Positions 1-64,000 of a DNA stretch of 64,000 nucleotides are shown in pieces; position 1 is the first letter of the stretch, and each line of letters starts with the position of its first letter. Where the stretch lies: contig NC_081370.1 in NCBI RefSeq assembly GCF_030684315.1, positions 23,318,267 to 23,382,266 on the forward strand. The letters are read 5' to 3'. The translations under genes were made by a program, and so were the position numbers. Source of the stretch: Stegostoma tigrinum (Eukaryota). The notes below the pieces were generated by a model. The model ran no database searches and was not told where the DNA came from. It was given only the letters and a program-made list of their open reading frames with translations.

Positions 1-1769
1 GAATTAATAGAAGGGAATTGATTCAGTCCTCCTGACCTGATTGTGACATGACCAATGACGCTAGTGAGCAAAACAAAGACTCATATGATACAGACTTAAG
101 TCCAGCATTTGAAAGGTCACTTTGAAGTTGGGATTTGAAGGAGTTCAAAGTGTGAAACATCGGGAAAGGAAGTTTGGTAATGGATTGCAAAATGACAAAG
201 TTTGCTTGGTTGAATAATGCCTTCCTCGATGCACAGTAGGAGACTGTGAGGCATTGCACAGACTCACAGTTGCTCCTGTTGAAAGGAAGACTTTCAACAG
301 AACCTTCCTGGCATGCCTACAAATGACATTATACATTACCTGCAGGAACATGATGCCAGGCTGATGGATTTGGTGCATAAAGCAATTTAATGATCTTGTA
401 GATTAAGAAAGGTGAGCACTTTCACATTCTCTTGCATCCACAATGTACCACATCCACAAACTTTCACACCCTCCATGCTGACACACAGTAACAGCGGTGT
501 GTACCATCTCCAAGATGCACTGCAGAAATTCACCAAGGATCCTCAGTTAGTATCTTCCATACTCATGACTACTTCCACCTGGAAAGACAACGGCAGCAGA
601 TCCATTGGAACAGCACCACCTACAAGTTCCCCTCTGAGCCATTCACCATCCAGATGAGGAAATATGTTGCTGTTCCTCCAGAAAGCGACACCCACATCCC
701 ATAAACTTTTTAAAAAGCACTTTTCTCAAACCCTCACTCATCCTTCTCACATCTAATTAATCACATCACTCCTCACTCCCACTTAACCTTGCACATTCAT
801 CTATCTTTTTCTTTCTGATAACTCCTTCATAACGCCATCTATTCCTTGCCCTCCTTATGTAATGTCATAGCTGTTGCCCACACTCTTGCCTATTAGTTAA
901 CATGTTTTGTAGAAATGGTAGAATAGTGTAAAGCTGCTACTCCTGAGGTTCAGACTAATGCTTGGAAGATATGACTTCAAATCTTAACATGGAAACTTAG
1001 TTAAGCACTGGAGCAAAATGCTGGTCTTACTCATAAAGATAATGAAATTACTGGATTGATATTTAAAAGAATCTATCTGCTTCAATAATGTTTTTCAAGG
1101 ATGAAAATTTGTCAGCCTTATCTGCTGTTGCCTATGTATGATTTCTTTGCCACTGCAATGTGATTCCCTCTGATCTAACCTCTGAAATGGTACAGCAAGC
1201 CATCAAGTTGTATCAAACCACTACAGAATAAAGCACTTTGTGTGTACCCAGGCCATGAGGGGTGCAGACATTCAGGAAGATTATAGGTGCTATATGACTG
1301 TCATTTGTTAGTTTAGGAAGGTGTTGCTTTTTGGAGACAAAGTGGGAAGCTTACCATTACTCTTACCAATATGTTGAGCACACTTGGGCCTCCCCAAGTT
1401 TTCCTTTTGTTAACCTCTGTTTAAAAGCTTTAGCAACCTGCGAGAGGATGTGCACATGTTATTGGCCACAGAAAAAAACCACTGTTGATTTTCTGCTTTC
1501 TTTAAGTTTTGATTATGAGTTCCCATATATTAGTATCTAACTGAACAAAAGCATTTTGTTAGAAGTTTGAATCAAGATGATTCTGATTTATACTTGATAA
1601 TAAAATGACAGCTATCTGACATTTTTGTTTCTATAGACCAGAAAAAAAATACACAAACTGATGAACAAACACATTTGCAGTTTAAAAATAAATTATGTGC
1701 AGCTAATGACACATAGAAGTAGCCATTTTTACCCAATGTAAATAACAAATTAAGCAGTTCTTAGACAAA

Positions 1770-2068
1770 GATGGCACAGTGGTTAGCACTGCTGCCTCAT
1801 AGCCCCAGGGGCCCGGGTTTGAATCTAGCCTCGGGCGATTGTCTGTGTCGAGTTTGCACATTCTGCCCATGTCTGCGTGGGTTTCCTCCGGCGGTCCAAA
1901 AATGTGCAGGTTAGATGGTTTGGCCATGCTAAATTGCCCATAGTGTTCAGGGAGGTGTAGGTGAGGTGGGTAATAGAGTGATGTATCTGGGTGCGATGCT
2001 CTGAGGTTCAGTGTGGACTTGTTGAACCGAAGGGCCTGTTTCCACACTGTAGGGATTCTAGGATTCTA
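1770..2068 (+). mobile_element. tRNA-derived V-SINE (HE1-like)
   Basis: Head tggcacagtggttagcactgctgcctca, B-box-like ggtttgaatc, V-domain-like gtgtcgagtttgcacattct...gggtttcctcc, ggattcta tail. Confidence 0.85.
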
Positions 2069-3582
2069 TTAACTCTCCTGTGACAGACTTAGAGACTTAT
2101 TAATATGGTTTGCAATTGTTTAAGTGATCCTTGTGCCTATAATTAAATGTTTTGTTGCTTGGTAAAGGAGTTCAGGCCATTTAAGTATTTTTTTCATGTT
2201 TATTATAGCAGAAAATCCCATGTTCATTTGGCGTTTTGTGCTGACTTTGCGCATAAGAGAGGTAATAGCTGCAGACTGGTTCTCAGCACTCCTAGATAAT
2301 AAGGAGGTAAAATCAGACACATTGGAAAATTAGCAATGGTGATTGGCTATTATTCACTGGCACCTGCTGGAAAATTTATGCATGGATGCTAAATGATTAC
2401 TGGAAGCAAAATGTAGCATGAAGAATATCTTTAATATGATTTGGCAAAAGCCCTGTATTTGCTTTTATGATTTATCCATTTATTTCATCACTTTTGGAAA
2501 GGAAAATGAATCTCAAGTTCAATGTGCAATATACTGTTGGGTTCCATTCAATGTCTGAGAATAGAGGAACATTTGGAGAAACATATTTGAATTATGGAGA
2601 AAGCTCCCATTGTGTTAAAAACATATTTTGACATTGTTTCAAACACTGCAAGAAAATAATGTGTTAAATCATCCAGTTCAGATTAATTTCCTTAAACATT
2701 AACAAGTAAATAGCTTGATACAAGCCTAAGATAGTTACATTAAAATGGGTCACTAATGAAAAGATTTTATGATGGCACTCTGCTTAACAAACAATTCTTC
2801 ATGTCACAGTCATCACCTATTTTGATATTATCCATTTAGTGTTCAGTGATAATCATGCAAACCCACCGTTGTATTCTCGTATAGATTCTAGACAAGATAG
2901 GCCTGTGTTTTTTTAGACAGATTACTTAACATCACAACATGTGACATACCAGAGTAGAGTCATTCTGCTTGTGTAATATATTGTGTAGTCAATCAGCTTT
3001 GTATAATGTATGGTATCATTAGTAATCACCAGAATTCAGATTATGTGTGTACATCTATGATATTATAGCAATGCAAATCGTGCCATTAATAAAATTCAAG
3101 ATATGACTCAACAGGAACCCAACTGTTGCTACTGTCTGCCACACGAGCTAACATAGCGAAAACCACAAACTAGCAGTGTTTTATATTGCAATGACCAATA
3201 TTTTGAGGTCCACGCTATTACCTCAGTTAACATTCATTGAGGGCTAAACTCCTTTCCACTTAGTTTCACAGCTTATGCTATCGCTAGTGGAGTTCCCAAT
3301 TACTCTCCACCCATAGTGTTATCCCCGTCCTCAAAGGTCAGTAACCAGTTCTGGTACAGTAACTTCCAAATTCTGCTTGAAGTGAGACATGGTGAGGGTG
3401 GATTGCATGGTAATGAAAGTAAATGTATAGGTGCCAGTGGAAGTGGAGGGAATGATGGCAGTGAAAAACAAATTACATCTCCTTTATTGTATACCAGATT
3501 GAAAATAAGCTTCAATCCTCATTATCCAAGTTGGTCGTTCATTTTAAGAGCTCTGGTAAAGCCAGAGTAAAAAGAGCGATTG

Positions 3583-3890
3583 GGGCGGCACGGTGGCTCA
3601 GTGGTTAGCACTACAGCCTCACAGCACCAGGGACCTGGGTTCAATTCCAGCCTCGGGCAACTGCCTGTGTGGAGTTTGCACATTCTCCCCGTGTCTACAT
3701 GGGTTTCCTCCGGGTGCTCCAGTTTCCTCCCACAGTCCAAAGATGTGCAGGCTAGGTGGATTGGCCATGCTAAGTTGCCCATAGTGTTCAGGGGTGTGTG
3801 GGTTATAGGGGGACGGGTCTGGGTGGGATGCTTGAAGGGGTTGTGTGGACTTTTTGGGCCGAAGGGCCTGTTTCCATACTGTAGGGAATC
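3583..3890 (+). mobile_element. tRNA-derived V-SINE (HE1-like)
   Basis: gggcggcacggtggctcagtggttagc head, ggttcaattcc B box, V domain, CR1-type 3' end. Confidence 0.9.
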
Positions 3891-4645
3891 AAATGGAATT
3901 TAATAAAAGAGAGTGGATGTTGAAATACTGAGGAGTGAATCACAGTGAAAGAAGGGTGAATAACAATAAATGAAGAGTAATGACATTGGGGAAAAAAATG
4001 ATAATGGAGAGGGTAAAGTGAGGAGTTTTGAAAACGTGGAAAAATAATGGTAGGAAGTTGCAGCAATGAAGGAGAGGAGCTGAATCTCAGTAAACAAAGG
4101 AATGGGAAGCAATAAAATCAAAGAGAGATGGAACACAATGGGTGACAATGAAGGGAGGAGCTGAATAGTAAGTGTAGGAAGGAGGAGACATGTTACAATA
4201 AAAGGAAGATTTTAAAAAATATTTTTCTATTTGTTTTTGATGTCACTGGCAAGCACACATATCTCCCTGAATGACTGCAGTCCATTTGTTTGGTGCACCT
4301 GCAGTGCTGTTAGGAAATTAACAATAACAAAAGAGTTATCAGTTAGCAAAAGCCAAGAGTGACACACAGGATGTGGGAGGAAAGAAAGGGCTACAGTGAG
4401 AGAAAGTGGTGAAGATGTATATTAATTTGAACTGCTGAATGAGAGGTTACCTTCAAAGTACAACAGTGGTGGCATTAGTCTGACTGCATTAAAAAGAAAT
4501 ATGACTGTTATGTTGAATTGAAAGGGGTGCATGGAAAACGTTGGAACGAACTCTGCAGTATTGAAAGAGAGCACTACCTATAGAAACATAACATGCCCAA
4601 TGATTGCTGGGCCCAATTGATATAAATAGTTAAATTTCAGTGGCA

Positions 4646-4846
4646 GAGATAGTAGGAACTGCAGATTCTGGAGAATCTGAGGTAACAAGGTGTAGAGCTG
4701 GACGAACACAGCAGGCCAAGCAGCATCAGAGGAGCAGGAAAGCTGACATTTCGGGCCTAGACCCTTCTCCTGAAAAGTCGGCTTTCCTGCTGTTCTGACG
4801 CTGCTTGGCCTACTGTGTTCATCCAGCTCTACACCTTGTTATCCTT
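4646..4846. mobile_element. Miniature palindromic PLE-terminus element (M1), apex partly deleted
   Basis: Two inverted copies of the PLE 3' terminus. TSD AATTTCAGTGGCA at 4633-4645 and 4847-4859. Confidence 0.85.
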
Positions 4847-6145
4847 AATTTCAGTGGCAAGCTGATTAATGTGTCATTGAGAAAATGATCTCTGGACGTT
4901 CTTAAAGGTACCATTCAAGGGAGTATCTTGCCAAGTCCAAATAAGACATCAAAAAATCCACTATTACCATTGTAAAAGCATTGAGGTTCAAAATAAACTA
5001 TGAATAGAATGAGAAATGAGAATTTTAAAATTTGAATGTAAAGGCAACTGGTATTGTAAACACCTGATAAATGTTTGATGATCATGATTTATCATATCAA
5101 TTAGCCACATACATCTGTTAATTGTTCAGCAATGACACAATTTGCAATACAATTTGTTCAAAACAAAGTGAATAGGACTGAGACTTTCCAGGGGATAAAT
5201 GTTATGGGTCCCTTATCAACCAGTTTAAAAGTGGGCATTGGGGATAGTGGGATAGCATTGTAAATTGATCAGCCTGCCACCTTCCCTCCCACCCTTAACC
5301 TGTCAGCCATTTTAGGTGTTTTGAGGAGTGAATTGAGGGGGGCACTGGTGGTGGTGTGTAATGTCCTTTTGAGCTGGGTGGCCACATGGGATGATTCTGC
5401 ATACACCGATCCTCAGCATTGCTTGTAGCCCTAGGAGTAGGCACTACTGTTTTCAAGCACTGATTGGACTATAGAACTGCCAATCAGTCAAATTGGGCAC
5501 CAACTCGTTCTAACCTTGAGGAATTGAAGAATCCAGTCTGCTCCAATTATTGCTATGGAGTGGTCAGATTTTACATCATTGGCATTTCAGTCACTTTTTA
5601 GCTGTGCGGCTGAGGGTGAGACGCATGGATAATTTATCCTCCTATCCATCCCTTGGTCTACACCACCACACTGTTTGTAGGTAGAGTTTGACACCAGTAT
5701 AATACAAGAAAGGTGATGCCATTGTCACATTTAATTAAGCAATGAGGCCTATAATATAAAATTCATTCAATGCAGTTATTGAATCAATTTAAGTATACCA
5801 CGCTATTTTCCTGCAAGTAAATAGTGCAAATAATAAAGGGTTATAAATTATATTATATTAGTGAATAAAACAACAGTGATAATTAAGTTAAAATATTGCC
5901 TCACCTTATGAAGCACATTATCCACCAGTCATACATAGAATGAATATCAAATTATTATTTATTCTAATGTTTAGATTCAAAGGAGTTTAATGCTTCACTT
6001 TCCCCCCCGCAATATGTCATTGTCTGCTCATGTTGATCTATGTAAAAACTAAGTCATGTCTTTGTGTGATGAATTATAGATGCTGAGATCATATTGATGT
6101 AGCAGTGATTGGCATGACATTAATCAAAATATAATTTTATTCTAG

Positions 6146-6199
6146 TTCACATCAGACCAGATTGCAGGAAAAGATGTTCGCCTCTTGAGAATTAAGAAG
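6146..6199 (+). CDS. USH1C: Harmonin internal exon (FTSDQIAGKDVRLLRIKK), start of PDZ3
   Basis: AG acceptor 6144-6145, GT donor 6200-6201, 54 nt, phase 0-0. The peptide matches vertebrate harmonin FTPEQIMGKDVRLLRIKK as I recall it. Upstream exons were not found in the window. Confidence 0.95.
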
Positions 6200-6959
6200 G
6201 TAACAAGAATTATTTCTCCAGCAGAATTTATATTCAAATTCTGAAGTAGAAACATGCCTATTTTATATGCTTTAATCTCATCCTATTCCTTCTGTCTATA
6301 AACTATATCTGCAAGTTAAATCAAAATATTTTCAGGAGGCTGCTCTGCATTGCAGTTTTTGCACAAAATTAATTTTACTGTACAGTTGATGCAGCATTTT
6401 GTCCATGAAGCATTTGATAAATAATATCCCTGCAATGTCATCTTGGTACTGAGAGCAGATGGAATACTTGGCTTCAAACTGCAAGATTTCAGGTTCATGT
6501 ATTGGGGTTGTCACTTTATTTGGAGGATGAATTTTGTCAGTTTTTGGCCAGGTGTCAGCATGTGGAAGTCTCAATGGAGTTTAAATGTTCAATGAGGAAA
6601 TGAAAAAGCAATGAATAATCAACAAGGTGTTACTCGAAATTTGTAGACTGCAAGTTTAATTTGCAGTTTGAAAATAATCAGTTATTTTCTGAGGTTAAGA
6701 ACAGTTAACATTTGCAGATATTCGGATGAATCTTAATAAGGAATTAAAATTTTTTTTAAATAGTCATGTTTCACCTATATAGCTGCTCTCTGTCAGCCTG
6801 TGAATGATATTGCATGAATTTCTGCATTAATCTCTTTGAATCTTGGCAACACTGGTGAAGGCCATATTTATAAACATCTTTGTGATCCACATTATATCTG
6901 TACATTCCTCAAAAAAGTGATTGATTTAAGCTCGAATCATAAACTCTTATTGAACATTT

Positions 6960-8190
6960 GAATAGGTACTCCACAAAAGGTCAATATGCAACATGACAGC
7001 TTGTGCACCTGGGTGATGATATATTTGTATGGCTGGAAGATTTATTCATGGACAGAGAGCAGAGTAGGTAAATGAGGATTTTCAAGTCGGTAGGCTGTAA
7101 ATAAGGGAGTCACACAAAGATCAGTGCTGAGGCCTCAACTATTCATAATCCATATTAATGACTTGGAAGAAAGACTGGGAGCAATGTCTCCAAGTTTGCT
7201 AATGGGTCCAACCCAAATGGGAATGTAAGCTATGAGGAAGACACCAAGGGGCAACAAAGAGATATAGCCAGGTTAAGTGAATAAATAACAAGTTGGAATA
7301 CGGCGAATAATGCTGAGAAGTTTATTGGTTATTCAGTTTTGCATTAAACAAAGGAAAACAGGAAAATGACGTTTGTTTTTCATTGCAAATAAACTGGAGA
7401 ACAGAATAAACAAGTCCTATTACAATTATATGTGGCTAGTTCAGGATTCTGTTAAGGCTAATGTGCAGGTTCATTTGGCAGTTTGGAAGACAAGTGTGAT
7501 ATTAGCATTCATTTTGAGGGAGTTAGATTACAAGAGCAGGGATATCCTGCTGCAGCTGTGTAAGACTCTGGTCAGACCACATTTGGAATACTGTGAGCAA
7601 TTTTGTGTATCTAAGGAAGGATGTATTGGCTTTGGAAGGAGTCCAGAGAAATTTCACAATAATGTCCTGGGGATGAAGGCTTGTCATACGAAGAACTATT
7701 GAGGTCTCTGAGTCTGTACTTGATAGAGTTTAGAAGGATGAGGAGGAATCTGATTGAAACTTGCAGAATACTGAGAGGCCTGGATAGAGTGGGTATGGAG
7801 AAGATGTTTCCACTCGAAGGAGAGATTAAGACCCAAAGGCATGCTTACAGAATGAAGGGGTGACCCATTAAAATTGAGATGAAGAAGAATTTATTCAGCC
7901 AGAGAGTGGTGAAGCTGAGGAACTCATTGCTGCACAAGGCTGTGGAGGCTAAGCCATTGAGTGTCTTAAAAACAGAGACAGATATGTTCTCGGAGGTAGC
8001 AAAAGCTGTCGATGCTGGAGTCACAGATGACAGTGTGGAGCTGGAGGAACATAGCAGGCCAGGCAGCATCAGAGGAGCAGGGAAAATTGAGTTAAGACAG
8101 AAGATCAAATGTGGTCATACTGAATGATGGAGCCTGCTTGAGGGGCCATGTTGTCTATTCTTACTCCTACTTCTTGTAATCTAATGTTAG
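6960..8190 (+). mobile_element. CR1 LINE ORF2 3' fragment, with a short PLE-terminus fragment at about 7995-8090
   Basis: KTLVRPHLEYC, YEE.LRSL.LY..EFRRMR.NLIET and FSQRVV motifs in ORFs 7373-8127. Confidence 0.85.
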
Positions 8191-9114
8191 AGAAGTGGCT
8201 CTATTGTGTCAATGACAACAATAGATTTCCATTCCCCTCTGGTCACATGCCAAGGACCCACAACACAGTGACCTAAAATGGATGTAACAGCACCTGATGT
8301 GGCTTGACTTTATTCTGCGAATATATCACCAGCTGTATTACATCACTAATAACAAAATGTTCATGAATTTCATAAAAGTTCATATAATTGTAAGGCTTGA
8401 TTTTAACCTCCAGCTGATTGGTTGGAGTACCTGGCTGCCTACTGCAGCTTTTCATTTACTCCCTCAGTCTCAGTAATTTTCTGCCAAGTAAATTTCCATA
8501 GGAATACTCATTGATGGTGGTATTTAGAAAGAAAAGGGAGCAAGTAAAAATATTTTAAAACTGCTATTCATTATTTTCAACTAGCCTTAACTCGATAGTT
8601 GTTTCTTTCAGATTTTCTTTTAAATGTGAAAATATAGCTGTTATAGTTGTTTTGATCTGAGATTTAGCAATGCAAAATTGAAGTACTACAGTGTCTCAGG
8701 CTGTTATTGACATTTGTAGAGTCCTTGGTCATTTAGTTAATAGCGATGTCATTTATTGCATTGTCAAATGCACGCTGGTAGCTGTTTGAGCATTTGTAAT
8801 TACCAATGTAAAATTTCAAAATGTTGTATCACTTACAGCACTTGCATTAGGGCAGATGTTCAATAGCTTCAAATGTGATTTCCATTTACTTTTTACCAGT
8901 CTTTTTATGATCTCTGAAAAATGTTCCCTGCAGCCTATCAAACTGCTGCCAGTATAAGCAGTATTGTATCATTCACAGTGCATCGCTACTGATGATTGTT
9001 AGTGACGAAAGATCTGGCCTGTAAGTATAGCATAAAAACTGCATTGAAAATGAAAGTTGTTAGAATTCTATAATTGAGCTACCAAGTGTTATGATTATCT
9101 GTTCTGTTATGTAG

Positions 9115-9214
9115 GAAGGACCATTAGATCTTGCAGTCGAGGGGGGCATCAATTCCCCACTTGGGAAGATTGTTGTATCTGCAATCTACGATGGAGGCGC
9201 CGCAGATAAGCATG
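9115..9214 (+). CDS. USH1C: Harmonin PDZ3 exon ([34 protein letters not shown])
   Basis: tgtag acceptor, gtacag donor, 100 nt, phase 0-1, in frame with the previous exon. PDZ-type sequence. Confidence 0.95.
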
Positions 9215-9664
9215 GTACAGTTATTTCTCTTGTATCCTGACATTCTCTTGATTTGATAAAAATTGACTTCTACTTTTGAGACCACTTTCCTATTCTAGTA
9301 CTTATTGAGTTGAGTTTGTACCCTTGAGGAAGGGTCTAAGCAAAAGTCTTAAAATTAAAAAGAAATCCTTTGTGATGTGTAATAATAATTCTCTCAAATG
9401 TTCTTGGTGTTGGACTGAAACCAACTTAAACATTTCAACTTTTTTCTGAGACTTCTTCATGTTATTTTCAAAGTTGCAAAGCTCTTGACTCTACTGTACA
9501 ATTCGCTGCACAGATAAGCTCCAGTCTTTTAAGGAGATGAAAGGTGGAAAGAGCAGTCCTAACTGAGTCCGTGAAGTATCAAGTTTTACTAACTTTGTTG
9601 GAAACGTGTCCTTGTCCAAATTTAGATAAGATTTAGTTTCTAATTAGTTTGAGTTTCATTCTAA

Positions 9665-10083
9665 TTAGATTAGGATTATTTTCATTAGAAAGACGGAGAT
9701 TGAGGGGGGACCTGATTGAGGTCTACAAAATCATGAGGGGTATAGACAAGGTGGATAGCAAGAAGCTTTTTCCCAGAGTGGGGGACTCAATTACTAGGGG
9801 CCATGAGTTCAAAGTGAGAGGAGGAAAGTTTAAGGGAGATATGCATGGAAAGTTCTTTACACAGAGGGTGGTGGGTGCCTGGAACGCGTTGCCAGCGGAG
9901 GTGGTAGACGCAGACACATTAGTATCTTTTAAGACGTATCTGGACAGGTACATGGATGGGCAGGGAGCAAAGGGATACGGACCCTTAGAAAATAGATGAT
10001 AGGCTTAGACAGAGGATCTTGATCGGCGCAGGCACGGAGGACCGAAGGGCCCGTTCCTGTGCTATGATTTTCTTTGTTCTTTG
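9665..10083 (+). mobile_element. CR1 LINE 3' end (young)
   Basis: LGLFSLERRRLRGDLIEVYKIM..RGHEFK..FFTQRVVGAWNALP, 3' UTR and (tctttgt) tail. Confidence 0.92.
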
Positions 10084-10289
10084 GTTAATACCAATGCAGA
10101 ATCATTGCTGTATTTGTTAGATTGAGAAACCATTATTAGATTACAGAATAGATTGATGGAATTTGTGAGTAACTTGCCAGTTAGATATGTTTCAACTTGG
10201 AAGCTACCACAGTGACTCTGACATCCTTCTGTCTCTGAAGTTCAATACTTTTCTTAGATATATGAATCTAATTCCAGAATCTGAGTCAT

Positions 10290-10560
10290 GTTTAAGTCAT
10301 GTACGTTCCACTTGAGAGCTTGAGTGTAAAATGCAAAGCTGACTATCCAGCGCAGTACTCAGAGCGCATTCCAATGTTAGAGGTATCTTCTTTTGAATAA
10401 GGGAATAAACCAAGATTCTACCAGCCTGTTTGGGTAGTTGTAAATGATGCATCACGCTGATTTGAAGAAAATTGGGAGAGTTATTCCCCATGTCCTCAGT
10501 GATGCTTATCCCTCAATCAACATTGCAATAAACAGAATATCTGTTCATTTATGCATTACT
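10290..10560 (+). mobile_element. Degenerate Deu-domain SINE (AmnSINE/SacSINE-like), next to the P1 insertion
   Basis: Resembles the Deu core (tttgaagaa..gggagagtt..tgtcct..ttatccctcaatcaacat..aacagaatatctg). Confidence 0.6.
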
Positions 10561-10590
10561 ACAGCAAAAACAATTTTATGCATGAATTTT

Positions 10591-12830
10591 GATCGGAGAT
10601 AATAGGAACTGCAGATGCTGAAGAATACAAGATAACAAAGTGTGGAGCTGGATGAACACAGCAGGCCAAGCAGCATCTTAGGAGCACAAAAGCTGACGTT
10701 TTTGGCCTCGACCCTTCTTCAGAAAAGGGGGATGGGGAGAGGGTTCTGAAATAAATAGGGAGAGAAGGCGAGGCGGACTGAAGATGGATACAGGACAAGA
10801 TAGGTGGAGAGGAGAGTATAGGTGGGGAGGTAGGGAGGGGATAGATCAGTCCAGGGAGGACGGACAGGTCAAGAGGGCGGGATGAGGTTAGTAGGTAGGA
10901 AATTGAGGTGGGAGGAGGGGATAGGTGAGAGGAAGAACAGGTTAGGGAGGCGGAGATGAGCTGGGCTGGTTTTGGGATGCAGTAGGGATGAGGGGAGATT
11001 TTGAAGCTTGTGAAAGCCACATTGATATCATCGGGCTGCAGGGTTCCCAAGTGGAATACGAGTTTCCGTTCCGCAACCTTCCGGTGGCATCATTATGGCA
11101 CTGCAGGAGGCCCAGGACGGACATGTCGTCTAAGGAATGGGAAGGGGTGTTAAAATGGTTCGCGACTGGGAGGTGCAGTTGTTTATTGTGAACTGAGAGT
11201 AGGCATTCTGCAAAGTGGTCCCCAAGCCTCCGCTTGGTTTCCCCAATGTGGAGGAAGCCACAACAGGTACAGCGGATGCAGTATACCACATTGGCAGATG
11301 TACAGGTGAACATCTGTTTGATGTGAGGGGGCAAGTGTAGCACTTCCTGCGGTTGCACGGGGAAGTGCCAGGTGTGGTGGGGTTGGAGGGGAGTGTGGAG
11401 CTGACAAGGGAGTCCCGGAGAGAGTGGTCTCACCGGAAGGCAGACAGGGGTGGGGATGGGAAAATGTCTTTGGTGGTGGGGTCAGATTGTAGATGACGGA
11501 AGTGTCGGAGAAGGGTCCCACCCACCTTCCTGCAGACCAATGTCCATTTCAAGCCCACCAACTCCCACAGCTACCTAGAATACACCTCCTCCCACACACC
11601 CTCCTGCAAAAAGTCCGTCCCCCATTCCCAATTCCTTCACCTCCGCCACATCTGCTCCCAGGATGAGGCATTCTACTCCCGTACATCCCGGATGTCCTCG
11701 TTCTTCAAGGACCGCAACTCCCCCCCCCCCCCCCCCCCCCCCTCCCACCCCGGCAGTGGTCGAGAACACCCCCAACCGTGTCTCCCGCATTTCCCACAAC
11801 TCATCCCTCACACACCGTCCCCCGCAATATCCGCCAAAAGAGAATCCCCCTCGTCCTCACATACCACCCCACCAACCTCCGGATTCAACACATCATCCTC
11901 TAACACTTCCGCTGTCAACATTCCGACCCACCACCAAAGATATTTTTCCATCCCCACCCTTGTCTGCCTTCTGGAGAGACCACTCTCTCCGGGAGTTGCT
12001 TGTCCGCTCCACTCTCCCCTCCAACCCCACCACACCCGGCACTTTCCCCTGCAACCGCAGGAAGTGCTACACTTGCCCCCACACCACCTCCCTCACCCCC
12101 ATCCCAGGCCCCAAGATGACTTTCCACATCAAACAGATGTTCACCTGCACATCTGCCAATGTGGCATACTGCATCCGCTGTACCCGTTGTGGCTTCCTCT
12201 ACATTGGGAAAACTAAGCGGAGGCTTGGGGACCGCTTTGCAGAACACCTCCGCTCGGTTCGCAATAAACAACTGCACCTCCCAGTCGCAAACCATTTTAA
12301 CACCCCCTCCTATTCCTTAGACGACATGCCCATCCTGGGCCTCCTGCAGTGCCATAATGATGCTGCTTGAAGGTTACAGGAACAGCAACTCATATTCCAC
12401 TTGGGAACCCTGCATCCCAATGATATCAATGTGGCTTTCACAAGCTTCAAAATCTCCCCTCCCCCCCCACTGCATCCCAAAACCAGCCCAGCTCGTCCCC
12501 ACCTCCCTAACCTGTTCTTCCTCTCACCTATCCCCTCCTCCCACCTCAGCCGCACCTCCATTTCCTGCCTACTGAGCTCATCCCACCCCCTTGAACTGTC
12601 CGTCCTCCCCGGACTGACCTACCCCTCCCCACCTCCCCACCTATACACTCCCCTCCACCTATCTTGTCCTGTATCCATCTTCAGTCCACCTCCCCCTCTC
12701 TCCCTATTTATTTCAGAACCCTCTACCCATCCCCCTCTCTGATGAAGGGTCAAGGCCCATTCCATCAGCTTTTGTGCTCCTGAGATGCTGCTTGGCCTGC
12801 TGTGTTCATCCAGTTCCACACTTTGTTATA
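10591..12830. mobile_element. Penelope-like retroelement, inverted two-arm insertion (P1)
   Basis: Minus arm about 10591-11512 and plus arm about 11535-12830. GIY-YIG motif VAYCIRCTRCGFLYIGKTKRRLGDRFAEH (ORF 11663-12370). TSD TTAT(G/A)CATGAATTTT at 10576-10590 and 12826-12840. Confidence 0.92.
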
Positions 12831-14198
12831 CATGAATTTTATTTGACTGCAAGTATTTTGGATGTCTGGTGATGTTTCTGCATATCTTTTCTCTTTACAC
12901 ATGGTTACGTAAAAATGCAAGCACCAACATCAAGGGTAACCTGTAGAAAATCTTATTTACTTTTCAAAAATGAAATATTATTCACACTGTTATAATCAAA
13001 TGAAAATCTTTTTGTTTAACAAAGAAATCATAAGTTTTTCTCTTCCTGTTTCTGTGACTTCTGTGTAGTGATGCCACTGTGGCTTCAGCAAAGCTAAAGA
13101 TGGGTTGCAGTTTTCTTTGCTTTGGAACCTATGAGGGCCCTGCCAAATATAGCCTGTTTGCAGTTGTGAATCACTGGAGTGGGAAGCAACCTGTCAGTGT
13201 CTGATTGAGAGGAAGTTAGAGGTGTGGAGGAAGGGGAACAAGCAATGAGCAGTGGGCGTACTGTAAGATGAATTCCCACTTCCAGCAGCCTGTTCTCCAA
13301 CCTCCCTCTTGTAGTACACCTGCAATTTCTCTGCAAACAGGAAGCTTGAACACTTCGCTGCATGTCAGTGAGTCATTGAGTACCCATGGTAAATCCTTCC
13401 TCTATCTAGTGTAAGGAGGCAGGCAGTGGATTGGTATCAGCTGACATGTACCGTCTGCAAGTGATGCTCTATCTAGATGGTGCTAATACCTGAGAAATAA
13501 TGGTACTTTCACTTGGTTTCAGTCTCATATCAAGGATGTGCATAGCTTCAGGAAATTCTGACAGAGCCACTGATGTTTTTAGCTGCTAAGCCATATCTTT
13601 TCTGCTTGATTGATATTCCCTTAAGCTCAGCATCTGGGTCCATCTGAGCAATGCTTGGAGGGACGGTCCCCTTCAAAATGGACCCTCCACTATTGTTCAT
13701 GTCCAACTGCTCCAACTCAAATGTGAAGTATGCCTTTCTATGTGATAATTGCTCACCCTTTCCTAGATCTCCTGAGCAGCTGAAAGTTTTGAGATATCAA
13801 AGACATGAGTTAGCGCTGACATTGAGAGGGCTCACAAATTCAATTTAGTGCAGACCATAACAGCTCACTTATAAGGGATATGTATTCTACATGATTGATA
13901 GTTAAGTTCGAAATGTCACCAGGTCTCTGGACCATTGCTAACTCTCCATTGCCACTACTCAGTAATTGGGCCACCTGACAGATCTCGGTTATTGTTAGAG
14001 CAGCAATATGTGCTAGTCTGCCCTGATTCTCTGAAATTCCCTTGGAGTTTTGGGATTTTTTTTCAGTAATGATAAAAGAGTTATGAGTTTGAGAACCTTG
14101 TGACGATACTAGGGTTTTACGAGGTGTAATCTGTCTTCTTTTTATGAAGAGAGATTGAGACAGAGGCGCTGAGTGTTGAGCTCAAAGCCAATAAGGTA

Positions 14199-14376
14199 AA
14201 GATAGTTCTCCCATAATACAATAGCTTCATTCTTATGTATTTTCGCACAACAGAAAATCACATTATGGGGAAATCGCTAGTAGAAAGTTTGCCTCATCCA
14301 ATCGTGTCTACTATTCACCAATCGCATTACAGCCAATCCACATTAATGAAATGTCAATTATTGCAGAAAAACATGT
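14199..14376. mobile_element. Possible decayed Tc1/mariner (Tigger-like) MITE inside an LTR-like repeat (about 14100-14795)
   Basis: Degenerate termini gttctcccataat / attattgcagaa flanked by TA; removing it rejoins ggta-aacagc. Confidence 0.35.
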
Positions 14377-17300
14377 AAACAGCTTGTGAAGCCTTAGTAT
14401 TTTTTTAAAAGAAGTTGGAACAATAGAAACAGCCAGAATGGGTGTGGTCAAACTCCCACAGAACCAGGATTTTTAGTTTTAGCTTTCAGTAGCTGTTGGG
14501 ATTTTGAAAACTGCTACATCTCTCTCTATCTCTTTGCTACAGCTAAATATTTGGGTTCTTTTTCTGCTCCTACACTTGCAGGAGAGAGAATCTATTTTTC
14601 TGATTTTGTCTTTACCGAGAGTGTGTTTATGGTATGTTACCATATTGGAACAGTTGATGTTGAGTGGTTAAATAATCTATAATTCTGTTATGCTTTCCAA
14701 TAGAGTAAATTATTCCAATCCTTTTTTACCTGGTATTTTAACTACAATGTATGAATAAAGTATGTTTTGCTTCAAGTCTGATAGTTTGACCAATGTTTTT
14801 TGCCAACAGTGAACAGTCTCTGTTGCTGTGACAGCGGCTTTAAAATAGCTGCAAGTGTGACGATAATGTTATAACCCGGTTGAAGAGCTCACTCATAACT
14901 GTCTCAGGATTTTGCTAGGTTCCTGGGGTGCAGTTTCAGTAGGCATTAAATTGAGAAATTTCTGCTGAGAGAATGGTGCTAAGGTCTGAATAACGGATAT
15001 TGAATTCGCTTCATCTGTGAGGATAATTTTCCCTAGAATGAAACTAATAAAAGTTCTGAATTGTGAAATATTGCATCAAGAGGGCGGCAGAGTTGGCAAG
15101 TTAGGCTGTTAGAGACAATCTTCCAATCTTCAGAGTCTGTCATGGTATTGTCAGCTTCTAATCTCTTTTGATGACAGAGGAACAGCTGGGACAGATAGTG
15201 TTACAAGTAATGTAACCAGGTTTGTATAAAGTGTCAGAGCAATACACAATATCACAATTGCATATTTAGTGAATGGTAATGGTGGTAATTATATTTATAC
15301 ATAATTCATTGTTTTGTAAAAGAATATGGTGCATAGGTTGTGTGTTAAGGAAGTCTGCATTCTCTTAAATAATATATTTTCCAAATGCTCATGCTCGTGT
15401 ACATGATGATAGTCTCAATACACTCAAATCTACTGGTGCAGTTGTCACTACTTGCTGATAACCTGATGAGATGAGAAATGAAGCAAATTCCAATGCACAC
15501 CATATACTTCCCAAAGGGCTTTGAATTGGTGGCATGGAGTGCTTTTATTTGAAATGTCTCCATTTGCGACATTTTGTCAGAATGTGAAGAAAGAGCTGAA
15601 TCTTTACCAACAACCTTCTTTAACTTGCTCAATTTTAATCAAGGAAATCATAATGGCATTTGTTTTAAAAATTGAAATACAGTACCACGAAGAAGGTTGT
15701 TATTTCAACCTAGTTTAAACTATACTAGTTAAAATGAATTTGTTAAATCGCAACTTCATTGAAATAACTTAATTAAGTTAACAATTCATTAATAAAATTA
15801 GTATAATATTATTTCGATCTCAAAAATCAGAATTTATGAATGTGTTGTATAAAGTTATATAATAAGATGTGATAGCTATACCAATGATCATGTTATGCAG
15901 AAGAAAGTTTGAGGTCATTCACTGAGGCCTGGCAACAGTCCAGGCAGAAAAGAGCAAGGCTATGATGCGCAGCAAAGAGGCTGCTTGAAGGTCAATGAAG
16001 TATTTATGTGGATTTTGGTCACCATGGTAGTAACGGATGTTGATCTGTAGGTCTGATTTTAGTTTGTGACATTGCTTCTCTCTGAAACAAACCTAATAAT
16101 AGTCCTGAAATTAAAGATTTTCATCATTTATGGTCAAGTTATTATTGCCACTTTACCATGCAATAGAGGATACTGGGATGGAAAATATCTGTTGGTTTAG
16201 GATCTATATTGACCCTGTATTATGTAATCTCCCAGCTTTCATCTTAATAAACATGATGAAATGGATACTTTTATTTGGAGATAATGTAGAAAACATTCTC
16301 ATAGCACTGGTTTCTGGCACAAAATGGCCAACGCCATCACTAATATGGACTTTGGGAATCAGCTTCATGAATTCATCCAGCCACACATGACATGCGAGTA
16401 TGCCAAAGCATTGTGCCAGTCAGGTCTGAAGAATTTCAGTTGGCCTCAATGGCAGATTGATCCACTTGCGCAAAGCAGAGTAGACAAACCCCAGATAGGT
16501 TGTGCTTTACCTTGTCTTTATAAACTTTAAGGAAAAACTGCTGCCTTATGCCTACCTCCAGTAGTCCCATTAAGGACTGCTAATTAAGCCATTGAAGACC
16601 TAGAAAAACATACGTAGGAAGAGTATTGCAGCTCAAGCTCTATCCAATTGATAGTCAATATTGATTCAAGCTGTATTGCTACTTGTATTTGCACAGCACC
16701 GAAAACATCTTTCAAGTGTTCACTGTGCACCTGGATGTCACTAGTTTCCAATTTGTCAGTTAACACTGTTCTGTTGGAGACTATATTAAACAAGAAGTTA
16801 AAAGTGCTTGTAATAAGAGTGCTGCAGTAACCATGAGTGAATTTAGTCTACATTTAACCTGTGGAAGCCACATCTGCAATAATTCAGTAGCAAATGAATT
16901 CCTGAGGTAAGTATTAAAAAGGCATATTAGACTAACATTTGAGGAATCAATTAGAGAGCAGGCTGCCCAAGATTTCATATTGTATGTCAAGAATAGGTTA
17001 ATTAATCTTGTGTAAGGTCCTTTTAGAAAGAGTGACCATAACATCAAACAATTCTTAAATCTATAACACAAAAACTGCAAAGGTGTTCAGTATGAGTCGA
17101 CTGTGATAAATTCGGTACATTCACTGAAAAACATGTTGGTGGGTAGGCATTTGCAAATTTTAAAGAATGAATGCATACATTGCAAAAGTTATTTATTCCT
17201 TTCTCATTCGACAATACAACAGGGAAATAGGCCCAACTGTGGCTAACAAAATAAATTGAGGGTAGGATTAGATCCAAAGACGAGGCATATAAAGTTGCTC

Positions 17301-17726
17301 GTAAAAGTAGCAAGTCTGACGATTGGGAGTAATTTAGAATTCTGCAAAGAAGGACTAGGAGTTTGATTAAGAGGGTTAAAATAGAGTGTAAAAGTAAACC
17401 TGCAAGGGACTTAGAAACAGACTGTAAGAACTTCTATAAATATATAAAAAGAAAAGGTTTTGTGAAAACAAATATACACACATTCTGAAATGGGAGATTT
17501 GATAATGCAGAACAAGCAAATGGCAGAGCTGTTACAAAACCACTGAAGCTCTGCATTCTCAAAAGAAGACACAAATGCTGGAAAGCAAGGGTGAATTGAG
17601 GAGGAGGAATTGAAGGAAATTAGCATCAGTGAAAAAACTAGTGCTGGGAAAGTTAATGGGACTGAAAGTTACTGGCTCCCTAATCTACATCATAGGATAC
17701 TGAAGAAGAAGGCAGTGGAAAAAGTT

Positions 17727-17955
17727 GAGATAACAAAGTGTAGAGCTAGATGAACATGCCAGGCCAAGCAGCATCAGAGGAGCAGGAAGGCTGATGTTTT
17801 GGGCCTAGACCCTTCTTCAGGAAATATTTTCTGAAGAAGGGTTGAGGCCCAAAACGTCACCCTTCCTGCTCCTCGGATGCTGCTTGGCCTGCTGTGTTCA
17901 TCCAGCTCTACACCTTGTTATCTCAGATTCTGCAGCATTTGCAGTTCCTACTGTC
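17727..17955. mobile_element. Miniature palindromic PLE-terminus element (M2), inserted in a CR1
   Basis: Inverted arms about an apex at 17825/17826 (ttcttcaggaaat|attttctgaagaa), tail on the right. Only AAGTT (17722-17726, 17956-17960) as a possible TSD. Confidence 0.85.
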
Positions 17956-17982
17956 AAGTTCCAAAATTCCAGAACAATCCTA

Positions 17983-19322
17983 CATAGAAACATAAAATAA
18001 AAGATAGGAGCAGGAGTAGGCCATTTGACTCTCAAGCTTGCTGTGACTATTCGCTATAAGCATGGCTGATCTTCAAGCTCAATACCCTAATCCTACCCTA
18101 CCCCCTTGGACCCTTTAGCCACAAGAGCTATATCTACCTCCTTGAAAACACATCAACACTTTGGCCTCAACCACTTTCTGTGGTAGTGAATTCCTCACAC
18201 TCACCACTCTCTGGATGAAGAAGTTTCTCGTCATTGAAGTCTTACCAGGTTTACCCTTAAACTGTGGCCCATGGTTCTGGACTCTCTCACCATTAGGAAC
18301 ATCCTATGTGCATCCTATCTAGTCCCATTAGAATTTTTTAGATTTCTATGAGATCCCCCATTTATACTTCTCCAGTGAATACATTCCGAACCGACTCAAC
18401 CTCTCTTCACATGTCAGTCATGCTATCCCAGGAATCAATTTGGTAAACCTTTGCTGTGCTCCCTCCGTAGCAAGAACATCCTTCCTCAGATAAAGAGACC
18501 AAAACTGCACATGATATTCCCGGTGTGGTCTCAGCAATACCCTGTATAATTGCAGCAAAATATCCTTGTCCCTGAACTTGAATCCTCTCGCTGTGTAGGT
18601 CAACATGCCGTTTGCCTGCTGCACCTGTATGCTTCCTGGCAACAACTGGTGCACAAGGACACCCATGTCTCATTGATTATTTCCTTCTTTCAATTTTTAA
18701 CTAAATAATAATCTGGTCTCCTATTTTTGCTACTGAAGTGAAATACTTCCCATTTATCCACATTATGCTGCATCTGTTGTGCATTTACTCACACAGCCTG
18801 TCCAAATCTCACTGCAACATCTCTGCATCCTCCCCACAGCTTACCCTTCCACCCTCTTCTAAATCAGTGACATATATTGTGAATTTAGCTGGAGTCCTAG
18901 TACTGACCCATATGGTTACCCCTAACCACTCTAGCAAAAACTCTCCCTTGAGCATCAGTACTGGTCCTACCCAATTTGCACTGGCCCCACCTCTCCCAGA
19001 ACCGATCCCACTGCCCCAGGAATCTGAAACCTTTCCCCATCTCTGTAGGCATGTATTCATCCAATTATATCCAGTTAATTCTACTGACTAGCACCTGACA
19101 CTGCTGGTATTCCTGAGATCATCACTACCTTTGAGATACTACTTTTCAGCTTGCTTCCTAACTCCCTATATTATGCTTTTAGGACCTCATCCTTTTTGCT
19201 TAAAAAAAAATGTCTTTTGTAGCAATGTGTACCATAACCATTAGGTGATCACCCTCCTCCAGGGTGTTGCCTAGCCGCTCTGAAACATCCATGAGCCTAG
19301 CACCAGGGAGACAACATATCAA
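17983..19322 (-). mobile_element. CR1 LINE, antisense, internally deleted (3' end, ORF2 end and ORF1 esterase remnant)
   Basis: catagaaacat tail; LQLYRVLLRPH.EY.VQFWS.YLRKD (ORF 18418-18666); CCLPGAR-like reverse complement near 19290-19320. Confidence 0.8.
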
Positions 19323-20733
19323 TATATCCTGGCAGATTGGAAGGTGCCAAATATACCATGTCATTTAAAACAAAAGGAGGGACCAATAATTACAAACCAG
19401 TTCATCTAATATCAATAGTAAGTAAAATCCTTGTCTATTAAAAAGAGTACAATGACAAGGCATTTACAAAATACCAAAGACTACCGTAGGTTTATACCAT
19501 CTTTGTAGGTTTACTGTTCTGTAGATTTTTTCCTGTACCTTTTATAAAAATGCTGAAGTGATGGAGAAAAAATAATATACGTATAAAATAATTATAAATT
19601 TTCTTTATTTTTCCTCATGGCTAATAAACAGTGACTGTTACTAATTTCTTACATGGGTATTCACAAAGACTGGTCCAGTCCTCAAATTACCTTTATATGG
19701 GTACACCTTCTAACAGGTGTCAGTGGAGAGTACACATGAACAGGGAGTTTAGCTATTTTGTTTTTCTTCACCCAAGAATAATGAGGCCAGCTATTACCTG
19801 TAAGGTTTTTAACAACTTTTTTCATTCAAATTAGGTTACATTTACAATAAACAGATTAATTATATCTATTGTCTAACAGATTCAATATAAGCCAGATGAT
19901 CTTGACTTTAAGTCCAAATGGTCTTCATGTTGGACACATGGGAAGTTTTATTAATTATAAAATAGTAATGAAGACACAGTAAACTGTTATTTTCCCTACA
20001 AGGAGTTATTGTCACTTAAAATCTATTGTATTACATTAGCACTATTTATGAACTTGCTCATCTATTATTTAACCAATTCATTTGCAATTAAAGCCTAAAG
20101 CTAGGTCTGAAATGATGCATGCCACTTCTGAAAGATGTGAGAAAGATCCTGTAGATGTATGGAAAATTTCCATTAATAAGGAATAAGTATTCCAATTCAT
20201 TTCTCTGAGCATATTAACTTAAGCTTATCTAAATATCACTGATGATACTCTTAAGACAGAAAGGAGTCATCTATGATGTTAACTTCTGGATGACCAACTG
20301 TTGAACAGTGCTGATTGACTGCCCACTCCAGCACTGTAGGAATCAGAGCCATTTTGATACCCAAGGCTTGTTTAAGTTGAACTAATGTGTTGTTCATTCC
20401 AAATCACTATCAGTGCCCTAATTAACATGGTTCAGTGTGGTGCCCTGAGGCTGAAGGCTATCTAGCCACCATCAACCTAAATTTTAGGTGAACTCATACT
20501 TGTCAAGGAGGGAAATCTTAAATTGACAGTCATCTAGATGAGTTTTGTGAAGGAGCATTCCTCCTCCTGAACCCAAAGAATTAATGTGTAAATTGCCCTT
20601 CTGGGGTCACCTTGTCAGTTTCCCCAGCAAAATTGGTTACAGAGTCTGATCACAGCTGGTCTGAAATGGTAATTGCCAATACATGTGCTATAGCTCCCCC
20701 TTTATAATGAAAAGGCAACTACTGTCTAAAATA

Positions 20734-23121
20734 ATACAATGTGAGGCTGGATGAACACAGCAGGCCAAGCAGCATCTCAGGAGCACAAAAGCTGACGTTT
20801 CAGGCCTAGACCCTTAAGCAGAGAGGGGGATGGGGAGAGGGAACTGGAATAAATAGGGAGAGAGGGGGAGGCGGACCGAAGATGGAGAGTAAAGAAGATA
20901 GGTGGAGAGAGTATAGGTGGGGAGGTAGGGAGGGGATAGGTCAGTCCAGGGAAGACTGACAGGTCAAGGAGGTGGGATGAGGTTAGTAGGTAGATGGGGG
21001 TGCGGCTTGGGGTGGGAGGAAGGGATGGGTGAGAGGAAGAACCGGTTAGGGAGGCAGAGACAGGTTGGACTGGTTTTGGGATGCAGTGGGTGGGGGGGAA
21101 GAGCTGGGCTGGTTGTGTGGTGCAGTGGGGGGAGGGGACGAACTGGGCTGGTTTAGGGATGCAGTAGGGGAAGGGGAGATTTTGAAACTGGTGAAGTCCA
21201 CATTGATACCATTAGGCTGCAGGGTTCCCAGGCGGAATATGAGTTGCTGTTCCTGCAACCTTCGGGTGGCATCACTGTGGCAGTGCAGGAGGCCCATGAT
21301 GGACATGTCATCTAAAGAATGGGAGGGGGAGTGGAAATGGTTTGCGACTGGGAGCTGCAGTTGTTTGTTGCGAACTGAGCGGAGGTGTTCTGCAAAGCGG
21401 TCTCCAAGCCTCCGCTTGGTTTCCCCAATGTAGAGGAAGCCACACCGGGTACAGTGGATGCAGTATACCACATTGGCAGATGTGCAGGTGAACCTCTGCT
21501 TAATGTGGAATGTCATCTTGGGGCCTGGGTAGGGGTGAGGGAGGAGGTGTGGGGGCAAGTGTAGCATTTCCTGCGGTTGCAGGGGAAGGTGCCGGGTATG
21601 GTGGGGTTGGAGGGCAGTGTGGAGCGAACAAGGGAGTCACGGAGAGAGTGGTCTCTCTGGAAAGCAGACAGAGGTGGGGATGGAAAAATGTCTTGGGTGG
21701 TGGGGTTGGATTGTAAATGGCGGAATTGTTTGAGGATGATGCGTTGTATCCGGAGGTTGGTAGGGTGGTGTGTGAGAACGAGGGGGATCCTCTTTGGGCA
21801 GTTGTGGCGGGGGCGGGGTGTGAGGGATGTGTTGCGGGAAATACGGGAGACGCGGTCAAGGGCGTTCGCGATCACTGTGGGGGGAAAATTGCGGTCCTTG
21901 AAGAACTTGGACATCTGGGATGTGCGGGAGTGGAATGCCTCATCCTGGGAGCAGATGCGGCGGAGGCGGAGGAATTGGGAATAGGGGATGGAATTTTTTC
22001 AGGAGGGTGGGTGGGAGGAGGTGTATTCTAGGTAGCTGTGGGAGTCGGTGGGCTTGAAATGGACATCAGTTACAAGCTGGTTGCCTGAGATGGAGACTGA
22101 GAGGTCCAGGAAGGTGAGGGATGTGCTGGAGATGGCCCAGGTGAACTGAAGGTTGGGGTGGAAGGTGTTGGTGAAGTGGATGAACTGTTCGAGCTCCTCT
22201 GGGGAGCAAGAGGCGGCGCCGATACAGTAATCAATGTACCGGAGGAAGAGGTGGGGTTTGGGGCCTGTGTAGGTGTGGAAGAGGAACTGTTCCACGTAAC
22301 CTACAAAGAGGCAGGCATAGCTGGGGCCCATGCGGGTGCACTGCATCCACTGTACTCGGTGTGGCTACCTCTATGTTGGGGAAACCAAGCGGAGGCTTGG
22401 AGACCGCTTTGCAGAACACCTCCGCTCAGTTCGCAACAAGCAACTGCACCTCCCAGTCGCAAACCATTTCCACTCCCCCTCCCATTCTTTAGATGACATG
22501 TCCATCATGGGCCTCCTGCAGTGCCACAATGATGCCACCCGAAGGTTGCAGGAACAGCAACTCATATTCCGCCTGGGAACCCTGCAGCCTAATGGTATCA
22601 ATGTGGACTTCACCAGTTTCAAAATCTCCCCTTCCCCAACTGCATTACTAAACCAGCCCAGTTCGTCCCCTCCCCCCACTGCACCACACAACCAGCCCAG
22701 CTCTTCCCCCCCCCCCCCCCCACCCACTGCATCCCAAAACCAGTCCAACCTGTCTCTGCCTCCCTAACCGGTTCTTCCTCTCACCCATCCCTTCCTCCCA
22801 CCCCAAGCCGCACCCCCATCTACCTACTAACCTCATCCCACCTCCTTGACCTGTCAGTCTTCCCTGGACTGACCTATCCCCTCCCTACCTCCCCACCTAT
22901 ACGCTCTCCACCTATCTTCTTTACTCTCCATCTTCAGTCCACCTCCCCCTCTCTCCCTATTTATTCCTGTTCCCTCTCCCCATCCCCCTCTCTGCTTAAG
23001 GGTCTAGGCCCAAACGTCAGCTTTTGTGCTCCTGAGATGCTGCTTGGCCTGCTGTGTTCATCCAGCCTCACATTTTATTACCTCGGAATTCTCCAGCATC
23101 TGCAGTTCCCATTATCTCTGA
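20734..23121. mobile_element. Penelope-like retroelement, inverted two-arm insertion (P2)
   Basis: Minus arm to 22339 carries RT motifs (MGPSYACLFV, LRYID) and GIY-YIG. Plus arm from 22340 carries GIY-YIG plus 3' end. Perfect TSD TACTGTCTAAAATA at 20720-20733 and 23122-23135. Confidence 0.95.
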
Positions 23122-23844
23122 TACTGTCTAAAATAGATGGGCACTACAGCCAGTCTTCAGCAGATCCCTGTTAAATCGGCCTGACATGTTAAATCTACTG
23201 TCCTATTGACACCGATGTTGCTAACTTAAAATCTTCACCACAATCTCAATAAAGTGGAGTAAGAACAGCAGAAATAAGGGCAATCTTCATTAAACAATTT
23301 ATCACAATTTGTCATTAGTTGAGAGAAACATTACAAATTAACATGCATTCCACTGGATAGACTGGGATAGAGAACTACTTAGAGGTCACAAGAGAAAATA
23401 AGTGAAAATGAAGCATGTAAAAGGATTAGTTTGAGGTGAAACGTCAATATCTCCTGTTCAGTTTCCCTTTTAAGCAAAATATTTTAGCAGCCGTCACTAA
23501 CTCTTTACAGCCAAAGCTAACATTTGAATACTGTAGCCTAATGGAAGAAAGAGCTTCAAGCATTATTGGTCATGATTAAGAAAAGGCATGTGGCTATATT
23601 ATCAATTCTACTGCCCCCTCCTGTTTCCAGTTCCTTGTTCATCTCTTAGTTGCAGATGTTACTGCTGTGAACTTCAGTATATTAGCACCCAATAGTTTCA
23701 GCATTATGAATGACTTCCGAAATGGCATCCATAGTGCACAGGTGAAATTGAGGTCACACTGCCATTTTGAAGCCTTTGTCCTCTGTTTTGAACATACATA
23801 TTTGAAGGGAGTTATCAACCACAGCAAAATTACTTGCTGCTTGA

Positions 23845-24545
23845 TTTTCATTAACTCTTATTCAGATTGAAACTGTGTTGGCTTGTTTGGTGTCTTCCAA
23901 AATTGTTTAAACTTGAGTACTATAGGATGAGGCTTCAAAAAGTGGGCAGTTGGGATCCCAAAGCGATGTCATGAGCTCAAATTTGTGTTGCCAGATCTGA
24001 AGAAACAATGTGGTAGAATTTTGGCAGAGTTATAAACAGTTGTGCCTCCCTCACTAATAGCCCAACTGCTCTCAAAGTTCGAACTGAACCATCATCACTG
24101 AAATAACTGTACAGAGGCCAATATTGCATCACCAAATCACTGTTTATTGACACATGGAGTGCCCTTGACAGTGATCCAGCTCCCTCAGAGCCAGCTCTCA
24201 GACTCTCCTATTCCTATCTGTCAGCCACCAGTCCCTGATTCGACCAGATTAACAGCCCCAATCCGGGAATTTGTATTATATGAGGTCCAACTGGCTGACC
24301 TCGTTACAATCACAATAATCACAATTATCATTTCTAAATAAGGTCACAGTGGGAGCATGGTGTGACAAGTGCTGACCCCTATTGTTGTCTCAGAGTTGGT
24401 GCTGCAAGTTTCAGCTCAAGAGCCTACTTTGGGATCCCAGTCCCCCATTTTGTGAAGTTTTGTCCTATTGTTTTCAAGTTTAAACAATTTTAGACAACAC
24501 CAAACACGTCAACACTGTTCCAATCTGAGTAAGACTAAATGGAAA
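23845..24545. repeat. Old foldback/MITE-like inverted repeat (arms about 185 bp) interrupted by the solo LTR
   Basis: For example aaaattgtttaaacttga vs tcaagtttaaacaatttt, and tgggatcccaaag vs ctttgggatccca. Confidence 0.7.
24099..24317 (-). mobile_element. Solo LTR, same family as 52625-52855
   Basis: Reverse complement aligns by eye to 52625-52855 along its length. Candidate 5-bp TSD ATCAC at 24094-24098 and 24318-24322. Confidence 0.75.
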
Positions 24546-25030
24546 GATAGTCTACCTGCTCCTAGTCACGGGTACAATTGTAGTCATTCACCATGGACTG
24601 TAGAGTAATAGAAAGTATGAACAGAGGTGACAAAAATAGTAAAGCTGTAAGAAGAGGCAGAGATTCAGGGAAGGGAGAAGACCTCTCAGCAAGAAGCCAG
24701 GACAACTCAGACTTATTTAAACAGCAATTATTGTTCAATAAATAACAGTCAGACGGCATTACTACACTATAGATGACCTAAATGAAATTTGCTAACTGCT
24801 GTCGGCACAACTTCAACCTCAAAGTAGGGTGAGCACGGAATTGGCAACAGTTATGAAAGTGATTATGTGTATCAACATTTATGCACCTTTCTTTTTCCAA
24901 GCTTGCTTGCTAAAGATATTTAAGTCAAGTCAGCAGAATGCTTCACAAGGATTGCAGACTCCCCATGGTGCTTTTGAATCTGCACAGGTTGTTTTGTGCA
25001 TGTAGCATGACAACTCTAAGATGCACCATG

Positions 25031-27427
25031 ATAACAAAGTGTGGAGCTGGATGAACACAGCAGGCCCAGCAGCATCTCAGGAGCACAAAAGCTGATGTTT
25101 CGGGCCTGGACCCTTCATCAGAGACAGGGATGGGGAGAGGGTTCTGGAATAAATAGGGAGAGGGGGGGAGGTGGACCGAAGATGGAGAGAAAAGAAGATA
25201 GGTAGAGAGGAGAGTATAGGTGGGGAGATAGGGAGGGAATAGATCAGTCCTAGGGACAGGTCAAGGAGGGGGGATGAGGTTAGTAGGTAGGAAATGGAGG
25301 TGCGGCTTGAGGTGGGAGGAAGGGATGGGTGAGAGGAAGAACAGGTCAGGGAGGCAGAGACCGGCTGGGCTGGTTTTGGGTTGCAGTGGGGGGAGGGGAC
25401 GAACTGGGCTGGTTTTGGGATGCAGTGCGGGAAGGGGAGATTTTGAAGCTGGTGAAGTCCACATTGATACCATTGGGCTGCAGGGTTCCCAAGCGGAATA
25501 TGAGTTGCTGTACCTGCAACCTTCGGGTGGCATCATTGTGGCACTGCAGGAGGCCCATCTTGAACATGTCGTCTGAAGAATGGGAGGGGGTGTTAAAATG
25601 GCTCGCGACTGGGAGGTGCAGTTGTTTATTGTGAACCGAGCGGACGTGTTCTGCAAAGCGGTCCCCAAGCCTCCACTTGGTTTCCCCAATGTAGAGGAAG
25701 CCACCCCGGGTACAATGGATACAGTATACCACGTTGGCAGATGTGCAGGTGAACCTCTGCTTAATATGGAAAGTCATCTTGGGGCCTGGGATAGGGGTGA
25801 GGGAGGAGGTGTGGGGGCAAGTGTCGCATTTCCTGCGGTTGCAGGGGAAGGTGCCAGGTGTGGTGGGGTTGGAGGGCAGTGTGGAGCGAACAAGGGAGTC
25901 ACGGAGAGAGTAGTCTCTCTGGAAGGCAGACAAGGGTGGGGATGGAAAAATGTCTTGGGTGGTGGGGTTGGATTGTAGATGGCGGAAGTGGTCGGAGGAG
26001 GGTGGGTGGGAGGAGGTGTATTGTATCCGGAGGTTGATCGGGTGGTGTGTGAGAACGAGGTGGATCTTCTTTGGGTGGTTGTGGCGGGGGCGGGGTGTGA
26101 GGGATGTGTTGTGGGAAATGCGGGAGACGCGGTCAATGGCGTTCTCGTCCACCATGGGGGGAAAGTTGCAGTCCTTGAAGAACTTGGACATCTGGGATGT
26201 GCAGGAGTGGAATGCCTCATCCTGGGAGCAGATGCGGCAGAGGCGGAGGAATTGGGAATAGGGGATGGAATTTTTGCAGGAGGGTGGGTGGGAGGAGGTG
26301 TATTCTAGGTAGCTGTGGGAGTCGGTGGGCTTGAAATGGACATCAGTTACTAGCTGGTTGCCTGAGATGGAGACTGAGAGGTCCAGGAAGGTGAGGGATG
26401 TGCTGGAGATGGCCCAGGTGAACTTGAGGTTGGGGTGGAAGGTGTTGGTGAAGTGGATGAACTGTTCGAGTTCCTCTGGGGAGCAAGGGGCGGCGCCAAT
26501 ACAGTCATCAATGTAACAGAGGAAGAGGTGGGGTTTGGGGGCCTGTGTAGGTGCGGAAGAGGGACTGTTCCACGTAACCTACAAAGAGGCAGGCATAGCT
26601 GGGGCCCATGCGGGTGCCCATGGCCACCCCCTTGTTCTGTAGGAAGTGGGAGAAATCGAAAGAGAAGTTGTTGAGAGTGAGGACGAGTTCAGTTAGGCGG
26701 ATGAGGGTGTCGGTGGAGGGGGACTGGTCGGGCCTGCGGGACAGGAAGAAGCGGAGGGCCTTGCAGAACACCTCCGCTCGGTTCGCAATAAACAACTGCA
26801 CCTCCCAGTTGCAAACCATTTTAACTCCCCCTCCCATTCTTCAGACGACATGTCCATCATGGGCCTCCTGCAGTGCCACAAGGATGCCACCCGAGGGTTG
26901 CAGGAACAGCAACTTATATTCCGCTTGGGAACCCTGCAGCCCAGTGGTATCAATGTGGACTTCACCAGCTTCAAAATCTCCCCTTCCCGCACCGCATTCC
27001 AAAACCAGCCCAGTTCGTCCCCTCCCCCCTCTGCACCCCAAAACCAGCCCAGCCTGTCTCTGCCTCCCTAACCTGTTCTTCCTCTCACCCATGCCTTCCT
27101 CCCACTTCAAGCCACACCTCCATTTCCTACCTACTAACCTCATCCCACCTCCTTGACCTGTCCGTCTTCCCTGGACTGACCTATCCCCTCCCTACTTCCC
27201 CACCTATACTCTCCTCTCCACCTATCTTCTTTTCTCTCCATCTTCAGTCCACCTCCCCCCCTCTCCCTATTTATTCCAGAACCCTCTCCCCATCCCTGTC
27301 TCTGATGAAGGGTCTAGGCCCGAAACATCAGCTTTTGTGCTCCTGAGATGCTGCTTGGCCTGCTGTGTTCATCCAGCTCCACACTTTGTTATCTTGGATT
27401 CTCCAGCATCTGCAGTTCCCATTATCG
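25031..27427. mobile_element. Penelope-like retroelement, inverted two-arm insertion (P3)
   Basis: Minus arm to about 26762 (LTLNNFSF..GVAMGTRMGPSYACLFV RT motif, GIY-YIG). Plus arm from about 26761. Perfect TSD AAGATGCACCATG at 25018-25030 and 27428-27440. Confidence 0.95.
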
Positions 27428-27569
27428 AAGATGCACCATGCCTGGTGAGACCATCCACAATAAACATACACTCAGCTGTGGTAAGCAGGATCCTATTACC
27501 CATTTACCAACAATCCCACATCTTATCTCCCCTCTGTTACTGATCATCACAGCATTCACATGGAAACAT

Positions 27570-28335
27570 GGAAGATAGAACTAGGAATAGGCCATTTGCA
27601 CCCCCAAGCCTGTTTAGCCATTAATTATCATCATGGCTGATCATTGAGCTCAATCCTCCTCCCATATCCTTTGATCCCTTTAACACAACAGTTAAGTCTA
27701 TCTCTTTTGTGAAATCATACGATGCTTTGGCCTGAACCACTTTCTGTGGCAGTGGATTCCGCATGCTCATCACTTTTTGGCTGTCTCCACATCTCAATCC
27801 AAAAAGGTTTACACATTATCCTTAAATTATTACCCCTGGTTCTGGATTCTCCCACCATCAAGACCATCCTTCCTTTCTGTATACAACCTGCCTCGTTCTG
27901 TTGGAATTTTATAGGTTTCCTTAAACCCCTGTCCCCCCACCCCTCATTCTTCTAAACTGCAGCAAATACAGTCCTAACCATCTCACCTTCTCATATGTCA
28001 ATCCTGCCATCCAGTAATCAAATTGATAAATCTTCTTTCCCCACAGCAAAAAACATCTTCCCCTAGATAAGGAGACCAAAACTGCACACGCTGTTCCAGG
28101 TGTGGCTTCACCTGTGCCCTGGGTAATTGCAGAAGATAATCCTTATTTTTGTGCTCAAATTGTCTCACTGTGAAAGTCAACATACAGTTTACCTTCTCCG
28201 CTGCCTGCTGTGAGTGTATGCAGACTGTCCGCAACTAGTGCACGAGGACACCCAGGTCTTGTTGAATCTTCCCTTCCTTCAATTTTCAGCCATTCGAATA
28301 ATATTATGCCTTCCTATTTATGCTGACAAAGTGAA
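27570..28335 (-). mobile_element. CR1 LINE 3' fragment
   Basis: VKPHLEQ.VQFWSPYL.ED (ORF 27998-28234) and CR1 3' UTR. Confidence 0.8.
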
Positions 28336-28996
28336 GGTGCCTTAACCTTCCTTGTAGTCCTAGTGTAAAGTTATGCTAGTGGCTCCAACATAGTTAGTAG
28401 AAGGCTGAAGATTCCATTGGTGAAGCTACAGCTGACTTTGCAAGACAATCTTATGCAGCTGTTGAAGGAGAAGCTGAGCTTTAGAGTGTGTCACCTTGGC
28501 AGGATTGGCAGCGGGCTAGGCTAGCTAGCTGAGGAGAATCTACAAAGGCTTTGATAGAGTGACAGTGATGGAAAGATGAATGCTATTATTCTGAAAAGGT
28601 TCATGCTCCATGAAGCCACTACTCATTCCAAGGTGTAGCAGTAGCAATCCTAGTGAGGCTTTGGAGGACACATTCCTGAGCTGCTTTCCACACTGCAGAC
28701 CATTTTGAATACTTGTATCCTTAGCTACAATAACGGCAATGAGTTTCTGGGACAGCAGGCAGGCCTTGCAATATTGCAGCCTGAACCTCAACTTCAACAA
28801 TGAGATGTTGATTAGCTTTGTTGGTGCTGCAATAGAAACTGAGACACGAACCATCACATCGAGTTTGTTTCCAATATCATCTAAAATAAATGGGCTCCAG
28901 GCTCTGCTCAAAATCCTGTATCAATTAGGTGCCAGACTTCTCCATGTTCTATGGCATTGACTGTAGTCTTTCTGGTAAGCCAATGCGCTGAGCGTT

Positions 28997-29117
28997 TTAT
29001 CTATTTTTCTAATCAACCTATTCAGAGATCTTATTACACACCTCTGGAGCAGGTGGGACTTGAATCCAGGTTTGTCGGTTCAAGAGTGGGTCACTACCAC
29101 CACACCACAAGAGGGCC
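28997..29117 (-). mobile_element. Short tRNA-derived SINE
   Basis: Reverse complement has A-box-like TGGTGTGGTGG, B-box-like GGATTCAAGTCC and an A-rich end. Confidence 0.6.
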
Positions 29118-29720
29118 TTTTACACTAAGAATTCAACTGTGTAGTCCCATCAGCCTTCTTCTATCAAAGTCTCTTCTGAGTCCTATGCAGCATAACTGGA
29201 GTGACTACATCCTCCAGTGGCAGGCTGACATTTGTTATCTTTATTGCCTCTCCAGGTTGCAGGCACCTTGATCTGTGTCTCACACCACATGCTGATCCTT
29301 CCTCTAAACAATTGTCCTAAAAATGTATAATGTTTGTCTGTAAGCTTTGGCTGCAAGATTGAGAGTGAGATAACATACTCCTTTACTCATGTCTTTCTGC
29401 TGTTGGCCAGCTTTTGCTCTTCCACCACTCCCTGACCAGTTTGAATTCTTGTTTTCCTGGTCTATGCCATATATCCACTTCAGATCACATTGTTGTTGAT
29501 TCTTAACTGCCCTCTGTAATTGTCTGACAAGCTACTCAGTTCAAAATCAATAGGAATGGGTAACAAATCCTGGCCTCGCTACCAATGCCCAAATCCAAAG
29601 GAAAATTTTAAAAACCGAAATCCCTTACCTGTGGTCATGTTATGAGGGAAGGGTAAGGTTTCAGATAGCCTCTCTGCCGTTGGGGCAATTGAGACCAAAA
29701 AGTGAACAATTAACTGCTAC

Positions 29721-31409
29721 TTAGAGATAGCAAGAACTACAGATGCTGGAGTCAGAGACAACACAGTGTGGAGCTGAGGCCAGGCAGCATCAGAGGAGCA
29801 GGAAAGTTGATGTTTCAGGTCAGGACCCTTGTTCGGAAATGGGGAACAGGAAGGGAGCTGGGAAATAAATAGGGAGCAGGGATGAGGCTGGGACAGCTAA
29901 GTGGGATGGTGATAGGTGAGTGCAGGTAGGGAGTAGTGGGAATTGATCAGTGAAGCAGGAGGAGCGGACAGATGGGAGAGAAGGTGTACAGATCGTGTCA
30001 GGTTGTGTCAGGTCAAGGAGGCGGAGATGAGAGGGAGGGTTGGACATGGGATGAGGCTAGTGGTAGGGAGATTTTAGAACTGGTGAATTCAATGTTTAGG
30101 CCATCAGGCTGTGGCCTCCTGAAGCAGAATATGAGGTGTTGCTCTGTCAGTTTGCGGGCGGTGTCGTTGTAACACTGAAGGAGGCCCAGGACAGACATGT
30201 CACCCAGCGAGTGGGAGTGGGAAGGGGATTTAAAATGGTTCTCGACCAGAAGATGTTGTCGTTTGTCGTGTGCAGAGCGCAGATGCTCTACAAAACGGCC
30301 TCTGAGTCTCCACTTGGTCTCACTGATGTAGAGGATGCAGTACACCAAGCTGATGAATGTACAGGTGACCCCATGTCTGATATGTAAGGTCTGCTTTGGG
30401 CTTTGAATGGAGGTGAGAGGGGTGGTGTCGGGGCAGGTGTAGCACTTCCTGCGGTTGCAGAGAAAAATGCTGAGGGTATAGTGAGGCTAGTGGAGAGTGA
30501 GCAGTCCCTATGAAAGGCACATAGGGGTGGGGAGGGAAATATATCTTTGGTTGTGGGTCAGATTGCAGGTGGTGGAGAATGATACATTGGATGCAGAGGT
30601 TGGTGGGGTATATGTGAGGACAAGGGGGGTTCTGTCTTTATTTTTGTTTGGGGAAGGGGTTTGAGGGCAAAAGTGTAGGAAATGCAAGGGAAATGAAAAT
30701 CCTCTCATCCATCCTCCTGCAATAATGTGATCCCCTATTCTCAATTCCTCCACTTCCAACACATCTCCTTCCAATATGGAAGGTTCCACTCCTGGACATC
30801 CCAGATGTCCTCCCGCTTCAAGGACCGCAACGTCCGCTCTCTGGTGATCAAAAAAGCCCTCAATTGTATCTCTTGCATTTCCTGCCCTTCTGCCCTCAGA
30901 TCCCTCACCCCAACAAATTAAAGACAGAATCCCTCTTGCCTCACGTATCACACCACCAACCTCTGCATCCAGCACAGCTTTCTCCACCATCCTGGGCCGC
31001 CTCCAATGTCACAATGTCACCACCCGCAAACTGAAGGAGCCATCTTGGTAGCCTACAGCCCGAGGGCCTAAACATGGAATTCACCAGTTTTAAAATCTCC
31101 TCACCCCCGGCCTCATCCCATGTCTAACTCTCCCTCTCATCCCCGCCTGCTTGACCTGACACAACCTGTCCATCTTCTCTCCCACCTATCTGCTCTTCCT
31201 GCCTCACTGACCAATCCCCACCACAGCCTACCTGCACTCACCTATCACCATCCCACTGACCTTCGCCAGCCCCACCCCTCTTCTCTATTTATTTCAGAAC
31301 TCCCTTCGCCGACCCTATTTTTGAAGAAAGGTCCCAACCTGGAACGTTAACTTTCCTGCTGCCCTGATGCTGCCTGGCCTGCTGTGTTCCTCCCAGCTCC
31401 ACACAATGT
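29721..31409. mobile_element. Older Penelope-like element, inverted two-arm insertion (P4)
   Basis: Degenerate GIY-YIG (ORF 30013-30348 -) and IPYSQF..RFKDR (ORF 30727-30921 +). Junction near 30690. TSD AATTAACTGCTAC at 29708-29720 and 31410-31422. Confidence 0.85.
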
Positions 31410-31844
31410 AATTAACTGCTACGTAAGGGCCTCATTCTTCCTTTGCTGGAATTTCTCTGTCTGTGAGGGAAGGTAGAAACATAGCAGACAGCCCAGGAGT
31501 TTGACAATGTGGGCTGTTGTTGGGTAGAAAGATGTGGGGATACCTCCTCTGGGGATATTTCTTGTGCCTACTTTTCCATGATGATATTCCCCTCTTAATC
31601 TCTTCTTCCCCCATTTCCTCTCTTGACCGCACCTCCCCAGCTCTATCCTCCTATGTAAGAGTCTGCAATCACATGTGCCAAAACCCTCCAACTTCCCCAT
31701 TGTCTTGAGATACCTTTGCTTTTTTGTGGGGACTCCTTGTAGTGGCCATTAAAGATTTCTGAAACTACAGAGCTGCTGACTAATCAGATTAGCCATTGGA
31801 TTTCTGCAGAACGACTTCCAATGCCTGAGAAGCAGAAGTTACCC

Positions 31845-31978
31845 NNNNNNNNNNNNNNNNNNNNNNNNNNNNNNNNNNNNNNNNNNNNNNNNNNNNNNNN
31901 NNNNNNNNNNNNNNNNNNNNNNNNNNNNNNNNNNNNNNNNNNNNNNNNNNNNNNNNNNNNNNNNNNNNNNNNNNNNNN
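31845..31978. other. Assembly gap (134 N)
   Basis: Run of n characters. Confidence 1.
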
Positions 31979-32589
31979 CTCCTAATGTGGTATTGCTGTG
32001 GAGCAACCAACTATCAGATCATTAAGGTGCTGTCTGACAGGAGGATGATAATCTGTCCTCTTGTAAAATTTACCCTCTTGAGTACTATAAGAAGATCTAC
32101 ACATCACATTTTAGGGAGGAAACTGCTGTCCTTGCCTGGTCTGGCCTACATGTGACTCCAGACCCTCAGCAGCATGGTTGAATCTTGACTGCCTGCAAGA
32201 TAGTTAGGGATGGCCAACAAATGCTGACCCGCCAGCGACGCCCATATCCCTTAAATGAATAAAAATTTATTGGAACAAGGTTAAGTAGTTTTCTCAATGA
32301 TTCCTAGTCTTCAAGAGTTAAGTTACTAGGAGAGATTACACAAGTATTCCTGAGAATTTTAGAAAGTTAAAGGGTCATTTGATTGCTGACTTTTAAATTT
32401 CAAGTAAGTAGAAATAAACGATTGCCACTATTTGGGAACCCATGTCTTGAAGGCACATTGGTAATCTAAAGGTTAGAGCCACACACATCAGAAATCAATT
32501 GTTACAAGCAAAAGATGGTAGAAGCTTGGAATTCTCTTATGTAGCAAACAATCATTCCTAGATCCATAACCAAGTTTAAAAGTGAAGTT

Positions 32590-32807
32590 AATAAAATGTG
32601 AGGCTGGATGAACACAGCAGGCCAAGCAGCATCTCAGGAGCACAAAAGCTGACGTTTCGGGCCTAGACCCTTTATCAGAGCTCTGATGAAGGGTCTAGGC
32701 CCGAAACGTCAGCTTTTGTGCTCCTGAGATGCTGCTTGGCCTGCTGTGTTCATCCAGCCTCACATTTTATTATCTTGGAATCTCCAGCATCTGCAGTTCC
32801 CATTATC
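32590..32807. mobile_element. Miniature palindromic PLE-terminus element (M3)
   Basis: 92-bp arms 32589-32680 and 32681-32772, no spacer, one mismatch seen; 35-nt tail. Perfect TSD TTTAAAAGTGAAGTT at 32575-32589 and 32808-32822. Confidence 0.93.
32677..32716 (+). ncRNA. Minimal type I hammerhead ribozyme motif (PLE-associated)
   Basis: AGAGCT-CTGATGA-A-GGG(tctagg)CCC-GAAAC-GTC-AGCTTT: conserved core, 3-bp stem II, palindromic ACGT in place of stem III, predicted cleavage after 32710. Activity untested. Confidence 0.7.
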
Positions 32808-33132
32808 TTTAAAAGTGAAGTTGGTTTTTTTGGTTAACCAGTGGTATATAGTGATATCAGGTAAAAGTAGTTTTAACAGGTTAAACCTCAGAGAGGCCAT
32901 GATCTCATTGAATGGTACAAGAGGGCAATGGGAGAAAAAAAGACATATGGTTTCCTTTCTTGCTCAAACTGCCAATGCCTTATGAGTACAATTTAAATTT
33001 CAACCTTAGCTAAACACATTCAAAGCAGAGGTGTAGTTCACCTGGTGCAAAATTTCAGTGATGCATTGATATAGATTATGCTTTTTTTCCCTTCAATCTT
33101 GTCTTTGTTATGTTTCCAACTGTCTCCATCAG

Positions 33133-33242
33133 GTGGAATAGTGAAGGGAGATCAAATAATGGCTGTCAATGGAAAGATACTCACAGATGCTACCTTACGT
33201 GAAGCTCAGGCAACACTGGAAAAGTCTTGGAATAGTGGTGGT
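33133..33242 (+). CDS. USH1C: Harmonin PDZ3 exon ([37 protein letters not shown])
   Basis: Pyrimidine-rich ccatcag acceptor, gtaagt donor, 110 nt, phase 1-0. Contains the PDZ GD-x-I-x-x-VNG motif. Confidence 0.95.
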
Positions 33243-33467
33243 GTAAGTATACATACCTCTCATAATAGACTTTTTAGGGTGTGACCATTAAGTGATCCAG
33301 TACCATTTTTTAAAAGGAAGACCAAAATAGAACTAATTTTAATCGACCTCAGGCAAAACAATCACTATTTACATCCTCCAGAGAAACCTCTAATTACCCA
33401 CATTGTCCACGGATATAGTTGATTTTACACCATTGATATCCTATTGACCATCACATCTTAGAATTAT

Positions 33468-33789
33468 AGAATCCCTGCAGTGTGGAAGCAGGCCATTCAG
33501 TCCACACCAACTCACCGAAGAGCAGCCCACCCCACTACCCTAGCCGGTAACTCTGCATTTCTCATGGCTAATCCACGTAACCTGCACATCCCTTGACACT
33601 GTGAGCAATTTATCAAGGCCAATCCACTTAACCTGCACATCTTTGGACTGTGGGAAGAAACCTGACATCCAGAGAAAACCCATGCAGACATGGGGAGAAT
33701 GTCTCTGTAGTTTGCACAGTCTCCCAAGGGTGGAATTGAATGTGGGTCCCTGGTGCTGTGAGGTAGCAGTGCTAACCACTGTGCAGCCC
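33468..33789 (-). mobile_element. tRNA-derived V-SINE (HE1-like)
   Basis: Reverse complement of the same family as 3583-3890. Confidence 0.85.
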
Positions 33790-34299
33790 TTGTGATCTTT
33801 TCACTGTCTGTACAATGACGTTGCTTCTTCATTAGTGAGTTATGGAGGAACTGCACCAAAAAATTGGGAAAAACAATTGCCATTTTATGAGCAACCTGCC
33901 ACAAGCTCCATATTCAAGTAATGACTCAAACTCCTGCATAGCTATTGTTTTAGACTGAACCAGGTGATTTTCAACTTAAACATCCTCAACATATATTGAG
34001 CTTCTAAGCCTATACCTTTCCTAATCACGAACTGTGCCCACTCTGTTTCCCAAGCAGTATTTCCTAATTTTTTTTTAACATCCTTCTCCTGCAAGCTTGC
34101 TGACCAGCATTAGCTTATATTTGCCAGCATCCATTAACATGCATTTCTTTACCAAAACTTTGTGACTCTTCTTCACATCTTGTTTAGCTGATTTCACTTT
34201 TACATTTCAGTGAAGCATGTTAAAAAATTTAATACTGCATGTTCTCTCCATGCTTAAATATACCTTCTCAGGTAGTGCCTCAGGATTGAGTAATAACCT

Positions 34300-34640
34300 A
34301 CTTCCACTCCAGTATTCCATAACCAAAGGCCCCTCCCACTCTGGTAATACTCTCTCCCACCCTCTTCCATCAGGAAGAAGATATAAAAGTTTGGATACAC
34401 ATGTGAACAGATTCAAGAACAACTTCTTCCCCGCTACTATTAGACATCGGAATGGACCTCTCAAATTTTAAATTTAATGTTGATCTCGCTCTCTGTGCGC
34501 CTTCTCTGCAGTTGTAACATTGTATTCTTCACTCTGTTCTATTACTGTATGCACTTTGTGTGGTATGATCTGCCTATAGTGCATGCAAAACAAAACTTTT
34601 TGCTGTACCCAGGTACATGACAATAATAAATGAAATCAAG
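34300..34640 (+). mobile_element. Rex1/Babar-type LINE 3' end
   Basis: PSHSG..L..PLPSGRRYKSL....NRFKNNFFPATIR motif, followed by UTR and aataaat tail. Confidence 0.75.
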
Positions 34641-37600
34641 GAAAATATGTGTGTTGAGGTGGTGAAACTAACCAGTGCTGGATTCACACACCCTGCCCTC
34701 GGGTGGGGAAGATGGGGTGTGATGAAGTGGGTGGGTAGGATACTCAGGTTTTTGCTATATTTTCTGTTTATTATTAATATGTGTTTTATTAAGATTTCTG
34801 TGCTATGGTGCCATTGGCATGCAAATTATGATTATCCTGGATTTTGTGGTAGAAGTAACAGTTAGACTATCTGTGCTCCCGATTATTAAGAAATAAATTG
34901 GACAGCAACCCCTAGTGTCCACAGTTAACACAGGTAATATTTTAGCGATTGACCCTGCTTTTGCTGCACAGCCCTTTTAGTACTGGTATCTCACTAAGTG
35001 ACATGACAGTGGAGCACAAAAAAGGTATGTGATATATCAAATTATCCAGTAGATATCCACTAAACATACAAGAGAAGTTTAGGACAAGCCCACTCAAATG
35101 TAAATGCTACCGAAGGTTGACTTGTAGAAATGTGGAATTCCATTCCTTCAGATTCTGATTATTGTGGAACACATTAAAACAAGTAATTTCATTAACTCTT
35201 TCTTTGTCTTCTCTATCTCACTTTCAATATTATTTTTCTTTCCCTTCTTCATTTTGTGTCATTTATGTGACTTAACAATGATTTTAATATTCTTGGATGT
35301 CCTGGTTTAGACTTTGAGTGACTCAATAAAACTCCTTGATCTGATTAGTTGAACACTAATTGCTTACCCAATTCACACAGACCCCAATCTCTAGGAGATT
35401 ATTCTGTGCTGCATTACATTCCTAGTGATCATATCACCAGCCAAAAGCCAACAAGAGGATTTTGGGCAACAATACAGATAATGAATGATGGTTGTATTCT
35501 CTTGCCACTGACCACTAAGTCTAGATTAACATGTTGTTTGCAGGTCTGTCACAACACTTAATAATTCTTCTTTAGCATTGCCTGTATTGAGTAAGATGTG
35601 TAAAATTGTCAGAAGTATAATAATGCGTAATAGACTGTATACTTCCAAATCTTTTTCTTACACACATTAATTCTTTCTTGAGCTCCTAAGTTGGTTTCAT
35701 TTTTCCACTTTTTTTTTCTATGCTTGTCAGTCACCACTCTCATAGCTGTATCATTCTAATGATTTTTGTCTTTCACTGTTTCCACCTCATTTATTCTTTC
35801 TTTCCATCTTCCCCATTCCATTCCTGAGACCATGTCTCCCCTAGTCTGTATATTTCCACCTATGTATGGATCTCACACACATTCTTGTATTTACATACTA
35901 AATATCATTCACTTGTCTTTTTAAAAGATCAGTTGTATTTGCAGAAAGATGAGAGGCAGCATGCAGCAAGTCAGAAATATCTATAATCATTTTTATTCTC
36001 ATTACTAACAGCAAAAATTATTGGTCTGAGGGTATTTTTATTATACTTTCCCAATGACTACAAGAAAATTGAGTTCAGCCTGTTTTGTGAGGTGGAACAC
36101 AATGTGGTGGAAAAAATTACAGATGGTGAAAGAATAAAACAGTTTCTCTGACTAATGGGTTTTATTGAATCCTAGCTTTCAAAATCTCTAATGATTGGTT
36201 GCTGTAAATGTCCAGGTGATAACATACATACAGTAAACAACAGCTTTATCTGCAAGATAAAATAACTTTTATTTAAATAGTGCTTTCAGCATAGGAAGAT
36301 TCAGTGTTCCAATTACAGGGCAGCGAGTAAATCTGCCCCGAATGTTGCCAAATCGCCTGGAAACTCATGGGGACATCCAGCCAGAGAAATATAACCCCAA
36401 TAAATAGAATGGAAGGAATGGTGAGGAGCTGCTACTCCAATCAATGGCTAGTTGTATGGCAGTACTACTGAACTAAATGGGTTAGACGTCAAAACTGGCC
36501 ATCTTCAGATGCTTCCTCAATGGCCTTCCTTACAATACAATGTCAGAAATGGGAATGTTTACTGATGATTGCACAAAATTCAACACCATTCATGACACCT
36601 TAGATTCTGAAATAGTCAACATTCGTATTGTAAGACCTGGTCAACATCCATTATTGAGTAATACACAATGAAACCCTTAACAACCAAAATTCATGAATAG
36701 TGATTTTATCATGAAAATACCTCCTTTATTGTCTCAACATTTAAAAACATCAAAAAACTGTATGACTCCTATCTCTACATTTTTTTTGTTCCTTCTTCTG
36801 ATTTATTTTCATTTTTGTCATTACTGACATCAAATCATCTACCCTCTTTGATTATTTATTGAAATGTTTCTACTTTACAATGAAAGACTGTAGCCCAGCT
36901 GCATTTGATCTTGAGGAATTCCATAGAAACTTCCATGATACAAAGTATCGAAAGAGTACACACTGGCTTATATTAATTCAGCTGATAACTTCCATAGCTA
37001 TTCATCGTTGTCTCTTATCCAAATCACGTGGATTTCAACACAAGCAGGAAAGAAATTGAATCTATTCACTAATGATAAAACAGATACTTCAAATCCACTC
37101 AATTCTCATGCCCATTGATTTCTGGTTGAAATTTGGAGGTTTGAAATAAAAGGCAAAATCAGTTTTCGAATGAAAAAATTAATTATTATGTCAATAATTA
37201 TCAGTATGTTAGCTCAAAGACATGTAAAAATTAGCTAAGATCCATTGGCCAAAAATGTCTCAGATTAATTTGTGCCATATGCTGCATTGGTTGATTGCAG
37301 CAATATCCGAGTTGTTTCCAGAAAGAATGTACTTCATGGCTCAGGTTTGTGCTAGGCACCAAATATAAAAATCAAATGTACGAAGGTAACCTTTCACCCT
37401 AAATCTAGTGCTGAACATATTTTTCTCCATTTCAACAGTATTTTGGTTAGTATAGTTCTGGAGTGCCATAAATCTGTCTGAAGGGAATTAGAACTTTTAA
37501 AGTACCATTGAAAATCCTTGAATTCTGTGCTCATTCTGTGCTTCTATGTGATGTGTGATAAAGTATTTGACCAATCAACATGGGAAGCTGGATCATATCA

Positions 37601-37882
37601 TCACTTGATCTCCATGATTAATGGGCTTCCAGAAATTAACTGGATAGCAATCCATGGTAACAACCAGCTGATTTTTCCCCTTTCTAACTCTTAGGAGATT
37701 TGCATTAATTTTTGCAACATTTTCATTGCTTGACTGAGATCAGTAATGCCAGTTAACATCTCTCTCTTCTCGATCTCTATGTGGCTCCTTTTGCTCATTA
37801 AAGAGCCACCAAAAGCATATTTTTAAACAATAACTTAAATCTTTTTATTACGAAATATAAAGCTATTGTATTTTTCTTACAG

Positions 37883-37938
37883 GATTGGATAGATCTTGTT
37901 ATTGCTGTGTCCCCACCAAAGGAATATGAAGATGAAGT
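37883..37938 (+). CDS. USH1C: Harmonin exon (DWIDLVIAVSPPKEYEDE-V)
   Basis: tttttcttacag acceptor, gtaggt donor, 56 nt, phase 0-2. Matches harmonin DWIDLVVAVCPPKEYDDE as I recall it. Confidence 0.95.
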
Positions 37939-40132
37939 GTAGGTCAAAATTTACAGCTAAGCATTGGTTAATTTCCATCTGCATGCAGTATTATGTGAAT
38001 TACCATTCAGATATCTATATGCATCTTTTAAATCTTTTCTCTCTTTTCAATGTTACTGATCTTCAAATGAAAAGATTTTTTTCAAGGGCTGTACCTATAT
38101 CTTCTAGTATAGGAAGCCAGTGAAAAGTGTCCGACATCCTGGATAGGAGAGAGATTTGGAGAATAGGGACCATAGTGGGCAACGCATTGTATTTGTCACT
38201 TAGTTGCTCTCTAAAGTGGCGAAGCAGTGATTCCAAATGAAGATGGCTCAACCATTTTAGGACTACCAGAATGGGTAATAAATAGTGTTCTTGACTTTGA
38301 TACTCGTATCTCACAGGTGAAGAAGTACTTCCTAAAAATCTGTAAACCTCAAATGAACATCAATGACTGATCCCATTGTGTGGATAGGTATTGCAAGCAA
38401 ATCATAAACACTACGAGTAAACAAATGAACACATTCCAAGAATTGAGCTTTATATTGTGGATAATTTCAAAGCTTGAAGCTAAATTAGCAATGAAAATTT
38501 GCACATCTGTCACCTTGGCTTCACAAATCATGAGGGTTTTGACAGAGATTGTTGAACATCATTATTATTTGAGTGCAAATCTGCTGTTGCTCAAACAAAT
38601 GTGGGGAGGTGCAGCAGAGGACTGAGAGGAAGGCTTTAGTGGCTTCTTAATCAACAGAGGATGACATTGCTGTCGACACCTATGACATCCACTACAGATA
38701 TTAGAAGATTGTTATCATTAAAGTCAGAAAGATTTAAATGCTTGTTTATAGTGTATTGACGATAATTGACTTTGAAAAAAGTGAGGCATCGATGAAGTAA
38801 AGTAATTAATTTGTTTGCAGTAAGTCTGATGTTTGGCATCATTTGTTCTTAGAAAGGTGCGCATGTTATGTTTTCCATGTCACTGATGTTACTGCTAACC
38901 TAACATTAACTGGCAAATGTTGCTGCTTTCAACTGTGGAACTGAAAAATCGCATGTACTATTCTATCAGTGCTGGAGTAATGATCAGAAAAATTTGCTGC
39001 AATAGCATATACAATTTGAATGTTGCAAATACTACTGCATCCCAAAATGCCATGCACCAACACTCCAGATGTGGGCCTTACTGGATCCATTTCAAATAGA
39101 TCATGATTAACAGTTCCTGGAGTGCTGGAAATGTACAAGGTAGACAGATTGTGATTTCCATCATTACAATGTTGATTTGATTCTTGCAGTGCCATTTTTT
39201 TGCTGCGCCAATCAAACCAATGCCCTCATTTAATATTGCTCACCTAAAAGTGCATGTAGCAAAAGGAAAGACTGCACCAACACAATTTAAAGAGGTCATT
39301 AACCTCTCCCATGTTAGTCATTAATTTCTAATAGTTGTTGTTCTGTTTGTATTGTCATTTCAAATTAGTGATGTTAAAGGGAATGAGCTGACATGGTGAA
39401 GCCCTTGGTTCTGATTTCCCAGATTCTGCTTAAACCACTTGCTCTATCATGAGTTCTGTAACTTGTATCTATGAGAAGCAATATGCCCAGTGCCTCCATT
39501 TCACTAACAATCTTGCTGCCCATCTCCAGGCAAATCTGTAGCATCAAAGCAGGGCAAAGATGACACTGTCAATGGTAGTGAGGGTGATTACAGCCATGAA
39601 CTTCTTTATACTGTGCTTATTCTAAGCTACAGCAAGAGCCTTCTCCAATATTGTGCAATTCCCTGTTCACAGTTGTGTGAGATTGAAACTCTGGATGCAA
39701 AGGGAAAAATATTGCTGTTTTATTTTTCCAGAGAGCTAAACACAATATGCATGTGACTTTGCCAGGATGGTAGTCAGCCCTGTATTAGACCATAATGTCA
39801 TCAATCCGACTGAATCAACACTTTCATGGCCTAGATTGGGTGAGGATATGCAGCTGTGCAGTTGTCCTGCAGGAGCAGTGGATATATACCAGTGAGTGTG
39901 ATGCAGTATGCTTGCTGTGAATGGCATTCCTGAGGTAATTGAATGGTTGGCCACATGTGCAAGCTGTGTGTTGCAGGTGTGAGGCTTGCAGCAGCGCTAG
40001 GTTTGTGAAGTTGAGGTAAACGGTGAATGTGAAGAATGGTTTGGGATTTGTATCAATTGTTAGGAGCTAAGTGATGGAGGTGTGATGCATTGAATACTCT
40101 GTAAAGCTGCTGACACAGTTGGTAGAATATGA

Positions 40133-40296
40133 ACTGCAGATGCCATAAATCAGGAACAAAAACAAAGTTGCTGGAAAAGCTCAGCATGTCTGGCAGCATC
40201 TGTGAAGGAGAAGACAGAGTTAATATTTTGGGTCTGGTGACCCTTCCTGAAAGGGTCACCGGACCCGAAACGTTAACTCTGCTTGCTCCTTCACAG
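40133..40296. mobile_element. Miniature palindromic element of a second PLE-like lineage (M7)
   Basis: Inverted arms ...gagttaatattttgggtctggtgacccttcc/tgaaagggtcaccggacccgaaacgttaactc. Flanks cacagtt-ggtagaatatga and cacagttgtggtggaatatga form a degenerate TSD. Confidence 0.7.
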
Positions 40297-40408
40297 TTGT
40301 GGTGGAATATGATATTTGAAGATGCATTTGCCAGCCCCAACCACTTGCATGAGATCATTAACTTTCTTATGACACTTGCCCCAATCCTTAAGATATACCT
40401 GCTACTTG

Positions 40409-40630
40409 GCTGTGTGGGGTGATTCGCTCAGTTAGCCGGACAGCTGTTCGCAGTGCAGCACAGGTTCAATTCCTGCACTAGTTGATGTTACCTTGGAGGA
40501 CCCTCCTCCTCAACTTCTCACCTTGCCTAAGGAGTAGTGACCCTCAGTTTAAACCACCATCAATTGTTTCTCTGTAATTAGGGAGCAGCTTTTTGCTCCA
40601 ACTGGATCATGGTGCCTTCGCCTTTTTACT
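40409..40630 (+). mobile_element. tRNA-derived SINE, degenerate
   Basis: gctcagttagc A-box-like and ggttcaattcc B box. Confidence 0.5.
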
Positions 40631-41638
40631 TGCTATTTAGCTATCTCGTCCAACCACCTTCTCAAAGTTTGCTTGGTGAGTTTATGGGTTCCTGAAGGAG
40701 GATTAAGCCTCTCCCAGTGTCCTCCTGCAGCATCAAGGCCTACAGTGCTTTATTAGTAAATCTTCGAGCCCAGCCTCGGCCACTCCTGTGTCTTTCTTGG
40801 ATTAACCCAGCATCTGGAATGATTTCCAGCACAGGGCTTTAGGTATGTAAGCTAATGTGAACTCTTGGCCACTTACAGCACATTTAATTTTGGCTTTGTG
40901 GGAAACGATAGCATTGGGTTAATCACACATCACAATCCTTGCACCTGTTTTTGCTGCAAATGTTAATTGAAGCGTCTGCTTTAGAATCCAGAACTCTGTA
41001 TTTTAGAGTGTTAGAGAAAAAAGTCCCTTCTCCCCTTTTTGAGTCTGCGCCAGTCAAAAACAATCAGCCAACTATTCTAATCCCTAACATTAGAATATTC
41101 TGTTCCTTTGTTGAAATCAAATCTTTGTGTGCAATTTGTTTGAGGTAAAGCATTTAATTCTGTAAAAATTATTTCTAATTGGTTACAATTTAACATTTTT
41201 GGCCTCATTAATAATTGTTGTCTCAGTTCTACTGGTAACTTTGGAATTAATTTTAAAATTTTACCTAACATTGGTACTCCATCTATCAATGATAATTACA
41301 GGCAGCATGTTGGTGCAGATTAATGGACTGAATTATAACAAAGACATGACTAATTTGGGGTTATGTTAGAGGTTAAAATGCATGAAAATTGAAAACCCAT
41401 GCAGCTCCGGTTTCAAAGAGTTGAAAAGATACATATCCCAATCTATTTATGGTTTCAAATGGAAAAGGTTTCAAATAGTTGTCAAAATGTGGCATTGGAT
41501 GAGGCCCTGAAACAGGCCAACTTCTGGGATTCTGAGAGACATGGTAAATTGCCCAGGGAAACCTGTCAAAGGGAAGCAAATGCACTTCAAGTGCATAAAA
41601 AGTTAAAGTAAATAAACACTTTTTTTCTCTTTTTACAG

Positions 41639-41651
41639 GACATTCTTTTGA
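41639..41651 (+). CDS. USH1C: Harmonin terminal coding exon (V-TFF-stop; isoform-a type C-terminal PDZ-binding motif), followed by 3' UTR
   Basis: Strong acceptor ttttttctctttttacag; G ACA TTC TTT TGA completes ...DEVTFF*. The polyA site is not resolved (AGTAAA at about 41829 is only a candidate). Confidence 0.9.
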
Positions 41652-43958
41652 CAGTGAAGAAACAAAAGCTTCAGAAGGAAAATCCCTCTCCAGAATCAAA
41701 TTATCTCCATATTGGCCAATGTTAGAATCTATGAAAATGAGAAAGAAGGAAGCAAATCAAATTGATTCATCTTATTCAGAAAGTAATGATAATGATAAAA
41801 GATGCAGATGATGCATATTGCTACAAGTAGTAAACAAAAGCCAAACGTTTTTTAAGTGAATGTAACAGAAGCATTTTTTAATGTACTGTGTCAAATTAAT
41901 GTTCATTTGAGATCATATTGGAAGGTTTGGCAAAAATTATCTTCTTACAACCAAATTTTCAAAAAACCTAAAAATTTACGAAGGAGATTTAATCTGAGTC
42001 ACACAATCAATGATGAACAGAAATGTACTTCACCTTCATAAGCCTATCCTAATAAGGTTTGCCTGTAGGTTCACGAAGCTGTTCCAGATCTGAATGTGTC
42101 TGATATTGTTCTGCTGACACACTTTATCTTTGTAATCCTATGCTTAATTAATTGAATTGGAGATAGCACTTACACAAGACGAGCTATCTGCTTTTACAGA
42201 TAGCAAATGTGCTGGGTAAGAAAAGCACAGTCAAGAACCAGGAATTAAACCTCATCTCAAAGGCGGAACAGGAAAGCTACTGTTGTTAAATACAATGAAA
42301 CTGCAATGACCTGAGAGCCTTTACAAGTGGAATCATGAAAACTCTCAGCTGCTATTGTTGAAAATAATTAGTGGACAAACTGAAAACAAGAAATTAGAAG
42401 GGGGAGGTTTTTATGAGACAAAGCTTCAGGTGGAAAGTAAGAGTTTCATGATGATACTGCCTGGCACCTGCTCATCATGCCAGAATAGTTAAATGAAGGA
42501 CCATAAGGCATGAAGTGACCATCATCTTCATTTACATCCATAGCATTAAATGCTGCAAGGCCAAATACAGCCTGTCCCATCAAGCAGAAAGCTATCTTCT
42601 CTCTAGGGACCAGGAGACACAGACATTCTTGTCCTCTACTGGCTCTGCTTTCTTTTTTATTGTTTTTCACAGGTTGTAGGTGCCACTGGCTAGGTCAGCA
42701 ATTGTTGTGTTTGACAAGGTGATGTTGAGCTGTCTTCTTAAAATGTTGCAGTCCATGTGATATAGCTACAGCCCATAATGTTGTTAGGAGAAGAGAGGCA
42801 GGGCTTTGACCCAAAAATAGTGAGGAGATTTTGATATAGCCCCAAATAGGGAACTGGAATGAGAGGTGAATTTAAGAGTTAATGCTGCTCTTGTACTTCT
42901 AGATCCAAGAAGTTGCAGGTTTGGAGCATGCTGACTAAGGAGCCCTAGTGAGTTGTTGTAATGTATCTTGTAGATGGTACAAACTGATTACACACTGCAT
43001 TACTAATAGGAGTTGATGTGGTGCCAGTCAAGTGGGCTGCTTCAGTCTTGCTGGTGTTGAGCTTCATGCTTACTGTTGAAACTGCAGCAAGCCAGACAAG
43101 TGGAGAGTATGTCATGATGCTCCTGACATATGCATTGTAGATGTTGAGCAGGCTTTAGGGAGTCGGTGGCAGATTACTCACTGCAGAATTCCAAGTATGT
43201 GACCTTCTCTTTTACCTACTGTATTTATATGGCTACTCCAGTTCAGTTTCTGATCAATAGTAACCTGCAGGGTTTTGTTACAGAAAGATTCAGCAATGAT
43301 TAAAGCATTAATTGTCAAGAGAAAATGGATAGATTCGCTCTGGTTGAAGATGATCATTGCCTCACCCTTGTATGTTATGAATGTTACTTGACTATAATCA
43401 GCTCACGCCTCAAGGTTGTCCGGATCTCACTGCATAAGGGCTCAAGTTGTTTTGGGAGTGTCTGAAGAGACATAAATGGTGCTGAATGTTGTGCAATCAT
43501 TGTCAAATATTTCCCACTTCTGACCTTATGGAGAAATGAAACACGTGAGAACAGTTGGACCTAGAACAATACCTTGAGGAACATGGCTGTGATATCCTGG
43601 AACTGAGATGATTGACATTCAACAACCTTCACAAAAACCCTTTGTGTTAGGTATGACTTCAACCAGTGGAGAATTTTCCACTGATTTCTATCAACTTTAA
43701 TTTTACTATAGTCTTTGATGTCATAGTCAGTCAAATGTTACCCTTGATGTCTAGGCTAGTCACTCACATTTCTCCTCAGGAATCCAGCTCTTTGGTCCAT
43801 ATTAGACCTAGGCTATGATGAAGTCAGGAGCTGAGAGGACTTTGCAGAACCCAAACTGAGAGTCAGTGAGCATGTTATTGCTGAATAGCTCAGTCAATGA
43901 TGCCTTCTAAATATTTTCTGATGATTGATAGTAGACTGATGGTGCATTAATTCAGCAG

Positions 43959-44188
43959 AGATAATGGGAACTGCAGATGCTGGAGAATCCAAGATAACGA
44001 AGTGAGGGGCTGGATGAACACAGCAGGCCAAGCAGCATCTTAGGAGCACAAAAGCTGACGTTTTGGGCCTAGACCCTTCATCAGAAAAGCTTTTCTGATG
44101 AAGGGTCTAGGCCCGAAACGTCAGCTTTTGTGCTCCTAAGATGCTACTTGGCCTGCTGCGTTCATCCAACCCCACACCACTTTGTTAT
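43959..44188. mobile_element. Miniature palindromic PLE-terminus element (M4)
   Basis: Apex 44089/44090 (catcagaaaag|cttttctgatg), tail on the left. Perfect TSD CATTAATTCAGCAG at 43945-43958 and 44189-44202. Confidence 0.93.
44095..44122 (+). ncRNA. Minimal hammerhead ribozyme core
   Basis: CTGATGAAGGGTCTAGGCCCGAAACGTC intact; weak stem I. Confidence 0.6.
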
Positions 44189-44735
44189 CATTAATTCAGC
44201 AGGTTGGATTTGTCTTGTTATTGTGCCTTTCTCATATCTGAGAAATCATCCACATTTTTGGACAGATTCCAGTGTTGTAGCTATACTGGAACAGCTTAGC
44301 TCTGGATGTGGCTTGTTCTGGATCACAAGTTTTCTATAGTATTGCTGAAATGTTATCAGGGCCCATAGTGTTTACTGTATCTAGTGCTTTCAGCTGTTTC
44401 TTGATATTACACGGCATAAATCAAATTGGTTAACAATTGGCATCTGTAATGTTGGGCACATCAGGTGGAGGAAATCACAACTTCTAGTTGAAGATAGTTG
44501 GCAATATTTCAGTCTTGGCTGCTACATAAATGTGCTGGGTTCCCCCATTAAGAGGGATGATAATATTTGTGGAGCTGCCTCTTAGGGTTCATTGTTTAAT
44601 TATCCAAGATCATTACTGGATGTGACAGGGCAACAAACTGGATATCTGATTGGTTGGTCATGAGGTTTGCTTCCTCCTATTGTGTGCCACCATCTTCTGC
44701 AAAAGAAAAGATAGTACGTCACTGGCTGTGTAGGG

Positions 44736-45061
44736 ATGCAGCACAGTGGCTCAGTGATTAGCACTGCTACCTCACAGCACTTGGGACCCGGGTTCGATTC
44801 TACTCTCAAGCGACTGCCTGTGTGGAGTTTTCACATTCTCCCGATGTCTGTGGGGGTTTCCTGTGGTTGCTCCAGTCTCCTGCCACAAAGCTGTACAGGT
44901 TAGGTGGATTGGCCTGCTAAATTGTCCCACAGTGTCTCAGGATGTGCAGGTTAGGTGGATTATCCATAACTTGGAGGGAATGGATCTGGATGGGATGCCC
45001 TTCAGCAGGTTGATGTAGCTCAATGGGATGAATAGCCTCTTTCCACACTGTAGGATTCTAT
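44736..45061 (+). mobile_element. tRNA-derived V-SINE (HE1-like)
   Basis: Same head, V domain and tail as 3583-3890. Confidence 0.85.
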
Positions 45062-46307
45062 GAGTGCATTTGGGTGATGTACCCACCATAGGTAAGTATC
45101 TGTGGAGTTAGTGACAAGCAGATATGAGGCTGACATCATTTATGGTTAGAGTTTTTTGATGGTATGCATGATTCCTGAAGGCTGGGGTATGTTTCTGAGT
45201 GAGTCAATGTGTAGTAAAGAGTATGAGACATTAATGTTGTGGATAGGGAATGCCATATGTACTCCCTGTCTTAGAGTTCTTCCGGTGCTGCTGTAAGACC
45301 CTTCAGTTCAGACTCCATGAGTTCAAATTGTTCACTGGCTGCTTCCATCCCTTCACTGGTGAATCTTCTTAAAGATCTCTCCCCACTACCCATAGCCTTT
45401 AATGCCTCCAGTGTAACATTGTGCAACTTTTAATCGTTCTGTGTGCCCTTGTGATCTATTTGTAGAATTTCCATTGTGGCAGTCTTATTCCCTATCACTT
45501 CTTCAAAAGGCCGTTGAACTTTAAGAACAAGCATGCTGCCTCTGCAACAAATTGTGTAGCGAGGTATGTGAGGAGCTCAACGTGGGTATACAGGTGAAAA
45601 GACCAATGTCGGAGGCACCAGACACTCATTCAGATGAGGTGTGCAGGTAAATTTGATGTCTTGCCCATTTCCATCAGAATATGTGTTTGCACACCACACT
45701 TTGCAGATCCCATGCCCAGAAATAAATTTCACACCCACTGAGATTGATTCTCTAACCCCCTTTCACAAATTGCATGGCTTCATGCCAAAGTGGAATTTGT
45801 TAAATGTGAACCATATTTACCAGAGTGGCACTGGAATTGCTAAAAACACATCCACCAATTGATGTGAAGTGATGTTGGGTTTTTTGATCACTTATAGTTT
45901 GTACATTTTTGTACAATTAATATGTAACATGGAAAATTAGTTGCAGCAGCACATATAAGTGGAAATCATAAAATATTTACTTAAATATAGTGATGACAGT
46001 TGAATCACCTGCATTCAATAATTAAATAGGTATATTGCTAAGAATGCCTGTGTTGTTCAAGAAATCTTAAATTAAAAACCAATTTATGACTACACAAATA
46101 TCTAATAAATGTAATTATTTATTGTTCTTCACACTGTGACTGTTGTTTTCAAATCTGTAATTAATCCAAATTTTTGGTCATTATTGCTTTCAAGGGAAAC
46201 CATAAAAGTCAAACTTTGTCATGCATCTGTTTAAATATATACTTTTCTAATCCACCCAGAGATAATTGTAACCATTAAATCTTTAAGAAAACCATCACAA
46301 TTCACAA

Positions 46308-47700
46308 CATAATAAAATGTGAGGCTGATGAACACAGCAGGCCCAGCAGCATCTCGGGAGCACAAAAGCTGACGTTTCGGGCCTAGACCCTTCATCAGAG
46401 AGTGGGATGGCGTGAGGGTTCTGGAATAAATAGGGAGAGAGGGGGAGGCGGACCGAAGATGGAGAGAAAAGAGGATAGGTGGAGAGGAGAGTATAGGTGG
46501 GGAGGTAGGGAGGGGATAGGTCAGTCCAGGGAAGACGGACAGGTCAAGGTGGTGGGATGAGGTTAGTAGGTAGGAGATGGAGGTGCGGCTTGGGATGGGT
46601 GAGAGGAAGAACAGGTTAGGGAGGCAGAGACAGGCTGGACTGGTTTTGGGATGCAGTGGGTGGAGGAGAAGAGCTGGGCTGGTTGTCATCTAAAGAATGG
46701 GAGGGGGAGTGGAGATGGTTCGCGACTGGGAGGTGCAGTTGTTTATTGCGAACTGAGTGGAGGTGTTCTGCAAAGCGGTCCCCAAGCCTCCGCTTGGTTG
46801 CCCCAATGTAGAGGAAGCCACACCAGGTACAATGGATACAGTATACCAGATTGGCAGATGTGCAGATGAACCTCTGCTTAATGTGGAAAGTCATCTTGGG
46901 GCCTGGGATAGGGGTGAGGGAGGAGGTGTGGGGGCACGTGTAGCATTTCCTGCGGTTGCAGGGGAAGGTGCCGGGTGTGGTGGGGTTGGAGGGCAGTGCG
47001 GAGCGAACAATGGAGTCACGGAGAGAGTGGTCTCTCCGGAAAGCAGACAAGGGTGGGGATGGAAAAATGTCTTGGGTGGTGGGGTTGGATTGTAGATGGC
47101 GGAAGTGTTGGAGTATGATGCGTTGTATCCGGAGGTTGGTGGGGTGGTGTGTGAGAATGAGGGGGATCCTCTTTGGGCGGTTGTGGCGGGAGCGGGGTGT
47201 TAGGGATGTGTTGCAGGAAATGCGGGAGACACGGTCAAGGGCGTTCTCGACCACTGTGGGGGGAAAATTGCGGTCCTTGAAGAACTTGGACATCTGGGAT
47301 GTGCGGGAGTGGAATGCCTCATCCTGGGAGCAGATGCGGTGGAGGAATTGGGAATAGGGAATGGAATTTTTGCAGGAGGGTGGGTGGGAGGAGGTGTATT
47401 CTAGGTAGCTGTGGGAGTTGGTGGGCTTGAAATGGACATCAGTTACAAGCTGGTTGCCTGAGATGGAGACTGAGAGGTCCAGGAAGGTGAGGGATGTGCT
47501 GGAGATGGCCGAGGTGAACTGAAGGTTGGATTGGAAGGTGTTGGTGAAGTGGATGAACTGTTCGAGCTCCTCTGGGGAGCAAGAGGCGGCGCCGATACAG
47601 TCATCAATGTAACGGAGGAAGAGGTGGGGTTTGGGGCCTGTGTTGTTGCGGAAGAGGGACTGTTCCACATAACCTACAAAGTGGCAGGCATAGCTGGGGC
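46308..47700 (-). mobile_element. Penelope-like retroelement, single 5'-truncated arm (P5)
   Basis: 369-aa ORF 46616-47725 with PSYAC, LRYIDDCIG, FLD, IPYSQF and LVYCIHC..FLYIG; internal deletion near 46684. Candidate TSD CAATTCACAA at 46298-46307 and 47708-47717. Confidence 0.92.
46371..46398 (-). ncRNA. Minimal hammerhead ribozyme core in the P5 3' terminus
   Basis: Reverse complement reads CTGATGAAGGGTCTAGGCCCGAAACGTC, downstream of and sense to the PLE ORF. Confidence 0.6.
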
Positions 47701-50700
47701 AATGATGCAATTCACAAGCCCTCAAGGTGGCAAGACCACTAATTCAGTTCTGCTGCTCAGAGGTTCTCAATAAAACCTGTAAAAATTAAGGTTGTAACTG
47801 TTTACAATATCCATACGGTGATGTACATGGATGATAGGAAATGGATTCCAAGATTTGTGGTTCATAACTCCACCTTCCGCAACACTTAACAGCTTAATGA
47901 GCCACCTTTGATAAAGCATTTTTTTTTATCTTGCCGGGTTGGTTACCTCGTAGAACTGTGTTGGTGTGATACATTCAGCTAAATCGTTTCATTCTGTTCC
48001 ACACTTTTTATGTTCAATAAGTTCACCAAATATTTTAACATTGGTTGCTTAATGTTGGGAAGTAACTGTCCTTCAAAGGAATAGACTGTTGTCATATCAG
48101 GTATGGGGGACTTTTCCCCCTATCACAAATTGTTAATTTTAAATCTGAGATTTTGTTTTGTTAATCAAAGGTGTTAAGGGCTATGAGCCAAAGGCAGATA
48201 TTTGGACTTAGAGGACAGATCAGCCATGATCTCATTGAATGGTGGAACAGCCTCAAGGGGCTGAATGGTCTACTCCTGTTTCTATGTTCCAAATACACCT
48301 TTGACTATTTCTCCCAACCCAAAATGGCATAGGAAAGTTGCATGTGGAGAACATTTAAGTACAATCTATGAATTAATATGCCTTAGCCAAGAACTCTCTA
48401 TTGCAAAATACTATTGTATTTGATTATATAATACTATCATAAATTTAATCTTGGGTAAACAACTAAAGAAATTGATATCTTTTGCATTACATGGGTCAAT
48501 AAATTGCTTCATTTGAGCTTTCCTAAAGCTATGGAATTTCAGAAACAAATACCATGTTTTTGGTGCATCAGTGGTAAGATTGACAGCTTCTGTGTTACCT
48601 TTCTCTGGCACTTTTATTTTAATATATCAATCAGAATTCTGAACAACTTTGGGGCATCTTCCTCAACATCTCCCTGCTTTTTCCAGTTACTTTATTTTTA
48701 TGAAGCATCAGCATCATTGAGTAAGTCATGGATTTCTTCCTTGTGTTGAATGATGTCTCCTAATACAAGTTGAGGGAATTTTGAGTGTCCTTAAAGTGAG
48801 AAATGAATGGTTCTTTTAGTTCTGCTGTTACAATTCCTGGCCTGGACTAATATCAACTCAGTCTACTGCTAGCAGAAAGAATTGTTGTTTCAAGAAACTC
48901 GATAATTTCCATTGGCGACCAGACTTTTCTCACAATGCCTTGGATTCTAATGAGCTTTTTTGCCTCCTTCTGTTATAAAATTCCTTCACCACCACCACCA
49001 TTCTTCATCCATTCTTTCCTTTCCTATCTTTTTTAAACAGCATTTACTCTGTAATTTTTAACACCCCCATTCTTGCTCTTCCGTGTCCTAGGTCTCTGTT
49101 ATCGTCACATCATCATATTTCCAGATGACAATCTGCACCCGTATTTCCCCCGTCTAATTTACTACATCCTGTGCATTCACAAACATACACAATAATCCTG
49201 ATTTTAAACTGAGTTCCTTTCTCCTCATTCCACCTTCACCTTTATATTTTCGATACTCATGTTATCAGTCTCTGCAAACATTTTGTGCATCCCTAGTTTC
49301 AGCTTTCGTAGTGCCACTCGATTCTTACACCCCTGCAGAATTAGTTTAAAGCCCTCCCAACAGTATTAGCAAAGGGCCCCACAAGGAACTCAGTACTAGC
49401 TCTGATCAAGTGGAACCCACCTGGCTTGTACAGATATTGTCTTCCCCAAAACCAGCCATGATGTCCCACAGTGACTGAGTTATGAAAACCACGATTCAAG
49501 TTTCTGCCACTGACAATAACTTGTGCAACATAGTTATTGAGGAAATCAGTAAGGACTATAATTTCCCAACTATTACAGGCCAATATTTCATTTGACTGAG
49601 CTGCACTGCCATGACAGAAAAGATCGCTGTAGCAGAGTAGTAGAATTCATGCCCAGGTCCTGAACCCAGTGCTCATCCACTTCCAAATGCATTTCTTTTC
49701 CTCTCTCCCTTTCTTTTACTTTTGCTATTTTTTTCATTTTTGTTCTTTTTTTCCCCCTTTATTGGTGGGAGTGTTTCCTTCAGCAGTAGGAGCCATCCTA
49801 TTCTCAGCGAGCCGGTGGCAGTGTGCCCAGCTTTGAATCTGAGCCCAGTTCAGGACTCAGCGACTTTAACAGCAGCTGCATCACTGAGATCAGCTCAGCA
49901 CGGACTCATGGCAGCGACAACATTGGTGGAGGCAAGATGGCACTGAACAATGGCGACATGGTTCTAGCAGCAATGGCTGGGCCCAGAGTCCTGACTGTGG
50001 AGGTGGTGATGTTCCAGCTGCAGTGGTGTGCAGGGACTGAGGGCAGCTGAGTATTCACAAACTGAGGCATGGACTTTGTGGCAGTGAGGACTCATGGTAG
50101 AGGTGGGGAGTGATCTGGACATTTCCCTTTCTCTTGGCAGGTTCTTTTTACTTATAAAGTCATAGTCATACAACCGTTCAACCAGTTCATGCTGAACATG
50201 ATCTCAAACTAAACCAGTCCCACCTGCCTCCTCCTGGCCCATACCCTCCAAATTTTTCGAATTCCTGAACTTACCATGTCCACCACTTCCTCAAGAATTT
50301 CAGTCCTCATATAGACTACTGTCTGGTTAAAAAAAACATTTGCCCATCATGTCTTTTTAAAAATCTTCTTTCACCTCAAAAATATGTAATTCTGTCTTGT
50401 ATACTAAGTTGGCACCAGAGAATAGTGAATTTGTATTCTTTTTCACTGTACTCCTGTATCTGTATACTGGAGAACATGTGACATAAGAATCTAAATTTAA
50501 ATCTAAATGTTATGAAATGACTTCCTTTATATTAACTTTGTCTTGGATTACCTGCATTACATTATTGTCTTGGCCCTGAATGTACCGTGCTCCTGATGTT
50601 TCTCATTTCCTTTGTCCTTCCAAACCCACGACTGTTTCCATCTATAAGCACAAAAGCAGCAAATACTTGGGAACACCACCACCTGCAAGTTCTTTGCCAA

Positions 50701-51215
50701 ACCAATAACCAACCTGACTTGGAGCTGTATCGTCACTCCTTCAATGTTGGTCAGTCTGGACCCACAGTGGATGTCGTTACACCAAATGGAGTGGACAGGT
50801 TCAAGAAGGCAGCTCACCACCACTTTCTCCAGGGCTGCTAAGGAGGGGGAGTAAATGCTGACCCAGCCAATAATACCCACATCCCATGAATGAATAAAAT
50901 ATGGCTAACTCTTAGAGGAAAAAATGCATTGTTATTTTACAGCAATTTAAACACAGTCACTAATTGCAGTTTCTTGGCAACCAATCACTTTACAGATTGT
51001 CTGTTTTGTCCCTTTTTTATATCCCTTTGCAAATTCAGCATGGGTCGATTGCAAAGAGCTGACTGGTATACCTCTCAGACTTCCAGATAAGTGTGCTCAC
51101 AGCCTCAGATCAGGATATAAAATGTGGAGTACCAATGTTTATCTAGTTTAACAAAATTGCTATCACTTGAAGATTGTTGTGTTATTTGAGAGCAATGTGT
51201 CAGTTTTACCAGTAT

Positions 51216-51443
51216 CTAAGGTCTTATAGTAGATTTGTAGCTTGGGTTGTGGGTGTTGAGGTTGGTTGGCTCGCCAAATTGGTTTCTTGTATCACAGACG
51301 TTTCATTACCACGCTTGGGTAACATTCTCAAAGCAGCCTCCGATGAAGTGTTGGTGTGTTTTCCCACCTGGTTTTTGACTCCAGAGTTTAAAAACCAGGC
51401 CAGAAAACACACCAACACTTCATCGGAGGCTGCACTGAGGATG
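51216..51443. mobile_element. Miniature palindromic element of a third PLE-like lineage (M8)
   Basis: About 60-bp arms around 51382-51383; hammerhead-like motif with a GTTACC/GGTAAT stem. TSD TTTACCAGTAT at 51205-51215 and 51444-51454. Confidence 0.75.
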
Positions 51444-51454
51444 TTTACCAGTAT

Positions 51455-52855
51455 ATGGAAAGATAGTGTCATTTTTTCTAAGCAAATGACATTAGGCCAG
51501 ATGAAAAGCAATAAGTAATGTGGACCCACAGCTTTTTTAGTTACAAGAAGCCTAATATTTCATGCCACACCAGATAGTAAAATCTTTCAAGAGTTGATGG
51601 ATTTAGTTCAGGAATTTTATGAATCTAGCTTCCTCTAATTTTAAGATGCTATCGGTTTTACTCAACAGTTCAAGGAACAGGGGGATTGTGTTGGGATTAC
51701 CTGGCAGATACCAGGGATTACCTGTTTACCTGATTAGATACCTGGCAGAGACATGTGACTTTGGTTTAACCCTTAATAAGAAGATGAGAGACTATTTGGT
51801 ATGTGGGATTAATGATGTGACCATGCAAAAGCACCTACTAGCTCAAGTCCAACTGGACTTCAAGCAGGCACTGCTACTGGCTTTCTCATTAGAAAATGCA
51901 GCAAGTGTAGCATATGAGTTACAGGGTGTGCCAATGGAGTGGGCATCCTTGCATGCTGACTGAGCTTGGAGAGCACCACTTGAATTAAAGCAATTGCATA
52001 GCCTCATTTGGGACCCCAGGTCAGCCCACAACAAAACTCAAAAACAAAGCCAAGCCTCAGCCAAACAGCAACCTATTGTGGTTGCTGATGGTATGCTGAC
52101 TCAAGACAACAAAAGAGTCCCACTAGATCTAACGGGAGTAAGAAAACTCATAAGCCCAGTATCCAGGAGAGTACACACCCTGGAAAGTCCACCTAAATTT
52201 GGCTTGGGAGTGACCTGGACTTGAACAAGTACATGGACCATGTGAAAGCAGCAAACTGGCAAATAAGGCAGGAGCAAAACACACATAGCCCCTCAGAACA
52301 TCCAGAAAGGCTATTGGAACCCATGCATTCTCTCCCTTGGTCTAGCGTCAAAGAAACCTCAGAGTCTGAGATGGACACAATGGATGTCGCAGTGTCAACA
52401 CCTTTACTGCCTGAAGATGAATTTCTTGTGAGACATTCTGGATGCAAGAGGCAGGTTACAGTCTGGTACAGGCCACTTGTGTCTGAGGCAGAGTCAGAGG
52501 AAGTGGACCTAGCGTGAAAACACTCCAGGAGAGGCTTGCGAGAGAAAGACCAGATCAACATCCCCAGACAGAACATTTAAGATGATTGGTATGAAATTGA
52601 TTGTGGCATTGACAGGGGGAGGGATATAATTGTAAGCAGGTCAGTCAGGTGGATCTCATAGAATCAGTTTCCTTATTGGGTCTGTTAATCTGGTCAAGTC
52701 AGGGAGCCCTAGCTGACGGATATAAACAGGAGTGTTGGAAATCCTGTTCACTCTGAAAGCTGGCTCTGAGGAAGCCAGATCAACATCAAGTACTATGCAC
52801 ATTTCAACAAAGGATGACTTAGTGATGGGATACTAGCCTCTGTGGAGTTATTTCA
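51455..52855 (+). mobile_element. Decayed Gypsy-type LTR retrotransposon (gag remnant, integrase tail, PPT, 3' LTR 52625-52855)
   Basis: MRDYLVCGIND..MQKHLLA..LDFKQA gag-like; KYMDHVK integrase-end-like; polypurine agggggaggga immediately before an LTR ending GGAGTTATTTCA. Confidence 0.75.
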
Positions 52856-54003
52856 CCATGAGCAAACTAAGTCTCCATTGAACAAAATGCTGTAATGTTA
52901 TGCATGACATCAAATGAGAGTGTGTGTCACAGAACTAAGGATCTTTTTTTTAACCAGTGTACCACAGTATGGACCCAGAAAGCAAACGGAACAGCGAACA
53001 CTACTAATTGATATGTTTACCAAGTGATACCTGATTGTTTTGGATCCAAGCCATAACAATCCATAAGGAAAATTCTTCTTGATTTCACAACTACACAACT
53101 ACCCATCATTTGGCTGCAGACCTGACTCTGACTTTGCTTGTCCTCCCACCTCTATCACAATGGCTAACATGATGAAACTCATTTTCTGGGCCCAGTTTCC
53201 TTGTTTTCCACTGTCATTTCTCAGCTCCGTGACTTCAATATTAGGGCTGAGATCTATGAAGGAATGGTCACAAATGTTTTCAATGGAGAATAGGGCACAA
53301 TGTTGATCTTCAGTTGATGTTCCATTTTCCAGCAGAAAGCGTCAACTCCCTAGAAAATACCATCAGAACAAAAATATGCTGCAGCAGTTGAAGCTCTCGT
53401 GACCATTCAATATTACCTTCTATTATTTATGCTGAAGTATCACCCACCTGGATCTCCCTTGCATTTACCTTGCAAGTGAAAGTAAATTGCAACTGAATTA
53501 CACATTATTTTCATTCAAGTAATCTTTTCATCTTCTAATAAAAAAGATTTTAAAAATGAAAAAATGGTTACAACTTCCTTGTATCATCCTTTGGCTTGAT
53601 TTCAACATTGACTTCAATAGTGTCCTGGAAAATAATCTTCAATTCCCAGATAGTCCAGGCTAATTCTAAAATGTAGGCAAGGTAACTATTCAAAGTGTGC
53701 TTATCTGACTGCAGAACATTTAAAATGATGGGTATGAAATTGATTATGGCATTGACTGGAGTGTTTTCCTGAATTATATTAAATACTTTGCAAATATTGC
53801 CCATAGTTGTAACCAATCAAAATGTGCAAAATTTACTGGGATTTATAAAAACTAAATGAATCATCTGTGCTATTTTATCTGCATGACACGAGGAGGACGT
53901 ATTATCAAACACGCAACAACTGCATGTTATGCTGTGAAAAATATGATTACAGAGTTTCAGCAGCTAATCCTAGAGTTTCTATTTGAACGAAATTTGCCTG
54001 TTT

Positions 54004-54165
54004 GGGTCTAGGCACAAACTAGACCCTTCATCAGAGCTGATGAAAGGTCTAGACCCGAAACGTCAGCTTTTGTGCTCCTGAGATGCTGCTTGGCCTGCTG
54101 TGTTCATCCAGCTTCACACTTTGTTATCTTGGATTCTCCAGCATCTGCAGTTCCCATTATCTCTG
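54004..54165. mobile_element. Rearranged miniature PLE-terminus element (M5)
   Basis: Full right arm with tail, 16-nt inverted left arm and an extra short sense fragment. No clear TSD. Confidence 0.8.
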
Positions 54166-54781
54166 GGTACATTTTTGCCAGGTTTAATTCTTTCTCTCTG
54201 TCTCAACTGGTACATCACTTTAAGGGAAGCTGTTGTTTAAGGAAAAGGAAAAATTATAGTGATTGTTTTAAATAGTTGGTGTTTTCAATAGCCTTGAAAG
54301 ATAAGAATTTCTTGTAACTGATAAATTATCCTTTTGATGTATGATTATTCATGTGCACAAACGTTCTGCTCTACTACATCATAAAATTCAATGCAGCATT
54401 AATGAAGACTATGATACACAAATTTATTTGTAAAATGGATTTTTTTATTCAGCTGTGTTTATCCATTTCCTGTAACATAAAACTGATACTAAGATAGTGC
54501 AAATCCTACTCTAAAGCCAGTCACAAAGAAGCAAAGCAAAGTATCCTGATTGCAAAAGGAAAAGGTAGGTTTAAAAATATAAGAACATATTATTTCATTT
54601 TAGATTGCCAGGATTTCATGGCAGCAGAATTAGAGGTCTAACCTAAGACCTTGTCAATATATAGGGGAGCACACTTAATTAAATTCCCTCTGACATCTCT
54701 GTAGTCCTGCCCTCTTCTTCACACTCCCAGGCTAGAAACCATCATCGCATCGATCATATTCTAAGCTATAACCATACTCAG

Positions 54782-54973
54782 TGATAATGGGAACTGCAGA
54801 TGCTGGAGAATCCAATATAACAAAGTGTGGAGCTGGATGAACACAGCAGGCCAAGCAGCATCTCAGGACCACTTCAGAGAGCTCTCTGATGAAGGGTCGA
54901 GGCCTGAAACATCAGCTTTTGTGCTCCTGAGATGCTGCTTGGCCTGCTGTGTTCATCCAGCTCCACACTTTGT
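54782..54973. mobile_element. Miniature palindromic PLE-terminus element (M6)
   Basis: Apex 54881/54882 (tcagagag|ctctctga); left arm lacks about 30 nt. Perfect TSD TATAACCATACTCAG at 54767-54781 and 54974-54988. Confidence 0.92.
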
Positions 54974-55599
54974 TATAACCATACTCAGATGGTTCAACCT
55001 GCATCATGTCTCCATCTCTCTGGCTTTAACAGTTCAAATGTATACCCATTTCTAACCAATTATACTAGTCAATGCTTCCTCATTTTCTCTGTCCCTCAGC
55101 TCACCAGATCCCCTTTGGCTTCAAATCTACCCTTTAAAGGATCTCAATCTTTGAATGTTCACAGGAGCTCCAACTCCATTTACACATTCCATTGAGGCCT
55201 CCTATGTGATCCTTACAATATTCCCAACATATTCTCACCATATAATGGGGACAGGTGGGGGGGGGGGTATACTGGAAAACAGAGGGAAAGCAGCGCAGAT
55301 ATCAGGTGGGAAGTAAGTAATGACGTAGCCACGGAAATATGTTGTGCCAACGACCAATGAATGACTGGGGTGCTTGAACCTTAGGATCGCAAACAAAAAT
55401 TCTTTTGAAGCATTTGACAGGGACCACTTTCAGTGTGAGGTTGAATTGATCTTTGTTCTGTAAGGTAAACTCTTTATAGTAATTGTACATCTAATGTATT
55501 TCTACATTTTCAACTCTGGTCTCATTTCGTTGGCTGTTGAAATCATGAAGAATAAAATGCTTCAAGAAAATGGAAAAAGGCTTGCACCCATTAAGACGT

Positions 55600-57000
55600 T
55601 GTATCTAACGCCTTACAAATGATTCTCTGATTATGAAGTTGGAAAATGTTCCAAATAATTGACCCAGAGGATAGCGGTAGGTTTGGATGATGAGTCTCTC
55701 GAACCGTCACTGCCTGACTCAGGTTGCGAATGCTGTCATTGTATCTGTCCGGTGGAGTCGATGTGAGACTAGATTTCGAGATGTTATCCAACTCTTGATT
55801 GGCACGATGTTGGCTTTTCACCTGCACTGAAGCGAAAGAAATACACATTCGACAAACAAATATGACATCAGATTGCACAGTCGGCTTTCCGCCTTTACCG
55901 CGCCGAGAGCTTTTAGCAAATGACTCCAGGTACCACGGAGAGCGCTCTGCTGCCTTATTTACAGTACATCCCGCGCTGCTCTCACTTCAAGCAGCTCCCG
56001 CTGAACCCTAAATGCAGCTTCCCCCTTATTACTGAGCTGTGTGTGTGTGTCCCTCCCCCACCAGCCTTTTCTTTCCGGGTGTTTGTGTGACCCACTGTAG
56101 CAACGGCACTCCAGTAATCAACCTGCACTCAGCCAAGTAGAGCGACGGCGACAGAACATGAGGCGCGGAAAATAGCATCGGGATGAAGCAATGACAGTGT
56201 CGACCTACTTCTGGAGAAAAAGATGGAGTTTGAAGCATAACAAAGCAGGAGAGATTCCGGTGATAGGTTTGACCGCCACGCGGTCCTGACCTGTTTCAAT
56301 TTTCACGACCTGCTGTGCCGAATGTGCGTGAACCTCTGTAATTCTCAATGGCACACTATTCACAGCTTAAATTCGGAGCTAAAAAATGATAACCAGGTAT
56401 AAAGAGGTAAGCTTAAAGCACATTTAAATGTCGTGATTATCGCACCATGGGAACCCGCATTGTATCTCCCTTCAGTAAGTGCTGCCTGCTGTGGGGTTTA
56501 GAAGCTTGTCAGAGTAACCAGATCAGGGTTCCGAAATCCAGGGTCCGGAGCAGCTGCTGCAGGCACTGTATCCGTCAGTATGGACTCAGCTCCCTTTAAA
56601 GGTGAACGTTCGGGGTTTTGTCTTTGTTTTAGCCTACACGTTTGAAGTGATCACTTGCACCGCAATAGAAGCGGGACCCGAACTGAAACGCTGAAGAGGT
56701 GTCAGCTCAAAGTGGGGTATTTTTCTCAAAATGACGTTTGCTGTGCAGACGCCGCCGGAGTAGTTGAGCCAATGAGTGAAGGGGAAGAGGAGGGACGGCA
56801 ATGCTGCATCTGCGGCTGAGGGAAGGTCAGGTAATGGGATGAAGTTACCCCTTTTCAAGGAAATACTGACTCCAACGACTACGAACCCCCTTAGAGTTTG
56901 AAACGAGCACTACTAATTGCGTTGGGCAAGTGCACTGCAGTATTTCATTTCTCTAGAGCTCGGGGTCATTTTTGTTTTCATCTTCTATCGTTATTGTTTT
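55600..57000. promoter_or_regulatory. CpG-enriched putative promoter / non-coding first exon of a downstream gene
   Basis: Visibly more CG dinucleotides than the flanks in sequence with no repeat I recognise; strong + strand donor AG|GTAAGC at 56406/56407; CCAAT near 56769. Confidence 0.45.
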
Positions 57001-59269
57001 TACTTCATTCTGTCAATATGACATATCGATGTACTTCCAAATTCACATTCTTCCAGTAAAAGAAAGACACTGGATATGAACACTATCGGAAGTACTTATT
57101 TCTTTAGGTTGTATTCTTTGTAACACCCGGTTATATTTAGGTAGATTTTACGACATATTTGATCACATCCTCAACTTTATGCTCATAAGAATATAGTGCG
57201 ACAGCCAATTTGGTGTAGATTAGATACGGGGGTTACTCCCAACATCAGTATAATGTATACATCCAGCACCATGAATTTGTATACGCTAGGTGGCTCGCTG
57301 CCAGGAATTTTGCTTTGTTACACAACTGGGGTCTTGATTTTGCTTCGAGCTGTGTTTGGTCTCGATTATATCACATGACAAGGAGTCCCCTACCAGGAAC
57401 AAAGTACAAACTAATCCCCTCTACTTCTGCTAGTGCAATGCTTAGAATCACGACTTCAGATGTGTAATGCGATGTGGCTGTAAACAATTCCTAACGATTT
57501 TTGAAAAAAAAGATTCTTGTAGTATACTTCACGTTAATGTCTGGCTAAGCAGCCCAAATCTTGGCAGGCATTTTACGTAAAACAACGAGCCCTTGAAAGG
57601 ATGGTGAGACCTCACATGCTCCCAGCAAAACCAGCTACATCAGCAGTCAGCTAATATTTGTTACCATGGCCGATGGGAGGGTGCGTTATCCCGGCCGTTG
57701 GTGGTTTAGACGGATGTATTCAGCTGTTTTAGTTTATTCGTTCATGGGGTGTGGGCACTGCCAACATGTAACATAATGTTGCATAATTGCAACAGTGTAA
57801 TTCACTGCCTTGAAAATCAATACTTAAGATCCCCTTGCAGGTTTTCCTTTCCAATTTGAGAAAGAAGGATAACTCCATAATGAACAATCATTCTATCAGC
57901 CAAGTAGCTTAAATCCAGAATCTATGGTTGACCCCAAAGCACGTTGAATTTTTATGAGGTAGCTACGTATCTGTTAGGCATTTACTGAAAACTGGAACAA
58001 TACAACTGTCAAATCCCAATTAATTTTAGGGTATTTGAATCTATTGGGTAGTTGTTTTGAGTGTCATTACCACTTGTTGAAAAAGGCAATATTTGTCAAT
58101 ATTATAGAATTTCAGGTTATAGTTTTCAATAGCATTCACAGAAATGGGTCACATTATAGTTACAATTAGCTCATGAATTTCAGTTGGCAAAATGTTTCCC
58201 ATTCAGTCAATATAAAGAGGCAAGAAATACAGAATAATTTGTTTTAATAAATTTAGTAAAGCATAACATTACTGTCCCCAACCTACAAGCCATAACAATT
58301 CATCAAACCAAATGTTTATACATCCTATTGATTACTACTAAGTTATTATTATCAATCTAATGAACACCAATATAAGGACGATGGTTTCCAATCAACATTG
58401 TGGAGCACATATATCCAAAGAGTGATGTTAGAAATGAAAAATACAAACTACCGTCTATTGGTAGGAAGATTAGATTCTCATGTAAAAAAAAAGTTACTGC
58501 TCCGCCAGTAAGTTCGCATCCAAGCTGGTCACAATTCTGACTTGCAAATATATTGCCTTTCCTCCTGATTTAATGGATCAGAATCCTGGACCTCCCTGCC
58601 TAATGCTATTGTGGATGTACCAAATGGAATGAAATAGTTCAGGTAGATAGCTCACCAATATCTGCTCAAGAACAACCAGAAATAACCTCTAAATATTGAC
58701 CAAGTCAGCAACATCAACAGACCATGATTGAATTTAAAATAAAATAGATTTACATTACAAATAAATGTTTTGAATCAGTAACCAGAATAAAGTAGTTATT
58801 TCCTGTAGAGACTAGAAAGCAAACTGCTAAGATACAGAAATGAATTTGCAATAATATTCGAAGCCATTGTTCCTAGCTATTTTGGTTTTTTCCCTTATCA
58901 CCTTAAATACATATTTTTGCTCTAGGTCTTTGCGTTCACTTCTGTTTTGATGTTAGCTAGTTTTCCATCAGCTGTTGCAAACATTTATATCTATTATACA
59001 AATAAACCTACTGGTAAATAGTCAGTTATTAACTTTGCAGCTATAGATACAAGATATAGACCAGGAGTCACATGGCTGGGAGAATTTAATGGTGCTGTAA
59101 ATTAACTTCCTAATTATTATTGAATTTTTGCATTAATCCAGCAACTTAAAGAATACAAGTTAATTTTACATTGCTTGAAAATAGTATTGCATAGTACATA
59201 TTGATGTACTAAATGTATGCATCACATGTAGAAAGAAGTAGAAATTGTTTTTACTATTATTTCTTTTTT

Positions 59270-61290
59270 TGGGTATGTGAACATTATAGTGGTGAGCTCT
59301 CTTCTTGAATTAATTCAGATTAACCAGTGTAGATACCCATAGTGTTGTTATGAAGGGAGTTTGGGATGTTGGCCCAGCACTGTGGATACAGAGTTTCAAT
59401 TAGAATGACGTATGTTTCAGAAGGGAAACAGGTGATGATGTTCCCATGTATTTGCTTTCTTGTTCTCCTTGGTGATAGAAATTCCAGATTTGAAAAGTAC
59501 TGTTGAAAGAGCCTTGTAGAGTTGCTGCAATGCATCTTGTGCATGTTTCTCATCGCTACCACCATACATCATTAGTGGAAGCACACAGATTTTTTTTGCT
59601 ATGGTAGAAGAGTTACTGATCAAATGGGTTATTGTGCCCTTAAATGTGTTAAGCTTCAGGCAAATTCTTAGAGGTACTCTTAAGTAGGAAAGCGGAGATT
59701 ATTCCATCACTTTCTTGACTTTTGCCTTGTAATGGTAGGCAGGCTTTCGGGAGCTGGTTGTGTTACTGGCCACATAATTTTGACGTGTTCTTGAAGCCAC
59801 AGTTATTTATATGGCTTGATGAAATACAGTTCTGTGAGTGGTAATCCCAGGGTATTGATGGTGAGGATTTCAGGGCTGGTAATGTTGTTAAATGTCAAGG
59901 AAGATGGTTGATTCTCGCTTTTTGGAGATGGTCATTACCTGACTTTTGTGCGCTAGGAATATTACTTGCCACTTATAAGCCCATGACTGAATGTTATGTA
60001 GGATTTGCTGCACATGAATAAGGATCACTTTAGAATCCGAGGAGTCATGAGTGGTGATAAACTGTACAATTATTAGCAATAATCTGTATAACTGACTTTA
60101 ATATAGCTTGACGTTCATTGTTAAGCAGCCAAAGATATTGGGCAGAGGACACTATCCTGAGTGATGCCCTGGGACTGAGGTGATTGATATCCAACAACCA
60201 CAACTGTCTTTCTTTGTTCTAAGTATGACTTCAACCAATGGAAAGGTTTTCACCTGATTCCCATTGACTTCAGTTTTGCTCAGACTCCTTAATATCGTAC
60301 TTAGTCAAGTGCTACCTCAATGTCAAGACCAGTCACTTTTACCTCACTTCTCGAGTTCTTCACTTTTACTCACATTTGTACCAAGGTTGTAGATGGGTTT
60401 GGAGCTATGTGGCCATAGCAATATACAAACTAAGCATTAGCCATTTAGTTATTGCTTCATAAATCCTGCGTCATAACATTGCTAATGACACTTTCCATCA
60501 CATTATGATTGAAAGGAGATTAAAAGGGTAGAAATTGACTGAGTTAGATTTGTTCTGCTTTTTATGAACTGGGGAAATTTTCTCATTTGGGTAAATGCCA
60601 GTTTCGTTACTACCTCAATGGCTTTGCTAGAGGTCCGCCTAATCTGAAGCAAATCATTAATATTACTACCGTGACCCAAAGCTATTGCTGCACCAAGCCT
60701 TCACCTATTGCTTGTGGAGTGAATCAAATTGGCTGAAGATGATGGGCAACTGAGGAGGCGACCAAGTTGCAAGACGAATCATCCACCCAGTATTTCTGGC
60801 TGAGATTATTGCACTAATGTGCTGGACTCTGCCATCCTTGCAGATGGAGAAGTTTGTAGATCTAGTTTTTTAACTAGTTGTTTCATTGTCCGGCACCATT
60901 CATGCTGCTTGTCATGTCTGATGCTGTAACTTCTCTAGGTTGGCACCTCATTTTGAGAATTTTTAGATATGCTTTGTGCTGCTCCTGGCACGGTCTCCAG
61001 CACTCTTTGTTGAACCAGAGTTGATCCCATGACTTGACTCTAATGATAGAGGGGGGGCAATGCCAAGTGATGAGGCTATCTTTATAGCTGAATACAGCTC
61101 TGCTGCTGCTGATGGCTACACTTGTTCACGGATGCAAGATTCCAGTTCCTAGATGTGTTCTGAATCTGTACAGTTTAGCATAGTGGTAATATCACATAAT
61201 ATCATAGAGGTTGCCTTCAGTGTATGGTGATGGGACTTAATTTCCATGAAGGACGTTAGAGTAATCATGCCTATTAATACTATTGTCATC
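59270..61290 (-). mobile_element. Ancient non-LTR LINE fragment (same family as 42660-44720)
   Basis: Shared blocks such as gtatgacttcaacca, atgtcaag, tcattacct and aatcaaattgg. Confidence 0.55.
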
Positions 61291-62339
61291 CTGCTGATGT
61301 ATTTTTGATTTTAGATTGTATCAACATTCTTTTAGACACGGTCAATAATTGAAATGTATCAACAATTTTATATGTGAGACAACAAATTAGACTTCAACAG
61401 CTTACTCGTCTCAGGAGAATGTATTTAACTCCCAGTCTTTGCACCCTCCTTTGGGTTCTGTCTCATTTTAATTTCAATAGTAGCTTCTAATTAATGAAAA
61501 TCCAGCTGCTCGTAAATAAATTTGAGACTTTACCTTATCTCTATTAGCTGAAGCTGTACAAAATGTTAAAATGAACTCAATGATTCCAGATAATTTACAC
61601 CCTTGGGCAATGATCTTGAATTAGTGAGAATTAGAACAAAATAGTTGCCTGCTAACAAAAACAACAAAATGTTCACATGAAATTGGTGAAAATCTTCTAT
61701 TCAATATGACATAAAGTGGCATTTGGAATGTTTTGAAGAGGTCTGATATTGACAATTATTAAACATTATACTCTGCAATTTATTCTGTCTTCTGTAATGT
61801 GCAGACTTTAAAAATCTAAGCTTGACAACTAATCACAAGTTGCTGACTTATTGCATTGTTTTCCATTGTGTTCAATCTTAGCAATATTTTGCAATTCAAT
61901 CATCCTTTAGTTGTCTTTCTCAATTTAATGAAAAGAGGAGAAAGATGTAACTATCTGATTATCTTGAACAAAAAATGCAACATTTCATGGGCCATTAATT
62001 GTTAATTTGTAGTGAAAACACAAACAAAATAAACATGCCCAAAACGTAGTGATAATGTAATACACAAGTGATGCGATGGCATTTTCAGGATTATGAAATG
62101 AATTAACAAAACTGATTGAAGCAAATTTTTCATTGTGGTGGTTGGTCTTAATATCAATGGCCAGAGCTTGGGTAGTTAAGAACAAAAAGATTCTAAAAAA
62201 AGGGAGACATATTTAATTTAAAAGTTATTGATTATGTTAAGCTATTGGAATGGACAACTGAACAAGTATCAGTGGCAATTAGACTGTTTCTGCTTCCACC
62301 TATCAATGCCTTTGGAGACTTCAAGCATCGACTATAGAT

Positions 62340-62900
62340 ATCTTTCCTATTTCTCATTTGCATATTGCCGCTTGGCAACATCACTCAATGACATGCAATG
62401 AGTCCCATGTACATGCCCTGTTCTACATTGCCATCTCCTTCTTAACCCCTCCAATGCTTTGAGACGTCAGTCTCTCCGACATCAAGACCCAGATAAGATA
62501 AAATTGCCTCCAGTTCACCTTAATTGGGAAAAGCAAAATGGTTGGCTTTTTGAAACTGCCACTTATCCTATCTACATACTGACCAATTGTCTGGAAACAC
62601 AGGCTACGCATCACCTTCAATTATATTTCACCTTGAACTGAACTTTTGTGTCCTCCCCTTTACCAAGCCCTTCCACCTTAACTTCTGTAAAATACTACCT
62701 ATTTCTGCCCCTCATTCAGTTCATCAACTGCTGAAACTCTGCATTATTTTCAAATTCAGTTATTCCAATGTTCTGACTACCTTTCATTTACATCATCCTG
62801 AAAATTAAACCTACTCAAAGCTCTGCTTTACCATATTTTAACTCATTTTAAGAATCTTACATTCACTGTGCTGTTCGCATTTCACCATACTGATCCCTGA
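62340..62900 (+). mobile_element. Decayed L2-like LINE RT fragment
   Basis: LFLI..LPLGNI and LSDIK..LQ-like remnants with frameshifts. Confidence 0.4.
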
Positions 62901-63269
62901 CCCATGAATGCCTTGACCTTAATTTTCTTACTCTCACCCCTCCCGATCCTGGAGTCTCCTCCAGGTCTGGAAATCACTGAGAATTCTGTTTCTCCAACTC
63001 TGGTTCATGCTCATTCATTTTTTACAATTCACATTAAAGGCTATCTCTTTGGCTGGTTTGGTCCTGTTTTAGCTAACACCAACTTGATTTGGAACTATAT
63101 TGTCATGTTTCATTGCCTCGAGGTCAGATTCTTGGAAGTCCCTTTTTAATAGCATCATGGGAGTACCAACAGTCCAAGGACTTCAATGGTTCAAGGACAC
63201 AACTGACCACCACTTTGTCAAGGGCAATTAGGGATAGTCATTAAATACTAGCCAGAAACAAAATAAAGA

Positions 63270-63510
63270 AATGCACATACCCATCATGACCAGCGAACAT
63301 TTAAAGCACTTTATGGCCAAGTAACTACTTGACGTGTAGTCATTGCTGCAATGTAGGAATTGCAATAGCCAATTTGCAAAGAGCATGAAAGATATCTGTA
63401 AACAATGTGATAACGACCAGACAATTGGTTCTTTATGTGACGTTTGTATTAATCAGCACACCAGGAACAACTCTTCTACTCCTCTTCTGAATAGCATCTT
63501 GGAATCTTTA
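63270..63510 (-). mobile_element. Degenerate Deu-domain SINE 3' part
   Basis: aaagcacttta..gccaa..gtgtagtcattgctgcaatgtagga..gccaatttgc matches the reverse complement of the Deu-SINE tail. Confidence 0.6.
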
Positions 63511-63589
63511 ATGCAGTCATATAGCATGGAAATAGACCTTTTCGTCCCACCAGTCTACACTGAACATAATTTCAAACTGAACTAGTCCA

Positions 63590-63925
63590 AGCAAGCCAGG
63601 CAGCATCTGGAGGAGAGAAGTCAACGTTTCCGGTATTACCCTTCTTCAGGACTCGATATGAGTGTGGGGGAGCTGCAGATAAATGTGGGGCAAATGGTGG
63701 AGATGGAATGGTGGTGATAGGTGGACACTGGTAATAGATATGACCTGGTTGGCCGATGGCTGGGATGAATTGGTTGGTGGCTGGAAGGAAAGATTAGAAA
63801 GTGAACTGGAAGGGAGGAGGTGGGGCTGGAAGGGGAGGCCTGGAATGAGTGGTAAGGTTATTTGAAATTGGAGAAGTCAAGGTTGAGTCCTCCCACCTGT
63901 AGTGTGCCCAGGCGGAAGATAAACT
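63590..63925 (-). mobile_element. Degenerate Penelope-like 3' fragment
   Basis: Reverse complement contains IFRLGTL-like coding remnant, a pyrimidine tract and CTGAAGAAGGGTAATACCGGAAACGTT. Confidence 0.6.
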
Positions 63926-64000
63926 GTAACTCGGAATGCAAAATTGGAGAACAACACCTTGTCTAAGTGTCTTTTAAATATTAGAACTGTGCCCTGGTCC

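What the first reader, a model, noticed from the sequence alone, without database searches (positions are those of the whole stretch)
4633..54988. Miniature Penelope-derived hairpin elements, mostly with their own TSD, whose apex is pinned to the hammerhead core
Seen: six 160-230 bp elements (M1-M6) consist only of inverted copies of the PLE 3' terminus. Four have clean 13-15 bp TSDs, so they are separate insertion events. In M2, M3, M4, M5 and M6 the symmetry axis lies within about 5 nt 5' of the hammerhead CTGA(T/A)GA, with 0-2 nt spacer (tcagag|ctctga, tcagaaaag|cttttctga, tcagagag|ctctctga). The arms stop just before the C-run of the parent element. Established: PLEs form inverted pseudo-LTRs and carry minimal hammerheads. 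Inference: a fixed apex is not expected from random 5' truncation. It suggests a defined short RNA template, an RT stop or fold-back at the ribozyme, or a MITE-like non-autonomous retro-hairpin family mobilised by the PLE RT/GIY-YIG. I cannot tell whether this has been described in sharks.
Basis: partly seen in the sequence, partly recalled or inferred. Interest (0 to 1): 0.8.

Follow-up and report, generated by a model that had tools for sequence, protein, structure and literature searches.

The report
Penelope hairpins marking RNA start site
Tens of thousands of tiny palindromic insertions of a Penelope-type jumping gene all fold at nearly the same base, which is likely the capped start of the element's RNA rather than its ribozyme cut site, so they likely record how these poorly understood elements copy themselves from both DNA strands at once.

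Summary
The six hairpins are real. Four have 13-15 bp TSDs, and an exact apex pattern hits 6,927 loci genome-wide. They are short head-to-head copies of the end of a Neptune-like Penelope element. In 1.357 Mb of unselected DNA, 64 of 242 arms end 0-6 nt before the hammerhead CUGAUGA, a stop rate about 25 times that just upstream. Solo arms end there too. The site is about 30 nt from the predicted ribozyme cut. It lies 30 nt below a conserved TATTTAT, on an Inr/TCT-like motif, and is often preceded by a non-parental G (41 of 50 apexes). Short arms pair with short arms (40 vs 3 mixed), and 22 of 52 pairs are non-nested. Minis form no clade and lack the TATA-like box. Best reading: promoterless run-off cDNAs from a capped RNA 5' end, primed from both nicked strands. 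This is not a ribozyme stop and not a self-propagating MITE. Against: tandem-type copies stop there only 3 of 31 times, one predicted cap signature was absent, and no RNA 5' ends could be seen.

The parts
4646..4846 (.). M1: head-to-head mini of an older subfamily; left arm tailed and reaching about -5, right arm starting near +25; TSD 4633-4645 / 4847-4859
17728..17955 (.). M2: mini of the old ATTT subfamily, apex AAAT|ATTT at 17825/17826, no TSD found
32590..32807 (.). M3: young mini, both arms start at -2 (apex 32680|32681), right arm carries the ~32-nt tail; TSD 32575-32589 / 32808-32822
32683..32710 (+). Minimal hammerhead layout in M3 right arm: CUGAUGA, bulged A, 4-bp stem II, GAAAC, GUC; predicted cut after 32710; activity untested
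   Evidence: sequence, fold, descriptor of PMC4209133
43959..44188 (.). M4: mini of the TTTT subfamily, both arms start at -5 (apex 44089|44090); TSD 43945-43958 / 44189-44202
54004..54164 (.). M5: one full tailed arm (54037 onward), a 17-nt inverted arm (54020-54036) and a short sense fragment; no TSD
54782..54973 (.). M6: young mini, right arm starts at -4, left arm tailed with an internal ~30-nt loss; TSD 54767-54781 / 54974-54988
10598..12829 (.). Long inverted insertion of the same family (arms to about -914 and -1246), with TSD; its two arms differ in subfamily marks
20734..23121 (.). Long inverted insertion (arms to about -1519 and -656), 14-bp TSD; both arms share a private CTGCTTAAG change
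22958..22991 (+). Parent upstream region absent from the minis: TATTTATT at -34, C-run, TCT-like initiator with C at -4 (22988); inferred promoter
25031..27427 (.). Long inverted insertion (arms to about -1626 and -577), 13-bp TSD
29724..31409 (.). Old long inverted insertion with TSD
46299..47700 (-). Solo 5'-truncated long arm with a ~10-bp TSD

Best explanation
The minis are head-to-head pairs of short Penelope 3'-end copies whose inner ends cluster 0-6 nt before the hammerhead core, and that point is likely the capped start of an RNA made from a promoter just upstream. Inferred steps: (1) Pol II fires from the TATTTAT box in the 3' end of a long or tandem copy and starts at a C (TCT-type) or A (Inr-type) about 30 nt below it. 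(2) The element's protein nicks both target strands about 15 bp apart. Each nick primes reverse transcription at one of two internal sites (about +93 and +125; the gap is the tail), as shown in vitro for a lizard Poseidon element. (3) With only 95-130 nt of template, both cDNAs run off the 5' end and often copy the cap as an extra C. (4) The two cDNA ends are joined by microhomology (G|C, AG|CT), often after trimming or with filler bases. One cDNA joined to the host gives a solo arm. The products lack the promoter and would be dead ends, remade independently by each subfamily.
For: Stop rate per nt: 0.059 at -6..0; 0.0024 at -20..-7; about 0.001 further upstream; 0.005-0.013 at +1..+42, as expected for a wall with trimming back. 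AT-flanked 5' ends genome-wide: 11 at -36, 871 at -4, 287 at +28, 71 at +41. G directly before the end: 77 of the first 100 rows at -4 (41 of 64 without AAAAG rows) vs 12 of 100 at +28 and 7 of 26 at +41 (hand counts; Fisher). Unselected solo arms: G in 14 of 30 vs 18 of 89, p=0.008; three TSD-flanked solos have one lone extra G (in one of them the G may be parental). Apex AG-N-CT: N is C/G in 41 of 50 listed loci although the parent base is T, and 0 of 100 listed long arms lack that CT. TATTTAT lies at -34 or -35 in 63 of 76 long arms; the end shifts with it, -4 in CTCT and -5 in TTTT apexes (M4, listing). The ends match YC+1TYTYY or BBCA+1BW (PMC5580651). Pair classes 40 short-short, 18 long-long, 3 mixed, p=2.6e-12. 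One tailed plus one short arm in 52 of 61 pairs; 22 of these 52 non-nested. The two arms agree at subfamily sites 89% vs 66% shuffled.
Against: No RNA 5' ends were observed; promoter and cap are inferred from DNA. Tandem-type copies that read through into a second unit stop at -7..0 in only 3 of 31 cases vs 65 of 155 (p=0.0004), so a second class of template (multi-unit, read-through or circular) must be added. The predicted signature of two retained caps (CG at the apex) was seen in 0 of 50 old and 0 of 50 young apexes; GC (21 of 50 old) fits a -5 start with or without a cap. In the old ATTT subfamily solos show G in only 4 of 17. Only 3 of 7 TSD-flanked solos with extra bases end in G. TATTTAT is not a perfect TATA box, and its conservation is not above its neighbours in the young family. 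AG precedes the end more often than TG (27 vs 14), which is unexplained.
Confidence: 0.68

Rival explanations
1. The RT stalls at the edge of the C-run on a long RNA (structure, bound protein or G-run in the new cDNA) and adds an untemplated C; no RNA end lies there.
For: Ends do coincide with the edge of the C-run. RTs can add untemplated bases (own knowledge). Needs no promoter.
Against: Independent stalling predicts about 26 mixed pairs; 3 of 61 were seen. Tandem-type copies pass the same sequence 28 of 31 times. G is enriched at -4 but not at +28, +41 or -36.
Confidence: 0.15
2. Self-priming: one cDNA folds back and copies itself, as proposed for rotifer PLE palindromes.
For: Arms share private variants (20734-23121). 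Short pairs with short. Proposed in PMC3846280.
Against: The second arm must nest inside the first, but in 22 of 52 pairs the untailed arm reaches at least 10 nt further 5' than the tailed one. Zero-loop apexes are common. Solo arms with TSDs end at the same place.
Confidence: 0.07
3. The hammerhead defines the template end (cleavage) or blocks the RT.
For: The peak abuts CUGAUGA. +28 has about twice the AT-flanked ends of +44 (about 253 vs 127). Six of 70 tandem-type copies begin at +25..+33.
Against: The cut is after +27, about 30 nt from the peak; 3 of 242 arms end at +28. The +28 excess lies within the general gradient. PMC11167929 found cleavage not needed for insertion and no reads ending at the cut.
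Confidence: 0.05
4. A self-propagating MITE-like hairpin family copied from mini masters.
For: High copy number (6,927 exact; about 94,000 estimated). Some apex strings recur.
Against: Apexes and trim points vary locus by locus. No mini clade. Nearest neighbours of short arms are long arms 44% of the time vs 40% expected. No upstream promoter motif in minis. The 91-column tree is weakly resolved.
Confidence: 0.04
5. Post-insertion central deletion of long inverted copies.
For: Long inverted copies exist beside the minis. Palindromes are deletion-prone (own knowledge); this may explain the trimmed apexes.
Against: Gives no reason for a sharp wall at -4/-5, for non-parental C/G at the apex, or for TSD-flanked solos starting there. 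Orthologous sites were not examined.
Confidence: 0.02

Closest known systems
EN+ Penelope-like elements with inverted pLTRs and tail (PMC8557442, PMC3846280; passages read)
   Same: RT + GIY-YIG ORF, 5' truncation, partial tandems, an inverted 5'-truncated copy, a 30-40 nt tail on one end, palindromic junctions, TSDs.
   Different: Those texts treat truncation as variable and read the junction as self-priming on an antisense template. Here ends pile up at one site with an extra G, and many pairs are non-nested.
Anolis Poseidon PAc in vitro (PMC11167929; parts 1-2 of 4 read)
   Same: Two internal RT start sites bounding the tail, both strands nicked and extended, hammerhead cleavage dispensable. 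The 3' ends here fall at about +93 and +125.
   Different: The parts read do not treat inverted minis or an RNA 5' end. In PAc the ORF starts at hammerhead stem II; here that ATG frame closes after 13 codons and the long frame appears to start near +165. This element has a Neptune-type linker.
L1/SVA untemplated 5' G and L1 twin priming (PMC4859970; passages read)
   Same: An extra 5' G read as reverse transcription of the cap; two primers on one target giving an inversion.
   Different: L1 twin priming puts different parts of one RNA in the two arms; here both arms start at the same 3' region and are duplicates.
Non-LTR retrozymes (bioRxiv 10.64898/2026.07.22.740005; part 1 of 5 and passages read)
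   Same: Non-coding, hammerhead-bearing derivatives of PLE pLTRs.
   Different: Retrozymes are head-to-tail tandems thought to move via circles. The minis are head-to-head and shorter than one unit. The ~330-nt internally deleted tandems seen fit retrozymes better.
MITEs
   Same: Small, non-coding, inverted arms, TSD, high copy number.
   Different: Derived from a retroelement, with asymmetric ends, 12-18 bp TSDs and no evidence of a self-copying lineage.

Membership tests
EN+ Penelope-like element (parent) | Single ORF with RT followed by C-terminal GIY-YIG | tested here: met
   YIDD and GIY-YIG-type motifs in translations. Atlas hits at 0.95-0.96 to clusters with HTH_animal (up to 98%), GIY-YIG (12-32%) and RVT_1 (10-23%). 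Pfam direct: RVT_1 only E=0.005, below cut-off, and none for the 447-aa piece.
EN+ Penelope-like element (parent) | Partial tandem / inverted pLTR structure with optional 30-40 nt tail | tested here: met
   Full partial tandem with inverted arm around L060, unit about 3.5 kb. One tailed and one short arm in 52 of 61 pairs.
Neptune clade | CX2-5CxxC linker between RT and EN | tested here: met
   CNRRKCYTC; motif as described in PMC8557442, where Nematis also has a Zn-finger-like linker.
Neptune clade | RT phylogeny within Neptune | not tested
   No reference PLE proteins were at hand; no tree was built.
Minimal type I hammerhead | CUGANGA, bulged base, stem II, GAAA, palindromic link, NUH | tested here: met
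   Sequence and fold. Stem I is only about 2 bp. Rfam gave no hammerhead hit on 32560-32830, only sub-threshold miRNA hairpins.
Minimal type I hammerhead | Self-cleavage | not testable with these tools
   Needs an assay.
MITE-like self-propagating family | Copies descend from mini masters (own clade, shared apex) | tested here: not met
   the tree has only 91 columns.
MITE-like self-propagating family | Terminal inverted repeats plus TSD | tested here: met
   25 of 40 mini pairs have a TSD of 12 bp or more; ends are asymmetric.
Non-LTR retrozyme | At least two head-to-tail units, each with a hammerhead | tested here: not met
   Minis are head-to-head.
Pol II core promoter (TATA + Inr/TCT) | Initiator consensus at the 5' end and TATA-like box about 30 nt upstream | tested here: met
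   Inr and TCT consensus from PMC5580651; the TATA spacing is recalled.
Pol II core promoter (TATA + Inr/TCT) | Capped RNA starting there | not testable with these tools
   Only assembled contigs were offered, which cannot show starts.

The most novel reading that the evidence does not exclude
Penelope elements make a 'strong-stop' by-product: both target strands prime on a capped RNA near its 5' end, and the two run-off cDNAs are zipped together through the cap-derived C. About 100,000 hairpins in this genome would then be a base-resolution fossil map of the element's transcription start across subfamilies, including a switch from Inr to TCT initiators. They would show that the template is sense-strand and that inverted pLTRs arise by dual priming. 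Tandem copies would come from a second, hammerhead-processed or circular RNA.
Probability: 0.45. Interest if true: 0.75.

Novelty: new variant of a known kind. Interest (0 to 1): 0.58.

Why it matters
How PLEs make inverted pseudo-LTRs, which strand is the template and what the hammerhead does are open questions in the papers read (PMC3846280, PMC8557442, PMC11167929). This locus class gives genomic support for dual-strand priming on a sense, likely capped RNA. It names a start site that one CAGE or RACE experiment can confirm, and it separates that site from the ribozyme cut. It also means roughly 94,000 near-perfect ~200-bp palindromes (rough estimate) may be mis-annotated as MITEs or miRNA hairpins.

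Tried and rejected
RNA evidence: no RNA holder with raw reads was listed. Four contig sets of coded runs were laid and gave no start sites; this is no evidence either way. The two-cap 'CG' test was negative. A G next to a partner arm was rejected as evidence, because the parent C-run and the partner both supply G; only solos, filler junctions and the -2 apex were used. Reading TATTTATT as an antisense poly(A) signal was rejected: it would place ends near -45 to -65, where few occur. A splice acceptor at -4 was rejected: the parent has no AG there and the upstream sequences are heterogeneous. The PDB search found nothing. Earlier findings of the scan: none. Rows dropped: the C10 region beyond 93 kb (a ~95-kb tandem duplication); the C3 region is a satellite block with no hits but was kept in the denominator; arms not reaching +60 or scoring under 38 bits were not counted; a C7 request returned nothing. 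The same very abundant family makes blast ends uncertain by a few nt in old copies. Literature: nine answered searches, plus for promoter motifs, found no description of fixed-apex PLE minis or of an extra 5' G in PLEs. [quoted passage not shown] The supplement text of PMC11167929 had no hits and its figures are not held; bioRxiv supplements are closed. Any of these may already note the pattern.
Full report
Coordinates: 0 is the C of the hammerhead CTGATGA, read in element sense. Counts marked 'hand count' were read by eye from the first 100 printed rows of a search.

Observation. The six small elements exist. M1, M3, M4 and M6 have exact 13-15 bp TSDs; M2 and M5 have none. M5 has only a 17-nt inverted arm, M6's left arm has an internal loss, and in M1 only one arm reaches the hammerhead. 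The window also holds four long inverted insertions of the same family with TSDs and one long solo arm. An exact apex pattern matches 6,927 loci in the 3.2-Gb own genome, against 0 for the reversed control, and the apex strings differ from locus to locus.

Parent. Long copies encode an RT followed by a CNRRKCYTC linker and a GIY-YIG-type region. Atlas neighbours carry HTH_animal, GIY-YIG and RVT_1; direct Pfam support is weak. A full partial tandem with an inverted arm gives a unit of about 3.5 kb. I call it Neptune-like on the linker alone; no tree was built. The exact young upstream pattern occurs 84,051 times.

Where arms end. In 1.357 Mb of unselected DNA (seven regions; one duplicated half-region dropped, one satellite region empty) there are 242 arms, forming 61 head-to-head pairs and 120 solos. 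3' ends fall at about +93 or +125, and 52 of 61 pairs have one of each. This matches the two RT start sites and the two-strand nicking and extension shown in vitro for Anolis Poseidon (PMC11167929, parts 1-2 of 4 read). 5' ends: 64 of 242 lie at -6..0. The stop rate per nt is 0.059 there, 0.0024 at -20..-7, about 0.001 further up, and 0.005-0.013 at +1..+42. Young copies alone show the same: 29 of 76 at risk stop there, 0 of 47 at -20..-7. Solos peak there as often as paired arms (29 of 120; 35 of 122). Both arms reach the site in only 8 of 40 mini pairs, one arm in 19, neither in 13. Genome-wide counts of AT-flanked 5' ends agree: 11 at -36, 871 at -4, 287 at +28, 71 at +41.

Not the ribozyme cut. 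The minimal hammerhead layout of PMC4209133 (parts 1-2 of 4 read) is present, and its cut would fall after +27. Only 3 of 242 arms end at +28. Its roughly twofold excess over +44 lies within the general gradient.

What marks the site. TATTTAT lies at -34 or -35 in 63 of 76 long arms of all ages, about 30 nt above the end, and the end moves with it: -4 in CTCT, -5 in TTTT apexes. The bases at the end match the TCT motif (YC+1TYTYY) in young subfamilies and the Inr (BBCA+1BW) in old ones (PMC5580651, passages read). A G often precedes the end: 77 of 100 rows at -4 (41 of 64 without AAAAG rows, some of which are partner arms) against 12 of 100 at +28 and 7 of 26 at +41 (hand counts; tests). Among unselected solos it is 14 of 30 against 18 of 89, p=0.008. 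At the -2 apex, where the parent base is T, the single base between the arms is C or G in 41 of 50 loci (hand count), and 0 of 100 long arms lack that CT. An untemplated 5' G is the accepted mark of cap copying in L1 and SVA (PMC4859970, passages read).

How the arms relate. Short pairs with short (40), long with long (18), mixed 3 (p=2.6e-12), so the end is a property of the template rather than of each RT. Arms agree at subfamily sites 89% vs 66% shuffled. In 22 of 52 tailed/short pairs the untailed arm reaches at least 10 nt further 5', which a fold-back copy cannot do; self-priming was the reading offered in PMC3846280 (passages and Discussion read). Short arms form no clade (22 changes vs 25.4 shuffled, 56 of 500 as low; only 91 columns) and lack the TATTTAT box.

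Mechanism. Shown: fixed ends, the extra G, paired classes, non-nesting, TSDs, upstream motifs. Inferred: Pol II start at -5..0, cap copying, priming from both nicks on such RNA, and end joining with trimming. I put this at 0.68.

Results against it. Of 70 copies that read through the tail into a second unit, only 3 of the 31 reaching position 0 stop at -7..0, against 65 of 155 generally. Most of the 30 mapped in full are internally deleted units of about 330 nt, so a second, longer or circular template is needed. The same result argues against an intrinsic stall. The CG apex expected if both caps were kept was absent, 0 of 50 twice. Old-subfamily solos show G in only 4 of 17. No RNA starts could be examined.

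Novelty. Inverted pLTRs, tails, hammerheads and palindromic junctions are known for PLEs (PMC8557442, PMC3846280, PMC2377424; passages read). The searches and one search found no account of fixed-end minis or of an extra 5' G in PLEs. Repbase, Dfam, older subscription papers and some supplements were not visible. Verdict: a new variant of a known kind; interest 0.58.

Noticed in passing
L156-L185 (e.g. L161, L175, L183); also about 123 kb right of the window (C20w 187238-187912): Many copies are internally deleted non-autonomous units of about 300-400 nt (pLTR plus the first ~110-140 nt after the tail) in tandem and inverted arrays, with varied deletion breakpoints. They look like retrozymes, and their 5' ends do not pile up at -4.
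   Followed up: partly
window 10598-12829: The two arms of one TSD-flanked insertion carry different subfamily marks (TTTT/CTGAAGA/CTAAG vs CTCT/CTGATGA/CTGAG), suggesting two template RNAs or later conversion.
   Followed up: no
listings; L202: AAAAG|CT junctions are very common (36 of 100 and 45 of 71 rows). In the one case with a partner among four checked, the partner ends at +28..+30, so this is either an AGCT microhomology hot spot or a hammerhead-cut end.
   Followed up: partly
L198, L200, L203, L208: Apexes with short AT-rich filler (for example TAATA) between two -4 ends, the filler ending in G.
   Followed up: partly
G000:C10 20,000,001-20,200,000 (L096-L115): A tandem segmental duplication with a unit of about 92-96 kb.
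   Followed up: no
G000:C3 50,000,001-50,200,000 (L116-L135): Highly self-repetitive block with no copy of this element.
   Followed up: no
rows (e.g. L174, L210, window-unrelated regions): An older related family with a longer stem II, TATA-like TATATA/TATAAA upstream and a TCAGTT initiator also yields short arms and hairpins that start near -4.
   Followed up: partly
window 1772-2068, 3579-3904, 33456-33784, 40129-40299, 44731-45063, 17997-18742: Other high-copy interspersed repeats, not classified.
   Followed up: no
window 31845-31978: 134-base stretch of N.
   Followed up: no

Follow-up and report, generated by a model that had tools for sequence, protein, structure and literature searches.

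A close described system is PAc, the Poseidon element of Anolis carolinensis, a Penelope-like element (PLE) whose protein was found in vitro to cleave the two strands of its target and to extend each of them (Frangieh 2024, PMC11167929). That study describes two internal start sites for RT on the RNA, with the tail as the stretch between them, together with AT-rich targets, a hammerhead at the pLTR and a predicted dimer; it reports no start-site difference between strands and does not show a pairing of one site of each kind. For EN+ PLEs in general, published work already describes tails on one side only, together with inverted 5' copies and palindromes at junctions (Craig 2021, PMC8557442; Arkhipova 2013, PMC3846280), and PMC8557442 and PMC11167929 both treat the origin of the inverted structures as open. 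In other PLEs, the tail has been published as the beginning of the element body behind the 5' pLTR. For L1, dual priming from two RNAs has been proposed (Meyer 2010, PMC2837659).

The locus described here lies in a stretch of 64 kb (the window), in which AT-rich animal DNA, apparently vertebrate and shark-like by its repeats, carries the 3' end of a single retroelement in no fewer than 14 copies. Its insertions resemble PAc in having two apparent internal RT start sites that bound a tail, in the extension of both cut strands that they suggest, in their AT-rich targets and in a putative hammerhead at the pLTR. The in vitro data concern a Poseidon element, whereas the window family is Neptune-type by its CX4CXXC linker, and starts in PAc are reported (PMC11167929) at sites non-homologous to the cut DNA, whereas the genomic junctions here show a small excess of microhomology. 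Like the products of L1 twin or dual priming, in which cDNA synthesis starts from the two nicks of one staggered cut, the insertions are inverted pieces inside TSDs; L1, however, according to PMC2837659, uses poly(A) and a variable internal site and leaves non-overlapping pieces, whereas here the same region would be copied from two fixed sites 30–55 nt apart. Both arms hold the same 3' region and poly(A) is absent, which is not the arrangement of L1 twin priming; the insertions work like twin priming and are not a case of it. The EN+ PLE papers (PMC8557442, PMC3846280) treat the tail as optional and leave it uncounted against arm length, whereas in the present material exactly one arm is tailed in 31 of 32 scored two-arm copies; a literature search, in which several older PLE papers were not covered, likewise found no count of PLE tail against arm length.

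Identity and anatomy of the window family

Translations of the window contain the C-terminal motifs of RT, a CNRRKCYTC linker and a GIY-YIG domain with a CCHH motif (CIRCTRC ... HFNTPSH). In EN+ PLEs, an RT of the PLE type has a GIY-YIG nuclease on its C-terminal side, the nuclease contains a CCHH motif, and the pLTRs form an inverted or tandem structure with a one-sided tail of 30–40 nt and no poly(A); the window family has each of these features. Among full-length protein relatives, 50 of 51 matches fell at E<=6.5e-10, most of them annotated PF00078, with a best identity of 51%; the GIY-YIG domain was matched in two of four window proteins at E 0.001–0.002, weaker than the Pfam cut-off, and IDD is invariant, as are C305 and H343 of the CCHH motif. 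The linker (CX4CXXC) falls within the CX2-5CXXC form by which Neptune and Nematis are defined (PMC8557442). A Poseidon label for the family was dropped, because such a linker between RT and nuclease excludes Penelope/Poseidon; by its linker sequence, the family is a PLE of the Neptune or Nematis clade. Its motifs suggest Neptune rather than Nematis. A 20-mer of the tail had nine matches at <=3 mismatches in the window, as compared to none in shuffles. Scanning viral_contigs with the DNA pattern gave 0 matches and protein scans of the same set found nothing, and the single match of the DNA pattern in metagenome_contigs was bacterial-looking and was judged to be chance.

The 3' region also contains a putative minimal hammerhead core (CTGATGA..GAAAC, from 27302), which we read by eye against the description of minimal PLE hammerheads (Cervera and de la Pena 2014, PMC4209133). 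It resembles these in the CUGANGA core, in an extra base before stem II and in a palindromic ACGU that replaces helix III; it differs in having no Rfam match, an Rfam search of the window having returned no hammerhead and five weak miRNA-like hairpin matches. Folding at the start sites and 3' end of the window family found no structure (z=0.36), and folding of the 3' end of the related family in assembly G001, described below, gave z=-2.2.

P1–P4, the long copies, are insertions of a Neptune-type PLE that are dead and have lost their 5' part, each made of two arms placed head to head; full-length copies were found neither in the window nor for the Neptune family of G001. Arm mapping and TSDs confirm the sequence-only reading of this DNA in that both outer ends of each copy are the element's 3' end, one stopping at ...TTGTTAT (tail-less) and the other continuing into a short tail of about 34–41 nt. 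P1 (10591–12829) has a 15-nt TSD with one mismatch (10576–10590 on the plus strand, right copy 12826–12840), which overlaps the element by TTAT. Its left arm (10591–11509, minus strand) comprises the end of the thumb, the linker, GIY-YIG, the 3' region and a 41-nt tail (10591–10631), and is separated by about 26 nt of junction filler (11510–11535, plus strand), which by eye resembles nearby element sequence, from a tail-less right arm (11536–12829, plus strand) with further 5' reach. In P2 (20734–23121; 14-nt TSD at 20720–20733, plus strand, and 23122–23135), the tail-less left arm (20734–22339, minus strand) extends to the RT motif GTRMGPSYA and is joined bluntly to a right arm (22340–23121, plus strand) with a 40-nt tail. 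P3 (25031–27427; 13-nt TSD at 25018–25030, plus strand, and 27428–27440) has as its tail-less left arm the longest copy (25031–26757, minus strand), which retains the C-terminal part of RT, the CX4CXXC linker and GIY-YIG; its right arm (26758–27427, plus strand) contains a TATTTAT box (27268–27274), the putative hammerhead core and a 35-nt tail. P4 (29721–31409; 13-nt TSD at 29708–29720, plus strand, and 31410–31422) belongs to an older subfamily by its left arm (29721–30695, minus strand), which has a 37-nt tail, and its tail-less right arm (30696–31409, plus strand) starts further 5' and has an internal deletion. P5 (46298–47717 with its TSD, minus strand) is a single tail-less arm (46309–47700) within a 10-nt TSD (46298–46307, 47708–47717).

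The nearest relative of each arm in P1–P4 is its partner, at non-CpG distances of 5.5, 1.9, 4.0 and 16%, respectively, and arm pairs in G001 apparently have subfamily haplotypes in common (by eye). This similarity is compatible with a single RNA, with two RNAs transcribed from the same master and with conversion, and does not choose among them. It counts in favour of the two-ended priming proposed below, although gene conversion or a single active master could also produce it.

Five intact short two-arm copies of 200–230 bp (minis A, C, E, G and H) were absent from the count in the sequence-only reading. Each has one tail, and the arms are equal in four of the five; in A the tailed arm has the further reach. 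Mini A (4646–4844) has its tail on the left, a TSD of 13–15 nt and a right arm without the hammerhead core. Minis C (17727–17955; tail right, TSD of just 5 nt), E (32590–32807; tail right, TSD 15 nt) and H (43959–44188; tail left, TSD 14 nt) are palindromic, and G (54782–54973; tail left, TSD 15 nt) has a palindromic centre and a small deletion in its left arm. Mini F (54019–54165; tail right, left arm broken) and the copy at 40126–40291, likewise with one arm broken, were left out of the counts. B (7990–8090, minus strand) is an old single arm with a tail and no clear TSD.

One tail per insertion, and the length of its arms

As an independent test we used host DNA in assembly G001, from another animal, which has a Neptune family with a protein ~48% identical to that of the window. 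Scans of host-laden assemblies gave matches in 1 of 88 and in 4 of 63 genomes; among these, G001 alone could be used (the family in G002 had one copy only). The 3' end of the G001 family gave 51 matches, mapped in 35 loci, with the same anatomy as the window family and a tail of ~55 nt. Ten copies were unscored: C475, C667, C555 and C569 (an arm without its 3' end), C268 (contig end), and C238, C61b, C334b, C402 and C214 (tail or TSD not identifiable).

Exactly one tail was present in all nine two-arm copies of the window, in 14 of the 15 G001 Neptune two-arm copies having both 3' ends, and in 8/8 scorable copies of five other G001 families, for totals of 22/23 in G001 and 31/32 with the window over all scored two-arm copies. 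The lone counted exception, C15, has two tail-less ends and lies between flanks that are themselves duplicated; another copy of this kind may be C61b. Were the site chosen independently at each end, one would expect mixed pairs in at most half of the copies, so these totals speak for one-of-each pairing. Taken with the two internal sites of PAc, this near-strict pairing suggests that both sites are used at a single cut, each by a different overhang, and ties the start sites observed in vitro to the opposite strands of that cut. One tail per insertion is the pattern that survives; the one-sided tail is already published, and its near-strict pairing is a testable, if modest, refinement.

The length of the arms is another matter. 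The sequence-only reading held that the tail-less arm always reaches further 5', and in the window this is so in 4/4 long copies (one-sided p=0.0625): with the left arm of P3 as reference, the reach of the tail-less as compared to the tailed arm is 415 (right) vs 761 (left) in P1, 141 (left) vs 1033 (right) in P2, 1 (left) vs 1099 (right) in P3, and 462 (right) vs about 650–772 (left) in P4. The tailed arm of P4 is physically longer (~975 vs 713 nt) because of the internal deletion in the right arm. Among G001 copies with a TSD and arms more than 30 nt different, the tail-less arm reached further in five of nine (C728b, C110, C110b, C331, C718) and the tailed arm in four (C642, C485, C461, C648). 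That reading had itself named equal tail frequency on long and short arms as evidence against its rule, and this is what G001 shows. Over both data sets, the tail-less arm is the further in 9 of 13 unequal TSD-flanked copies (p=0.13), or in 11 of 15 when C645 and C472, which obey the rule and lack a TSD, are added. We thus conclude that the long-arm rule is not general, although a bias confined to the window's family is possible; had the rule held, it would order the two priming events, but it failed the independent test. A rescue by later inversion between arms is unlikely, since two of the four exceptions, C461 and C648, are young, with arm identities of 98.8% and 99.1%, respectively. A companion claim, that single arms are tail-less, stands for P5 and fails as a generality: 13 of 18 G001 Neptune single arms are tailed (three of them cut by a contig end), three are tail-less and two stop earlier, and B in the window has its tail.

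Junctions and the probable priming of both ends

The TSDs are 70–75% AT. Outer ends fall at two fixed sites, inside TSDs of 11–17 nt and without poly(A). Microhomology was counted as the overlap of element and TSD, with blunt joins to compositionally matched flanking sites as the null. The 22 junctions scored in G001 had 40 nt in total, 22 nt of it at the 11 tailed and 18 nt at the 11 tail-less ones, as compared to a null of 16.9–19.0 (p<0.001). Over 16 junctions in the window it was 17 (strict) or 21 (lenient) vs a null of 11.2 +/- 3.7 (p=0.085 and 0.011, respectively), a count that supersedes one with each arm's own sequence as reference (19 vs 11, p=0.03). Junction microhomology is therefore above chance in G001 and borderline in the window. 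The claim that junctions often overlap the TSD is borne out to this extent, although two of the four overlaps quoted for P1–P5 come from short copies (cagCAG/agataat at 43956 and tTAT/aacc at 54976, the latter outside the span of that finding). End joining, too, leaves microhomology.

In our judgment these insertions are probably made by two-ended target priming with one internal start site per overhang, a plausible account that is largely anticipated in the literature. The GIY-YIG nuclease would cut AT-rich DNA with a stagger of 11–17 nt, as the TSDs suggest, leaving two 3' overhangs, each of which would anneal by 0–7 nt to the RNA and prime RT internally, just downstream of the hammerhead-bearing pLTR. 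The upstream site would give the tail-less arm and the site 30–55 nt downstream the tailed arm, the complex probably being an asymmetric dimer in which one of each site is used. The two cDNAs would then stop largely independently, as arms unequal in either direction indicate, and be joined head to head, with neither arm fixed as the longer. The fixed end sites, the TSDs, the lack of poly(A) and the microhomology at both types of end support the proposal, already made from the letters of the window, that both 3'-OH ends prime RT; its further part, that one end primes at the RNA 3' end, is not supported, since both PAc start sites are internal, with the tail between them (PMC11167929), and poly(A) is absent. 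A more ambitious version, in which use of both sites by an asymmetric dimer on one RNA is obligatory in every two-arm PLE insertion, the RT primed upstream is ahead in this vertebrate Neptune family and in most cases extends further, and the abundant palindromic minis are run-off copies that mark the transcription start at single-base resolution, we regard as doubtful.

Alternatively, one could envision an order on one RNA, in which the upstream-started RT is ahead, and the RT that starts from the tail end has to displace the cDNA of the first and therefore stalls sooner, which would tend to make the tailed arm shorter. The 9 of 13 unequal copies would fit, as would the 11 of 15, and so would C110, in which the tailed arm consists of no more than the final 30 nt of the tail; however, the strict form of this order cannot give longer tailed arms and is rejected on the four copies that have them, for which the youth of C461 and C648 makes later arm flipping a weak rescue, and where the arms of a mini are nearly equal, the longer one is tailed in four cases (A, C334, C283, C617) and tail-less in one (C9). 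We consider this explanation unlikely.

The explanation first offered for the window, a tandem RNA whose 3' end would prime the long arm, the short arm being primed just downstream of an upstream 5'-truncated pLTR, appears improbable. All four long window copies and five of nine G001 copies fit it, private variants are common to both arms, and partial tandems are common in PLEs (PMC2377424); against this stand the further reach of the tailed arm in C642, C485, C461 and C648, the tailed arms of more than 2.1 kb in G001 (C115, C184), the equal arms of minis, the lack of poly(A) at either end, and the finding that PAc starts at both internal sites even when its RNA has a single pLTR-ORF junction (PMC11167929). 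Single priming followed by fold-back or self-priming, with the second end set by nuclease resolution (PMC3846280, PMC8557442), would account for the perfect palindromes at mini centres, some of which sit on the natural palindromes TCGA or TTCGAA, and for haplotypes common to both arms, but has little probability and in its pure form is rejected: an arm made by copy-back cannot acquire a tail that is absent from its template arm, yet in 9 of 13 copies it is the shorter arm that has the tail. In addition, long unique spacers are present in the unequal copies, and P2 has a blunt junction.

Start sites of the short copies

Under two-ended priming, a palindromic mini of 200–260 bp would result if the two cDNAs were each extended to the 5' end of an RNA begun at the pLTR promoter, and we read the minis, on their sequence, as such run-off copies, ending at what would be the transcription start. 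Mini arms in the window start 30–32 nt after a conserved TATTTAT, and this box is kept in 9/9 long arms, the 30%-diverged P4 subfamily included. In G001, by hand count, 12 of 51 matches start 29–32 nt after TATATAAA and 24 of 51 within a 27-nt zone; the start of a Poseidon-type mini there (C118) is not 30 nt after a TATA-like box. Contigs of run X1, which are too short to connect tail with arm length and whose depth does not equal copy number, have loose-end peaks at the tail-less site (27391–27395) and at the mini start (27301), with 637–3026 contigs at each of four tail-less positions and 731 at the mini start.

Candidate transcription start of the short copies and the predicted hammerhead cut

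A TATA-like box lies about 30 nt upstream of the points at which the short copies start, both in the short two-arm copies of the window (minis A, C, E, F, G and H) and in the Neptune family of G001, an assembly carrying animal host DNA, where the corresponding region is L004:1952-1984; this spacing is seen in two unrelated animals. Judged from sequence, the short-copy start is a candidate transcription start, directly 5' of the hammerhead. In one G001 copy, C383 (L065:2169-2292), the start of the arm coincides exactly with the cut predicted for the hammerhead, which falls after GAAACGTC at reference 2019 (a position counted by hand), and it is the only such case; the arms of C227 (L064) start 4 nt downstream of the predicted cut. 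These starts give a hint that cleaved RNA might occasionally serve as template.

G001 is a 12-Mb "bacterial" assembly containing much animal DNA and 154 PLE protein matches; the animal DNA is a sign of contamination, and the assembly is also a useful test set. Two of its copies, C622 (L060) and C85 (L032), have the same flanks and differing mini arrangements.

Arms and junctions of the insertions

The left arm of P1 (10591-10730) carries CTTTTCTGA and CCTAAG, as in mini H, and the right arm (12735-12829) carries CTCTCTGA and CCTGAG, differences that possibly reflect two templates from sister subfamilies. In both arms of P2 (20820-20835 and 22990-23005), CTGCTTA replaces the hammerhead core CTGATGA. 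Within the left arm of P3, 30 nt of the stretch encoding SSHPPS are copied (25996-26025), probably through a template slip.

At the right end of P3 (27391-27426), contigs of sequencing run X1 join a tail-less end tail-to-tail with a tailed end (61 and 79 contigs), and direct joints back to 27299-27302 are also present; these may represent tandem minis or repeat insertion into the target duplication. Beside the single-arm insertion P5, 51 nt to its left, 14 of 16 nt match the tail end (46257-46272); among eight such matches it alone does not represent a real tail, and is either chance or an old remnant.

Other repeats in the window

Older, more diverged copies of the PLE 3' region lie at 40126-40291 and 63566-63650. 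A second PLE family, which we take to be Poseidon-like, forms a palindrome with a hammerhead-like motif at 51224-51450, its right arm broken. A four-copy repeat (1772-2063, 3585-3890, 33459-33784 and 44738-45063) is presumably SINE-like, and we assume that 7370-7702 and 9637-9999 are LINE (CR1-like) fragments and 51607-52576 LTR-retrotransposon-like fragments. The window also holds a 140-nt inverted repeat (23845-24545) and a gap of 134 N (31845-31978).
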